Source: Penicillus capitatus (taxonomy: Eukaryota > Plantae > Chlorophyta). Taken from it: a stretch of 64,000 bases of DNA. Shown here piece by piece: positions 1 through 64,000 of the stretch (positions are counted from its first letter, which is position 1; every line of letters begins with the position of its first letter). A program made the position numbers and the translations under genes. The notes under the pieces were generated by a model. It made no database searches. It was not told the origin of the DNA and saw only the letters and a program-made list of their open reading frames with translations. Where the stretch lies: NCBI GenBank assembly GCA_965649825.1, contig OZ287702.1, forward strand, positions 248,001 through 312,000, in the 5' to 3' direction.

Positions 1-209
1 CGGAGAGCAGTTTCAGTGTTCTGCACGAACATACATCGATGGATCTGATGTCCCATCGTCGATCACCTGTAACGAGCATCGCCTTTCTTATCTGTCACCT
101 GCAAAGAAGGCGTCTGTAACCGTTTGGAAGATTACCCTTCTTGGCATACCGCTGCAAAAACGTCTGTGAAAGTGCCACCGCGATCGATGCAGAAGCTGAA
201 GTCTCGCAT
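1..209 (-). CDS. OXP1: 5-oxoprolinase, 5' end only (gene continues beyond the window start)
   Basis: Spliced translation MRDFSFCIDRGGTFTDVFAA|VTDKKGDARYR|TLKLLS matches the hydantoinase/oxoprolinase N-terminal motif FCIDRGGTFTD...LKLLS. Two short GT-AG introns. Confidence 0.9.
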
Positions 210-605
210 GGCACGCAATCGCCAAACACCACGCGGAGGTCTATGACGTCCTTTTCTCGTCAGCCGACAGTGCACTCGCGGGAGACGATCCACTTTAATG
301 GATATCATTTATGCGCCTCTTAAACCAGTGGTCGTTTCGCTTGAAGTCACTCGCGTTCGGCGTAACGTCCCGAAGTCACACATAGGGTTTGTCAGTGTCA
401 GTCAGTCAGTCATTGTTAGTACAACGATCCCTATGTACATTCAAGCAAGTATGACGCACACTCTGTCAGCCACCGAGGCATCGAATACGATATCATGGAG
501 CAGAACACATTGAAGCTTTTCGGAAGCTTGGATTGTACGACAGATTTAGGGAGAGTGCACTGCACGGCGTATCGAGATACTCTTCTGGGTGTGGAAGAGT
601 CCGTC

Positions 606-2197
606 TTACGGGCGCCGTGACATGATGGCTTCGACTAATCGAACGGCAGATGAGCAAGCGACTTGTGCATCTTCTTCTGAGGCATAGACGCCCATGGTAT
701 GCATAGCTGTACCATCCCAAACCACGGCGTTCCACTTTGAATAGTTGACCATGCGATGAATCAAGCCGAACTGATTCCGACTGGATCCAAGAATGACTTT
801 GGCTTCTTCGATGTCGCTTCCGGCAACGGTCTCAGAAATGACGGAAGATACATGGAGAGGTGGTTCATCATTCTGAGAGGATTGAAGGATTGGAACGGGC
901 AGTCTGTCAGAGAAGGCCGATGTATCCAATGTCTGCGCTACTGGACGCTTCAGCGGAAGTTGTGGACCAGCAGGCGTCAACCCCATCCGCTGCTCTGCTG
1001 AATCATCTCCCCCCTTAGGCAGTACATTCTTGAATGCACTTTCATTGGTGCCAAATATTGATGCTTGATCCACCGCCTCCTTGACACGGGTACTAAACTA
1101 CAAGCATTGCAAAACCAACCGATCATTTTACTCAGATGAGATGCGGAGAGTCGTACGGCTGGTGTGGTGATGCTCGGTGTCTTGATGGGTCGCGGCGGTT
1201 GATTGGTGGAGTTCGGGGTTGTCGAATTGGTAGCTTTTGCAATTCCGCTTGGCAAGAAGAAAAATGGCGATCTTTCGAAGGGAGATCCGAGATTTTGGAT
1301 GTGTCCATGTGTTAGATCTCTCCCCGATGGCGCGGGTGGAAACTCTTGCTTGATTTTGGTTTGGCCGGCGATCGCAGGATTCGACAGAAAAGCGCTATTT
1401 AGAAACCGCTGTTCTGCTCGATCGAATGCGCGTTTTCCAAATCCTGCTTCTTCATACCGGCCACGCTTGACGGGTACCTGTATAGCTGCGAACTGTGAAG
1501 GATGAATTTTCTTCATTGGAGTGCCAGTAAATTGCCGAAAAGGAGTTGGCTTCGGTCGAGCAGCTCCACTCATGTATTTCTCGACCAGATGTGGTGGCGC
1601 ACCACCTTTCCAATCCGCTTCGGCATAGCTGTCCACACTAGACCACACAGAACCATTCCTTCAGCAGTGTGTGTGCATTGTGTACCTGAAATTCAGTTTT
1701 GTATTCCTGCCTCTAATCTGCAAGGCTGCTAAATCAAATGCTCTTGCTGCTTCTATGTCCGAAGTAAAGCTTCCAAGATAGATGTAGCGGCCTCCGTTAT
1801 TGATTGCCGCCTGCCACCGTTTATTCTTTTTGTTCCAACATACACCACGAAAGCGAGAAGATCGAGTCTTGGTCGTCTGGGTTAATAATGGTTAAAGTGT
1901 GTAATGGTCGATATCATGTATAATGGCGATGTGACGTCGTACCTCTGGCGTAGAATTGGAGGTATTCTGCGGTTCTCGCGCCACGTTATCGTGCGGGGCG
2001 GGGTCCGCGTTCTTCGGGGCGGAAGTGCTGTTGACGGGAACACTCGCCGGAGCGGTATCTTCCACCATAGCATCATCGGAAACCGTGGTTGGCGTCTCGC
2101 AGCCGCGCGTCGCGAAATCGGACGGTGGCTGTTCTATGGGCAGTGCCGTCATGGCTTCGAGCCCGAGAGCATCGGCGCGAGAGGACGTGCAGGCCAT
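606..2197 (-). CDS. AP2/ERF-domain transcription factor (one canonical domain plus one degenerate C-terminal AP2-like domain)
   Basis: The exon at about 1700-1878 encodes SSRFRGVCWNKKNKRWQAAINNGGRYIYLGSFTSDIEAARAFDLAALQIRGRNTKLNF. The C-terminal SSRNQFGLIHRMVNYSKWNAVVWDGTAMHTMGVYASEEDAQVAC resembles a second AP2 domain. Confidence 0.85.
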
Positions 2198-2647
2198 TAG
2201 GTAATAGGAACCTAGAACAGCGCTGTCACTCACAACGGGGTTATGCGGAAATTGTGAGCCATTTTCTCACGAACGCACAAGGCCGATGGCTTTGAGAAAG
2301 AACCACGTAACGTACAAGAAGCGTTTTCACACTAACTTCGTCCTACCGCAACGAAAGTGGCAAAAAGTGATATTGAAAACGATGAACGCGAATGTCGCGT
2401 GTCGCGAACAAACATGTTAGGGTCGAACACGGAAAACGGAAAAAAACGCACGCCGGCGTTTAACGTACGTTCAGCGGAAAGGCACTTTTTTCTTGTCGGA
2501 GAAATGAGTCTCACTCGTTGCGACGGTCGGCTTCGAAGTGTCACTCAACTCACAAAGACAACGAAAAAAAGAAGAACGCAATGACATTCATGCAGACACA
2601 TCTTCTTTGTAAAGCATGACTAATCTACACCACAAAAGGAACATTGT

Positions 2648-5600
2648 TCAAACCCAAGTGGTGGTTCGTGACGGTTTACCGAGAAAAGGAGCGGTATCGA
2701 GCAACTCTTCGGCGGGATGGTAGTGGATATTAATCGCCCGGTGCTGCATGTCATCGAGGATGTTGAGTGTCTCATGTAATATCATAGTAAATTCATTCTC
2801 CAAATCGCGAAATTCTTTTGCATTTTGTCGGTCAACTGGAGGTAGAGGTGCCACTGTGAAGTCTATAAGACTCAAAGGTGAGCTAACCGACAGCGGACGG
2901 TTTTGGCAAACGTACCTCGGTTAAAACGCTTGTCGATTTTTCTACCTTCCAAGTAATGCCAAAAAGCACGCGTCTCTGCGAATTGTCTTGGAGGATTTGT
3001 GTATCTATGACGCAGAATGACTTTCGTATTGGATACTAACGGATGGAATTCGTACTGAATTTCGCCAATTAACCGTTCCGAGGCAAAAAGGCATGACTGA
3101 GAACGCATGCACACCGACAACAGCAGATGGCATTCGGCAAAGAAGGTGGCAAAGAATGCGTCAGAAAGGGCGTGGATGGACACGCCATTGACTGGCCGTT
3201 GAGAAATGGCATACCGGGACCAAATGTCTTCCTCGGACAGCGCGGATCCGACGTGTGATGGCTGACAGATGTGATCCAGTGCCTGCTGAACCTGTTGACT
3301 GTACACATCGATGGATGCCGAGGCAAAATTGCGAAGCATGATCAGTGGAATCTTGCCGAAAGCCTCTTTCACAGACATCCACATGGTCTGCACAGACACA
3401 TCCGTCTCATGCATTGAAGCAGACAGATGTTGTTCATGCTTTGGCCTTCGAGAGATCTCTTTCTTTTATCATCGAAGCATCTTTCTTCATTTGGTCGATG
3501 CAGGCAGCTGCATATTCTTCAAAGTGCTGAAGGTCAGGTCCGATCTCTTGGATTCTGTGTATCTCTTGTGCATCCACGCGATCATCAAAGAATGCCTTCC
3601 CGGCCTGTAGAGGCAGGCAAGAATGGTATTGGGTGTGCTTGCCAACAGTATCGATGTTTGACCTGTTGAATGCTAAGAAGCGCGTCTGGAGGTCGACAAA
3701 GATCGTCTTCATGTGTCTCGGCATTCGATGAAGGACTCGGCGAAAGGACAGAGGAAAGATCGATGCTTGCCAACGTCGTTATTTCCATAGACAGAAGCTC
3801 GTCTACGAGGGAAGAGACGCAGGAGGTCTCTTCACAGAAGATGTCTCGGAAAGCATGTAAACTGGACATGGCAGCATCGATCAAAGCTGCACAAAAGGCC
3901 ACCTTCTCGATGGTCGCTGTCTTTGGAAGCTCTGTTTCTTTCTTTCCTTCGGCAATGGTCTTCATCTTGTCGCGTATTAAGCCTGTAAGCAAGGTGTCGT
4001 CCAATCAAGTGAGCTTTGCTGTCTTGCAGGAGTCTTGCTTTCGGCAGTCTTTGAAATGTCTGTCTGTTTCTTGCGAGAGAGCTGACCCATTTTGGTCAAT
4101 TCCTTCAGATCACGGACCTTCTTTTTGAGATTTTGGATCTTTGATTTGATGATCTGAGCATTTTGATCCAGCCGTTTCTGTTCTTGCCTCAACAACGCAT
4201 CGCGAGTTTTGAGCAATCGGATTTCGGATGCGTGAGAAGGGATGGATTCCATCAGGATTTCTTTCCACTGGTTGACCTGAGCATGCCAATTCATCTCAAT
4301 TGCTGCACAAACGCAGCAGGTCACCTTCTCATGAACATGACAGTGAAATTCAGCAAGCTCCTGTTGACTCTCTTGTTTTGTATGATTGGCTGTGTTTTGT
4401 AATGCGTCCATTTCGGCCATCCATTCTTCCCGAATCCTTTGATCGACGGTTGGAGAAGAGGAGAGCTCTGAACTCAGAAAAGCATCTCTGATCTCCTTCA
4501 TCTGCTGCACAAAATCTGTGCAAGTCTCCTCGTGCAATTTCACAAAGCCGGAGTAAAAGCCTCCATCTGCATCGATGTTTTGAATGCGTCTTGTTGCATT
4601 CTCAAGGGCAACTGGACTTCGGACAGTTTTCAGATGTTCTTTCATGCCCTCAATTTTCATCACGTCGTCATCCAATGACTGATGGGCTGATGACGTGAGA
4701 TCCTTGACGGATGACTAAGGCAATACAATAAGGATGAGGATGACACGACCGTTGCGAATTAACCTTGAACACGGTTATACGTGTTTCCCCTGATGTCCGA
4801 TAGGATTGCACCTTCTGCGTTGCCTGAACAATATTGGACAGCAAACGAGATCTGGCATCCGGAACAGTCGTCTGTCGAAGAAGGCGCTTCCACTCCTCTA
4901 TGGACGCAAGGTCGTCTCGGAAAGCGGCAGATCGATCGTCGGCAACGCGAGCGATCCTGGTCTCTATATCCGCTACCGCGTTGCTCATGTCTCTTCCGCA
5001 GCAATCCTGAACCACACATAAGCATAATTGGCAGATAAAGCTCAAAGACATCGTTTAAGATCCAGAGATAGCACTCCTTGTTTTGTGGGCTTACAATGAG
5101 GGCGGCTAAGTCGCGTTTTTGGATATCTTTTGTTGGAAACTGCCATTCGGCAACGGAAAGAACTTTACGCTGTTTCTCTCCATCCTCGCAATTCATGAAT
5201 GCCGATTGCATCGATACCCCATCATTGTTTTCTTCGGGTCTCTTCGATTCAATACATTCCGTTGGGAAGAGTCGATCCATGGTCTGCTTCAGGTGATCAT
5301 CGTCAAGACCTGACACCTCGATTGTGAAAGATGTTTTTTCTGTTGTTCTATTTGCGATACCACCCTCTTCCAGATCGATTGGAAGATACTCTCGGAGTTT
5401 GTCTCGCCACTCGACGATGGATTGATCAGCTTCGGTTCTAAGCTCTTTTACAACACGTTCAAGATCGCCCGACACGGCATGGAACTTTTCTTCTGCATCC
5501 AAGATCGACACCTCCATCGCATCCACCAAGGAATCGAGGGTGCTTTCGTCGTTTGCCTCCTTCAACTGTACTGTCTTTTCATCCATGGATGCTCTGTGCG

Positions 5601-7233
5601 AATCCCAAGCCGCTTTCAAATCGCCATGGATCTGTTTGGTCTTGTCGAGGAAGTCTAAAGAGTAGGTTCTCAATAAAAGAATGGACAGACGGTATTCAAA
5701 TGTCTGAGCACCTGTGGTGTGGAGCTCGATGGAGCGGAGGCAGTGTTCTCTAGAAGTGGCCATCTCTTCTGCAGCATGCTGCAAATGCTGAGATGTTTTC
5801 TCCAAGGCACTGCGCTGATTGGCCAATTGTGTTTTTGATTGAGCGACGAGAATGTCCAAGAATGCTTCTCGATCCTTCACGATACACCTCCCCTCTTCGA
5901 TTTTGGCCTCTAACTCCGAATCGATCTCCACGAGCTCAAGTCTGCTAACTGCAACATTTTCCAAGAGAGAAGCTTGTCTTTGTCCAAGCCGTTTGGCAGC
6001 TTGAACAACGTGGGACATACTACAGAAATGCGATCTATAGATTCTCCGGCGTCCTGAAAGAGGACATGCCTGGCTATCTGCTGCTCTTCAGATGCTGACC
6101 ATGCCGATAAGATCGTTCCGAAACTTTGGCCCCATGTATGAATAGCGCTGCACTGCAGGCCGGAGTCCATTAGAGCAGACAGTTGGCGCATCCATTTCAC
6201 AAACGCGCCGTCTCTAGCATGGAGTACGGATTGCGTCTCATACAACACAACTGCCACGTCAGCAGGTGCCCAGAAGTCTTCAGACTTCAGTTGATCGATC
6301 ATCCGATACACTTTGCTGCACTCGATGGATCGCTCGTGCATGGATTTCAGATCGTGTAATCGGTTTTCCATCTCCTGCAGTCGCTTCTCACTGTCTTCTT
6401 TCAGCTCTTTGCAAAAATCTCGAAACTCTTTTCTGTAAAGGCATTCAGGAAGCTCGTTACTCCGCAGGACGCTCTTATCAGGAGTATACCGTGGTGCATC
6501 TAATCGCGTTTTGAAGATGGACTGTTGTTCTGCAAAGAAATCTTCTTTCTTTTCCGCCGTTTCGTAACAGAGCGCGTCCATTGTGCAAGCATACTGCTCC
6601 AGTACCTCGTCAAGGCGCTCTTTAGAACGAATTTCTAAGCGATTCATGTCCTCTTCTCCGTTCTCCACGGCAATCTTCACTTTCCCTCTGGCAATTTTGA
6701 TATCTTGCTCATTCTAAACCATCTTCTATTGGTAAACAACAAAGCACGACGATTCGCGAACCTGGTCGATATCGCCCATCGTTAGATGCCTGTGCTTTTC
6801 TTCATCTCCCAACACATTCATATTGCATTCGACTTCCCATACAGCATCGTGTACGATCTTCTCAGTAATTTCGCGGTCGCTCGATACACCTCTTTCGAAT
6901 TCGGCAAAGCAGTCGGCCGTCAGAGAGTGCAGCGTGTCCAAGGCCTATTGTTGTCCATCCGTATGGCGCACACGGATGACATCGTCTTACCGCGTGCTTG
7001 CCGCGTTCGATGTTTTTCACCTGTTTGGTGACTCTGATGCATTTTTTCCGAGGAAACGTCCGACTCGGTATACCATCGACTGCGGCAGTACTGTTCGGAA
7101 TTGCCATTTCGGAGACCGCTTCACCGACCGCGGCATGCCGCGGCTCGACGCTCCCCGTGATCATTCCATGCGTAAAGTAACGATTTTTCAGAACAGCATC
7201 TTCTTGAGGTTCCTGTCTCCATTTTTGTGACAT
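2648..7233 (-). CDS. Large multi-exon coiled-coil protein, probably CCDC180/FAP76-like (DUF4455/4456) axonemal protein
   Basis: A chain of same-strand helical, E/K/L/Q-rich ORFs (6862-7233, 6726-6941, 5910-6680, 4759-6018, 3977-4675, 3585-4004, 3434-3724, 2872-3414, 2648-2875) is joined by short introns. The N-terminal segment LGDEEKHRHLTMGDIDQ...RLEIRSKERLDEVLEQY resembles CCDC180 from memory. Confidence 0.55.
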
Positions 7234-7284
7234 CGTCTAGGTGGCAAGAGAACAATGCAAATACTTAAACACGGTATCTCGTTT

Positions 7285-8840
7285 CTATCGATGCGTTTCT
7301 GTTTCCTCTGTCAGATACATGTCTTCTTTGGCATAGAATTCTGACATGAGACGATAGACGTAGCTTGGCGTCACCCCACCTTGATCCGTCAATAGCAGAC
7401 TGATCAGATCGGGCGGCACAAAATCAAATGCCGGATTGACAACGTCCACACCTGAGCCGCCGAAAATGCGATTCTCTTGCGACGGTATGAACATCCACTC
7501 ACCACCATCGGATAGATGTGCCAACTCGCCGTACGGAATGATCTCGTGCGGCGATCTGAATTCGTTGAGCAAGAGAAAGGGATCTTGCGGAAAAATGGGC
7601 GAGAGCTTGTGCGTGCCGACCAGGACCACAAATGGAACGGAATGGTGTTGAGCGGCAGCAGCAACCATTAGAATACCGCTCTTTGCCATCACACCACCAT
7701 CTGTCAAAATCTCGTGTCCGCCCACAAACACCTGTCCTCCAAGATGTGACACGTAACGAAGCCTCACAGGGACATGCCTTGTCGGCTCGAGCCATTAGAG
7801 CAAAAATGGCGGCGTCTGTAACCAAGGTCGTCTTGATTTCGGCCTCACAGAGTTTCTTTGCCATCTGGTGGCCTACAGCACTCGATATAGAGACGGACAT
7901 AACGGTATGAGCGGCTCGTGCGATGCCTCACCGTCCAATGCTGGAGCTGCTTCGGCGACAATGACCTCCAGATCCGGTCGATTTTCGTGAGCTAGTGTTA
8001 GGAACTTCAGAACCGTTTCTGAAAAGCCGTACGTCAAAACCACCTGTCACCTCTAACTCTCTCACGCACAGGCACAGACATCTCTCACTTCGTTGGCATG
8101 GATGAGATCGAGTCCTTCTTGTGCGATCTGCGCTGGAATGTTCTCCAGTTCATCAATCAATTCATTGATGCCATCGATAACACCCTGCTTTCCTTTCCAG
8201 TTCTTGCTTTTCTTCACTGTCTTCTTTGACGCCTCTTCCTGGTGCGCCTGGACGCCAAGAGAAAGCAGCGATACTGCATGGCCACCCTCCTTCTGTTGAG
8301 GATTCAGATCCAACAACGCATGCAGAGATCGCGTCAGGCGAAATGACGAAGACGACGTGGTCACATCTTCCTGCATACGCACCGCATCTGTATGCCTGCC
8401 GGCGTCGATTGTGGGATTAGGGTTACTGTCTGGCTGGAAGAGTTGCCCTGTTCTTTGAGTTCCTCCTCCTCTTCCTCCCGAATCAAACGCAAAACGCGGC
8501 GGACAATGTTCCCGATCACGAGTTCTGTCCATATCATCTTTCATTTCCACCATCCAGATCTCTTTGTTCGCAGGACAGACCTGTTGGTTTTGCCTCTTGC
8601 AGTTTAATGCCCGTTTTCTTTACGTCTTGAAGCAGAGATGTCGCATCGGAGTAGCGGTTGTGCACGATGACGGTCCTTAAGTACTCAGCCGCCCGTTTGG
8701 AAACAGCTAGCGTCCCCGACAATTGTCTGATGGGCAGGCAGTACAGCGCCGCCGCCTTTGAAAATCTCTTGGCCAAGGGACGGAAGTTACCCGCGCTGAA
8801 GCTGACTGCAGAATTCGTTCTCGAGTTCTTCGAGCTTCAT
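7285..8840 (-). CDS. EIF2B2: Translation initiation factor eIF2B beta subunit
   Basis: Spliced: MKLEELENEFCSQLQRGQLSGTLAVSKRAAEYLR...ELVIGNIVRRVLRLIREE...LIHANEVVLTYG...VFVGGHEILTDGGV...VVNPAFDFVPPDLISLLLTDQGGVTPSYVYRL. About 7 introns, including GC-AG 7732-7777. Confidence 0.93.
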
Positions 8841-8887
8841 GATACTACCGACGACGACAACGCGACAATTATCGGGAGTCACGCAAA

Positions 8888-9534
8888 ATGGACGTCGACC
8901 CTCGATTCGCTGACGACTTTGACGCCCTCGAAAAGCTCCTGGAGCACAGCACAGCATGCTGTCGGGCAAAGACTGCTGCCGAGACCTCATCAAGTAAACA
9001 AACACAGATCGTGCCCGGTATCCAATGAATTGTCAAACAAGACATCACTCCTGTCCCCGTCACGCGTCATCGCACAGCCATACAAGAGACGCACGAGCGC
9101 CGACGATTCGAACAGTGTGATGGACGCATCGTTCCAAAGTGTGATGTGATCTATCAACAAGTCAGCAATGATCCGTCATTCTCTCTCTGTGATGATCTAC
9201 GGGATAACAGGCCATCCAGACGAGCGACGTGTTATTGGGATTGAGCGGCAAGACACCATCTACGGCCAGCTGCGATGCACTCCTGGTGAGAATCGCGTTG
9301 CCCAAGATCGATGCCATGGAAGAGTTGCATCTCGAGTGTAAAACGAATCGCATTGTGCTAGAGAGCAACGATTACAAACTCATACAACATCTCCCTCATC
9401 CTGTGCAGCCAGATCGCAGCCGGGCTTTATGGAAATCCAAAGAACGTGTCCTGGAGATGCGTTTACCGATCTGTTCGACTGATGTATGGAACGAAAGTAC
9501 TGTGTCGTCGTTGCGTACGACGGATGCACTGTGA
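8888..9534 (+). CDS. DNAAF6: PIH1D3/DNAAF6-like dynein axonemal assembly factor
   Basis: Spliced: MDVDPRFADDFDALEKLL...DGRIVPKCDVIYQQ|AIQTSDVLLGLSGKTPSTASCDALLVRIALP...LPHPVQPDRSRALW, followed by a C-terminal CS-like domain. Confidence 0.8.
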
Positions 9535-9605
9535 TTTGATGTGACGTTCGTGTCATCTCTTGATGGATGGGTGGATGGGGCTGTGTTTACACGTGACCTC
9601 GTACA

Positions 9606-10285
9606 ATGGACGCTGACAAAAGCAGTGGCAATCAAGCGGACGCAACTTCGAACCGAGATGCGACGGGTGTTCGCGAGCAAGACCGTTTCTTACCTATCGC
9701 GAATATCAGTCGAATCATGAAGCGCGGTCTACCCGCAAACGCCAAAATCGCCAAAGAAGCAAAAGAGACGGTACAGGAATGCGTGTCCGAATTCATTAGC
9801 TTCATCACTTCCGAGTGTGTCTCGTCGACATGACTTGAACAACTCACTCACCCCTATTATCTTGCGGTTCTGTACAGGGCAAGTGACAAATGCCAAAGAG
9901 AAAAGCGCAAGACAATTAATGGCGATGATTTGCTTTGGGCACTGAGCACTCTTGGCTTCGAAGAGTACGTGGACCCGCTTAAGCTCTTTCTAACCAAATA
10001 TAGAGAATCGGAAACAACGTCATCTTCAGTACGCAATGCTGAAACCCGACGTCAAATAAAGCAAGAACCGAATCAGGTATGTCTTTGACTTCTCACTCTT
10101 TTTGAGTGAGATGGATGGGCGTGACTTAGATGATGATGGAAACCGGACTGGCGATGGATGATGTTCCGTACGGAAAATCTGCTTGTGATTTGGATGAAGC
10201 CATGCCGGATCTTCATCCCACGTCGACACCTCTGTTCGCAGAATATATGATGGACAACAGACCACATCATCCAACAAGAAACTAG
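9606..10285 (+). CDS. NF-YB: Nuclear factor Y subunit B (CCAAT-binding, histone fold)
   Basis: [48 protein letters not shown]|[35 protein letters not shown]. The 3' end is less certain. Confidence 0.93.
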
Positions 10286-10466
10286 ATTCTGTGCTGGTTC
10301 AGAAGCTCAAGTGTCCTTCCCTATATTCTTTGATGTCCTAGCGTCTTCTTTGATGCCAACGTGTGGAAAGAAGCCCATCTGGGAAACGGCATTCCCTCTG
10401 TCTTGTGACAGCTGCACTGTTTGTAATGTATGTGTCATAAGCGGTTATGTTTACAGTAACATCCTT

Positions 10467-12817
10467 CTACGATCCGAATACACGAGTCCCTGAAGGCGCA
10501 TGGATCTCTCCTTCAGACTTCAACTGCTGCTGCTGCTGCTGAAGCTTCTGACGAACAGACATCAAGATCTTTCCCAGATGGTTCTCTCCTTGGCCGTCAA
10601 TACCGCAACCCCAGAAGGCGTCATGTGGTGAGTCTTCGATGATGATGCTGTCTGCTGTCGACAGAAGCATGTTTCTGGCACCCTCGTGGGACTGGAACTT
10701 TGCCAGATTGGCCTCGAACATCACCTCCACTCGCTTTTCTGTCCAGTCTTGTCTCAACAGAGAGGGCTGTTCGCGTGTTATACGTCTTCCGATCTTGGCA
10801 GCTTCTTCAGGACTGGTGCTCTCTTTTATCTGCTGCCGAATTCTTCTTGCCAGGGGATCGTCGACACCTTCGTCACGCACGAGCATGAGATGTCCCGTTT
10901 GAGATTCAAAGAGGAACACCTGCAAATTTCTGTGCCTGGTAGTAATGTTCTACTGAGGGCCACAGTTCACTGTCTTCGTCCAGAGAAGAAGGGAGTTTTC
11001 CATGAGGCCCCACACCGGAGTACGTGACAATGGGATAGACAGAAAAATTAGAAAACACGCCCCATTCGTCCCAGGACTTAAAGAATTTGATGATCGCGTT
11101 TTGAGAATTCGTGGATGTTGGCATCTGCGTCCGAAGGAAAGAAGGCTTATGTGTAGTCACACTTTCATGTTGGGTCGATATCTGGTCCACTGCATCGGCC
11201 AACGAGAGCAACCCTCCTGAAGAAGGAAGATATCCTGTCAGCATCACATCTGGACCGACCTGCACGCACATCCATTCTGCTTGTACAGCAATATATGTCC
11301 TGAAGATAATGGCGGCGTTCGACCTTTTGAATGTCCATATGTGAAATTTGAACCGCCTGCGTCATCTCCACGAATCCAAGTTCCCCACAGGGATTGGGTG
11401 CTCTGCAGCCTCCAATGATCTTGGGAGACACAAAAGCCATAACCTTGTGAATGGCCCCCGAAGCAATTGCAGGTGCTGCCAGTGTTCCTCCGCATTCCCA
11501 CAGCACTTGCATAAATCCGCGTTCATAACAGTAATCCGCCACGTGACTGGGTGATAGAAAATCAAATTCAACGACGTCGATTCCTTTGTCTCTCAGTTCC
11601 GCTTGAAACGAAGGTCGGGCTCCGCGCTGTGTCATGACAATGGTTGGCGCTTTATCTAGGTTCCAGAGATTGGCATCGGATGGGAGGTCCATGGTTCTGG
11701 ACATCACAATTCGCGTCGGAGAGAAGCCCTCTTCGCGACGCGTTGTGAGATTTGGATTGTCGGTGCGGACGGTGTTGCCACCCACGATGACAGCATCCGA
11801 GATCGCTCGTGTGGCAAAGACTCTCTGTCGGGCAATGGGAGAACTGACCCATCCGGCATGTCCTGTCGATGCTGCAATCTTTCCGTCCAATGTCATCGCG
11901 TACTTTAGCAAAGATAACGGTTTATGCGTCACCACACGATGCAGCAATGCCTCATTTGTCTGCAGGCACTCCATCTCTACTTCTTGGATCTCTGCTTCTG
12001 AAGCGTGGCATGGAGCAATACCCAGAACAGCCACATCAATGCCTCGTTCTTTCAACGCCTGGTAAAGGCGTTTCGTCAGGAGGAAAGACAAGATGAAGGG
12101 ATGACCTTGACGGCGCCATGTCTGAGGTGTGGCATAGGATGAAGCATTCCGATGACAACGCGTTGTACCCCTGCTTCAGCCAGAGCCTTGACAGAAAGCA
12201 CACCTCCTTCGACATCTCCAGGCTCTAAGTTCAGATAGGCCGTGCATCCAAGTGCATCGATTGAGGCAGCAGCCTGACATTCAGCCGAGACCGTCCCCTG
12301 ATTCCAGTCAAGCAGTTTACCTCCATGCTGAAATGGCAGAAGGAGAGACACCTGTGCGCGTTGGTGTGTTTCGACAAGAATATTGCCATCCGAATGCACG
12401 ACCACGCAGCCAGAATACGGATGTGGTTGAAAAAGACCTATCCATGAAATCAATAATAGCCACGTGCTACGATTCAAAGACATTAGGACCTTCAGATTTC
12501 TTAGCGACCAGACTCGCTTGCTTGAGAAACTTCAGATCCCTTCCTGCAAGGGCCAAAACGACTACTTTATGACAGCGCAGAGGTTCTTTGGTGAACCTGA
12601 GATAGAAGAGGAATGGGAGTTTGTGTTTATCGCCGCCACCTATAAATGCAAAGAGGGTTCTTCAGTGTCCGTTGCGTCTGGTCAAATCTTGTTGCCGCAC
12701 AGACACGCATCGTCTTGGCCACGTTGAACGCAGAATGCCGCTTGACGCATTCCGATTCAGAAAGGCTGCTTTTTCACGTGGCAGTATCGAAAAGCGTCGA
12801 TTGTGGTGCAGCAACAT
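10467..12817 (-). CDS. PYRR: Plastid riboflavin biosynthesis PyrR: degenerate deaminase, reductase (RibD) and C-terminal NADAR/COG3236 domain
   Basis: LKYAMTLDGKIAASTGHAGWVSS, DAVIVGGNTVRTDNPNLT and VLWECGGTLA (reductase); FSNFS...WPSVEHYYQAQKF and DAFWGCGIDGQGENHLGKILM (NADAR). The 5' exons are less certain. Confidence 0.9.
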
Positions 12818-13183
12818 GCGTTCGATGACGACGAAATGAAAGTCAACCCACAGTCCTTCTAACAGATGTCACCAAAAAGATGTAAAACGATCAGACGGCG
12901 TCCAACAGTTATAGAGTCAAGAAACTGGCTCTACTGTTTTTAGAAGAAGTTAGTGCGTCACACGTTCTCACTCTTTTGTCGATTCCTTCAACAACCGAGC
13001 ACTGACCGAAGACGTGTGTTCGCGTGCAGTTTCTGTCCGTTGTTGTCATGCGCGAGGTTGGATCTGAGTACGATCTGTTGCTTTCTCATTTTGGCTTCTG
13101 TTGTTCGCTTTAGCCAAAAAGCGGCTTTGTTTTTTCTCGTCGTGATGTGACGTTTGCTTCATTCCGTTGACAGCGTTGGTGTG

Positions 13184-13851
13184 ATGAGCTTCGGCCGAGG
13201 AGGCAGACGCGGACGTTTTGGAGGACGTGGTGGAGGAGGACGTTTTGGAAGCAATGATCCTCCAGAATACGTCATCGAGCTTGGCGTCTTCGAACATCCC
13301 TGTGAGGGAGAGGCCGTCTGCAAACTCGTGTGCGACAAAGTACTGTCCAGCAGTTAACGATCTCTCCCCCCTCAAGAACACCCATTGTCTTCATCCCAGA
13401 TTCCATATTTTAATGCGCCGATCTTCCAAGAGAACAAAGTCCACATTGGGAGGGTGGACGAGATCTTCGGACTCATAAAGTCTCCTGTACGACACGCACT
13501 GTGTGTGAATGACTGACTAGAACACACGTCTGGTTTCAGTTCTTTACAGTGAAGTTCAACGAGGGTCTGGTGGCGACGTCGTATCAAGTGGGGCATAAAT
13601 TCTATACTGATCCCAACAAGCTATTGCCATTGGAGCGGTTTCTACCGCCTCCTCCCGGCAGCAAACCTGCTTTCTTCGGTGGAAGAGGCAGAGGTGGACG
13701 AGGTGCTTTCTCTACCATTAAGCATCACCCATGTATAGATCTCTTGTGTTTTTCTACAGGAGGTGGACGCGGTGGCAGGAGAGGCGGATTCGGTGGCAGA
13801 GGATTTCGTGGAAGAGGTAGAGGAGGTGGCAGAGGAGGACGCAGATTCTAA
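13184..13851 (+). CDS. GAR1: H/ACA snoRNP protein GAR1
   Basis: RGG-rich termini flank [22 protein letters not shown]|[24 protein letters not shown]...[16 protein letters not shown]. Three introns. Confidence 0.95.
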
Positions 13852-14007
13852 GATGTAAGACTAGAGTGTAATCGCGTCGAGGGACCAATCATTGCACATT
13901 TGACATCGACATCGCATGATGCCCAACAGACGGGTTTGGTGAAATGACGTCATTAACGTCGATCGTCGCTCGTTCTTCGGCCGCCATTTCGAAGAGGTTC
14001 ATCGAAG

Positions 14008-14999
14008 ATGGTCGAACACGACGGAGTTTCGCACAGATCTCACTCTTTTCCGAGAAAAGACATTTCTTTAGGCGAAGAAGGGTAACAATGTCATGCGCGA
14101 TATCCGAGTGCATAAACTCGTTCTCAATATCTGCGTTGGCGAATCGGGTGACCGACTTCAGAAGGCAGCAAAGGTCGAAGAAAGTGTGACCATCCAAGAT
14201 CACGCTTATATGTCACATCAGGTCTTGGAGCAACTCACGGGGCAGACGCCAAAGTATGGAAGTGCCAGATACACAGTTCGTACCTTCGCCATTCGAAGAA
14301 ACGAAAAGATCTCGACTTATGTCACCGTTCAAGGAGCCAAAGCACTACAGATCCTGGTTCGGCCAATCTCACTCTTTCTATCGTGTAAGAGATCTGTCTT
14401 GTCTAGGAAGCTGGACTGAAAGTGAAAGAGTACGAGCTTCTGCGAGGCAACTTCTCCAATACCGGCTGCTTTGGTCTCCCCTTTCACCATCACTCTTTAT
14501 CTACGACTATGCTATTCTTTAGGTTTCGGCATCACGGAGCACATCGATCTGGGAATTAAGTACGATCCGTCGACGGGCATTTTTGGCGAGAATCTCACTC
14601 TTTTTTTCATACCTTACGAAACGGTCGGGTTCTTAGGAATGGATTTCTTCTGTGTCTTGGAGAGACCTGGATACCGAATCACTAGACGACGACGCTGCAA
14701 GAGCAAACTTGGTTATCCACACCGAGTCCACAAAGAAGATGCCATCAAGTGGTAAGCCTCTTCTCTAAATGACGTGCGCCGCCAATTGGTATCTGGATGG
14801 ACGACGGACTTCTCTCATCTGTTCTCATAAGAATTGGCAATAGTAATCGTGCATAGCGACGTGCGATTGTCTTCTGATGACTCCTGCATTACTGTTTTTG
14901 CACGCACAGTTTCATTTCTGCCTCCCTAACCGTTGCTGCGTGTTTGGATTCAGGTTTCAGACGAAGTTCGAAGGAATTGTTCTGGCAAAGAGTCGTTGA
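14008..14999 (+). CDS. RPL11: 60S ribosomal protein L11 (uL5)
   Basis: M|[34 protein letters not shown]|[10 protein letters not shown]...[17 protein letters not shown]|[11 protein letters not shown]...DAIKW|[10 protein letters not shown]. Six introns, including GC-AG 14586-14636 and a 202-nt last intron. Confidence 0.97.
14779..14911 (+). ncRNA. Intronic box H/ACA snoRNA in the last intron of RPL11
   Basis: Hairpin 1 is closed by GCCAATT(14781)/AATTGGC(14838). It is followed by H box ATAGTA (14840-14845), hairpin 2 closed by CGTGCA(14848)/TGCACG(14904), and ACA at 14906-14908 plus 3 nt. The host intron is about 4x longer than typical introns in the window. Confidence 0.8.
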
Positions 15000-15057
15000 A
15001 TGAGATAGGAGGTGCGATGCAAACATCGTTTGCCATGAAGCTGAACGCTTGGACGAA

Positions 15058-16016
15058 TCAGTCCTGCAATTCCTCTAATTCCACGATTCCACACATTTTC
15101 TCATCTTGTCCAAAATAAACGCCACTCAGCACAATGAGTAGATTGAGCCGCGAGAGAATTCCGCATTCTGCCAACTGCCTTTGCCCCTCGCCGTTCAGAG
15201 CCGACCACTTCTTCGCATAGCTGGCTCTAAGATGTGAGCAGTGCTTGAAGAGAGAGCGCAGAATGGCCGCAGAAGAATCATGCAATGGCCGATGAATTCT
15301 CGAGAGAAGTGCATAGAGCCAATAACAACGCACATCACTCACCGCCTCCATCCCCTTCAATTTCAAAAAAGCTGCGATATGTGCCTTTGCAGATCGAAGA
15401 GCCGCCACCTACACAGTCCTTCAAAAATGTGTGCGAGAGTGCAGTGCTTCACCTGGTCCAACGCTGCAATGCGCTCCATTTCTGGTGGAATCTCCATCTG
15501 AACACACTCCAAACCAGAATCGCCACCAGGATCATGCCGTTCCCCATCTTCAGTAGGATTCAATACCAAAGGCACTCCCATGGCGATCTCGGCTTCATTC
15601 TCGTATACTCTACACAACGTCGGGCACGTCAACTGTATCGATGTGTTTGGTCATGACGGACGTCTCGAAGTGTTTATGCAAGACGTGAAAATCTTTCAGT
15701 GTTTGTAGCGTCCAGGCCGTTGTCGGTTGACAGAATCTTGGCGCCTCTGCCACGGACTTCACACGTGGCACATAAGATGTTTGCCTCTCTTCGAATTGTC
15801 GCGTATCGATCTCAGAGCGCGTCACCTGTTCACATCTCGTAGCTTCCCAACTGCACCGCCACAGTGTCATGACCCATTCGATATTTCCTGCACGCACCGA
15901 ACGCGTTTGAGGTACTCTTCTGCCGTCTGGGGCGTCTCGATGTCCCAATCGGGTTCGCCATCTGGAACAGGCAAGGCCTGATGCGATCCGAGATGTGTTC
16001 CGCGTCCTTCTGACAT
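15058..16016 (-). CDS. GEMIN2: Gemin2/SIP1 (SMN complex)
   Basis: QALPVPDGEPDWDIETPQTAEEYLKRVR|WEATRC...IAALDQ|VAALRSA...CYWLYALLSRIHRPLHDSSAAILRSL...LNLLIVLSGVYFGQDE. Confidence 0.88.
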
Positions 16017-16037
16017 GGCGTAAAGGAGATAGATGTG

Positions 16038-17799
16038 TTACAATTGGATAAATCGTTCAGGAATGTCCCATTCGTCACGAAGCAAAGAAGCCATACGCTT
16101 GCCATGCTGACCCTGAAGAACGAGCTCTTGTTCTTTGACGCCTTTGTGAAAGATATCTTGTAGAGAGGTCGAACAGGCGAAGCGCTTTTGCACCGTGGAT
16201 GCCAGAAATTCTACATCGACCAAGAACGCTTCCAGTCCCGAAATACGTGTTTCAAATTTGTTCCCTGCACGCTTGGCGTGGCGAATCTGAATGTCCGGCA
16301 ACGTCCCTTTCTTCAAAATCTGCACCAACGAACATCAGATGATCATTTATGTCACTCGAAAAAGAGTGACCTCGAGGGGACCCCGGGAAATACGGAACTG
16401 ACGATGCATTCGCTTCATGGCCGCTTCTCTGAGCTGAGCTTTTGGCCAATACTCTGCCATCTTCTCATCCTTCTTAAGCAGTCCTTTGAAAAGGGCCTCT
16501 CCGAGAACACGATCGATGACAACATGCTGTTTGTCTGGGATCCCTTGATCGAGTTGAGCATGTTGGACATAGCGGAGAGCGACTTCGGATGCCTCTTTCT
16601 TTGACAGAACACAACCTGGCTTGAGTCCAATCTGGACCAGAAGCTGACGGAGCTCGCGGCCCATTCTGTACACCTCTTCGATGCGAAGTCCACTCGATGT
16701 ATCCTCCGTTTTTGGTTGAGACACACGATGTGTTGCATAGGTGCGGAACTCAGTGTACAGATGATGTTGTCTGTGGATGCCTGTGATGACGGTCTCGTTT
16801 GAGTACTTATCAACAATGACAGTAATCAGAGGATTGTTTCCGTCTGCCAAAACCTGCAAGAATTTCGAGAGCTTCTTGTACGAACTCAGCTTCGCATCGA
16901 TGTGGACACCGGGTTGCCTACTCAAATATCTGTGATCGGCAAAAGCCCAAAAGTGCACACGGGGCTGACTTGTATGGTAGCATATGTTTAATCCAGAGCT
17001 CTCCTGCGGCCAGAGGAAGATCGTCGTCCTTCACGCTTTTGTGCAGCGCTTGGAGAAAACACCGCTGCAGGAGATCATCCATTTCTGCCTGTTGTTGCTC
17101 AGGACTCAGTTCCGCTGGCGTCTCCTCTGACGATTCTTCCTTGGCTGGGTCCTCTGAGGGTATTTCCTCGTCGTCTTTGTTTTCACTGTCTTCTATTGGT
17201 TGCTCTGGACAGATGATGGCGGCAGTAAATCCTGGATTTGGTGGATGCATTTCTTCGTAGTGCACTGTCATCAGGTCTCCATAGTAATGGATAATGTCGA
17301 CGAGCTTTCCCTTTCCTGAAGTGCCTTCCGAGGCCTCGATGGAGCTCATGGCGGCGCGGCCAATGGCAAAGGGATAGGGGTTGCCAGGGACAAAGAGTGA
17401 CACCAGGGTTCCACGCAGAAATCCTTCTTGGAACGGCATTTTGGCACCAGGCAGCATCAAATCCGCGCCTCCCAGTATAAACTTTGACACCGAAAAATGC
17501 TTCAAGACGATCATTGGCAGCAACTGAGGCATTTGCCACAAGACTGGAAGACAGGGAATGACGCCATCGTTCTTTGACAGCTCGAGGGCGAAAGGCAGGC
17601 CATCGAACAAGTAAAGATGTCCTCTATGGGGTGCCTTAATCCTCGCGACGGTGCACTCGCCTGACTTCAGCGGGAAAACGAGTTCCAATCGATCCTCCGT
17701 GAAGCGAGGATACAAGCGCTGTAGAGTTGCCTTCAGCTTTTTGCGGTCCTTCCCCGAAACTTTGTTCTCGGCGTCTATCGTGAAGTGTTTCTGAAACAT
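16038..17799 (-). CDS. EIF2D: Translation factor eIF2D/ligatin (PUA, SWIB and SUI1 domains)
   Basis: KVSGKDRKKLK, VSKFILGGADLMLPG (PUA), IDAKLSSYKKLSKFLQ, and C-terminal KRAGNKFETRISGLEAFLVD...ELVLQG (SUI1). Two introns. Confidence 0.92.
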
Positions 17800-17856
17800 C
17801 CTGATGAGACTGACTCCTCAGTAAGCGAGCCCTGGAGTACGTGATGGATACAACTA

Positions 17857-18975
17857 ATGCGCGTATCCATTGAATCATGCACATTCTTCTCGGGCTCACT
17901 CGAGTGCTTGTTGTCAAACGAGCCCATGTCTTTGAACGAACCATCCGCCTCTTTGTCTCCATCGCCGTCGACAGACGATTTCGATCGTCCAACGGTGTCT
18001 CTAGCAGACGTCGTGAGCAACGACGACGACGACGACGACGACCAAATGTCGTCCGAACGGCCGAAAGATGATGACGCTTCTTTCCCTGAAGACGCAGCGG
18101 CCACTACGGCGGCGAAAGACCGAATGGCTTTGCGCAATGCATATGGCGATCGGACAAAGCGTCAAGAAAAACTGACCTTGGAGGATTGCGTCGATATGGA
18201 TGTTGACGTGCTGACGACGGTGTTAGAGCGGAGCTTTCATTCACTCAAACGCGATACCCTTGAATTTTTTGTCGACGCAAGAACGCGTTTCAAATCCCGT
18301 GCACTTCACGAACTGAGCCAAGAGCGTCGCGTTGCCGAGCGCAAAGAACATGCAAAGAACGCAGAGGTTGAATTGCTCAGTCAAGAGCTCAAGGAAGAGA
18401 AGGGACGAACAGAAAGGCTAATCTCAGCCATGAGTCGAATGGCTGAAGCTGTGGGTTCTGCCCATCGACGAAAGCACTCCTATCGCGTCGTGCTCACCAT
18501 TTATCACGCATGGGTCTCCTTTGCAAAGAGCGAAAAGGCTGCGAAACACAAAATGGAAAAAGCCTGGCGCTACTATTGCGATACCCGTCTGAAACGACGT
18601 GCATTGGTTCAGTGGGTCGAACATGTCCGAGAGCAGATCCGAACGTGCGCGAGAGAACGTTTTCAGGCGAAACTGGATGTCGCTCGATCCGCGCTCGAGA
18701 ATCAGTACAGTCAGAAATGCGCGGCACTGGAGGAGGAGAATAGCAACTTACGGGAGAAACTGAAAACAGAGAGCGAAATGCGAACAAAACTGGAAGAAGA
18801 TATGCAACAGGCATTTATGCGAGGGGTATGCGCCTTGAATATGGAAGCATTGTCTGTGATGAAACGTGGAATGCCTCCAAATGAGAAGCATCCGTTCCTC
18901 AGTGCGACAGATCTTGTCTCGCCGACGGAGGCAGTCCACGAATCCGATCGCTCTCCTGCTGCTCAGGAATCTTGA
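17857..18975 (+). CDS. POC5: Centriolar protein POC5-like
   Basis: Intronless 372-aa coiled-coil ORF with the motif LEEDMQQAFMRGVCALNMEALSVM. The start may be a downstream Met. Confidence 0.8.
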   Translation: MRVSIESCTFFSGSLECLLSNEPMSLNEPSASLSPSPSTDDFDRPTVSLADVVSNDDDDDDDQMSSERPKDDDASFPEDAAATTAAKDRMALRNAYGDRTKRQEKLTLEDCVDMDVDVLTTVLERSFHSLKRDTLEFFVDARTRFKSRALHELSQERRVAERKEHAKNAEVELLSQELKEEKGRTERLISAMSRMAEAVGSAHRRKHSYRVVLTIYHAWVSFAKSEKAAKHKMEKAWRYYCDTRLKRRALVQWVEHVREQIRTCARERFQAKLDVARSALENQYSQKCAALEEENSNLREKLKTESEMRTKLEEDMQQAFMRGVCALNMEALSVMKRGMPPNEKHPFLSATDLVSPTEAVHESDRSPAAQES

Positions 18976-19513
18976 ACAGACGGACGGTATTCGATAAAAC
19001 TGCTTGCGCACGTTAAACAGATCGTTGGTGATACTTGTATGAGAGAACGTTTTGGAGATTACGGCATACTCAGGCGGAATCGAATCTGTCCAAACGCGAT
19101 CGTTATTGACCTCTGCTTGAGATCTTGCGTGCGAACCGCCTGTAGAGTTACCGATATCGTATGCTACGTCACATTGGCGCTGAAGTCATAACAAGAGTCG
19201 ATCCGGCCTACTGCAGGCACTGTTGGTCGTCTTTTAATGGGCAAGTCGTGTATCGAATCGTGTGAATTCGTCTACATAGTGTTTTGGTTCGCGGATGCCT
19301 CAGTTGTGCTTTCTGGCGTGTGCTCGTCAATCGTAAATGCATTGCGTGGCAGTTTGACGTCGTGTTCGATATCCTCTATAGGCCGCCTGCACTTTGATGG
19401 CCGCCTTTTCTTTTGAAAGCACTTCCGTGTTTGTTGAATCTTTGGACGAATCTGCGTTTCGCTTCCTGCATCTTACAACTTAGCGTGACACATCCCCGTT
19501 CAGAAAGGCAATC

Positions 19514-20344
19514 TCACTCTGGATCGACATTCAAGATGTGATCAGCCGTTATGGCTCCCGCAAAAGAGCTATGTCCTCCGTTGCTGGCAGAGCGGAAACT
19601 GTTTTCTGGCTTCTTGGGATTGTTGGCAATCAGCCATTCTCCGAGATAACGAATGGCGTCATGTTCATTGCCCGTCGGTTTCTTTTTTGCTAATGCGGTG
19701 AGACCCTCTAGCAGAACCGTGTCCAGTTTCTGTCCGACGCTTTGACGCGCGTTCAGGATATGCGTTCCGACGACGGCATCGTCGGACGACGGGATATCCG
19801 AAACGCTTTCGGGGAAAAAGAATCGAATCTCGCGTTGAGCCGATTGACAGGAATCGGAACCGTGGACGGCGTTGTACGTCCCGTCCGTTCCACAAGCCGC
19901 CCGAATACTACAGACCACAGCGACTCCGCCGTGCACTTCGTCAGGGATACCGAACCTTTGAGGGGCCTCTTTTCTGGCAGCAACCGAGTCGGTAGGACCC
20001 ATCAGTTCTCTCCATCTGCGAATGGCATCCTTTCGTGCGAGGATCATTGCCACAATGGGTCCACTGCTCATAAATTTGACAAGTTTGGTGTAGAAGGACC
20101 TCTCTTTGTGCTCGCGGTAGAAGTCTTCGGCATCTTGCGTCGTCAACTGAGCACATGATCGCACAGATGAAACGCGCATGGAATGGTGCGGTGTACTTAC
20201 TCGGAGTTCTTTGCGGCGGAGTATAGAGAAGCCGTCGCCCTCAATCCGACGAAGAATGTCGCGCGCGTGTCCCGCTCGGACGGCATCCGGCTTGATCAAT
20301 GCGAGCGTCTTCTCCATAAGTATGCGCATGTTATTTGAATGCAT
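19514..20344 (-). CDS. NDK5: Nucleoside diphosphate kinase 5 / RSP23-like with Dpy-30 motif
   Basis: MEKTLALIKPDAV, FMSSGPIVAMIL, RWRELMGPTDS, NAVHGSDS, then LLEGLTALAKKKP...LGEWLIANNP (Dpy-30). Two stop-free in-frame introns (54 and 48 nt). Confidence 0.88.
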   Translation of the reverse strand: MHSNNMRILMEKTLALIKPDAVRAGHARDILRRIEGDGFSILRRKELRVSTPHHSMRVSSVRSCAQLTTQDAEDFYREHKERSFYTKLVKFMSSGPIVAMILARKDAIRRWRELMGPTDSVAARKEAPQRFGIPDEVHGGVAVVCSIRAACGTDGTYNAVHGSDSCQSAQREIRFFFPESVSDIPSSDDAVVGTHILNARQSVGQKLDTVLLEGLTALAKKKPTGNEHDAIRYLGEWLIANNPKKPENSFRSASNGGHSSFAGAITADHILNVDPE

Positions 20345-20721
20345 GTGATTTGAATGTCAGCGAATTGTGCAGAGCGAGCGGAATAGGCGAAGATCCCGAA
20401 ACTGCACAAATTTCTACTAAGTATGGACGTTACCGTTGTTTCTCTGGACGGTTTTTCCGTCTATCCAACGCACGGTAAACCAAATCGAAGAGAAGAGAGC
20501 TCGTAAAAAATAGGCGAAGACATTTCCGACCAACTAAAAACGAACGTACTTCTTCGAAAGGACTGGAAAGAGGACAGCGAGGATCGAGATGACACGCACG
20601 CTCGGGCGGCTTGTGGATTTCGTATAGTCGGGTGTCCCCACAGATGACACGGAAATCGCAGCTCCTAATGGTTTGTAAATAGGACGACGGTCACGTCGTT
20701 TCGCATCGTCTTACCTGTTTG

Positions 20722-23079
20722 ATGGACTGGTACACGGTTGATGAAGTATCTGAAGACGAGGCGCTCGAAGTTATCCACATCTCGCGCGTTTCTGTCTGAT
20801 GTCTCTCCTTACAGAATGCTCCCTCGTCGGCGCGGGAGCAGATTGTCTTCCTGATAGACGCGCATCCAAAGATGTTTGATAAGCTTGAAGAGGATCAGGT
20901 CTGTCGACATGTGTTGTTTTCAGAGGACAAGATCGCTATGCAGGGCATTCAAGCAACCTCATTGTTTGATCTCACTCTTCGCGTCTGCCTGGATGTACTC
21001 AGAAGCCGAGTCATCGATTCGCCCTACGATGAAATGAGTGTGATCTTCTATGGCACAGTGATGGCAGATCCATGGAACCATCTCTGACGCACTGCCGCAG
21101 AAAACGAAGAACAATGAACAAGGATTTGAGTATGTCCACATCTTTCAGGAGTTGGACGTGACAGAGGTCCAAAGAATTAAGACCATTGGATCTTTCACAG
21201 GCGAACACGCAAACATCTGAATCAAGCATTCAGCTGTGGTGTATGCGATAGAGGCGAGTTTTCATGAGACGATTGGCATTCATGCCGATCCTGCGGCCGT
21301 GTCAGCAGAGAGCCTGAAACTTGGTCTGTGGACAGCCAAGGATCTCCTGGACAACAGGTGCTCGCCCACAGTGCAAGACATCACTTGAGATGCATTGCGA
21401 TATCCAGATGGAAAACAGCGAAGACCATTTTGCTCTTTACCCCCAACAACGATCCATGTGCCAGTTCTTCCGAAGACAGGTCAATCGCTCACAAACGATC
21501 GATCTCGTTATGGGACATGTCTTGATGGCGTGCAGAGATCAGATCATGACGCGCGTCAAGTCATTTTCGGAAGCCGGGATCCAGTTACGGATCTTTGTGC
21601 TTCCTACGGACAAGACAGTCCCTTCCACGACTTTTTGGAAGGAAGTGAACGACAGTGCTAAGATTGATGAAGATGAGGACGATTTTGGTGATGATGTCCT
21701 GCAGCGACTGGAAAATCTCTTTGATGTTGTTCGGAAGAAATCCCAACAGAAACGATCGCTCGCTTCCCTGCCGCTCACCATCATCAAAGATATCACCTGT
21801 GCTGTCAAAGTCCTCGATGAGATCCTTTGCCTCTATCTAATCGTCTGTTATAGCTTTACGCTTTGGTCCGGCCGGCTACAAAAGGAAAGGTGATGAAGCT
21901 GGATAGCTCCCATGCCAATGAAGAACTTGTGGCATCGACGGCATACATTTGCAATGACACGGGTCAGGGAATCTCTCTCGTTGTCTGTGTGTAACTAAGT
22001 GCAGGAGCAGGTGCCAAGTTGGACAGAGTGGAGCATTTCTGTTATCGACCCGAGAGAACGGATCCAAGTCGCTATCCTGCATTCGTGATGACCCATGACG
22101 AGTTAGAAAGCGCAAGAAGACAGAGTTCAAAGCCCGGCATCAGAGTTCTTGGATTTCAGTCAACAGGAGCTTTGAAAGACTATCATCAGCTGTGTCCATC
22201 TGTCTTTGTGTATCCAGACGAGAGCAGTCAGAGAGGCAGCAAAGCCACGTGCATCGCACTCCATGAGAGTCTGCTGAGAAATGGAACCATGGCGATCTGT
22301 CAGTACCGCAAGACGGAAAACAGCGAGAGCCGTATGGCCGCTCTTCTGGCCCAGCAAGAGACACGCGATCGAGATGGGCGACAGGTTGCATCGCTGCTCA
22401 GTGAAAAGACGTCGGAATGAAAGGCATTTCTAGGTCTATCCTCCTGGATTTCACCTGATCGTGCTTCCCTTTCTCGACGATATCCGCTATCCCGAACTCG
22501 ACCCCAAAATTGTGGGCGACGATTTCTACTATGCAAACGAAGATCAAATCAGCAAAGCATCGGCGTTGGTAGAGGCGACGACACTTGAAGAGGATTTCTC
22601 AACCACAGACATCTCCAACCCGCATCTCCAACGCCACTTTCAGATCATCGAGGTCACGATCCGAAAGACCTTTTCAGAATCCCTTCAGAATCAACGATGC
22701 TCTTCAGGCTCTTGCACTAGGAGAAGACATCCCAGACATTGCAGATTTCGTGGATGAAACGCTTCCCAGCGAAGAGGCGATGCGAGAGCATGAAGATGCA
22801 GTCGTGGCGTTCAAGACATCTGTCTATGGAGCACAAGGCGAGGAGGCGGCGTTTCCATCTGGAAAGAAACGCAAAATGGAAAGAGAGGAAGATCCAAGAG
22901 TGTTTGTGGCGAAGACGAACTGGAAAGAGCTTGCTCAGAATGATAATCTGGGCAGTCTCACCGTCGACAAGCTGAAGATGTACCTGGAATTCCACAATTT
23001 GCCACTGTCGGGACGCAAAGCCGATATTATCGTTCGAATCAAGGCACACATCGCCATCGGGTTGTCGCCTGACGGTTAA
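20722..23079 (+). CDS. KU70: Ku70 (NHEJ DNA end-binding protein)
   Basis: vWA REQIVFLIDA; core LKDYHQLCPSVFVYPDE and GFHLIVLPFLDDIR, NPHLQRHF; C-terminal SAP domain LGSLTVDKLKMYLEFHNLPLSGRKADII. About 10 introns, including GC-AG 21201-21251. Confidence 0.92.
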
Positions 23080-23359
23080 CTCCTGCTCGATGCACGCGGA
23101 GCTGAAGAAGATGAGCCAATGCGCGCATGGGATCAAGACAGATTTCGAGGCCATGGATGTGCATATCTCTTTAACTGTCGGTTCCTCGCGGCGAAGTTGA
23201 ATGCTCGCGTCGTGAGCAGTTAGTTTTTCGATGGTTAGGCGTCCTCTTAAGAAATGCTGTATGGTGCCGAGCGAAGATCCCTGTGCATTTCAGCGTCTGT
23301 CTTTCCACGTTTGCGTGTTCGATGAGGACATGGCTTCTGTTTTAGAAAGATGGTTTGCC

Positions 23360-25373
23360 ATGAAGTGGTTCTTCTTCTTAAGTGTTCTGTTATCTCATAC
23401 CAATGTCATCGAGGCAGTTTCGAAAGGCTCGTTGTTGCATGGGAGCGCGCTTCCGGCATCTGACCTCAGATTTCATTCTTCGCGCCGCATACATGATGCT
23501 CTGACTGCCATCCATTCGGCAAAGGTCGAGCCTCATTCCGCATCAGAAGGCATTCAAGAGAACTTATTCCCTCAGTTGCAAATGCCATCTGTTGCCGAAT
23601 CCAGACGGCAATTACTGGAGAAACAGAATACGACGTGTGCATGGGATGATGAGACGAGCAGCTGCTCGTTGTCAGGTTCTGCAGTGTTTCGTGTCCTGGA
23701 GCAAACAGACAATCCAGTCTCTAACTATCTACAGGACGTCTTGGTAAGATACGACGTGACGCATTCATTTATCCTTCATGGATCTCTCTTCAGAGGTGCC
23801 GCCTCGCGGAAGACGAGGCCACATGCAGCAAAAGAGATTGCAAATGGTATGAGGCATTGCTGGGTACGTAAGGTGCGCAATTGTCGTTCTCCAGGAAAGG
23901 CTCCAGCTGCGACATATCGCATGAGATCTTTCGAGAGTTTACCTCTGTCGATTGCCTATCGAATATTGCCCATCTCGTAGAGGAAGATGCCGGAAAGCTC
24001 GAGTGCTCCGCTTTGCTGACAGAGGAAGAGTGTCAGACAGCCGAGCGTTGTATGTGGTAGCAAGGCACACCGCTCTGTTTCGTGCCAAAGAGGCTGTTTA
24101 CTAGGATGGATTCTTACGCTTCTTGTGTTTTTGATCAATTTCGTTACCACCACGGCGTTCCTTCTTCCCGCGGCATGCCTTACAGTTTTGAAAAAGTGCG
24201 ATCAAAGTGATGCACGCTTTGATCAATGTGCAGTTGAATGTAGCTCTACGATGAAAGTGAAGCTCGACTTGTGAAGGAAGTAGAAGCGGCGATCGAGAGT
24301 GGACGCATCGAGGACTGGTCAGATATTCTCTTGTGGACGCCTGCAGCATTCGAATGTCCTTCGGAGTATTAATCCGTGGTAATAATGCCTGCATCTTTTC
24401 TCCCGAGTTTCTCCCCGTGTGCTTGTCTACAGGAATGTGCCTATGTTGAAGCATTCAGAGAAGCTCAAAAAATCGACATCTATTGCCTCAATACCTACGC
24501 GGATGCAACACTGAGCCTCAATTGCGGCGGCGACTCTCTTTGTCAACCAACCGGAAATCCAAACGCTCCATGCAAAGTGTCGGACCGCATTCTCTTCAAT
24601 GCCTCCTTTGCAGCAGAAGAGGCAAGATAGTGTCTGTGCCTGCTTGCTGACCGAGGGTCCATAGGAATCAGCCAATCGAATCGAAGATCCAGAGGCACGG
24701 AGTTTCGAGTTAAAAACACTCGAATGCCTTCAGATTCGGGAAGAAGATGAATGCACAGGTGGATGCTTCTATCCCCGCTCCTTGACATTTCCCATTGGAC
24801 TTTTTTTAGGAGACTGCACTTGGATCGCAAACGCCAATGCTTGCTCTGTCAGTCCAGTGTGGACCGCCAATAAAGTCTACCGTCTTGTGGGCGACTCAGA
24901 GAATGTGGTTTGCCAGTTCTTCACCTCAGATGCCACAAGCAAGTGCACGGAGATAGATTACGCGCCAAACTGCACTGCGAATCCTTCATGTCTGTGGAAC
25001 AAACGTTCAAGTGAGAAGCCTGCCTTCTTGTCATTGTGAGACAGCGATGGTAGGTGTTTGCATGGCTGGATTCTATACGTGGCTGGAGATCGCCGTGGAA
25101 GACTCGCTGATGCAGGCAGATGTTCTGCTGATGCAGGATCTCTGCTTTGGCAGTGAGACCGTGTCACAGTGCTATGACACAGCACTGACTGACAACTTGG
25201 ACGAGGGAGTATTCGCTCTAACAGCAGAAGCTCCAGAATCATCAGCAGCTCAAGCTCCTGATCACGAAACCGCTTTAGATACTGAATCCCACAAAGGCAC
25301 ACCATCTGAAATGGAACCTGATCGTTTGCACAGAGCCATGGGAGGTGATGTGATCGGTGAACTGAGTTTGTAG
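23360..25373 (+). CDS. Secreted cysteine-rich repeat protein of unknown function
   Basis: Signal-peptide-like MKWFFFLSVLLS, then repeated C-x-W...C modules (TCAWDDETSSC, DCKW, RCMW, DCTW, SCLW) spread over several short-intron-separated exons. Exon boundaries only partly resolved. Confidence 0.6.
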
Positions 25374-26350
25374 ATTGCTCTAGATGATCTGTTAGACTGG
25401 ATATCTATCGTTTTTCGGTCCAAATAACGGAAAATAAAATGTATTACATTGTCATCGTGGGGTGATGACAAGTTTAGAAAGCTCTTTATTTCGTTGTCGA
25501 ACTGCAGTTGGTGGCATCTCTCTCTCTCTCGCCAGAGGAATGGAACCTTTTCATTGTCGCGTGGAATGACTGTGGGCAAGGAAGAGGGAGAATGTCTTCT
25601 ATCTGACGTTTTGTTCGTGATCGATATAGATATATCTCCTGCCTTTTCTCAGACTTCGGCAAAGGTTATTCCACAAGTCAAAGTCTACATAAATAATGGA
25701 TGTATCTTGAATGTCAGATACTATCTGAAAGTAGCTTTGTATGGAAGACGCAGAGACAGACGTTTCTTGTTGATGATTCTGTTTGACAAATCTAACCATC
25801 AGGCCTTCTGTGGGTCATTTTTACTGGCGCACCCAGTAACCCGAATCTGCAAATTGCATAGCGAAAGCTCAATAGGTTTCATCACGAATTCTTATTAGAA
25901 GGCAGATGAAACAGTACAGTCAAATCGAATCAGGACATCTAATTCGATCCATCCCACATTGCACCCACTCTACGTGACAACTCTAAACCATGCAAGACAT
26001 CGCACTGTCTTGGATACTAAGGCACGAAAGACAAGAGAGAATATTAAACGGGATGTAAGCATGCATTATCGTCTAAACAAGGATCCTTGATGTCAGAAGA
26101 GACACAGCGTGAGGTGCGAACGAATATCATCTCCTCTTTTCCCTTGACCTACCTACTCTTCCCTCTTTGGCGATACACGGGACATAATCGTGGACACTGT
26201 CACAAAGCATCGTTACTCGAGAGGCGTCTTCCATTTGCTATATTGCCTTTGGCTTTCTCTCTCAGTGTCCTGATCTGCTCCCTTCAGAAGACCGTTTGGA
26301 GAAAACAGTCATTCTGAAATGGATTTGGCGGAACGGTGTCAAATAAGAAC

Positions 26351-27569
26351 ATGATGCATTCATGCCGAACCTTCAGAGCAGCCGTTCCGTCTCAGCGACG
26401 GCTTTCAACACGGCCACAGTGTTCCCGAGTACTCGCCGCTCATCAACGACGTGCTCAGCAAGGCGAGACGCCAACAGAGGGGAACAAAGGACTGCGAGAA
26501 ATCATCAAGTTCTCCACAACGACTCCTTCAAGAGGGCCCTTACTAGTGACCCACTGTTTCTCAGAAGAAAACAGAAAGAATTGGCGGAGCATCTCTCTGC
26601 ATACGAAGACGACGTGGTTGAAGAGAGATTGGCAACCGCTTTGCACGCAGAGAATCCAAATCCACATCGTATGGCACAACTCGTGCCCGCTATCAAGATG
26701 GCAAAAGTCTCCTATCTCTCTCGATGAGCCCCTCGTGCATCACCCTCTTCATCAGGGACGACCTGTTCTGATTTTTGAGCTGCATCGTTCTTTGCTGCAA
26801 GAGAACGGCGAAGTGGACAGTCTGGCAAAATTGGCACAGCGATTGGAAATGGCATCGGCTGACTGTTTATGTCTCTCAACGGATCGATCCAGTTCAGAAG
26901 GGCTGAAAGATCTCTTCACCGTTTCTAGATCTGTCAAGATTCCTGTGCTGGCCAGAGATTGGTACATCCATCCCCTTCAGGTGAGGAGCCCTTCATTCCT
27001 CCCAATACAGCGATCGAAAGATGCCATGTCAGATTCTTGAGGCGAAAGAGGCGGGCGCTTCTGGCGTCGTCGGCATCATCGCTTGCGTCTCCATTCATGG
27101 AACGCCATTGTTGAGCAGTTTTGCTGCTGCGATCGGCATCGACGCCCCTGTCGAAGTGCTTTCCTGTCCATTCTGCTCATAGCTTCCTGTCAGCTTCTCA
27201 ACATCTTGCAGGTCCTGAATCTCGGTGAAGTGGAGGAAATGTCGAAGCATGGTGTCCCGATGTTCTGTTTGAACTGCTCCGTTGGGTTATCCCTCTCTGG
27301 AATCGCAGGAATCACAACGGATGTCACAGAAGGCATTCTCCGCTCCCTTCCCTTTGACACCGTCTCCGTTGTTGGCATCAAGAAGATCAAGGAAGTTCGG
27401 AATGCAGCATATGTATATCACAGATTCAGCCGCCCTTGCATAGACCATCTGTTGTTCTTAGGCAGGAGCTGATGCCATACTGATCAAGCATACATGCATA
27501 CCGCCTGCCAGAGACGACTTTCATGATTTCGTAGGGAAGATTCAGTTCCTGACCAGCGGCGATGACTGA
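26351..27569 (+). CDS. Indole-3-glycerol-phosphate-synthase-like TIM-barrel protein with transit peptide, probably catalytically divergent
   Basis: IPVLARDWYIHPLQ|ILEAKEAGASGV...APVE|VLNLGEVEE...AGADAILIK...LTSGDD*. Five introns. Confidence 0.7.
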
Positions 27570-27619
27570 GCGTCTTGTCACGTCGTTTAACGGAACGAAC
27601 ATTGTAGACGCGAATTGAG

Positions 27620-28205
27620 ATGGCTTATGACAATTACGACCGCGTAAGGCGAGACGCGACTCTCGGCATCCACCCAACAATGCGTTGCGTTGTGTAGAGG
27701 GTCGTTATCTATCCCGCCTATATTAACAAAGACAAGACACGGGCAGAGGGTCGAAAAATCAGTGCCGATAAAGGTGTGACTTCTCCTGTGTCGACCGATA
27801 CGGTCACTCTTTCTCGACAGGGTGTGAGAAACCGTTAGCGACTGAAATCTATGATGTGGTGAGTTTCTTGAAACTGCCATGCGAAATAGAGGTAATATTC
27901 AGTTTTGCTATCCCCGTCCAATAAGGTGCGTGTGGTGTCTGACCTTGTAGTTGAACAAGTCCTATTCACGGGAGTGGTGGGTTCAAGGCCGGGTACGTGT
28001 ACAGCTGAAGGCAGACAACGGCAAAGCATTCCATCCCGATATCCCTTCACGCAGAGAGCTTCTCCTGAAAGTGGCCAGTCTAGTGCCACGTCATCCAAAT
28101 CGTCAACAGAAGGCACAGCAGGAGAAAGAGACGAAAGCCACAACATCGACAGCAAAGGGCAAACATCACAGTGGAAAAGGCAAAGGAAAGAAAGGAAAGA
28201 AATGA
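27620..28205 (+). CDS. SRP19: Signal recognition particle 19 kDa subunit
   Basis: VVIYPAYINKDKTRAEGRKI...LNKSYSREWWVQGRVRVQLK...RRELLLKVASLVPRHP, with a K/G-rich tail. Three introns. Confidence 0.93.
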
Positions 28206-28457
28206 CGAGACACTCTGAAATCTATGCACTGCACAATGCTGACACGATGTGGAGGAATGGAAATCCCGTTTGGTGACGGAAGTGACTTGTTTGTTGTCGC
28301 ACGGGATAGGGGGTTGGTTGTACGAATACCATCAGATGAGGCGTTACAGACAGGCAGGTTCAACACATATAGCACAAGTCCATGAACAGATGCAGGACAT
28401 GTGGCCTATCGATGGTTTATGATGCCGTCAGAGGTGTTTCTTTGTGAGAACGCGGTT

Positions 28458-29989
28458 TCAGGAGAAATCGCGATCGGGGAAAAGCAGAGGGGCCACCAAT
28501 GTCCAGACGTAGACGAAAACGGTGAAGAACTGTGATCCCATCTTCACCCAAACAGATGTCCAGCTCACACCTGCAGACAAGACATCTCACTCTTTGCCCA
28601 ATGCATCTGCATGAAAGTGGGTACCGATCGCGACATCGACGTTATCGTTTGTTCCCCAATCGGTGAGCAGCATTGCCACATAGAGACTTGCCAAACTGAA
28701 AATCAAATGGAAAAAACTGTAGTTGTAGGCGACAGGCTTAAATTCATCGAGGGCTCTTTCATCTCCTCTGGATGTTCTCTGTTCAGCAGGTGCTGTTGAC
28801 TTGCCATCCAGTCCAGACGATGTCAACTGTCCCTCTTCCGCAGCCATCAACGGTGCTTGGTTTTCTCCTGAATCTGCCATAACGCACGCACGCACACCTT
28901 AGCAGAACATACCTCATGTAAGTGGCCCGTTACCTGAACGTGTCAGATTGAATGTTCCCGTGTTGGATCCTGCACGAATGGCCGAATAGACGACAGTAAT
29001 GAGTGTCACACAGAGACCGAAGAAAATGGATGTTCCTTTGGCGGCATCTTTATCGGCCATTCCGTTGCATCCGTAGTCATTCGGTTCACTGGAGAGCGCC
29101 GTAAAGGCCAAAAATCCACAGTAGACACTGACGGCACTGGCAGGAAAGAGCGAACCATTGGGAAAGAAGCTCATGATGGACATGATAGTGAAACCCACCG
29201 TCGCCAGCAATGTCCATATCAGCAATGACACATTCAAAGAACAGGATCCAGCACCGGAGGGTTTGAAGTAATGGAAACCCAATCCCAGAAAGGTCGCATG
29301 AATGGCATAGAGTACGACGACGGTAAAGACCATTGCATAGGTATAGATCTGGCTGATTTCGGATTGTTCATACCAAGCATCATTCAACATGCACACAAAA
29401 TCGATGAGAATCAAGGTCTGGATGACCAGGAAAGAGGCAGAGCCAACACGGGACAGCCATTCGAACCAGTGCATGTGTCCAGGAATGAAGAAAGGCAAAA
29501 CCAGACACAGTACCCATATGATGCCTTTGATGGGCCAGTTGCCATGCTGCACTTCTTCATGACGCAGATCGTTTTTGTATCTGGTGTTCAGAAGCAACAG
29601 CGACATTCCTGTGAAGAAAATCTGCAAGGACAGGACGTGATATGTTTGTCGCTCTTTTCATTTGTGTGACGCTTACAAAATTTCCAAACGTCATGCGATA
29701 GACGGCCTGGTCACCGTACCACACGTCATCGTTGTTCTTGTGATAGTGTACACCTGCAGACGCTGTTTTTTGGTAGAGGGTCGACAGGCGAAAGCAGACC
29801 TGGCACTAAGTTGACCATTTCTCGAGCATAGTCACGCATTATCCATGCCAATATCATCGTGGAGATAAAGAGGACCGTATATCCGGCCCTGGCGCTTCGT
29901 TGCATGACATGGTTATGGAGACACTTGCATCCTCCGCAGAAAAGGACGGAGAAAAACGTCCCTACGCAGGCACCGGCTGCAGCAAACAT
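28458..29989 (-). CDS. SERINC: Serine incorporator (Serinc/TMS1) membrane protein
   Basis: WYGDQAVYRM, HGNWPIK, GSLFPASAVSVYCGFLAFTALSSEP, YNYSFFHLIFSLASLYVAMLLTDW, WTLVAPLLFPDRDFS*. Confidence 0.92.
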
Positions 29990-30078
29990 TTAGCAAACGT
30001 TATCGATACAGTGAAATGCACAAACATACACGTCAGCGATGCGGATCCTTGACACTGTGATGTGACGTGTGTGCGACG

Positions 30079-31290
30079 ATGGGTATCGACTTGGATCAAT
30101 GGATTGAGAAAGTCAAGAAATGCGAACCACTGACCGAACTGGAACTCCAGTCGCTCTGCGAATACGTACGTACGCGCTTCTAGATGTCCCTGTTTGCGAG
30201 ACGGGGCGAAATTAGGTGAAAGACATACTAATAGAAGAGTCCAACGTCCAACCTGTCAACTGTCCTGTGACTGTATAAAACAGACTGCCTCACACAAATG
30301 AGATGACAGCTGGTATTAGGTATGTGGAGACATACATGGCCAGTTCCACGATTTGCTGAAGCTGTTTGAAACGGGAGGCGAAGTGCCAGACACGAGTTAT
30401 ATATTTCTGGGTGATTTTGTGGATCGTGGATACAACAGCCTAGAGTCCTTTACACTACTCATGTTACTCAAAGCACGATTTCCAGCACACATGACATTGC
30501 TGCGAGGAAATCATGAAAGCCGACAAATAACACAAGTCACACATTGCCAGTACAGCTTCAGTACAGCAGCGAGATATGTACAGGTGTACGGCTTCTATGA
30601 TGAATGCCAGCGGAAGTATGGAAACGCCAATGCTTGGAAGTACTGCACAGACGTGTTTGATTACCTCACGCTATCTGTCCACCCATCCTATTCCTGTGGC
30701 TATGGTTGCTGAATCTGAGCATCTCTTTAGGCGATTATTGAAGGACGTGTGATCTGTGTTCATGGAGGTCTATCACCCGATCTCAGAACCGTCGATCAGG
30801 TGGATGGGCTGTTCTCTCGCGGCATCTCCGTTTCCACTGTTCGTTTGTGCAGATTCGTCTGATCGACCGGATCTGCGAGATCCCACACGACGGACCTTTC
30901 TGTGATTTAATGTGGAGCGATCCCGAGGAGATTGACACATGGGCTGTCAGCCCTCGAGGCGCGGGATGGCTGTTCGGAGAGAAGGTTGCTGCCGAATTCA
31001 ATCGCATCAACAGTTTGGAACTGATCTGCCGAGCACATCAGCTTGTTCAGGAGGGACTCAAGTACATGTTTCCTTCCGAAGAGATCCTGCAAGGAAACAC
31101 AAATCTGGATCGACTTCAGTACGAACTTGTGACGGTGTGGTCTGCTCCAAACTACTGCTACCGGTGCGGCAATGTCGCATCGATACTGGCTTTCGATGAA
31201 AAACTCAATCGGACGGAGAAAGTCTTCACAGCAACGACAGAGAATGAAACGAATCAAGTACCAAACAGCGCATCTCGGTACTTTCTCTAA
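30079..31290 (+). CDS. PPP6C: Serine/threonine protein phosphatase 6 catalytic subunit (FyPP type)
   Basis: [74 protein letters not shown]. Confidence 0.95.
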
Positions 31291-31424
31291 GAACCATTGA
31301 CGCGTGCTGGACTGCTGTTTTGTAAAAAGGATGGCATTTAAATCTCGCATGTATCTGAAGTCATGCAACGGCAGTACAGACGACGTACAACGTTAAAATT
31401 TTATCATCCCATTGAACAGGATAT

Positions 31425-32425
31425 TCACAGTCCTGGAATGGAAACGCCATTGGTGGTGAAGTTGTTTGCCCATGGATTGCCAATGTGGTCCAACCAGTTG
31501 TCCACTGGCCCCTTTCCAGTCGCTGCTGCCTGTGCAAAGAATCCGAGAGTGGCCACCATTGCCAGGCGACCGTTTTTAATCTCCTTGAGTTTGAGTTCGT
31601 CAAGATTGCCTCCCCTGCACAAGCACAAAGAATCTGTGCAGCTCCGAATGCAGATCTTGGGGTGGCAGACTTGGCAAAACCGAACGGGTCAAAGACACCT
31701 CCCGGATAGGCGTTTTCGCCGGATCCTTTGAGAAGACCTTCTAGTCCGACGAAGGATCCAGGCTCTGCCTGACTCTGAGGTTTACGGAAATCCATCCATC
31801 GCTTCGTCTCTACCCAACCCGATAGCAACAACTGAACCATGAGCAGCGCCGCTAGAGACAGGGACGATACAATGTGTTTTGGATCATGCAAGGAGACATA
31901 CAGAAAGGAATCCCTGATCCATCGATGGCCACTTTTCCCGCTTCATACCACTCAGGTGTGTTCAAGATTCCGATCTTTGTCAAAGCCTAGAAAAAGAGTG
32001 AGATGTGATGTGACAGATGTGAAAGAGGTGTATAATTGTACGGAAGGGATGAGCATTCCTGCCAGTCCCATCATCGCCAAACGTCCGTGAATGATCTCTG
32101 CCTGTACATACCATTTCAGCGCTGCGGGATTCTTTCCCAGGTTCAGGGGATCATATCCAAAATCGCCAATCAGTCTACAGACGCACGTCACGTCTTTCTC
32201 CATCGAGATCTGCGATGCAGCTGAACGCACTCGCCCTTCAGATGAGCAGGTGGGGTGATTCCGGGTATCCACAGAGGACGATTCGCTGCCATACATGTGA
32301 CGTTGCGACTCTGAATCGCGACAGCCGTGAGGAAGAGTCACGGAAGATGGTCGACAGACTTGTCTACGTGTCGGTGCGAAACAGGGTCGCGAAGAAGGAG
32401 CGGAGACATACATCGCGGACGCCAT
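31425..32425 (-). CDS. Photosystem I light-harvesting chlorophyll a/b protein, Lhca7/Lhca8 type
   Basis: [17 protein letters not shown]|[72 protein letters not shown]. Five introns. Confidence 0.92.
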
Positions 32426-32518
32426 GGCAGACGATCAGAACAAAACGAAGAATGCGTAAAGGGAGCGAGATCGCAGATTCGACAATGGTCTCATCATTTA
32501 AATGCGTTTGTCGGCCCG

Positions 32519-34413
32519 TTAATTGGCAACAGGCTGCGAGATCTGAGCATCGAGTTTCTGCAGGAGCTTCTGAGAATAGCTCGGACTGTAATGCATAACG
32601 ATCTCCTCTGGATACTGACGGTTGATGGTTTCGATAACATCCGTCAGCGAGGAATCGGGTGCCTCCGCCATCTGCTGCAGCAAAGCGAGGCCACCCGAAT
32701 GCACAAAATGCGAACGTCCCTGCGGGTCACTCTCAAGGACTTTTGACAACTGTTCCAGTACCGACTGCATCAACGTGTCTTCGACTTTCCTGTACATAAG
32801 AGGGCGTCGAGGAGATGAGGAGAAGCTGAGGACAGACTTGTGCACGAGGGCTTCGAGTGGTGGCATATATGTCAGCTTCATGACAATGGTCCGCAAGGTT
32901 TGCTGGCATTTGGTCTTGAAATCTTCGGACGACTTCTCGTTGGCTTCCCAATCGACGAGGTCGCTCAGAATTCCTGAAAAGGTAGACGGGTGATGATCGG
33001 CAGAGGGCATGCGATGATATGCCTGTGACAGCAACAGCTTTTGCGTGTTCTGAGCTGTGTTTTCCGATTTGAGCCAGGGTCCAGGTCGCGGCGCCCTTTA
33101 GGACGTCTTCATCTTCGTTTCGTATGACATCAACAAGCGGCAGCACGGCTTTCTCGGCAATGACAGTCGACGCGAGGGTCTCGCTAAAGGCGGCGACGAA
33201 ACCGATGGCCATAACACCCGGTAAACGGAAATGGCCTGGGGCAACGCCTGGGAGTCACGACTGTCATACTGCTCTCTGAATACCTTCGCTATCTGTGATG
33301 TGGTCGACCAAAGCGGCGACGCTTCCTTGACTGACCACAAGCTGTGCCAGTTCTGGAGTGTGTTTACAAATGTCTTTAATCAGGATGGCTGTCGTTTTCT
33401 TCACGGACTCGTCAGGAAACTTGAGCGACGTGAGCATCTTTGGAAAGATCTGCATGTCGACCACTGTCTCTGCCAAATCCGCCGAATGTCTGGCGATGTT
33501 CGCCAAGAAAATAAACGCCTGTGGATAGCACAAAAGATCTCTCTTGGAAAAAGCGCAATGCCTGACGGACATACCTGTCGTCTGAGTTTTCCCTCGGAGT
33601 GCCCAATCCATCGAGCAACATGCGGAACGGCGCCGGCATCCACGACGAGCTGCGCCAGTTCCGCGCTGTGCTTTGCGATGTCGCCAAGTGCCGAAGCAGC
33701 TATTCTCTTGAGTGAATCCTCTTGTTCCTACAGCTTTGCCGATCATGCAGATTCCTTACAGGCATTGTGCCCTCGAGGTCTACTTGGATGCAAACAACGA
33801 GTGGCGGAATGACACGAGCATCGACAACTTGTTGTGCCAGATCTGGCTCATGGGATGCAATGTATCCCAGAGTCCACGCCGCCGCTTCCCTCACGCTCCA
33901 GTCCAGATCTTCTAAGCAAGCGATGAGCGGACGAATGGCTCCCGACGCCACAACCGTTTGGGCCAAAGTCGGAGAATGCCGCGTGATTGCTCTTAAACAG
34001 TTCGCCGCCGCTTTCTTGGTATAACGGGTCGGCGCATCGAGAGAGGCAACGAGCAACGGCAAGACGTCGAGATGGACGAGAGCCTCTGCTAAACGATCAC
34101 TCGCATGGGCAAGCCGTCCAAGTGCCACAGCTGCGCCATGTTGGATACTATAATGCATGGGTCCTGTTGTGCCGTGTAGGGGAGACTATCGCACCTAGGG
34201 ACTGTGTCGATCAGCAAGGCTTTTAGGATACCGAGGGCGCCTGCTTTCTCCAAGAACTCGATGTTCTGCAGTCCATAGACGTTTTCAGGGTTAGTTCTGC
34301 GATCACCATGCGCTTGCCTGTGGCGCCTTGGCCAATTCTCCAACAGTCGTGACAAAAACCAATCGCTCTTTCTGGAATTTCTCGAACGCGAGAAGCACAG
34401 GACGCGCCGCCAT
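32519..34413 (-). CDS. PF16: Axoneme central apparatus armadillo-repeat protein PF16/SPAG6
   Basis: MAARPVLLAFEKFQKERLVFV..., KFPDESVKK, RLPGVMAIG, FVHSGGLALLQQMAEAP, YPEEIVMHYSPSYSQKLL. Seven introns, two of them GC-AG (34266-34317, 32974-33022). Confidence 0.95.
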
Positions 34414-34529
34414 GTACAGAAAAGATCTTTCAAATGACGCTTTACATAACGTTCTGGTCAAGCAGCGCCATTTCACGTGTAAACACAATCGGCCATTCCG
34501 AGAAAGCGCCTCTTCTCGTAGTTGTCGCC

Positions 34530-36846
34530 TCAAAGAACTCGATTTTTGGTTCGAGCGAGCGCGAAATAGGATGGTCTGCATCTCGGTCGACTGAACAGCG
34601 ACATCTGTCTCGAACAAGAGATGCGTCGTCGATGCAACGGCGTTACTCTCGACGATCGACGTCGACCAGGGAACGGACGCCAGAACACTGCTTGTGGGGC
34701 AGGAGGACTGCGCCGTTCATCGATCGATGACTGAGGCGGCGGTTCTTCTTTGGAGATGTCGGCATGTTTCAAGATGTCCTGCAGTGCCGCGTGATCCAGG
34801 GTGGATGAATCCTGGGTTCGGTGTTCTGTCAGAATGAGTCGTTTTCGGACCGCAGGGCGAAATTTCAAACCCAAGATAAGGAGGATGGATAGAAGGACGC
34901 CAGAAGCGACGAAACCAGTATTCGCGAGAGCCAAAGGCAGACCTGTAGGCAACACACATTCAGAACAGATCGTCCAGCTGCAGTGATAGTTACGGGAGTG
35001 GGGGACGTTTGGGCGAATGACTGCTACTGCTATAGCGATGCTCGACATCGTTAGGGCAGATAGGGTGGACGAACAATAGGAGATCGTGGCCATCAGTCCC
35101 TCATTCAATCGGAAGTCCATGGCATTCTGTACTGCCTAAATCAGAGCGTCGTTGTGAATGTGTTCAAAGACACAAACGATTACGTGCAGCGAGATGGGCG
35201 CTTGTGTGATCAACAACAGAGGCAATGCGAATGGCGTGTAATCAGGATAGCGATAGTAGCAGCCAAGAATCACAGAACACGACAGAACGAGGCCAATCAG
35301 CAGACGATTGCCAACAACCAAGAGAGAAGCAAACATCTGCCATATGCAACCGCAGATTGCAGACACCCCTTTGTATGAGAACAGCAACCTGTTTGGCATC
35401 GCCCCAAGTTGTGGGAAATGTGAGGCCAGTAGCCATGAGAGCCAGAGGCCGATGGAGGGCAGCCGATGTCCTTGTGATGACATGCATCTGTAAACACCAT
35501 CTGTCTCGTTGTGTGGCATACATAAAGATCACTGTTTACTGTCGGTGAGAGGTCTTGATTGAGGAGATTGATGACGAAGGCAGCTGCTGTCGCCCAGAGA
35601 ACCGGCTGCTGAAGGACACGATGAAGAGCATCTGTGAGCCTTCCGCCGCCGATCTGGACATTCCTGGCGGCTTTCGCTGCCTGTGTCGCTCCGCTGACGG
35701 CATCTGCACATTGCCAAACATCCAAAGGCGATATAAGTTTGTTTTTAGCCCAACGCCCTACCTGAACAGAAAACAATCACTCGTGCTATTCACACTTCCA
35801 AACTGCCGGTTACTTGCATTCTACCATCGCTGAAGGTTCGGATCCCGATGCCGTTTCTATTCCCATCTAGCCACTCACCTTCGTAGAGACCTCCCTGCAA
35901 GTAGACCCATCCAGTGAGTATTCTCTCGATTTGTCTCATATCTGACAGCGGGGAAGTAGTAGACACCACGGCCGTTTTTCTGATTAGCTTTCCACTCTCC
36001 TTCGTATGTTGCACCGCTCTTGTACCTTATGAGTAAGATGCGTTCGGAGAAGATACCAGGGAACAAAAGACACTTGTAAGATCCAACGCCTTCTTTGTTC
36101 AGTCCATTCCACTGACCGCTGTAGACGGAACCGTCCTGATGCACATAGGATGCCGGAAATGCAGGTCCAGCTGAGGCAAAACTCAGATACGACAGCACAT
36201 GATCTACAGAAGCACATTCAGCTTCCTCGTGTTCTTACCGTAGTTTACCAGCAAAGATGTTGGCAGCGTTGAACAGAATGACAGACTGTAAACCGATGTA
36301 TCCAAAGAGACTCTCTGCCAGAGGGAAACTCCACAGAAGCGCCGATGAACCCACAGAGCATCCTACCCAATCGACACTCACATCAGACATCAAGCAATGT
36401 GGGATTGGACCCATAAAAATGGCACGCTGTCTGGCATGACTCCGTTGAAACCACATCCTGTCCATCGAAGAAGCGAGATGGAGGATGTTGACGGCTAGGA
36501 GAGTACCGGGAGCTGACATGAGAGGCAAGATTGAAGAGAAGGCCACTTCCACAGGCAACGAGACTCAACGATGTCCATCTCCCTTGACTGACACTCTTTG
36601 GCCCAAATGCCAAGAAAACGGACTATCGTACGCGCAGAGGGATTGCAGGACAAGTGCAGGACAGGTCACCCAGGAGACGAGCTTCACCGCCGCCTGTCAT
36701 CTCGCATTCGGTATTGAGAGATAAGGATCAGAGACATGAGGTGTCTATACGTTGGCGTCTGCGTCGTCCGCAAACTGAAGGCGACGTAGCGCCAAACCGC
36801 TGAGGAGACAGCAAATATCTTGCGCCAGCGGCAGCAGAGCTTCCAT
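34530..36846 (-). CDS. AEC/PILS-like membrane transporter with MORN repeats in the central loop
   Basis: N-terminal hydrophobic helices (VKLVSWVTCPALVLQSL; FPLAESLFGYIGLQSVILFN), then MORN repeats (DGSVYSGQWNG, SGATYEGEW, GGLYEGEWLDG), then further hydrophobic helices. Family assignment is from remembered motifs. Confidence 0.6.
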
Positions 36847-37094
36847 GTCTAAGCAACCACCACTTAGCACGCGATCCGTCACTTCATTGCACTGTTTTCT
36901 GTTCGGCAAAGCGGTCGAGTCGGTCACCGTCCTTTTCTGTCTAGCCGGAGTTCTCTATCTTGCGAACATCACAGCAGGTGCCACTGCTTCACGTAAAAGG
37001 TCATCCTGGTGTTCGTCGGTTTTTCACGTCGGTTAGCATTGTTTTTAGGAACTGCCTTTTGTTGTTGTACACGAAAGAATTTGACTCCGTAGTG

Positions 37095-38066
37095 ATGAGT
37101 CCTCCAAGTCTCCTGCACGATGAGATCGTCCGTTTCGCCGCCAAGATGACACCATTGCCCGAAGAACATCAGCGGTGTGAAAAGTTGATCGAAGTTCTTC
37201 GAAAAATTGCTTATGAAACGTATGGACGCGACGTTGAGCTATCTCCATTTGGCAGCTATTCCAATGGACTGGCAGCTCGGCATTCAGATTTGGATATCGT
37301 CATCACTGGATTACTAAAACCCGATACACCTGAAGGCTTTTTTGGCCACAAACAAGTTCTGGTCTGGGAACTTCTTGAAAAATTGGAACAACAGATAGTC
37401 GTCTGTCCAGCCTTGCATGTAGTGAATGTTCAGTTTATACGTCATGCGAAGGTCCCGATTCTCAAAGTTGCCTTAGAAGACCAAGTGATGATGGATATCA
37501 GCATCAATGACGAAACATGTATGCGGGCCGCGAGCTTTGTCTTAGAGAAGGTTCGACGGAATCCTGCTCTGAGACCACTCTGTTTGGTCCTCAAAGCCAT
37601 TCTCAAGGCTTATCATCTGGGAGAGGTACGGGAAGGTGGACTCGGAGGCTACTCCCTGACGAACATGGTGATGGCCCATGTGCAAGAAACGGTCAAAACT
37701 GGTCGTTCTTTGCACGATTTTGGAGACCTCCTCGTTTCGTTTTTTCTTCGTTTTGGGCATCAATTCGATGCAGAGAAACAGGCTGTGTCTGTTCGAAAGG
37801 GAGGGGTCGTGCCCAAGTCGCATGTGACCTCTGATGCTTACAGGAGTCGCCCTATGCGACCAATGGGCGCATCACGACGTTCATCCATGCGTTGGTTCAT
37901 TGAGAATCCCATAACGGGCCGCGATGTTGCACAGGGATCCTACAAAGTCTATCTCATCAAGGATCTTTTTACGGCCGCCTATGCAACTCTTAAGTCCGCC
38001 AAGAAGGAAAGCACAGATAACATCTTTCCTGAACTATTTGATCTGAAATTTGGCAACACGAACTAA
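37095..38066 (+). CDS. Non-canonical poly(A) polymerase / terminal nucleotidyltransferase (Trf4/PAPD5-like)
   Basis: Intronless. PFGSYSNGLAARHSDLDIVI (pol-beta catalytic motif), AKVPILK, GGLGGYSL, IENP...DVAQGSY. Confidence 0.85.
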   Translation: MSPPSLLHDEIVRFAAKMTPLPEEHQRCEKLIEVLRKIAYETYGRDVELSPFGSYSNGLAARHSDLDIVITGLLKPDTPEGFFGHKQVLVWELLEKLEQQIVVCPALHVVNVQFIRHAKVPILKVALEDQVMMDISINDETCMRAASFVLEKVRRNPALRPLCLVLKAILKAYHLGEVREGGLGGYSLTNMVMAHVQETVKTGRSLHDFGDLLVSFFLRFGHQFDAEKQAVSVRKGGVVPKSHVTSDAYRSRPMRPMGASRRSSMRWFIENPITGRDVAQGSYKVYLIKDLFTAAYATLKSAKKESTDNIFPELFDLKFGNTN

Positions 38067-38478
38067 TCCATCCATAAACACATATCTATGGGGGTTCGAT
38101 CTTTGTACTTATTGTATGGGTCCTCCTCATGTTGACTCTTCCTATCCTGTCTGTTTGTCAGTCCTTCCGTACGTCTGCGGTTTGTGTTGGGCGGTCGATA
38201 TGTTTTATGTACATGTACACAATGTAGTCCGAGTGAGATCTGTCGCCCTTCATGAATATGCATCTCGGTGGGCCTCTCCGATGAGAGTATGATGAAGGTT
38301 ATGAACGCATCAGAAATTCTTTTTTCAAAGTCGTTGTATGGTGGTTGGTTGTTCAATCTATTGTTTTGGGAGAAATTCCTTGATGGGTCTGATAGAAGCC
38401 GTTAGAGTCAACTAGAATGGTATGCTGCGTTGTAGCCAGACACATATCTCATACCTGTATCTCGCACTTCCCCATACG

Positions 38479-40977
38479 TCATTCTGTTGTATCCATTGCC
38501 TCGCCTTCCGCCTCTTCTTTCTTTGGATCTTCTGTCTCGGCGGGAGCTGCCTCAGTCCCGGCTGCAGCTTCGTCTTGTTTCTTCGCAGGCTCCTCTTTCT
38601 TCGGAGGTGGTGCGGGTTTTGGTTTCGACATAATGGGTCGACAGAATCGCTCGACGACCTCTGCCTTCTTCGAGATCTCTGTGGACAGAACGCAGGGATT
38701 GTCTGTTTTGAGCAGCTGTTGTTGCATTTGGAGCTTTTCTGATAACCACTTCACCGCTGCTTCACACTCTCTGATGACCTTTTCCTTCTCTTCTGCATCG
38801 ATATGTTCATATTCCGCCACATCCGATGTTGCCATGGCGATGTAGTTGGAACACAGCTGATTCAATATCTGTGCTGCAGCGGGACGTGCATTGGACTCCG
38901 ACAGTCTTAACTCGATCGGATCGCCCATCTTTTTGAGTTCTTCCAGCTTAGCCGTGTAAACACTCTTCGTTTGATTCTCCCCATCTTCGTAAAGCCAATC
39001 CTCCGTTGCCTCCAAGATCGGTGGAATCTTTTCCAGCTCCACCGGCTTTGCAAACTCTGCAAGGTCTCCAGAAAGCCGACTCCGTAGAGAATAGACATAC
39101 GATTCGACGGCATTTTTCTTCTCCTGGGTCTCTTCGCAGAGCTTGTCCTGGGCGGCCATTTTGCCTTCCAACTCGAGGTAAGTGTTCATGGTCTCGGTGT
39201 CCAGTCCTGTATCCTTTTGGATGGTAAAGGGAACGTCGAATCTCTTTATTTTCATCTTTTTCTCCACTCGAGGAGCAGCTTCTTTTCCATCTCCGTTGGA
39301 AGCCGCCGCTTCTGCTCCGTCTGCTGGAGCCTTCTCACTCTTTTCATCTTTGGTTGGTACTTCGACTGGGACTTCGATCTCTTCCTCTTCGACCGATTGG
39401 ACAGAATCGATCTCTAACAGGCCATGGATATTGATTCGGACTTTCACTTTGATCTTCGCTTTCTCAGCGCCTTGTGGCACAACAACGGGTCCAATTTCAT
39501 AGCAGCCGACAGTTTTGTTTTCGCATGGAGGCAACAATGTATCATCTGGGTAGGAAGCTGTAATACGAAACGGCTCAGATCGGAAAAAAGTGAGAAGCTT
39601 GGTGGCTGGATAGGGACTGTTCCGTTCAAAGACAAGACTCTGTGTAGGCTCACCGTCCTTCTCCCATGAAAAGGCCACAGCGTACGGCTGACAGTTCATG
39701 ATCTCAAATTCCTTGACTCGAAAGACGGGACTCAACATTGCACATTGTAGGGCACATCCACGAGCGATGCACTCTTTTGCATTCAGTGTCCGACTGACAG
39801 GTTTCTTGAAGAACTCTTCGACCAATCGTTGAACGGACGGAGTACGAGATGCCGCTCCAACCACTTCCACAGAACTGATCTGATCGATCGTAATTCCTGC
39901 CTCTTCCAAGGCTCGTTCACAAGGAGCCACCACCCTATTCGTCAACGACTCTGAAAGAGCTTCAAATTTTTCTCTTGTGACGTGACTTGTGAAATCTGTA
40001 TCTTCCATCAAACATTCCACACTCATAATGGCTTCACTATTGGTGCTGAGCATCTTCTTCGTCTACACCATCACATTCTGAGGTAGATTCGAAAGACGCA
40101 AAGTTATGCAGTGACCTTTTCTGAACTATTTCTTAGTCGGAAGCAGGCTTTGGGATTTGACAGGACATCGAGTTTTGTCTTCTGCTTGAATTCCTCAGCA
40201 AAGTGTAGAAAGAGAACTTCGTCGAAATCGCGTCCTCCTAGATTCCGATCCCAACAGTTGGACAGGATCTTTAACTGTCCTTTCTTTAGTGAGACGATGC
40301 AAACCTAAGAGACCATTCATTGCACTCCACCGTCATTTTTATCATAGTACGCATACTTGCAGACTTGTGTGACCCAAGTCCACAAATACAACATGAATCG
40401 GATCGGTCTCGGGTAAATCGCTCCGGAAGATGCCATAGGCCAATGCCACGGCGGCTGTATCATCCATTATTTTCAAGCAATTCAGCCCAGCAATGCGTGT
40501 GGCATCCAGCATTGCATGGCGCTCTTTTTCTGTGTAGTACCCAGGAACAGAGACCACGCAATCTGTAACGCCGATGTTCGTGTTGTTGGTCACAATTTGT
40601 TTCAAATGGACCAGATTCATGGCAACGATCTGTTCAGGCGAAAAAGTCGCCACTTGATTGCAGTACTGCACCTGAACAAGACATCCACCATCTGGCCCCT
40701 CCTTGACGGTAAATGGAAAGCGCTGGAGATCCGATTGGACGTCTGGACTGCGGTACATCTTGCCCAATAAACGCTTCAACTGCGTCAACGTGTTCTTCGG
40801 GTACATTGTCTGCTTACTCGCCGCAACGGAGCCCATGTAACGCTGCTCATCTCCGAAGTACACGACGCATGGGGTCTCACGTTTCGCTTCCGTGTTAAGC
40901 AAGACATCGATGCCACGTTTTTGCGCCAACGCCACAACAGACGTGGCATTACCGAGATCGAAACCGACGACCGACAT
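38479..40977 (-). CDS. Hsp110/Hsp70-family chaperone (HSP70-14/15 type)
   Basis: MSVVGFDLGN, GIDVLLN...RETP, VVSVPGYYT, WDRNLGGRDFDE, RTLNAKECIARGCALQCAMLSP, KNAVESYVY. Two introns. Confidence 0.95.
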
Positions 40978-41078
40978 CTGGTGCAACTCTCCAATGCCTC
41001 AAGTCGATGGCTGTCGCTCACGTCTTATCTCGACAACACGAAATTGCCAGAAGTCTCTCGAACGTTCATTAAAGGAAG

Positions 41079-43201
41079 ATGACGGAACGGCAGTGTCTGA
41101 GAAATGAACTGAGGGAGAGTCTGTACCGCCCATTATGGGGAGCGAAGAAGCAGTCGCCGGCTTCGCTTGACGGTGTGGTGCGCTGCTTTCCGAGTGAGAC
41201 ACCTGTGGGACCTTTGACTCGACCCACTGGACTCTCCCGAGCACAACAGCTCGTGGTCTTCGATACTCTCAAGATCATCTGCCTCCCAAGCTTCTGTCAC
41301 AGTCACGGAGGCGTGGTTCGACATTAAGTGCATGAAAGTTGCTGAAAGAGAGGGATCGTTTGGACTTAGACGGTGGATCGGGCGTTTCCACTGATCGGGA
41401 CAGCGAGATGGTGGTCAGCATTGCTTGCGCGGATAAAAGTGCAGAAATGCCTGCAGCAGGCGGGATCGACATTTATGGACAAAGTGCGGTCGTGATGGGA
41501 CAGTCACCTCTGTGATGCCGAAGTGCGTTAGGTCAAGAGTATCGGCATTGGCGAGAACTACTCCCTGAGTCTACGGACCAAAGCACGCATTGGAAGGTGA
41601 TTTCGACGCAGCATTGTTTGGCAAATGCTGCAATGATAATGGCAGTCGCACATCGATTGAAGGAGTGATGGAAACGGATGATGCATCGAACGTGCGGCAT
41701 CTGTTCGCCAAACATCCTGAGACGATGCGTGGAGAGATGCCGGATCGATGGGAAGGCATCGGTGGCAAAGTGGAGGTGGTCCACAAATTCGATCCCTTCA
41801 AACTCTTCATCAGCTGGGCGTTCAGAGAGAGATTCCACACACCCAACTCCTCTCTCTTGCTTCCTTCTCTTCTCTCAACGGAGATTGTGTCCAACGATCT
41901 GCACAAACCCTTTCATTACCGCCTGGGCCTGCATCAAGTCATCCCTGATCTGCTGTCGATCTGTTTGCACAGCGATGGTTGGTGCAGGTTCTGGATGTCT
42001 TTCCAAATGCATCAGATGTTGAGCATGACAGCAACAATGCCATCTACTTTCAAGGGGGCTTTGGGTTGGATGGTGTTGCCACATTGCTGCAGTCGCCAAG
42101 GGCGAAGAGAGAAACAAAACAGGATCGGCTTGGACAGATGCGAGAGGGAAAGCTGAGCGGTGTGAGCTTCGATCGCTCATTCTCAGACACACGTACCAAA
42201 GAACGTCGTCCTGGTGTCCATCCATCTTCCTCGACGTCTGACACTTCCGACAGTACCATCCATTCCCATCTGCATCCTCCGTCTGCTGAAATGCTGTGCT
42301 GTATGAGGCAGTCCAGCCTTTCCGTCTGCTGAGCAGATTTTGAAAGACCTCCAAGGACACACCTCTGCTCTTCAGAAATCGTCTGAGGTTCTTTCCAAAG
42401 CAACCGAGGATGTAAAGGACGGGAAACTGAAGAGATGGAAGTCTCGTTTGGAGAAAGGACTGTTTGGAATCAACAAAAGAGCACGGTATCATGCCTTTCT
42501 CCCTCCAGCCCATCTCAAAGTTGGAGGACTGGCTGGCGTGGTGGCATCCTTTGGATTTCATAAAGATGGTCTGGAACGACCCCTCTTCGTTGAGAGTGGT
42601 CCAACGACGCCCTCCTTTCGTCACTGGAATACCATGAGATGGCGATCTGCCGTAGATGATCATCCCATCAAGTCTTTCTTGGGATGCAGCATCAGTGCTC
42701 AACTGGGACGCATGCGTCGTCGAATCTTGAGCTTCACTTCTGCCTTGGTTCAGTTTGAATGCACGGTGCCCATCATTACGGGACAGGCTTCGCTTCCACG
42801 ACGACTACAGAGCATTGCTGCTTCCAGTCGACGCAATCTCATGATTGGCACCGTTCCTGTGCGTCCTCTGGTCAACTTCTCCTACACTCAACAGGCAACA
42901 CAGCACAAACCAACAAACATGAATGGTTGCCACACAGTTCGCGTTCTCGTAGGTTTTTGGTCCTGTTCGAGCAAAAGTCGACTATCGAGTCGGTCTCGAA
43001 TCGTCAATCGGCATCGGCAGTATGCCGAATCTTCATCCAATGAATGCTTTTTACAGGCAACTTCAGAGTGTGCGTCCGTGCATCGTTGATGCTCAGTATG
43101 GTTTCGACTTTGTCGTTCCCGGGACACAAGGGGCTGTCAAATTCTGCGGATGGTATGCACCTTACAAGAAAGAAGCGATGGCAGAACTTCGTCTTTTCTA
43201 A
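41079..43201 (+). CDS. TGD4: TGD4-like plastid outer-envelope lipid transfer protein
   Basis: N-terminal SPASLDGVVRCFPSETPVGPLTRPTGLSRAQQL; C-terminal PLVNFSYTQQ|VFGPVRAKVD...GWYAPYKKEAMAELRLF*, paralleling plant TGD4 (TPVTLEGTAR...; QQVAGP...AWYSPKRKEGMIELRVF). GC-AG intron 42895-42952. Confidence 0.82.
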
Positions 43202-43309
43202 CAACGGAGAGATGATGACCAAACACACCCACATACATGCAGCATCACACGAATGTGTACCATCTCTTTTTACCATAAACAAACAGCGTGAACGTTTATT
43301 GTTGTTTGA

Positions 43310-44113
43310 CTAGGCGAGAAGGGAGTAGATGTATGCAGCGAGGGCCAATAGGATCACGATGAGTGTTATATCAAAACAGATGTTCGTACGGCGTCCCATT
43401 TTTTCCAGGACGCTTCGCATTTGCTGATTGCGTGTCTTGATCTCTCCCTTCACATGGTCCAATTGCTCCTCCATGGTATCCAACACAGGTTCCTGGACTT
43501 CGACTTCTTGACGCATATCGCGTGCAAGATTGCCCAGTACACCGACGCCGCGTTCAATGCGATTCAGTGCCTCGTCTTGACGTTTCTTCGATTCTTCCCA
43601 TTCGGTCTCGAGTTGACGCGTCTCGTCTGTATGTTGGAACTCTTCTGGTCGCACAGTCCCTGGTCCTTCGAGGCGTGTACATGTCGAGGGTCGACTGCAG
43701 CTGGCGTCGCTGCGGCGATTGGGAGCAACGACACGAATTCCATCAGGTATCGCCTGGATGGCGTCGGCGAGTGCTTCCAGTGTTCGCTGCCGTTCGCTTA
43801 CAAGAACAGGTGTTACGTTCTTGCCTTTGCGTGTTGTTTTCTGCAGCTCCGGGAGACGCGTTTGGAGCAAGGCATTTTTTGCGCGGCGAATTTCGGCGTT
43901 TTTGGCGGCGACCGTGGCTCGATTCTTGAGTTCTGAGACTTCTTCAGCCTGACGTTCCAGGTCGCGAATTTCGGATTCGATACGGCGGACATTGTCATCG
44001 AAGCTGCCGGGTTCTGTCGATGTTCCGGGGTGAGCGGCGAGCGGTGCATCGAATTTCTCGTATTTCTGAAGAAGATGCTCCGTCCGGCACAGAAGGTCGC
44101 CAATCGAAGTCAT
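43310..44113 (-). CDS. SYP7: Qc-SNARE syntaxin of the SYP7 family
   Basis: Intronless. N-terminal DLLCRTEHLLQKYEKFD, ATVAAKNAEIRRAKNALL, SNARE coil RQDEALNRIERGVGVLGNLARDM, and a C-terminal TM helix. Confidence 0.88.
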   Translation of the reverse strand: MTSIGDLLCRTEHLLQKYEKFDAPLAAHPGTSTEPGSFDDNVRRIESEIRDLERQAEEVSELKNRATVAAKNAEIRRAKNALLQTRLPELQKTTRKGKNVTPVLVSERQRTLEALADAIQAIPDGIRVVAPNRRSDASCSRPSTCTRLEGPGTVRPEEFQHTDETRQLETEWEESKKRQDEALNRIERGVGVLGNLARDMRQEVEVQEPVLDTMEEQLDHVKGEIKTRNQQMRSVLEKMGRRTNICFDITLIVILLALAAYIYSLLA

Positions 44114-44369
44114 CCCCCGACGTCAAAATGAAATGCGCGCATCACCAATGCAACAATTGTCGCGTCCTTATCTCCACACGATGTCTATGATGTCATAGCG
44201 AAGACGACAGACAGCCGTCAGCATCAGCCGACTCTGCACGAGATGCTCCATCTTGGCCAACAGGCGCTGTATGGATGCATAATGTTTATGTGTTTTGAGA
44301 TATGGGATTTCAGAAATATCGATAATGATCGGGGTGTGAACATCGTGCGAGAGGCAGTCATTGCGTGCC

Positions 44370-45390
44370 ATGTCGATGATTTCTCTGTAAACGCCTTTCG
44401 TCTGAACGCAAATCGACGCGAAACCGCGTGGAAGAATCGCGACAGCGACGGCGCATGATCATGTGCTTTACTGGGAGTCGGGATCTGTCTACTGCTGGCG
44501 AGCGACGATCGTCTTAGAAGAAAAGGAGCTTCCACATGAAAGCAAACTCCTCGACTTTTCTAAAAGTCACACTTCTCACGCCATCTCGGTCACAAACAAC
44601 ACGTTGTAAATTCTAGTGGAGCACAAATCGCCGGAAGTCATGGCATTGAATCCGAGAGGACAACTTCCAACGTTTAAAGACGGAGATGTCGTGCTAAACG
44701 AATCGGGTGCCATCGCCATGTACGAGAAAATCAGTATCCTGAAAAACCGCTTCTCCCGTCGGATCCAATCGAAAAAGCAAAAGTCTCTGTTGCACATATA
44801 CCCCCTATCCTTCAATAGACATTCGGGCTTAGGTGTTACAACAACGCTTCGAAGCCATCGTAGATACAAAGCATCGGAACTACGCCTATTATCTGGTAGG
44901 ATGTCGATCTGTTAATCTGCGAAAAGCATCTGAATCTTGTAATAGATGAAGGATCCAGAGAGTCAACAAGCTCAACAGCAGATTGAAGTAATTAGAGTAT
45001 CATCCACCGATTGCAGCATCCCATCAGGACTGTGTAGTTTCCAGGGAGAAACGGCTCTGTGGGATACATATCTGGGTACGCAGAAATGCTTAGCAACAGA
45101 CGCATTCAATTTAGCTGCTACTGTTCTTTGGCAATTGGTTCTGTCCCAAACGCAACGTGACGCTAGATGCGATGTTGGCGCTGATGCTCTTGATTCTGGC
45201 AAGGTTTGGAATGACGTCTAAAGACTATCCTAACATCAAAAAGTACTGCGAGATGATACGGGCAAGTACGGATCTCTCTTGTTCGTCCTTTAGCTGTGTA
45301 TACATTCAGGAGCATCCATCTGTGACGAAGACCTCTCCTCCACACTTGGTTAGCGCCGAGCCTACAAACTCTTTCATAAATTTTCTGTAG
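44370..45390 (+). pseudogene. Glutathione S-transferase (rho-like) gene with two apparent lesions; pseudogene or assembly error
   Basis: LYWESGSVYCWR, ALNPRGQLPTFKDGDVVLNESGAIAMY, then a 1-nt frameshift near 44724 before NQYPEKPLLPSDP. Intron 45118-45166 starts with CT. The start codon is uncertain. Confidence 0.65.
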
Positions 45391-45729
45391 TCTTAGATCT
45401 TTTTTATTTAGTTTTAAATGACAGTCAGCAATAGATACATTTTGGTGGCAGTAGTATGCGATCGAGCTTCTTAATGGTCTCTGATCCCTGCAGTTTAAAC
45501 TGAGTTGATCGAACACAACTCTAGCAATCTGGACTGGGATGCATAAGGGACTTCCTATTTCGCGTTTTCGACGTGTTCTTTATCGCAGAATACATCGTCT
45601 GCTGCATCCATGACAGGTTATTTAGAGTCGGGCATCCTACGAACGACGTCGTTAAAGAACCCATCAGATTATAATCCACTTCAGCTAAGAGGCCGGCGAT
45701 TACATCGTGTAAAAAAGAGTATCCTGTAC

Positions 45730-45827
45730 ACAGCTTAGCATGTGTCTGTACAATTGCCAGAAATAAGATGGTCTAAACAGCTTAACATGTGTCTGTACAG
45801 TTGCCAGAAATGAGATGGCCTAAACAG
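45730..45827. repeat. 47-bp tandem duplication (2 copies)
   Basis: CAGCTTAGCATGTGTCTGTACAATTGCCAGAAATAAGATGGTCTAAA followed by CAGCTTAACATGTGTCTGTACAGTTGCCAGAAATGAGATGGCCTAAA (4 mismatches). Confidence 0.9.
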
Positions 45828-46048
45828 AAAATCCCTCTTTTTATTAAACAAAACTGACAGAATGTGATTGATTCAGCACTACATCATCAAGGTTGTAAAA
45901 ACTAGTTGACACAAGTCCAGCTTTTTGAATGCCCAAAAGATAAAAACTGGCACAGAGATATGCAGAAACGCCATATGATTATTCGTGTGGAGGTTATTAA
46001 TAATGTCCCACAACAACTAGAATGTATGCGGTCAGCTCGATAATATAT

Positions 46049-47720
46049 TGTCTGCTGCTAGATGTCAAATCAAAGGCTGCTGGATGTCATCTTCATTAAA
46101 AGCTGTCCTCTGCTTGAGGCTTCGGAATATGCTGTCTGCTGCTGGATGTCGAATCAAAAGCTGCTGGAGGCAGGCTTGCTTCATCATGTGTTGTCGGATG
46201 TCAGTCAAATCATTGGTTGTCTGCTGCTTGAGGCTTCGGAATATGCTGTCTGCTGCTGGATGTCGAATCAAAAGCTGCTGGAGGCAGGCTTGCTTCATCA
46301 TGTGTTGTCGGATGTCAGTCAAATCATTGGTTGTCGAATGTTGGATCAATTACTGTTTGCCGACTGGAGGCTTCATCATATAGGTTGTCTGCTGCTGATG
46401 CCGGATCACAGACTGCCGGAGGCTTCGTCACAGGCTTTCGTCTTTATCATAGGCTCTGTCGGATGTCCAATCAAAAACTGTTCGCTGCCGGAGTCTTTAT
46501 CACAGGTTGCCGTCTTCTTCGTAGGTCATCGATAACACATCAAATCTTGTCTGCTGCTGAAGGCTTTATTGTAGCCTATCAGCTTAGTCTGTCGAATGTC
46601 AGATGTCGAATCAAATCGATCGGATGCTGCTGGAGGCTCGATCGTAGTCAATCGTCTTTATCTTCGGCTGGAGGATGTCAAATCTAAGGCTCGATCATAG
46701 CTAGTCGTCTTCATCTTCTGCTGTCAGATGTCGAATGTGGTCGATGGGATGCTGCTAGAGGCTTGATTGCAGTCAATCGTCTTCGGCTGGCGGATGGCAG
46801 ATGGCACATCTAAGGTTTTCTGCTGTTTTTGGAAGCTCGATCGGATGTGCTGGAGGCTTCATCTCAGTCTGTCGGATGTCAGATGTCGAATCTGAGGCTT
46901 AATCATGGACTGCTGGAGGCTCGATCGTAGCTGTCATCTTCATCTTCATCTTCATCTTCATCTTCGGCTGTCGGATCTGAGACTTGATCGTGGACTGCTG
47001 GAAGCTCGATCACAGGTAATGGTCTTCATTTTCGACTGTCAGATGTCAAATCAGGCTGGATCAAATGTTGCTGGAGGCTCGATCACAGTCAACTATCTTC
47101 GTCATCGGATGGCAAATGGCAAATCTAAGGCTGTCTTCTGCTGCTGGAGGCCGATTGGATGCTGTCGGCGGCTCGATCGTAGCTGTCATCTTCATCTTCA
47201 TCTTCATCTTCGGCTGTCGGATGTCATACCAGGCTCGATCAGATGTTGCCGGAGACTCGATCGTACCAGTCGGATGTCGACTCGGATCGATCGGATGCGC
47301 TGGAGGAGTTATCGTAGTCTGTCGGCGTAGTCTAAAGGATGTCAGATGTCGAATCAGATCGATCGGCCGTTTCTGGAGGCCCGATCATCGTTAAACGTCT
47401 TCGCTTCGGCTGGCAGATGTCTAATATAAGGCTCGATCGGGTGCGGCCAGAGGCTTCATCGTACTCAATCATATTCTGCTGTCAGATATCACATGTCGAA
47501 TCAGGTCGATCGGAAGCTGCTGTGGAGGCCCGATCGTAGCTAGTCGTCTCCATCGTAGCTGGCAGATCGTGAATCGAAGGCTCGATCGGATGCTGCTGGA
47601 GTCTCCATCGTAGTCAATCGTCTTTGTCTTCTGCTGTCGGGTGCCAAATCGGATCGATCGGATGCTGCTGGAGTCTCCATCGTAGTCAATTGTCTTCATC
47701 TTCGCCTGTCGATGTCACAG
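46049..47720. repeat. Degenerate satellite/minisatellite array (about 70-115 bp units)
   Basis: Recurring motifs TGCTGCTGGAGGCTCGATCG, CTGTCGGATGTCAGATGTCGAATC and TAGTCAATCGTCTTCATCTTC. Near-exact 114-bp duplication (46110/46224), 72-bp period (47583/47655), and (CATCTT)n tracts near 46935 and 47187. Confidence 0.9.
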
Positions 47721-47751
47721 ACCTGGATGTCCAATGAGGTCTGAAAGAGAC

Positions 47752-48627
47752 GATGGGTCCATCTCAACCCCGTCCCTGGAGCCCGGACCCATAAGGTGGA
47801 TCTAAAACACAAAGATCATTAGTAGATGCGAGAAATGGAGAAGATAGGTGCTTACTGCATCAAGAGAGCGATCCCCCAGGCTCTGGAAACAATCCCACGT
47901 GCCACTTGACGCGGTCGCAACGGCTTTCCACCTTGGGGGCGTCTCTCGGTGAAATAGAAAAAACGGACCGCGCAGAACGTGGAAAACGCATCAGAGAACG
48001 AAGTCGGACATGCAGAAAGGGAAAAAGAAAAAGAACACAGAAAAACAAGGAAGGAAAAAAGAACAGAAAAAAACGCAGAGGCAAAACACGCGGGTAAGAA
48101 AAAAACAAAAAAAATAAGAAAAGGGACAGGTCCATGTCCCAGACATATCAGAATACAAAGAAAAAAACGCGCAGACAGGTCATGAAGGCACCACCGCAAC
48201 GAAAAAATGCGGTGGTGGCAAAAAACACAGAAAGGGGAAAGGAAAAAACAAAAAAAAAAAAAAAATAGCGCGCCCGCGAGTGTGACCGCAGAAAAAAATG
48301 ACCCTGCCCGCGGCCAGAATAGAAAAAAAAAACTAAAAAACGATCATCAGAAAAGACGATCGAGCGGACGCGGACCGAAATTCAAAAAGGCCGCAGGCAG
48401 GGCTCACCTCGCTACGCTTGCCCGCGGAGTACCGACCTACAGCTCCCGGTACCTGGACAACGCAGGCGCCCCTCGGCACTGGTTTCACGCCCCCCTAATG
48501 CCATTATAGTGTCCCGGGCGCCAGCTCCCCACTGGGGGAAGCTGGTCCTGCAGGCAGATGGTCATTAGATGGGCGGAAGAATTCGTCGAACTACTTACTT
48601 GACGGGACAGGGTTGAGTGGACCCATC
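47752..48627. mobile_element. 876-bp non-coding element flanked by imperfect ~25-bp inverted repeats (non-autonomous TE-like)
   Basis: GATGGGTCCATCTCAACCCCGTCCC (47752-47776) versus the reverse complement of 48604-48627, GATGGGTCCACTCAACCCTGTCCC. The interior has a ~420-bp A-rich purine tract and a GC-rich block. No transposase and no clear TSD. Confidence 0.55.
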
Positions 48628-48816
48628 TGGTCGACTGAAGAGTCGACCCGAAGGAAGAGATTCCGACGACGGTTCCATACACACCACCGTCGACTCCGCC
48701 TAGTCCAGGCAGCGGCAGATCGGGCCACCATCATCGTCGCCTGGGAGAGGCAACAACGTATCTTCTTCGTCGCTGTCCCCGTGGTCGTTTTCAGCGGCGT
48801 CGTGTCTATGTCGTCA

Positions 48817-50255
48817 TCATTTCCGTCGTTCTGTCTCAAGACATCTGGGTCTTGGGCGTTTGCGCGGGCTTGTAGTTTGTGGGCTTCTTGGTTCACCATC
48901 GCTGCTAGGGCTGCTGGTGTGGTTTCGGCAGCGTCGTCGATCCTCGGCTCGCCAGCACTGAAGGTCCCCGTTGTGTCGACATGGAGTACTGCCCGGCGTT
49001 TCCATTGCTGTATTCGGCAGAATACCAAAACGTTCACTGTATCTCCGACGCGACGCGTTTAAAACAGCACGACGGTCAAGTTCTTGAAGTTTGTCGTACA
49101 GACGACGTACGAGCTCTGGCCATCCCTCGACCTGATGAGCCGGAAGACGCGGCACATTCACCACATACTCTCCCATTCGAACCCAGGCTGTTGTTGAGCG
49201 ACAAACGACTCGTCCAGAGTCTACTCAGCACACAACACCTTCGCCACTCAACCATCCGTAACAAAACTCGTACCGTATGTGTCCAGTTCTGTGACGTGCG
49301 CCATTCAAACCGATCTTCGCTCAGAAACTCCGCGTCTCTTTGCTCTTGTAACAATACGTCGTGTAGTATCGCCTGCGTCAGATGCTTCCGTAGCACTGCT
49401 GAAAACACGTAATGAAAGAGATCGACGCGGCTTTTTGCTGACCTGTGGTGTTATACGCGTTGGCTCTGATGAGGTTCGTTGTCTCGGCGTCTGTCATGAA
49501 GCGCCACCTGCGCAACGCGAATCATCTTTTTCAATGTTGGCTTCGGACCTAAGAGCATCGTTTGAGAAACGCAACCCGTTTTAGGTTTTGCCTGCGAACT
49601 AACATACCTTGGCTCCCTGCCCTTTTTTTCTTGGCCTCGTTCCCGGTGACAAGATATTTTGCATCCGGGGAATCGACGTAATGTTCGTCCGAACCGGCTG
49701 GACGCAAAACGGACGACCAATTATATCGTCCATAACGATGTCGAAAAACGGAGGTCCGAAAAATGACGACCCTCTGCATCTACTGTGGCGGTCCGTCAAC
49801 CGTCAGACCACCATCAGGCGCCATACCACGATGTGGTGCCCATTCCACTGTCTTCATCTGAAATGTCCCTTGTCCTTCGCGCCGGGGACAGTTTGGTACC
49901 TGCATGCTCACATTAGATTCTCCCAGATGCTTCATCCTTAGCTACCTTTGTCGATACAGATGTCAACCGTCCCATACCACTCATCTCCGAGCCCCAACAA
50001 TCCAGAGAGAACAGCCACGCCGGATCTCATTGTCGAGTCCACGACGCCCATGACCCGCGTTCTGAACAGCGCCGAGTCGATGGTTTTGAGTCGCGAAGGG
50101 CGAATTTTCGTCGACCGTCGACCTGCAACACGCAAATGAACGGTAGGTAATGTGAAGGAATTACCTACGAGGGCAGGAGAAGAGATTCGACTCACCGTCG
50201 AAAGCGCGCGGACGGAGTGCCGAATGGTTGGAGTCGGCATCCGATCTCGCTTCAA
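48817..50255 (-). CDS. Hypothetical multi-exon protein
   Basis: Successive ORF pieces join through 44-59 nt host-style introns (e.g. ...NTT|AVLRKHLTQAILHDVLLQEQ...WTHT|TLDESF...FEWE|KLVRRLYDKLQELDRR). No family recognised, and the 5' exons are uncertain. Confidence 0.45.
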
Positions 50256-50799
50256 GCAGATCGCTCTCGAAGGGCGATTGCGTCGAAAAGCAGTGTCTTG
50301 GACGGCGGCAGACGAAAACCGCGAAGAGAGCCGCGACTGGGAAGCGATTCAACGGAAAGGGTAGATACGCCGAGAAAAGTTCAAAACTTATAGAAACAAA
50401 CAAAACAATACAATTCAGGAACGCCGATGGTTTTTGACCGCAGAAGGAAGTCGCAACCGTAAGCGGGTGAAGGTTGATGATGGCGACGTGATCACCAACG
50501 ACGAAGCCGCCATGCAATAACCAGCACTAAGTGTCTCGACTGAAAAGTCTGACAACACCCAAAGGTCCTGCTATGAAACGGAGTATCCCTTTATCCTGTC
50601 GTGTGTGAAGGAAAGACTCTTTTTGAGGATGCTGCAGAAGTGACGGTTATGAACGGTACATCAGAGGCCGCGTGCAAAAATCGAACTGTATACCAAGCTC
50701 TGACATTTAGCAAATCATGTTCTGGAAATCACCCTGTGGACTAATACCTATATGCATCTCAGTACTGGTTTGAGACTTATTGTCGTACAAGTATCAAAA

Positions 50800-52500
50800 T
50801 GTAATCATTTGTGCTCCTCACCTTCGAGTGATCAAAGGGCGAGATGAGAGCCTCTCAAGGATATCTTCCCATCAAAATCGCGCGATCCATGACTTGACAG
50901 CATTCCTTGTTGATTTCTCATTTGAATACTCTTCTGATGACGCGACAGTGGCCAACACAGATGGGTTCAGGATGGTATGATTCTGTATTGTGATGCAAAA
51001 ACACACACCAGCATTTAGTGTCCTTCAGAGGAGGCATGTACATCGTGAGATTCGAGACATGTTACCAGCATTTGCGCAATTTGTGTGTTCTGATGTTCGT
51101 CATATCTTGCATTCGCTGGATGGTCTGTCTCTCTGTTTGTGTTAGATGCACCCATCCAACCCGATGTCAGCTTCGTCTGAGAATTGGACAACTGAAGCTC
51201 CAGCCATTCAGACACTCTTTATTTGAATGTCTGTCATTCTCATTCTCAATTAAATGTCTAAAAGGTGAAAGAAAAGTCTCCTTCGAGCATCGTTTTCGGT
51301 GTCTAATGTGGCACGACTGTAAGGTTCTTTTGCCGTGTAGAGTAGAGTCTCATCCTTCATTTCGCCTTTCAAATCGTTAACTCTTTCGCAAGAGTAAATC
51401 CAGTCTGAGATGTGTGATGCAGTCAACTTGGACCTTCGCCCCATGAATGTCGCATTTAATAATGTCTTTGAAGTCTAGTAAGTTGGCTACTACTGAGATT
51501 GACATAAAGCAGCGACCGTCATCCAATCTCAGTAATGAATGGCCCTTCGAGAAGCAGAACTGCTGACCGTGCTGTAATCGAGTACAAAACCCACCGCTAC
51601 GGGCTGGCGATCTTAACAAGAGATGACCAATCCCGATTAGAGGTCGAGGCATTGACTGTTCAAAGATGATCCCAGAAGTGTTTCAGAACCTGTTGCTCTC
51701 CAAAAAGACAAGGCCATAAGATGACAGTGATTTCCCACCAAGGCATCTTCCAAAAGACACCCAACAAAGATCGCAGCGCTTGAACTTGGATACTCTTGCT
51801 TCTGAAGCCCCTTGTTATCGGCAGCAGTTCTCGGCATTTTCGGCAGTCCATCGATGAAGTCCTGTATTCCGGTGATCGTTATCCAGAGCGCTTCTGGTCA
51901 CCTGGATGGGTAATCTGTTATCTCCTGGTGTCGTCAAAGGCTTGTCCTTAGGTTGCTTGACCCCATCGAGCATATAACCCATTCCATCTGTCTGCATTGC
52001 GAATGTGGATGAAGTCACTGCATTTGAAGGATAGCATTGCTGAGTTACTCCCAAATTCTCCACTTCGCCGTCGAAACGAAATAAAGAGCTGAGGCCTTTG
52101 ATAACTGTCGACCGTGTTCCATTGATATAACAATGCCCGTTTGATCCATCATGGCAACAAACGAACATATGGCTGAATTCCAAGAGGGATATGCTTTGCG
52201 TTTTCTACATCAATGTCATATCCTACCAGCTGTGGAGTTGTCGTCCATGGGAGAGACATTATCGGCAATGATCCTACTCACTTCCACTGGCGTTTGATAC
52301 ATCTAAAGGCAGATGTGCCATAAAAGAACACGAACCCGACAGATTTAGTCCATAGGCGAGAGTGAATTCGCCATCGTTCGTCCGCTTCAGAAAGGATACG
52401 CGATAAGAAACTGCCCGAACGTACGAACGATGCTTCCGTAGCTTCTCGGCAGTCATCCGTCGAGAAGCTTCGCTTGTTTCCGTGATGGGCAACATTCGGA
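50800..52500 (-). pseudogene. Possible decayed beta-propeller + BTB/POZ-BACK gene
   Basis: Stop-interrupted fragments in BTB/BACK order: KCDIHGAKVQVD, LKGEMKDE...LFFHLLDI, WLELQLSN...NARYDEHQNTQIAQMLVTCLE, NAVKSWIARF. Resemblance only. Confidence 0.35.
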
Positions 52501-53431
52501 GCTATGAAGGATGAGTTGCGGCTCAAGCTGAGAAGACTCCATGTCCGCCGCGCACAAACGCGGGATGTCATCTCCACAAGACACTAAGAAAATTGCGCTA
52601 GAGTGAGCAGTAGCGACAAGTTTTCACAAGGCAACCCGAGCCGTATCTCGCTTCCGTCAACTTAAAGTTATTCAGCTCGTCAGAACCAGGATTGCAAGGG
52701 TTCCAGGGAATTTTTCTAGCATTGTATCTGCATCGTGTCTGACACGTTCCCCGTGAATGCTCGACTTCACAGAAGACGCTGAACGGATAGTATCGTACAA
52801 ATGTCAGGCCGATTGAGACAGTATTGTATCAGAAACCGTGTCGTTTTGATAGGTTAGTAGCAGAGTGCACGCTGAAGCAGTCGACGAGAGAGCCGTTCGA
52901 TAAAACGAATGCGGACATCCGCGAGAGATGTCTTTGGAAGACCTCTCCTCTCCCGTGGACAACAATGGTCTATCATTCATTGACTGTTCTCCGCGCCGTT
53001 TTACTTGTGGCAACCCCTAAGTCGAGACAGAATTGGTTTCTTTTGACGAACGACGAATAGATGTCGTGGAAAAAACCAAAGCTGCATTGTGACAGACGAA
53101 TCGGCAGACTCAATGTTGATGACCGACTTTTCGTTTCGATGTCAAGTTTGGTCACGAGTATGGATAAAGGACCTGTGCTCCGACGCGAGTGCTATTCCAC
53201 AACGGCCTTCTCTTAACGCGTACGTTTGAAAACATCGTCTAGCGAGAGCATCATGATCTAATGTGCCATTACGGCGTTTTCAACAGGTTTACCATACAAG
53301 CTGCTAAAGTTGTGTTCATTGAAACCCAGCCTCGCGAATACAACGAGGAATGGGTTGTACACGTAGCAGAAAACGTTGGAATTCAATGAAATGAAAAATT
53401 GTCGACAGAAGGAGAGTCGACATACACTGAC

Positions 53432-54101
53432 TTAGCAGTGAGAACAATCCGTCAGGCAGCGCCCGATAAGAAGAGAAGCTCCGTCGAGCTCATCGTTATC
53501 CAATTCTCTGTCGCAATCGCAGCACGTGTACCTTCCGCAACACTCCGGGAGCGGTATAACGACCCTCGGGCTTGCTTCCATTGCTGTTGATTGTACTTGA
53601 GGGTATCCGATTCCCAAAACACAGTCACCTCCCTAAAGTAAAACATAAACACTTTTGCAAAACAAGCCGCCACATTACCGCTGTCTCGCAAGAACCTAGG
53701 GATATCATCAGCAAAACAAACCGTAGTTTTGACAGAGCTTACATGGACAGTTGCCTTCGCAGTCAATCGGGACGCCGGCTTGGTCAGCCGCACAACGATT
53801 ACGGAAATTCTGACCGCCTTCGCCACATACAGGTTCTTCTGGTAGGGCGTCGCAAGGGTCAACGCCTGAAGAATTGCTCAAAGGGTTTAAGGACTAGAAA
53901 TGGCGCCTTACATGGACAGCGCCCTTCGCAGGCGACCTCTATTCCACGGCAATTGGCGGTGCATGCGTTGATGTAGTTGTGATTGTCAACTCCACACACT
54001 CTCGGTCCCGTCAATTGACAAACACAACTCCCTCTATCGTCTTGTCCCCAGACGCAGGCAGCGGTAGCCAAAACAAACGCAATCGCAACAAAGAACTTCA
54101 T
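53432..54101 (-). CDS. Secreted protein with two Kazal-type domains and a Cys-rich tail
   Basis: Signal peptide MKFFVAIAFVLATAACVWG; CVCQLTGPRVCGVDNHNYINACTANCRGIEVACEGRCPC|VDPCDALPEEPVCGEGGQNFRNRCAADQAGVPIDCEGNCPC|SCETA|GGDCVLG...CCGRYTCCDC...CLTDCSHC*. Confidence 0.85.
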
Positions 54102-57100
54102 GTTTTCACTGGCAATTTTCGCTCAACAGGTTTTTCGCACGACAGGTGTCTTGGCGTCGACTTCGATATCGCTCGAACAAGGAAGAATAGCTTGCAGATA
54201 GTGAATCCCGGCACTGGACCGAGAATTTATACCCTGTGGCCAGTACAATCGGCGTCACGGGCACTTCCGTCTCTGCGCTGTCAACCAGCCGTCAAACAGC
54301 TGCTCAAGGAAGGCGATACCACGTCAGGCGTCTGAGCCTAAGGCCTGAAGACTCCGCGAGAGGCACCTTTGTGATGAACAACGCACGATTGAAGCATTCG
54401 ACGCCACATCGTGAGAAACGCAGTTTGCGCTCGGGCTGTATGCTGCTCTCCGACGCGTTGACACAATATCGGATGACGCAGATAGCAAATCGGTGGCTAC
54501 TAGGCTGGACAACTGCACTGTGTCCCGCGTCAAGGGCTTCTGACCCGTTCCGTCATCCAGCTCAGCAAAAATGAAAAGCGCAAGAAAACCTTGTCACGTC
54601 GATACCTGATGCGTGCCCACAAACACGTAAGCGTTGTCGCCGATGCAGCTTAGCGCACCAAGGCAGCAAGCTAGACAGTCCGAACGGCGTCCTATCGAAG
54701 CGTTAGTCAATGTTTTCTTTCTCCGGCGTACGTATGCGTTAGTTAGTACACACAGTTTGGGATTCAGAGCGTTCAGTATTTAGGCAACGATTGTTCGCGT
54801 CGCCGAGACGCGTCGTCTTCCATCAAGACACTACAATATTGAAGAGCAAGCGCAGGAGTAAAGGGATAGACGTCCGCGTCTAACGGCGCAACAAACAACG
54901 CTGACTAGAGCACCATTTCGCAGTTGTGCGAGACAAACAAGCACCGTTGACTCCTGACGCAGAGTAAGCGGCTTCTGTTAGATTCGACGACGGGTTTTCG
55001 AGTCGGGAAGAGGTCACCGAGACCGTCGCGACACGAACCGAGGTTTTCTTGGAAGCTTAGCTGTTCAATGTACCAAGGAGAGAAGTCCGAGTAAGTGTTT
55101 ATTTGTTCGTGTGCCCTTTCTTTCGCAAGCGCATTCTGTTCGCCGCGCATGCATAGACGAAAAATCATAAGCGACTGTCTGGACTACATATATTAGACAG
55201 AATGAGGCTTTACCCTGTTCTCGAATAGCTATACCGATCGACTCTATGTTCATTCGATGTTTTCAACGTTTCTTCCGTACTCGACCAAATACAGATGTAT
55301 TTGATTCGTCGTCGTTCAATAACGGTGACTATCAAACACGCAGCACTACCTTTACGTCGTGCGTCAGTCGCTACGCCGTGGTCAACACACGAAACGCATG
55401 ACGCTACGGTGTCTATGCGGCGGAACGCCGCATCGGCATTTGTATTGAATGACAGTTCAGTTAGGCAACCCACGAATGTTTGCCAGACTTTCTTAGAGTA
55501 GAAGAGACATGGTTTATGCGTGCAATACTTAGACTCAAATGTAAGTTAAACAGTGAGAAGATGTGAACAGTGCATTCTGCCAAACTAAGTCTGTCAAAGC
55601 GGATGAAGGTGAACCGAAAGGGTGTCCATTCTTTACGGGAAGCCACAATCGCACCATGTATCGTTCGCCCACTGCTGGTACGACATCTAGTGATTCATCC
55701 AAACAGAAGCGTCGATGAATTGAATGTACACACCTTGCACATGACGAGCGATCGAGCCAGTCAATTGATTGTTCAAGCAGAACAGGCCGACAAGTGTAGA
55801 TGGCATTAGACCTCGCAGCAATACCAAAGCCGCGGCAATTTTGAGGCCAACAGAAGAATCATGTCCATTGATCTTCCTCAGTGACAGTCGGAGCACGAAT
55901 GTACAGTTTTGGTTAGCGTTTTCTTTATTCGTGCTGCCATGGGATAGCCCTTCCTTCCTTTTGGGATGCTGTGATGAACGAATCTCCGACAAAATGCACA
56001 CGTGAATTGCTTTAAAATCTTCCTCTATCATCGCCAGGTAGTAACATACTTGGGAATGTTGGACAGTCGGTACATCAATCCCATCATGTGTGCCTACATT
56101 TAATGGACAATATTGATTGAACCTTTCAGATACTCACAGTAGAGATATCTATAAATTTTCTAGTAGAGCATACCTACGTCCTCGCCATCAGAAAACGATC
56201 GAGTTCGCATTACACGGAAGATCGCCGAGAGTACAGACCACCACACTGTCGATTGTGAAGCTCTATGTGTTTCGAAGAGAGAACGAATGATAAACGAATT
56301 GATGCTTTCCACTGGTTTGAATACCTACTCTAAAGGCGTTGACTTTGAACTTGAGCACTGTCCGAACGCGTTTCTTGTTGGTACGTATCGGTTGTCTATC
56401 ACGACCTCTTTCTTTTAACGTTATATTCTCCAAATTCGTGTAATTGCTTGCATCTTCTGCCGCATTGGTGGAAGTGCGTCAGAATTCAAAACGCATTCAG
56501 AGAACGAAAGAGAAGTAGTCAGTCGTTTCAAGATCCATGCGAGTCGAAATCGTGAGAGAAGTTTGGCAGCTACACAACACAACACTTGGGGGCACGGATG
56601 CTAGGGTCAGGGCAAAGATACCTGTGGTAAAAATATTCTTAATACATTCGCGATTGAATCTCTCTCCGAATCCTTCGACACGTTTAAGATTCAGTACTGC
56701 CTTCGACGATGTCTTCGACTGTACCTGCTTTCACCCATCGAGTCCTTGCTCCCTACCTTGATCGAATGCAGATGATGTATATCGATCGATCTCCATAATC
56801 TCTGTCTAAATCGTCTGCTCCTGAAAGGAGTTACGACAGGTTGTCTATCATGCTTCAGATGTGACATGTGACGTGGCCGTTTATTGGAATCGATGAGCGA
56901 GACCTAGTTGCTTGCTGGCGGCGAATACGTCAACGTCACTTTCTGCAGGACTGATGGATTTCTCTCAGAACATCACATGCTCTATTACTTGTTCCTTGAA
57001 TTTGAGAATGCACATTAACTCTATCCTGAAAGATAGCTACGTTGGTGCCATGGAGGATAGATAGAATTCCTTTTGCAGTTCATAAAACACGGCAAAGTAT

Positions 57101-57751
57101 ACGGACTGATATCAGATGCATGAACGCAGGATGGAGATGTGGAGATCTCCAGGTGAGCCTGAATCATACGCTGGATGAATTCTACCTGGAAGACTGACGG
57201 GGATTACTCACCTATCATGTTCTTGACCTCCAATGTGGCAGGGCCATCCTCGCAAGCGACAGATATTCTTAAGAAAAGGGCCAACAATCTTTCGGGCAAA
57301 AAAGAACAGCAACTGTCTTACATAGATGTTTGATCTGCTACATTCTGATGAGCAGTTTTAATTCAGCTCACAAACTGTCTTTGATTTTGCTTTCTATGCG
57401 TCGTTGCCGTGCTATGTGTGTAGTAGGAGGTTTTATGCAAAGAATTCTGTTCCTGAATCCACTGGAACTCGAATCTGTAAACGCGTTACATTCTCCGAGT
57501 CGATAACTATCGTAGAGAGAAATCGACGTGATCAACCGCCAAGCAAACTGTAGTGACCTGGACAGCAGAACGCCATCAATACCAGTGGTGACGTCAGTTA
57601 GTAGTCAGCGAATCGTCAGCCAATAAGCGTTGTCAGCACACGCAGAAGCATTCTGATCCACATTTTTCCGGCCGGCGGCATATAAATTCCGCATCGGGGA
57701 CGTGCGTTCACTTTTCGTGAAGTGTACTTGCACTCTGTTCTCTCGTTCATC

Positions 57752-59028
57752 ATGATAAGAGTCACCGCTTTCCTTCTTCTCGTACTTTTTGCATCAGTAT
57801 CAGCCGACGGGGATGTCGAACCTTCGACAGACCCCGCGTCCTCTGAGGGACCGCAATGTGCGACTCTCTCTTGAAAGGACACGGGTGCATCTGCTGCACC
57901 TCTGTAGGCGACTATCCTGCAGTGAGAGTCTGCGGTGGTGGACCAGATTATGGATACTTGGAAGGACACTTCCCTCACTACTATTACAACGATTTCCTCG
58001 GCGACTGCTTCCAGTTCGCCTGGAGTGGCTGCGGAACGAACGGCAATATCTATCAGACCAGAGAAGAGTGCAGAGACGCGTGCCTTAACGAAAGCGACGA
58101 TAAGGGTCTTGCCGACGACACGGGATCCATCGGCGAACCAGAATGTAAGGCGCTTGTCTAAGATTCCGTGACGCATTCCGCACCTGTGCTTCTTTAGGCG
58201 CCTATCCGGTGAAGAGAATCTGCAGCAACGGACCAGACTACGGGTCGCTGGAAGGACACTACCCGCACTTCTACTTCAACGACTTCCTCGGCGACTGTTT
58301 CCAGTTCGCCTGGAGTGGTTGCACGTCAAATGGCAACATCTATGAAACGATCGAAGAATGCAGAGAAGCGTGCCGCGATATCAGCGACGACCATAAGCGC
58401 GCAAGCGATATCGGGTCCGTCGGCGACCCGCCATGTAAGGCATTGCTCCTAACAAACGACAAACCCATTGATGCGTTTTGCAGGTTCCTACCCTGAAGAG
58501 AGGACCTGCTCAAACGGAGCAGATTTTGGATACTTAGAAGGACATTATCCCCACTTCTACTACAACGACTTCCTTGGCGACTGCTTCCAGTTTGCATGGA
58601 GTGGTTGCGGAACGAACGGTAACATCTACGCGTCCAGAGAAGAGTGCAGAGCTGCCTGTCGTGATGAAAGCGATGATAAAGGTCTTGCAAATGACACAGG
58701 CTCCATCGGTGATCCAGAATGTAAGACGCGTACACTTCCGAGAGGACATGACTTTATCTGCTGCACTTCTGTAGGCGAATACCCAGCAGTGAGAGTCTGC
58801 ACAGGTGGACCAGACTATGGATTCTTAGAAGGACACTTTCCTCACTTCTACTACAATGATTTCCTCGGTGATTGCTACCAGTTTGCATGGAGCGGCTGCG
58901 GAACAAACGGCAATATCTATCAGACCAGAGAAGAGTGCAGAGCTACCTGCCGTGACGCCAGTGCCGACCCCGGTCGCAAGTTGATGGGTGTTTTTGATGA
59001 CGGCTACTCAAGAATGACCAATGCATAG
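57752..59028 (+). CDS. Secreted protein with four tandem BPTI/Kunitz-like domains
   Basis: Signal peptide MIRVTAFLLLVLFASVSA. Four one-exon repeats, each matching F-x3-G-C-x6-[FY]-x5-C (FAWSGCGTNGNIYQTREEC), with BPTI spacing C-x24-C-x7-C-x12-C-x3-C. Phase-1 introns fall in Cys codons. Confidence 0.88.
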
Positions 59029-60093
59029 AAGTGTTCTATTCAGCCGAGTTCTCAACACAGTTCATCCATTCTATGAAATGCCACTGTCGAGAGAACTATG
59101 TCAAGATGATGATGCATCCAGTTCGCAAAAGTCGATGTCAAGCTTTTTTAGGCATTCTGATGATTCACTGCGATTGATGTGGTGAATAGCTGAGATTTTA
59201 TAGTTGAAGGTTTTTTGAGTCCTTGTGGTGTTTTGTGACGCGCTAACGTGTCTCGTGTCAACGGTTTTGAGGGTGTGATTTAGCTGTTTGAATTCTATGT
59301 CTCTAACGGCCGCGATGCTTCCTCGAACCGAAAAGAGGACTTCTAGACAGATGCATCTTTTAAACCGTGTTCGAGCTCAATCTATGAATCGACGAAGTCG
59401 AAGAAGAGTTATTAAAATCACTTTTGCCATGAACGTTCTTTTGGGTCACACATTCCGGCGACAAGGGCTGAGCGGAAGACTTATCAATGAGAGTTATCAG
59501 AATAGCGATGGGCACTGTAGAAGGCAAAAGTAACACAGTACCACGTGTCCGAAGCCGTCCACAGCTGTCGGTCTTCAACCTATGAAGAAGCTATTATCAA
59601 ATTCTAAAAATCCTTGGACTCGCGGAAGAGAAGCCTGCACATGAAGTTCACAACACGTCTTCTCTTGCTATCATGCTCAATTCAGTGGGATATCTCTACC
59701 GCATACAGTGCCGATGAAACGGCGCAAAGGAGCTGGAGTTCCGGCTTTGATGAAGTCACTTACGATCACTTCTGCAAAGTTCAATGTCTCACCGTCGATG
59801 AACTACGGCACCAAATATCCATACAAGTTTTGTCAAAACCAGAACTCTTTTTGGCTGGTTTTCTTAACGGCTCCAGTGTATATGAGTGCTCTCAGTCCGT
59901 TCAATATCTGCATGACCTCTTAGGGTGCTTGCTGGTTGTACCCTTGACTTTTGCGTTCTTCTGCTCGCATTCTCCTATTTTGGATGCACTTGAGATGCCC
60001 AGGCTCCAATGCACTCAGATCAGATGGTATCGACAGAGATCAATATCATCATGAAGGTCTGGAGTTGGTACGTGCGCGGTGCACGAGAAGAAA

Positions 60094-60901
60094 ATGGAGC
60101 TCGCGACGGGTATCGTTCGCTCCGCAGAGACGGGCGATGTGCAACGTGTGCTGACGTCTCTCGACAACGGGACGCATGTCAACGCTCGCAGTGTCTTCCA
60201 GACATGCTTACTGCACATCGCCGCACAACGAGGCCACGAAGAATTACTCGCGCAGCTTATTGAGCGTGGCGCCGAGCTGAACGCGTTAGACTATGTGTGA
60301 CCGCATCGATCATACACGATGAAACCGGCTCCTTTAGGGCGGTATGCGGCGTACAGCTTTACACTGGGCATGTCAGCAGGTCCCTCGACACTTGCGACGC
60401 TGCACGATGCGGAGATGCGATCTAGGGACACGTACGATGCGTTGAATTGCTGGTCGCAGCTGGAGCTGACGTGAAAGTGTGATGCATGATGCGAAAACAA
60501 AAGTGTGATATGGAGATCTGTCGTTTCAGGCACAAGGAAGGTCATGGTCGAAATTGGTACAGGGACAATCCTGCGGGAAAATGATTGACTGTCATTCGCC
60601 CTTTCACCAATCACCTGAGAGTCTCTGTACACAAAACGCCGTTAAACTGGCACTCCTTCGGCCAGAATGGAATCCCACGATCCACCATCAATTCCCCAAA
60701 CGTTTCAGAGAAGCCACCAAGTGATGTGACGTTGTAACATAGAGCCCTTCTAATCTCTTTTACCTTCTCAGAGTTCTGGTAATGATGGCTGCTCTTCCGT
60801 TGCACAAGTGCGGTGAAGAGTGCGCGTTTGGTGTATTGGGAATGGATGCATGCCGTGAGCTGTTAAAGAGATTAGCTTATCCGATTAGTGCATGGATTTA
60901 A
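60094..60901 (+). CDS. Small ankyrin-repeat protein
   Basis: LLHIAAQRGHEELLAQLIERGAELNALDY|GGMRRTALHWACQQ|GHVRCVELLVAAGADVK, with C-terminal WNPTIHHQFPKRFREA. Four introns. Confidence 0.85.
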
Positions 60902-60964
60902 CTCAGAGGTCTTTTAATCATCTCTTCCTTCCCCATAACGACACATACGTACACGCCTTATCCA

Positions 60965-61572
60965 TTATTTGGCGGCGGGATCTGAGCTGGCGGCAGGATC
61001 TGAGCTGGCAGCGGGATCTGCACTGCCTTCCTCCTGTGTCACACCTGGAGGTCCCTCCCAGAATCCCGTCTCCCACGGATCGTGATCGATAAAAGTTTTC
61101 TCCTGAAGAAAACCGTTCTCGTGATCGTATGCCGTGTTCGTGCGTTTACCTCATGGTCAGCCGGAACGTCCCAAGGTTTGTGCTCTACAAACAATACAGC
61201 AAGATCATCCAATCCCATCGAATGGTGTGGGGAGACAGACTGACGTGCTAGCAAGGGGATGAGTTTGATTTCGTCCTCTGTCATGGAGATGACTTGTTCC
61301 AACTGAAATCCAAAGATCTCTTCCGCCTTTTCGTCGTTGTCGTTTTCTTCCAGAACTTTCAACTTCTCGTCGACGTTCTGAACGACTGTTTTTCGATAGA
61401 ACGCGGTCTCGGGGACCAGTTGCGACATGAGTTCTTTAACCTTGTGCAGGTTCTTTATCAAGTTCTCACGAGCGTTGGGATCGACGGGCAGTCCAACGAT
61501 GCCCGTTGACGTCTTGACCGACCGAATGAGCGGAGCATCGCGGAACAACCGACGCGAAAGGGCCCGTAACAT
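60965..61572 (-). CDS. NDUFA5: Mitochondrial complex I subunit NDUFA5 (B13)
   Basis: KTSTGIVGLPVDPNARENL...YRKTV...QLEQVISMTEDEIKLIPLLA|QHKPWDVP. Two introns. The C-terminal tail has an 18-bp repeat (DPAASS). Confidence 0.9.
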
Positions 61573-61661
61573 ATCGAAGGCGTAATCCGTTCGACCGAGA
61601 CGAGATGACAATCAAAATCGTCAAAGCCTGAAACACGTGTGGCTGCTGGCTGGGCCCTCTT

Positions 61662-63429
61662 TTAAACAAAAGTACCGTTCGAATGCAGCTCTGGATAAGA
61701 CCATGGCTCAAACCCCATACCATACACCGATTCTAGCACAGGCCATGAGTGTGAGCGAGAGAGAGGGGATCAGGAAGGACGGACCGGGATCTTCGACGGT
61801 GTTGCCGACTGGTTTCTTGCTGTAGGTGTCATTCCATTCGTAACATGGGACATCATCCATTCCATACTCATCGGGGTAAACCGTTCCTTGAGGATTGAGC
61901 GTGAACCACTTGGGTTGCCAAGAATCCGATCGCGATTGCCGTTCGCGTTTCTCCATTCGTTGCATCTCTTCGAGACGTTGCTTCCAAGTCGCCGCCGCTG
62001 ACGAATCGCCTCGATCCAGGGCAGCAAGATCGGGTCGACGGCGAGAATCTGTTGCCAAAGGTTCAGGGATACCTACAGGCACGACGCTTCGGGATCTAGA
62101 CCTGTGCCCGATCGCTCACCAGTAGATGTATTGCATTTGTAGCAGAAGTACGTTCGACCATAGGCGTCATCTGCCGGCTTCTCTGCACAGGACCAGATAC
62201 GTTCGGGGGAGGCATCTTTTGATTCTTTCTCTGTTGTAATGTACTGTACGTCACAGTGATCGTTCCACATACCACTCATACGACCCGTCTCTTTGCCTCC
62301 GACAGTGATGCTGCCGTCAAATTCGTAACGACCGTCACTGAACCAACCACAGGGAACGAATTCCAGATCGGCTCTGTCGCCTACAAAAGAGATAATGTTA
62401 TCAACTGCTAGACTTCGATGTGTGTCGCCTGTTGTGATGTTGATGACAGACATCTTGCCAAAGGTATCGATCCAGGTGCGGCCGATGATTAAGTTACACA
62501 CACGGCTGGTGGGTGGAATGATGGAGAAGACCTCGCCACTTTTCTTAAGCCTGATATGCGAGCGACCTACAACCAAAAAGATAAAGAAATGCGTTTCGGC
62601 CAAGTTGCCAAAAACCATAAGGATAGATATCGGCAGAGTTGCCTAGGAATTTTGTCTTGGGCGCAGAAACAATGTCGTATGTAAAATGTGCATTCTCCGC
62701 ATGTGCCGCTCCTATTGGTGGATGATGTGACACCTTGAAAAAAAACACAGAAATGTACCAGGTCAAATGGATGAGAATCGACAGGGTGTTGCACCTGTTC
62801 GGCTAGGAAATGGACATTGTTGCCGCACTCTAGCTCGAACGTTTCGCCAAGGATCGGATTAAAGGGCTTCCACGCTCTTTCAATCGCTCCATACGGCGTC
62901 ACGGCAAAGGCCGTCACACATGCAAGTCTACAGAGAGCTTATGTGACACGGGATGTGATGCTTCACGATGCCTTTCGGTGGCCGTTGTCGCGAGATCTGC
63001 TCGATCGAGGAGATCCGTGTACTCCATGATCTCTGACATTTTCTGCAGGACTGTGAAAGGTTCCATGATCCAAACGGGCACCGACATCAGCGACATGACA
63101 TCGTGACCAATATACTGTGCCAAACTGGACCACATCTGTTGCCGTCTCTGAAGGGATTTGATTGTCAGGGGAGAAAGGAAAGAGAGCACAGACGTCATCG
63201 GGGTCGACGAGAGTTCCTGCCTTGTGCGCTTCTTCGCTGTTTGGGTCAACGACCTCTAAATCCTCTGGACTCAGGAATCTGTGCGTAGGCAGCAGGTACA
63301 CGCTCGTATGCAGCTAAGGGGATAAGCACACGTGTTGAGTTGTTGCTGAGCGTAATTTATCCAACTGGCTCCCCATTTGTAGACAGAATCGAGGACACCT
63401 TCCTCTTCGGCATCTGGCCCTTGACTCAT
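61662..63429 (-). CDS. Oxysterol-binding-protein-related protein (ORP3 type)
   Basis: [52 protein letters not shown]|VSHHPP, DSRRRPD, FEPWSY. Eight introns, two of them GC-AG (62928-62971, 62381-62428). Confidence 0.93.
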
Positions 63430-64000
63430 CGTAGAACCAACAGATAAAGCGGGCGATGGGTAGGAACGTGATGTGACGTCTCGACTCTTGCGCCTAATTC
63501 CGCAAGATGGCAATAACGTGACGAACGTCAAAATTGCCTCGAGTGACACCGAGCGTGAAGTTTGATCGATCTCTGTACCATATCTCATTCTGTGGACAAT
63601 ACTGCTTGCTGCAATTCTGTTGAGTCAGTGGCATCTCAGGCTTTACAAGAGAGCACTCGTTTTTGTCGTTTGCTATGAGTGGAATGTCCTGTAAAGAAAA
63701 AAACTGCGCTCCGGTTTGTCTGTCTTGGTTAAATTGTCAAAATCAGGAATGAAAACCTGACGTCTCTCACTTCTCCCATGGGCAGTCTTTGACTTCTAAT
63801 CCTGTTTTGCTTGACAGTGCTGTCAAAACGCCGATAGGGTTCTTATTGTTTGTTCTCTAGTGATCCCTTCAAACCACTGACAGGAGAAGTCGCTTGCCGT
63901 TATCCTTCACTAGAAAGATCATCCCAAACAAACAGAAAGAAGCTCGTTTTCTATTAGAGAGATGGAACGAGCTTACAAACAGAAATCCAACATAACCCTC

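Follow-up and report, generated by a model that had tools for sequence, protein, structure and literature searches.

Short introns with nearly signal-free 5′ splice sites in a genomic region from an apparent relative of Caulerpa

The stretch of DNA analyzed here (64 kb, referred to as the window) is located at 1.6 Mb of a 6.9-Mb contig. Its GC content is flat (0.47-0.53) over the entire length. Among its genes are those for eIF2B-beta, a riboflavin-synthesis protein (RibD_C + NADAR), the ribosomal protein RPL11 (uL5), a Ku70-like protein, a PP2A-type phosphatase, PF16/SPAG6, Hsp110, a GST-like protein and an oxysterol-binding protein (OSBP). Gene models in the window have 2-9 introns per gene. 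Judged by its protein sequences, the host is a green alga, assembled from a metagenome, with Caulerpa (Bryopsidales) as nearest named relative: Caulerpa lentillifera is the best named match (61-68% at the amino acid level), followed by Bryopsis and Ostreobium, and no protein from Mamiellales is among the top hits of the window's proteins.

Two approaches were combined to rebuild the gene models: comparative gene finding against a relative that shares 85-88% DNA identity, and spliced alignment of homologous proteins. The verified set consists of 40 introns, each of which is anchored either by a homologous protein or by an intron at the orthologous position of a distant relative. The full set consists of 99 introns, obtained from the comparative gene finder and homology in the modelled ~40 kb of the window. 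Gene finder and spliced aligner alike admitted only GT or GC starts and AG ends, so that G at +1 and the terminal AG are imposed and are not an open test. The gene finder has no donor model and, when unaided, displaced about one-fifth of the donors by 6-9 nt, in frame. Figures from the full set are therefore softer than those from the verified set. Errors of the gene finder include 30791 for the true 30800 and 62101 for the true 62119, each of which yielded a false GTC donor. Use of the junctions is inferred from homology and species comparison, with RNA-derived support coming only from relatives: intron segments are missing from P0122 (a 546-aa protein from a 2.2-kb transcript-like contig of a relative) and from published RNA-seq-based Caulerpa models. 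One syntenic region was compared in three species (the window, a close relative, in which the copy is within a 4.1-Mb contig, and a distant relative, L003). Individual introns are listed in Table 1.

Table 1. Individual introns of the window and the evidence by which they are placed.
Intron	Coordinates	Strand	Evidence
eIF2B-beta, GC-AG (aag|GCATGT...ACAG), 46 nt	7732-7777	-	exact by spliced alignment; S. pombe eIF2B-beta (5b04_C) requires ADK before donor; GC also in relative
RibD_C + NADAR, GTGTTC, AAG acceptor, 52 nt	10868-10919	-	spliced alignment to transcript-derived P0122 and Caulerpa P0127
RibD_C + NADAR, GTCGAA, 64 nt	11260-11323	-	spliced alignment; orthologous intron in L003
RibD_C + NADAR, GTCATC, 47 nt	12059-12105	-	spliced alignment; donor GC in relative; orthologous intron in L003
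RPL11 intron 1, GTTTCG, 46 nt	14026-14071	+	gap-free alignment of curated protein to uL5 7qiw_M
RPL11 intron 2, GTCGAA, 48 nt, in frame, stop-free	14174-14221	+	removal restores universal 11-residue segment; GC-AG intron at this position in L003
RPL11 intron 3, GTTCGG, 50 nt	14357-14406	+	homology; orthologous intron in L003
RPL11 intron 4, GTCTCC, 49 nt	14474-14522	+	homology; orthologous intron in L003
RPL11 intron 5, GC-AG (ttg|GCGAGA), 51 nt	14586-14636	+	exact by spliced alignment; no GT alternative keeps IFG|MDFF; GTGAGA in close relative, GTAAAG in L003
RPL11 intron 6, sole long intron, GTAAGC, 202 nt	14752-14953	+	counterpart in L003 with 187 nt and donor GTACGT
Ku70-like gene, GC-AG (cag|GCGAAC), 51 nt	21201-21251	+	comparative gene finder; GT at this position in relative
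PP2A-type phosphatase, GTCACA, 48 nt	30536-30583	+	spliced alignment to human PP2A-C (2ie4_C), 16/17 flanking residues identical
PP2A-type phosphatase, GTCCAC, 54 nt	30677-30730	+	spliced alignment
PP2A-type phosphatase, GTGGAT, 53 nt	30800-30852	+	alignment requires TVDQ|IRLIDR; gene finder's donor 9 nt too early
PF16/SPAG6, GC-AG (cag|GCATAT), 49 nt	32974-33022	-	exact by spliced alignment to Chlamydomonas PF16 (7n6g_0A); GC also in relative
PF16/SPAG6, GC-AG (cag|GCAAGC), 52 nt	34266-34317	-	exact by spliced alignment; homolog fits initially annotated donor better than gene finder's (6 nt off)
Hsp110, GTCACT, 53 nt	40063-40115	-	spliced alignment of three homologs; orthologous intron in L003
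Hsp110, GTATGC, 52 nt	40305-40356	-	spliced alignment; L003 comparison
Conserved gene 41079-43201, GC-AG (cag|GCAACA), 58 nt	42895-42952	+	GT introns at identical position in close relative (GTCATC) and L003 (GTTCCA)
GST-like gene, 3′ end, candidate GC-AG (cgg|GCAAGT), 48 nt	45262-45309	+	GCAAGT kept in relative; plausible, GT-AG reading possible
OSBP, GTGAGC, 47 nt	62073-62119	-	homology; L003 comparison
OSBP, GC-AG (cag|GCGACA), 48 nt, in frame, stop-free	62381-62428	-	exact by spliced alignment; 42-nt GT intron at same codon and phase in L003
OSBP, GTTTTT, 49 nt	62567-62615	-	homology; L003 comparison
OSBP, GTGCAA, AAG acceptor, 61 nt	62734-62794	-	interrupts EQ|VSHHPP signature; L003 comparison
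OSBP, GC-AG (aag|GCATCG), 44 nt	62928-62971	-	exact by spliced alignment; yields TER|LACVTAFAV, collinear with L003 (GTCCAT at site)

Intron length is tightly constrained, and the constraint is species-specific. In the verified set, 39 of the 40 introns have 44-64 nt (median 50), the remaining one being RPL11 intron 6; in the full set, 98 of 99 have 41-66 nt. This agrees with the initial annotation, which had given 42-65 nt for nearly all introns. Its count of 110-120 introns for the whole window is also plausible, because the modelled ~40 kb alone gives 99. The median length is 50 nt in the window, 51 nt in the close relative and 42 nt in L003, where introns at the same positions have 38-46 nt. 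Relative to the close relative, 69% of the orthologous introns differ in length, and all 88 short ones are still in the range of 41-66 nt. Most of the intron indels in this comparison (47 of 61) are not multiples of three, which independently supports the intron calls.

The donors of the short introns are nearly free of signal, which is confirmed as real and as shared with related species. The verified set has 33 GT and 7 GC donors and the full set 89 and 10, respectively, and GTRAGT is matched by none of the 40 and by 2 of the 99. A pyrimidine at +3, initially reported for about 40 of some 105 GT donors, was found in 36 of the 89 GT donors of the full set (40%) and in 16 of the 33 verified ones (48%; base counts C 12, G 10, A 7 and T 4), and the donors quoted as examples (GTCGAA twice, GTTCGG, GTCTCC and GTTTTT) are genuine (Table 1). 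Positions +3 to +6 carry only 0.05-0.09 bit each (0.05-0.07 bit where set against the exon-side values below). Identity to the close relative is 1.00 at +1, 0.90 at +2, 0.84 at +3 and 0.71-0.76 from +4 onward, the latter being the intron background. Faint traces of the usual consensus persist, with T avoided at +3 and G favoured at +5 (38-43%); +6 is unbiased. This composition bias is weak but significant (p = 0.0015 at +3, 0.009 at +4 and 0.0003 at +5), and therefore ordinary U1/U6 pairing may still contribute.

More information is found on the exon side. An AG exon end and a G as first base of the next exon each occur in about 72-75% of the cases. The information content is 0.74 bit at -2 and 0.81 bit at -1, and it reaches 0.92 bit at the base with which the next exon starts. 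At acceptor position -3 (0.71 bit), a pyrimidine is present in 38/40 verified introns and in 86/99 of the full set; two of the AAG acceptors reported initially belong to verified introns (Table 1). T enrichment before the acceptor (-5 to -12) is only mild. Inside exons, AGGT is two-fold depleted (33 observed versus 63 +/- 7 expected, z = -4.2), and AGGC is not depleted in the same exon count. In 21.8 kb of exon, 459 GT...YAG pairs of permitted length occur, but only 4 of the type AG|GT...YAG|G. An AG exon end and a following G are found together in only 13/40 verified introns, so that these two are not the whole code and further cues must exist. The first RPL11 intron (gga|GTTTCG) is an example with almost no cue.

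The introns occupy all three phases. Their mean GC content is 0.49, with 0.47 in the interior versus 0.50 in the flanking exons. No shared branch-point motif (CTRAY-like, 15-40 nt upstream of the acceptor) was detected by k-mer enrichment in 92-99 introns, which is a small sample for a degenerate motif; the sole recurrent k-mer is TCACTCT(T), in 7-8 introns. With respect to U12-type signals (donor /RTATCCTT, branch site TCCTTAAC), none of the listed donors carries the donor motif. There is also no indication of introner or repeat introns, the commonest 7-mer occurring in 7/92 introns and the intron sequences being otherwise unrelated.

GC-AG introns make up ~10% of the total. Of the nine that had been listed in the initial annotation, six are verified by homology, since spliced alignment to PDB chains or homologs gives identical borders; that at 42895-42952 is established by orthologous introns, that at 21201-21251 is supported by comparison only, and that at 45262-45309 is a candidate. 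The view that GC donors are signal-free had to be corrected: each of the 10 carries a purine at +3 (Fisher p = 0.012), and 7/10 follow an exon ending in AG. GT and GC were switched at 7/89 orthologous donors. Switches in the three-species comparison include RPL11 intron 5 (GC / GT / GT) and OSBP (GC / GT and GT / GC).

Canonical U2-type introns of plants and animals have a GTRAGT donor, and about 1% are GC-AG, with a strengthened consensus. The window introns share G at +1, the 3′ AG, the YAG acceptor and the AG|G context with these, as well as the compensation of GC donors by neighbouring positions, here a +3 purine and an AG at the exon end. In canonical introns, however, each of the positions +3 to +6 contributes several tenths to more than 1 bit, compared to ~0.05 bit in the window; a pyrimidine occupies +3 in 40-48% of the window's GT donors, and GC-AG is ~10 times more common, with GC and GT replacing each other between close species. 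Cryptococcus neoformans, a fungus, reportedly has short introns with weak donors (GTNNGY; Kupfer et al. 2004). Its compact genome likewise has several introns of ~50-65 nt in each gene, positions +3 and +4 vary, and intron definition is presumed, but it keeps G at +5 and a pyrimidine at +6, unlike the window. The minimal introns of ciliates and chlorarachniophyte nucleomorphs (15-30 nt, AT-rich, GTA...TAG-like ends) also have a very narrow species-specific length and few signals past the terminal dinucleotides. They are far shorter and AT-rich, whereas those in the window have ~50 nt and a balanced composition.

The weak consensus could be an artefact if borders were misplaced and true GTRAGT donors were present a few bases away, an error of the kind that the gene finder made for ~20% of the donors, including the two false GTC donors described above. 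This is highly improbable, given that the verified set of 40 departs even further from the consensus (a pyrimidine at +3 in 48%, GTRAGT in none). In RPL11, PP2A, PF16 and OSBP, the junctions are within residues that are 90-100% conserved, and no in-frame shift fits. In addition, identity between the window and the close relative drops from ~0.94 in exons to ~0.73 in introns, with the step exactly at the called borders. We consider it scarcely conceivable that the introns are removed by a route outside the major spliceosome, such as non-conventional excision of the euglenid type or removal from the DNA itself, even though no branch-point motif was detected and the donor consensus is almost nil. 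G at +1 and the 3′ AG are present in every intron, albeit required by both methods, and spliceosomal traits that are independent of the methods are found as well: the pyrimidine at -3 (87-95% of introns), the AG|G context, the three phases and the mild T-richness. Species that are 30-40% apart in protein sequence retain the same intron positions, and neither terminal inverted repeats nor a shared sequence family was found among the introns.

The closest known class are the BOC1 introns of Mamiellales, minus their AT-richness. In Ostreococcus, Micromonas and Bathycoccus, these GT-AG introns have 40-65 bp, are numerous per gene and lack detectable splice-site and branch-point motifs; they are AT-rich (<43% GC) within GC-rich exons and are confined to the low-GC part of a single chromosome, the 'big outlier chromosome' (Moreau et al. 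2012, PMC3491373; Verhelst et al. 2013, PMC3879977). According to Moreau et al. 2012 (PMC3491373), other green algae lack the feature. Like those in the window, they are green-algal nuclear introns that are short (<75 nt), numerous per gene, motif-poor and conserved in position between species. The window differs by an intron GC content close to that of exons, by its Caulerpa-like lineage and by ~10% GC donors; some BOC1 introns have TG or CG acceptors, which do not occur in the window sets, where the methods allowed AG only. Introns of the type described here are apparently undescribed for the Caulerpa-like group, a similar class being known from other tiny green algae. A high share of GC-AG is also known from the Micromonas introner elements IE-A1, with 53% GC donors (PMC3879977). 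These are, however, repeat families whose donor, AG|GYGCGT, is strong, while the window introns are unique and devoid of an extended donor motif. The resemblance to BOC1 in size range, number and lack of motifs raises the question if the window represents a region-specific class, with the rest of the genome having fewer and longer introns of normal consensus. All studied loci are mutually syntenic, so that the view is confined to one region, and the sole long intron has a GTAAGC donor (GTACGT in L003). We consider this unlikely, because the introns are not AT-rich, a drop in GC being the defining cue of BOC1, and because the host is not a mamiellophyte. The flat GC content over 64 kb and the position of the window and of the relative's copy deep within, or in, megabase-sized contigs also speak against it.

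The reading that we consider likely is that the nuclear genome of this green alga is compact and that its introns are ordinary U2-type ones, with 5′ splice-site choice resting on a minimal code. In such a code, G at +1 would be invariant and followed by T or, in about one-tenth of the introns, by C, which would require a purine at +3 and mostly come after an AG exon end. On the exon side, the context would be (C)AG| ... YAG|G, and the length would be narrow and species-specific (~50 nt here, ~42 nt in the distant relative). Recognition would occur across the intron (intron definition), and positions +3 to +6, normally paired with U1 and then U6 snRNA, would be nearly free to drift. We infer that the spliceosome relies on length and exon context, with U1 pairing limited to about -2 to +2. 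The initial annotation had proposed a definition by length and exonic (A)G|G context. This is in part supported by the exon-side information, the length constraint and the AGGT depletion, but the joint presence of both exonic cues in a minority of introns and the persisting consensus echo indicate that it is incomplete. The initial annotation further suggested that a relaxed or remodelled U1/U6/U5 recognition system may be at work; no snRNA genes were found in the window or in three related loci.

More tentatively, and with some doubt, it may be proposed that the Caulerpa-like siphonous lineage recognizes all of its nuclear introns via G at +1, a pyrimidine at +2 and exon context, with GT and GC being near-neutral and with matching changes in U1/U6 snRNA or proteins. 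If true, this would be a natural system for determining the minimum base pairing needed in 5′ splice-site recognition, and BOC1-like introns would have arisen a second time independently, here with no AT-richness as a cue. In annotation, the GC-AG introns (~10%) and the in-frame, stop-free ones (e.g. in RPL11 and OSBP, Table 1) are prone to be missed. The window introns would provide a natural contrast to BOC1 of Mamiellales, for which AT-richness is the presumed cue. If the pattern is genome-wide, thousands of introns would be spliced accurately with essentially no intronic donor information beyond GT/GC, which would constrain models of U1 and U6 recognition.

The introns of this window are short and uniform, and their donors carry hardly any information at positions +3 to +6. 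In the verified set, which comprises 40 introns fixed by homology or by orthologous introns, 39 are 44-64 nt long (median 50 nt), and the single exception has 202 nt. The initial annotation had described uniform introns of about 50 nt, and this description holds. The donor dinucleotide is GT in 33 and GC in seven of these introns, but the set over-represents GC because introns claimed in the initial annotation were targeted; in a wider set of 99 introns, GC accounts for 10%. None of the 40 donors reads GTRAGT. At +3, the verified GT donors have C (12), G (10), A (7) or T (4), so that the proposed high frequency of pyrimidines is borne out (48%; 40% in the 99-intron set). The information content at +3, +4, +5 and +6 is 0.05, 0.07, 0.07 and 0.05 bit in the verified set. 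AAG acceptors, which had also been claimed, are represented by two verified cases. Nine GC-AG introns had been proposed. Six were recovered by homology and another via orthologous introns; one is seen by comparison only, and the last is plausible. A Pfam scan of two alternative C-termini of the GST-like gene gave no match.

Junctions were derived by comparison and by homology, in one syntenic region from three species. A two-strand comparative gene finder with calibrated intron penalties was run on the 40 kb of the window that were aligned to a close relative (loci L001 and L002, ERZ26696514); about 24 kb are devoid of such an alignment. It scores codon-position-specific substitution, indels, stops in both species and the conservation of terminal dinucleotides and, by design, has no weight matrix for donors or acceptors. 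It returned 22 solid genes with 96 introns. Two other gene finders were discarded: one based on base composition alone misplaced both Hsp110 introns, the coding bias being too weak (GC3 53%), and a single-strand comparative version joined genes of both strands into giant models. As a second, homology-based route, a protein-to-genome spliced aligner was used. Junctions were placed with three Hsp110 proteins, with two homologs for the riboflavin-synthesis gene (one transcript-derived, one from Caulerpa), with human PP2A-C and Chlamydomonas PF16 sequences from PDB alignments, with eIF2B-beta from S. pombe and with a curated RPL11 protein that matches uL5 without gaps. A distant relative (L003, Logan SRR33785046) was used for the oxysterol-binding-protein gene (OSBP) and six further genes through targeted alignments of curated proteins, which replaced an alignment of all its ORFs to the window in which antisense frames and spurious terminal introns caused too much noise. 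Four introns of the light-harvesting gene are not part of the verified set because the best PDB alignment is a multi-domain fusion, leaving the junctions blurred.

Compared to the verified set, about one-fifth of the donors from the gene finder are misplaced, in each case by an in-frame shift of 6-9 nt, and in-frame introns without stop codons were overlooked. In three such cases, where it erred or skipped an intron, the coordinates of the initial annotation proved to be right (see table). The gene finder also merged PF16/SPAG6 with the upstream gene, which has MORN repeats, several predicted membrane spans and about 14 short introns. The catalytic subunit of the PP2A-type phosphatase has about 15 residues beyond human PP2A-C, in two gaps directly before a conserved segment. 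This extra segment is coding and not an intron, because there is no usable GT...AG and the segment is well conserved in the relative (4 substitutions in 54 nt).

Positions of individual features in the window (strand where assigned)
Position	Strand	Feature
1-1242		No alignment to the close relative
7732-7777		Intron; gene finder erred
10077-10129		Intron with (A)TCTCACTCTTT
14026-14071		RPL11 intron with (A)TCTCACTCTTT
14174-14221		Intron of 3n length, no in-frame stop; skipped by gene finder
14357-14406		RPL11 intron with (A)TCTCACTCTTT
14474-14522		RPL11 intron with (A)TCTCACTCTTT
14586-14636		RPL11 intron with (A)TCTCACTCTTT
16320-16370		Intron with (A)TCTCACTCTTT
21.9-28.5 kb		No alignment to the close relative
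31070-31125	+	PP2A-type phosphatase, extra coding segment
31987-32041		Intron with (A)TCTCACTCTTT
32519-37039	-	PF16/SPAG6 merged with upstream gene
34266-34317		Intron; gene finder erred
45262-45309		GC-AG intron, plausible
45.6-50.3 kb		No alignment to the close relative
45700-48100		Repeat-rich island
52.8-64 kb		No alignment to the close relative (except OSBP, NDUFA5)
62381-62428		Intron of 3n length, no in-frame stop

Eukaryotic genes crowd both strands of the window, which has an even GC content (47-53% across 64 kb). They code for Hsp110, a riboflavin-synthesis protein (RibD_C + NADAR), RPL11, GAR1, Gemin2, eIF2D, a flagellar NDK with a Dpy-30 domain, Ku70, Serinc, a PP2A-type phosphatase, an LHCI protein, a MORN protein, PF16/SPAG6, poly(A) polymerase (PAP), GST, NDUFA5, an oxysterol-binding protein and eIF2B-beta. 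Because genes for PF16 and NDK-Dpy30 are present, the organism builds flagella at some life stage. No tRNA was found in the window, and no Rfam family, including snRNAs, was detected in the window (gathering and E-value thresholds) or in L001-L003.

The best named protein match is Caulerpa lentillifera (61% for Hsp110 and 68% for the riboflavin-synthesis gene, the two proteins on which the taxonomic placement is based); the next named matches for Hsp110 are Bryopsis and Ostreobium (about 50%). The window is part of a 6.93-Mb contig in a metagenome assembly (ENA ERZ25074695). The close relative has 95% amino acid and 85-88% nucleotide identity to the window. The distant relative has 66-69% amino acid identity and a GC content of 44%. 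Caulerpa is an outgroup to all three at about 58-61%. The close relative carries the same genes twice, on a 451-kb contig (L001) and on one of 4.08 Mb (L002), with 99.8% identity between proteins P0001 and P0242; these are probably haplotigs or two strains. L002 is collinear with the window over the region syntenic to 1.2-21.9 kb. In L003, the genes for PAP, Hsp110, riboflavin synthesis, NF-YB, OSBP, NDUFA5, RPL11, Gemin2 and eIF2D lie within 21 kb in rearranged order, and in Caulerpa the riboflavin-synthesis gene (g1263) and the Hsp110 gene (g1266) are three gene numbers apart. Micro-synteny thus outlasts 30-40% protein divergence. A repeat-rich stretch of the window has tandem units of 47, 114, 53 and 149 nt and A-rich low complexity. 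No alignment to the close relative is obtained here, and from 50.3 kb it is back at about 67% identity. The stretch is an island of fast-evolving intergenic or repeat sequence within an otherwise collinear region.

Identity of the window to the close relative is 0.92-0.97 over the last six exon bases, 1.00 at +1, 0.90 at +2 and 0.84 at +3. From +4 onward, it is at the intron background (0.71-0.76). At the acceptor, positions -1 and -2 are invariant, while -3 is already at background. Length differs in 69% of the orthologous introns, and 47 of the 61 differences are not multiples of three; despite these changes, all 88 short orthologous introns remain at 41-66 nt. Seven of 89 orthologous donors switch between GT and GC. 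Introns from L003 interrupt the same codons in the same phases but have 38-46 nt (median 42 nt), and three of 23 have GC donors. RPL11 intron 2 has GT in the window and GC in L003, intron 5 has the reverse, and GT and GC are swapped in three OSBP introns. These sequence comparisons are evidence that the intron borders and the absence of donor constraint are real.

Some signal remains. Among the verified introns, 72% are preceded by an exon with A at -2 and 72% by one with G at -1; 95% have a YAG acceptor, and 75% are followed by an exon starting with G. T is avoided at +3, G is avoided at +4 and mildly preferred at +5 (38-43%), and C is enriched near +7. A purine occupies +3 in every one of the ten GC donors and in 60% of the GT donors (Fisher p = 0.012), and the exon ends in AG before seven of the ten. 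In 21.8 kb of exons, AGGT is found 33 times versus an expected 63 +/- 7 (codon shuffling; z = -4.2); the same exons show no depletion of AGGC. These exons contain 459 GT...YAG pairs of allowed length but only four of the type AG|GT...YAG|G; therefore, exon context and length are a strong discriminator. It had been proposed that splice sites may be set mainly by length and exonic (A)G|G. The discriminating power supports this in part, but the full context is present in only 13 of the 40 verified introns, so that another cue must contribute.

No shared branch-point motif emerged among the introns. Of the five short RPL11 introns, four have a pyrimidine-rich element, (A)TCTCACTCTTT, 10-20 nt past the donor, as do three further introns. 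Seven of the 13 window copies (both strands) of TCACTCTT are inside the 99 modelled introns, which represent about 4% of the sequence. The (A)TCTCACTCTTT element is kept in the close relative, but none turned up in the introns of L003. Where donors are very weak, it might serve as an intronic enhancer, a pyrimidine tract or a branch site.

The nearest described case are the introns of the "big outlier chromosome" (BOC1) of Mamiellales. Their sole recognisable feature is AT-richness, and they occur only in a low-GC part of a single chromosome (Moreau et al. 2012, PMC3491373; Verhelst et al. 2013, PMC3879977). Window introns share their size and lack of signals. In contrast to BOC1 introns, however, they are not AT-rich and are from another class of green algae; an origin from Mamiellales, considered for this likeness, was ruled out by protein similarity. 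Moreau et al. stated that other green algae lack the BOC1 class (PMC3491373). That the short signal-poor introns are confined to one region of the genome, as in BOC1, we consider unlikely. A literature search found no description of such an intron pattern in Bryopsidales, and neither introns nor splice sites are treated in the Caulerpa genome paper or its supplements. Degenerate donors with short introns already have precedents, and the mechanism is a proposal.

In the simplest reading, an ordinary major spliceosome would act by intron definition, with U1 pairing effectively confined to positions from about -2 to +2. As +2 and +3 are coupled, a certain amount of pairing energy would still seem to be required. 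The modal length is species-specific, which suggests a steric or kinetic window on intron length. For two introns with a length of 3n and no in-frame stop (see table), retention would add 16 residues and not lead to nonsense-mediated decay. Annotation based on ORFs is blind to stop-free introns of this type.

Follow-up and report, generated by a model that had tools for sequence, protein, structure and literature searches.

Two housekeeping genes, encoding eIF2D and Gemin2, lie almost end to end on the minus strand of the window (the whole 64,000-nt stretch of DNA analysed), most likely in a very compact nuclear genome of bryopsidalean type. We consider it probable, at roughly 0.6, that they are expressed as two mRNAs from separate transcription units that abut or overlap, and that the promoter of Gemin2 lies within the final exon of eIF2D. 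Overlapping transcription units were one of three options in the original prediction, beside a bicistronic mRNA and a stop-readthrough fusion. The evidence favours this option: a UGUAAC motif at the eIF2D stop codon, tight junctions with neighbouring genes, and a spacing of the pair that is not conserved.

Two intact genes and the spacer between them

Genes were mapped by Pfam on long ORFs, codon bias being too weak for mapping across the window. The eIF2D gene has three exons, with a CDS of 1686 nt that encodes a 561-aa protein containing Pre-PUA, PUA, WH_eIF2D and SUI1 domains (Pfam). Exon 1 (16970–17799, minus strand, ATG at 17799–17797) covers the Pre-PUA and PUA domains and the start of the winged-helix domain. 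It was defined from the ORF list, the splice model, Pfam and homologues, with 53–58% identity to the eIF2D of relatives, and exon 2 (16356–16929) from the splice model, Pfam and homologues. The splice model places two GT..AG introns: intron 1 (16930–16969, 40 nt), the removal of which restores ...HMLPYKYLSRQPGVHIDAKLSSYKKLSKFLQ, in agreement with homologues, and intron 2 (16320–16355, 36 nt), which has an in-frame TAA and TGA inside it. Exon 3 (16038–16319) carries the SUI1 domain and includes the stop codon, TAA at 16040–16038. The SUI1 match runs to profile position 76 of 77, at residue 554, and the C-terminus is homologous to that of the closest relative (L001), in which the stop occupies the same codon position (...IPERFIQL* here, ...IPEQFIQM* in L001). 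All Pfam scores of the protein exceed the curated cut-offs, save that of PUA, which is just under (24.3 vs 24.8). The architecture of Pre-PUA, PUA, winged helix and C-terminal SUI1 confirms identity with the eIF2D (ligatin) family.

Gemin2, on the same strand, is an intact frame of 269 codons in four exons, with GT..AG introns and every residue that is invariant in the family. Exon 1 (15898–16016, ATG at 16016–16014), supported by the splice model, Pfam and homologues, encodes the conserved ALPVPDGEPDW and EEYLKRVR motifs. The 47-nt intron 1 that follows (15851–15897) has a counterpart at the same place in L001, between KRVR and WEA. Exon 2 (15658–15850) was placed by alignment with the relative's protein P0001, exon 3 (15453–15599) by alignment with homologues, and exon 4 (15058–15408, stop TGA at 15060–15058) by Pfam and homologues. 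The 58-nt intron 2 (15600–15657) has the least certain boundary of the gene, chosen by frame and by fit to homologues, and removal of the 44-nt intron 3 (15409–15452) restores LDQVAALRSAKAHIAAFLKLK, compared with LDQVDALQLVKTHIGGFLKLR in P0001. The protein is 59% identical to P0001 from end to end and matches PF04938 (SIP1) with 112 bits over profile positions 1–214 of 215, the match beginning at residue 21 with profile position 1. This full-length domain, together with the N-terminal ALPV, the EEYLxRVRWEA and the C-terminal YFGQDE motifs, confirms membership of the SIP1/Gemin2 family. A metagenome scan with the Gemin2 alignment recovered a single distant locus (L007, 30% identity), which was uninformative. 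The ATG at 16016 must be the Gemin2 start, because ALPVPDGEPDW and EEYLKRVRWEA, both conserved, already precede the next in-frame Met, at about residue 110. It is at most one codon off the L001 start (MSEGRGTHLGSHQALPV here, MDTWEAKQNFGARQALPV in L001).

Across the junction the minus strand reads ...CAA TTG TAA CAC ATC TAT CTC CTT TAC GCC ATG TCA.... The 21-nt spacer (16017–16037), from CAC to GCC, has a length divisible by three and no in-frame stop. It encodes seven sense codons (H I Y L L Y A), and the eIF2D TAA (16040–16038) and the Gemin2 ATG (16016–16014) share one reading frame. The sequence and the homologues thus uphold the gene names, coordinates, shared frame and 21-nt distance given in the original prediction, and its green-algal setting likewise holds, the closest relatives being Bryopsidales. 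An in-frame and open spacer is not beyond chance, with an expectation of about 1/3 × 0.71 = 0.24. At 21 nt it is the smallest definable tandem gap in the window, the others measuring 89 nt, up to 241 nt and several hundred nucleotides; the tandem pairs whose ends are firm number only three.

Gene order around the pair is collinear in L001 (NDK, the coiled-coil gene, eIF2D, Gemin2, RPL11, GAR1) and the other gaps are conserved there, but the eIF2D–Gemin2 spacer of L001 is 962 nt long. That longer spacer contains a 133-aa ORF with no Pfam match, and neither a repeat nor similarity to the window was found in it. In three further relatives the two genes are not neighbours: ferritin follows eIF2D in L003, and Gemin2 has other upstream neighbours in Ostreobium and Bryopsis. 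The 21-nt spacing is lineage-specific, because the spacer is so much longer in L001 and the genes lie apart in the other three.

The difference of about 940 nt from the closest relative might suggest that the junction is an assembly artefact, or that a recent deletion has crippled the expression of Gemin2, which would be turning into a pseudogene. There is one assembly of the organism only, and its sequence is absent from the public collections searched: the 42-nt junction sequence has 0 matches in JGI metagenome contigs, and a look-up of the 293-aa exon-1 ORF of eIF2D returned no record in public assemblies. Nevertheless, we regard an artefact or a crippling deletion as very improbable. The Gemin2 frame, introns, invariant residues and end-to-end identity described above are those of an intact gene, the sequence continues through the junction from both flanks without anomaly, and similarly tight junctions, conserved in relatives, occur elsewhere in the window.

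Neighbouring junctions and transcript ends

Other junctions of the region likewise leave too little room for UTRs and promoters of their own, whether convergent (58 nt), divergent (57 nt) or tandem (89 nt). The stop codon of RPL11 (14997–14999, plus strand) is 58 nt from the Gemin2 stop, a convergent distance of about 40 nt in L001 and 44 nt in L006. On its other side the pair is flanked by a gene from the ORF list for a conserved coiled-coil protein of 372 aa (17857–18975, plus strand), the first ATG of which is 57 nt from the eIF2D ATG, the coiled-coil start being uncertain. The tandem spacer of 89 nt (61573–61661, minus strand; Pfam, L001) separates the stop of an oxysterol-binding-protein-like (OSBP-like) gene (TAA at 61664–61662) from the ATG of NDUFA5 (61572–61570), and has a length of 70 nt in L001. 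Because these other junctions are equally tight, UTRs and promoters would routinely overlap neighbouring genes here. Gene density is uneven across the window, with repeats and no obvious genes in some parts, for example at 44–58 kb.

L006 is an intronless, cDNA-like environmental contig of a relative that spans the convergent Gemin2 and RPL11 genes. It ends about 2 codons from the Gemin2 start, with no run-on into an upstream gene. Read as a cDNA, this contig shows physical overlap of neighbouring mRNAs in the clade, for the convergent Gemin2/RPL11 pair of that relative only.

The original prediction held that the spacer left no room for a 3' UTR and a poly(A) site. This is contradicted by the sequence around the eIF2D stop codon, which sits within UUGUAAC, so that a chlorophyte poly(A)-signal motif, UGUAAC (16037–16042, minus strand), overlaps the stop. 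In core chlorophytes, among them the ulvophytes Ulva and Acetabularia, UGUAA serves as the poly(A) signal, with a maximum at -17 relative to cleavage (PMC1868727; also PMC13130582). In Chlamydomonas, UGUAAC is the most frequent hexamer, and signal and site are 15–23 nt apart (PMC1868727). Given that distance, the predicted eIF2D cleavage site falls at about 16019–16027, within the spacer. If UGUAAC serves as the eIF2D poly(A) signal, cleavage some 15–23 nt past it would leave a 3' UTR of roughly 10–20 nt.

The TGTAA formed by TTG and the stop could be due to chance, at roughly 10% given a TAA stop. The pentamer occurs 2–30 nt past the stop in three other curated genes (NADAR-RibD at +11, GAR1 at +2 and +15, PP2A-like at +30). 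With eIF2D this makes 4 of the ~12 hand-curated gene ends of the window, where the expectation for a stretch of 40 nt is 2.6% (binomial P ~2e-4, in a post hoc test on a small sample). An apparent TGTAA after the NDK gene was rejected, as it lies within a 52-nt intron that precedes an extra IQ-motif exon. The signal is not universal here: about two thirds of the curated genes, Gemin2 included, have no TGTAA near the stop. When every long ORF of the window is included, TGTAA is not enriched past the ends (3 of 66 vs 2.6 expected, 53rd of 1014 pentamers), a count we judged uninformative because these ends are mostly those of internal exons and of spurious or shadow ORFs. The case for TGTAA enrichment is accordingly built on the ~12 hand-curated ends.

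If Gemin2 is monocistronic, its core promoter, and probably its transcription start site (TSS) too, would be in eIF2D exon 3, embedded in the eIF2D coding sequence. Within 16066–16105 (minus strand), ahead of the Gemin2 start, the ATG map has three ATGs: at 16105, opening a 78-codon ORF that overlaps the Gemin2 start; at 16094, with 18 codons in the eIF2D frame; and at 16071, with 4 codons. The 54 nt directly before the Gemin2 ATG are ATG-free. From the ATG-free stretch and the positions of the upstream ATGs, the Gemin2 TSS is predicted at about 16017–16104. As Gemin2 must use the ATG at 16016, its mRNA must begin upstream of that codon, most likely in the terminal ~90 nt of eIF2D exon 3 or within the spacer. 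Outside very compact genomes, neither a promoter in coding sequence nor a 3' UTR of 10–20 nt is common.

With separate transcription units, the common reading frame of eIF2D and Gemin2 would be a coincidence. The position of a reinitiation factor beside a downstream ORF would be another, brought about by the lineage-specific difference of ~940 nt in spacer length.

Bicistronic translation and stop readthrough

It is possible, although we think it doubtful, that the locus yields a bicistronic or partly bicistronic mRNA, in which some Pol II transcripts skip UGUAAC and post-termination 40S subunits reinitiate 21 nt past the eIF2D stop to give Gemin2 at a low level, unlike the leaky-scanning bicistrons of Chlamydomonas and Auxenochlorella. 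The distance is within the algal inter-ORF range (median 40 nt in Auxenochlorella; PMC11291117), and many algal loci are incompletely polycistronic (PMC7896298). In synthetic Chlamydomonas constructs, a long ORF1 with a spacer of 6–10 bp gave ORF2 expression sufficient for drug selection (Onishi and Pringle, as summarised in PMC11291117). No ATG lies in the spacer itself, and position -3 of the Gemin2 ATG is occupied by a purine. The sequence UGGGA, which forms the core of calicivirus TURBS motif 1, stands at 16070–16066, 25 nt upstream of the eIF2D stop, but such a motif has a chance of ~7% in any 80 nt and no stem structure supports it here. Folding of the junction was no better than that of shuffled sequence (z = 0.40), with no stable structure. 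Neither an Rfam family nor a tRNA was found on scanning the locus, the whole window and the spacer of L001.

Genuine green-algal bicistrons are translated by leaky scanning: their ORF1 measures ~300 nt, ATGs are depleted ahead of ORF2, and the upstream gene lacks UGUAA (PMC7896298, PMC11291117); the ORF1 median is 291–357 nt (PMC11291117). The original prediction appealed to these cases, but the present pair departs from them on these three points. ORF1 is 1686 nt long, ORF1 and spacer together hold 28 ATGs vs 26 expected, and UGUAA is present. Leaky scanning is impossible here, because of the length of ORF1 and its 28 ATGs with the spacer. Reinitiation past an ORF of 561 codons is expected to be very inefficient (as also argued in PMC11291117), and the closest relative does not have this spacing. 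The further suggestion that eIF2D autoregulates reinitiation on its own mRNA finds no comparative support, with 962 nt in L001 and the two genes apart in three relatives.

The OSBP-like gene and NDUFA5 likewise combine a long ORF1 with a short spacer, and there the short spacing is conserved (89 nt here, 70 nt in L001). Cited above as an instance of compactness, this tandem pair could equally point to polycistronic expression in the clade. A broader proposal would be that Bryopsidales use true bicistrons for some of their housekeeping genes, in which a long ORF1 is followed within 20–90 nt by an ORF2 translated by termination-reinitiation. The candidates would be eIF2D (561 codons) and the OSBP-like gene. 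Such bicistrons would add a second mechanism of nuclear polycistrony in green algae besides leaky scanning, with a recycling and reinitiation factor as the first cistron at this locus. We consider the proposal unlikely.

Programmed readthrough of the eIF2D stop would give an eIF2D-HIYLLYA-Gemin2 fusion with a function of its own. The frame is shared across seven sense codons, and the stop is followed by C, the leakiest base at the +4 position. UAA, on the other hand, is the most efficient terminator, and the context (UUG UAA CAC AUC) has neither CARYYA nor CUAG. No downstream structure was found (z = 0.40), and to make the fusion a single RNA would have to carry both ORFs and have lost all five introns. 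A shared and open frame is expected in ~24% of cases by chance, and about one third of algal polycistrons are in frame, which equals chance (PMC7896298). No fusion is conserved, the genes of relatives being 962 nt apart or unlinked. We therefore judge the fusion put forward in the original prediction to be extremely unlikely.

TAA is a real stop here. In some Ulvophyceae TAA and TAG are read as Gln, and a non-standard code of this kind was considered and rejected: TAA, TAG and TGA all end homology-supported proteins in the window, and long exons are free of them.

Implications and known systems

Should the two genes be separate transcription units, the locus would be a small, clear example of extreme gene packing in a macroalgal nuclear genome, in which a stop codon doubles as part of a poly(A) signal, a 3' UTR spans 10–20 nt and a promoter lies in the coding exon of a neighbour. 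It would call for caution in gene prediction and UTR annotation in Bryopsidales, and in principle would be unsurprising. Should the doubtful bicistron prove true, nuclear polycistrony in green algae would extend to long first ORFs and reinitiation, contrary to the work in Chlamydomonas and Auxenochlorella. It would also supply a natural 21-nt inter-ORF element for the design of algal transgenes.

The leaky-scanning bicistrons of green algae (Gallaher et al. 2021, PMC7896298; Duenas et al. 2024, PMC11291117) resemble this locus in belonging to Chlorophyta and in having two colinear ORFs that start and stop independently and are separated by a very short gap. Unlike those, the present pair has an ORF1 of 1686 nt rather than ~300 nt, no ATG depletion and an upstream UGUAA. 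It is also conserved as a neighbouring pair in one relative only, where the spacer is 962 nt. The synthetic Chlamydomonas cassettes with spacers of 6–10 bp (PMC11291117) share with it a long ORF1, a short spacer and an expectation of low ORF2 expression. Those cassettes are engineered and drug-selected, whereas the present pair occurs naturally and carries a poly(A)-signal motif at its ORF1 stop.

Viral termination-reinitiation is known from the TURBS of caliciviruses and influenza B, and is stimulated in vitro by eIF2D/ligatin and by MCT-1/DENR. Motif 1 (UGGGA) of these elements is complementary to 18S rRNA and is displayed by a motif 2/2* stem ahead of the stop. Here too a long ORF1 is followed by a nearby ORF2 start, with UGGGA 25 nt upstream of the stop, and ORF1 encodes, by coincidence, eIF2D itself. 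The viral stop and start codons overlap or lie within a few nucleotides of each other, whereas these are 21 nt apart, in a cellular pair without conservation, with UGGGA at chance level and with no motif 2/2* stem or significant structure.

Small genomes, those of microsporidia, nucleomorphs and Giardia among them, are reported to have UTRs and promoters that extend into adjacent genes, and a stop codon there can belong to the poly(A) signal. The differences are that the present host is a bryopsidalean-type alga, with uneven gene density and tiny introns (36–58 nt). The likeness lies in gaps of tens of bases in all three orientations, in a stop codon inside the poly(A) motif of the lineage, and in a relative's cDNA-like contig that merges two convergent genes.

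Gene boundaries at the eIF2D-Gemin2 junction

Read directly on the minus strand, the junction is ...ATC CAA TTG TAA CAC ATC TAT CTC CTT TAC GCC ATG TCA GAA..., with the eIF2D stop codon TAA at 16040-16038, a 21-nt spacer of seven sense codons at 16037-16017, and the Gemin2 ATG at 16016-16014 in the same frame as eIF2D. The original prediction of a 21-nt, in-frame gap is exact to the base, and its gene names are correct. In the splice model, eIF2D has three minus-strand exons (17799-16970, 16929-16356 and 16319-16038) separated by GT..AG introns of 40 and 36 nt, the second containing in-frame stops. The 561-aa product has Pre-PUA, PUA, WH_eIF2D and SUI1 domains, the full eIF2D architecture in Pfam, and the SUI1 match extends as far as residue 554, position 76 of the 77 in the profile. 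Gemin2, modelled from splicing and homologues, has four minus-strand exons (16016-15898, 15850-15658, 15599-15453 and 15408-15058) with introns of 47, 58 and 44 nt. Its 269-aa Gemin2/SIP1 product matches PF04938 at 112 bits and is 59% identical, end to end, to an environmental homologue. All five modelled introns of the two genes (15409-16969) are 36-58 nt long and GT..AG, and in-frame stops are frequent in them. Introns this short are easily overlooked, and six-frame ORF lists are misleading in this genome.

The best protein matches are all from Bryopsidales (Ostreobium quekettii, Bryopsis sp. KO-2023, two EukProt entries and Logan assemblies), with identities of at most 53-60%; an identical protein was absent from the databases searched. 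In the closest relative's locus (L001, Logan SRR33785046), the eIF2D stop has the same position (...IPERFIQL* in the window, ...IPEQFIQM* in L001) and the Gemin2 start differs by at most one codon. No alternative in-frame Met precedes the conserved Gemin2 motifs ALPVPDGEPDW and EEYLKRVRWEA, so the ATG at 16016 must be used. The matched stop, the matched start and this single usable Met fix the gene boundaries. An artefact or a decaying gene is a very improbable source of the short gap. The code in use is the standard one: within the window, homology-supported proteins end at each of TAA, TAG and TGA, and all three are absent from the long exons.

Conservation and local packing

L001 is collinear with window positions 20317-13190 across six genes (NDK-DPY30, a conserved coiled-coil gene, eIF2D, Gemin2, RPL11 and GAR1), and the other gaps in this block are of similar size in both. 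However, the eIF2D stop lies 962 nt from the Gemin2 ATG in L001 (9838-10799), versus 21 nt in the window, and this longer spacer contains no Pfam match, Rfam family or repeat. In a further relative (L003, Logan ERR4592244), the portion of the block with NDK, the coiled-coil gene and eIF2D is retained, but ferritin follows eIF2D, and in Ostreobium and Bryopsis the upstream neighbours of Gemin2 are unrelated. Adjacency of the pair is therefore common to two lineages only, and tight spacing to one. Conservation of spacer length in relatives, which had been raised as a check, was not found: the two adjacent pairs differ by ~940 nt. The L001 spacer also carries a TGTAATTTGTAAC doublet (10656-10668), ~820 nt past the eIF2D stop and ~135 nt ahead of the Gemin2 ATG, which may be where a long eIF2D 3' UTR, or a transcript missing from the annotation, ends.

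Neighbouring junctions in the window are also tight. The convergent stops of RPL11 (14997-14999, plus strand) and Gemin2 (15060-15058, minus strand) are 58 nt apart, compared to ~40 nt in L001 (about 11702-11745) and 44 nt (808-857) in an environmental contig of a relative (L006, JGI sample 3300008031). In L006 both genes are without the introns that they have in the window, which indicates that the contig derives from cDNA; since it runs across both convergent genes, mRNAs of neighbours overlap in this clade. The contig stops ~2 codons from the Gemin2 start and has no continuation into an upstream gene. On the other side, 57 nt separate the ATG of eIF2D from the first ATG of the divergent coiled-coil gene (17797-17859), which implies a very small shared promoter region, although the coiled-coil N-terminus is not conserved and the uncertain start means that the true distance may exceed this. 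The corresponding gap measures 93 nt in L001 and 119 nt in L003. The coiled-coil protein (372 aa) has no Pfam family and 48-50% identity to its L001 and L003 counterparts. A second tight tandem pair on the minus strand, an oxysterol-binding-protein-like (OSBP-like) gene (stop TAA 61664-61662) and NDUFA5 (ATG 61572-61570), is separated by 89 nt, and the short spacer is conserved in L001 (70 nt, 14548-14623); TGTAA is absent from it in both. With tight junctions on every side and the overlap in L006, overlap of promoters and UTRs with adjacent genes looks normal in this region, with the 21-nt gap as the most extreme case of the local pattern.

Gene order is broken elsewhere. NDUFA5 and the OSBP-like gene directly adjoin GAR1 in L001 (12887-16323), whereas in the window (61031-63432) they are ~47 kb from GAR1 (13190), which NADAR-RibD adjoins instead. 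Tandem repeats at 45730-47619 (periods of 47, 114, 53 and 149 nt, ~2 copies each, 77-100% matches) sit in a ~44-58 kb stretch without Pfam-supported genes, in contrast to the dense cluster at 10-20 kb.

A putative poly(A) signal at the eIF2D stop

The eIF2D stop codon is embedded in UUGUAAC, which contains UGUAA. Core chlorophytes, among them the ulvophytes Ulva and Acetabularia, use this pentamer as their poly(A) signal (PMC1868727; also PMC13130582). It peaks sharply ~17 nt upstream of the cleavage site, with distances of 15-23 nt in Chlamydomonas, where UGUAAC is the commonest hexamer (PMC1868727). Cleavage of the eIF2D transcript would thus be predicted at ~16019-16027, within the spacer and ahead of the Gemin2 ATG, and the contention that there is no room for a 3' UTR and poly(A) site fails. 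In the window, TGTAA also occurs 2-30 nt past the stops of NADAR-RibD, GAR1 (twice) and a PP2A-like phosphatase. Including eIF2D, it is found at 4 of ~12 hand-checked 3' ends, versus 2.6% expected per 40-nt window, a post hoc comparison over few genes; when every long ORF end of the window was counted blind, no enrichment appeared, and most of the hand-checked genes, Gemin2 included, have no TGTAA nearby.

NADAR-RibD (10467-12531, minus strand), a fusion of a RibD_C riboflavin-synthesis reductase with a NADAR domain at the C-terminus, ends in TAG with TGTAA 11 nt on; the fusion is known from plant-type RibD. In NDK-DPY30 (19327-20344, minus strand), a 52-nt intron precedes an extra 3' exon that codes for an IQ-like motif (AAIKVQAAYRGYRTRR), and this exon is conserved in L001 and L003. 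An apparent stop and TGTAA of this gene both fall inside that intron and were rejected; the true stop is TGA at 19329-19327.

We consider it probable, at roughly 60%, that two mRNAs, one for eIF2D and one for Gemin2, arise from this locus. The eIF2D mRNA would be cleaved and polyadenylated within the spacer, directed by the UGUAAC that holds its stop codon, and the Gemin2 mRNA would begin upstream of 16016. The final 54 nt ahead of the Gemin2 start codon contain no ATG, and inclusion of the ATG at 16105, which begins an overlapping ORF of 78 codons, would be inhibitory, so the Gemin2 transcription start is predicted between 16104 and 16017. The Gemin2 core promoter would then lie within eIF2D exon 3.

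Comparison with green-algal bicistrons

So, could the pair be a bicistron? The green-algal polycistrons in the literature rely on leaky scanning for translation: the upstream ORF1 is short (median 291-357 nt) and its start context weak, ATGs are scarcer than expected ahead of ORF2, and the upstream gene lacks UGUAA (PMC7896298, PMC11291117). In contrast, eIF2D as ORF1 is 1686 nt long, is not ATG-depleted (28 versus 26 expected), has A at -3 of its start, and carries UGUAA. The Gemin2 ATG is out of reach for a ribosome that scans from a cap upstream of eIF2D. In-frame pairs make up ~1/3 of these polycistrons, the chance level (PMC7896298, PMC11291117), and a functional readthrough fusion of eIF2D and Gemin2, which a shared frame would allow, is extremely unlikely.

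A bicistronic or partly bicistronic RNA with Gemin2 made by reinitiation is a less remote alternative that we nevertheless doubt. Reinitiation would have to follow a 561-codon ORF and is expected to be inefficient, but Chlamydomonas constructs engineered with a long ORF1 and a 6-10 bp spacer do give some ORF2 product, as summarised in PMC11291117. UGGGA occurs 25 nt upstream of the eIF2D stop, with a chance of ~7% in any 80 nt, and the junction RNA is no more stably folded than shuffled sequence (z = 0.40). This UGGGA is similar to the core of motif 1 of TURBS, an element of viral termination-reinitiation. As tight spacing is limited to one lineage, the suggested functional link between eIF2D and reinitiation has nothing beyond coincidence behind it. 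There is a modest chance that the locus represents an algal bicistron of a new type, based on reinitiation. Compared to known systems, we read it as a fresh example of a known arrangement, the extreme packing of abutting or overlapping units, here in an algal order that has received little study.
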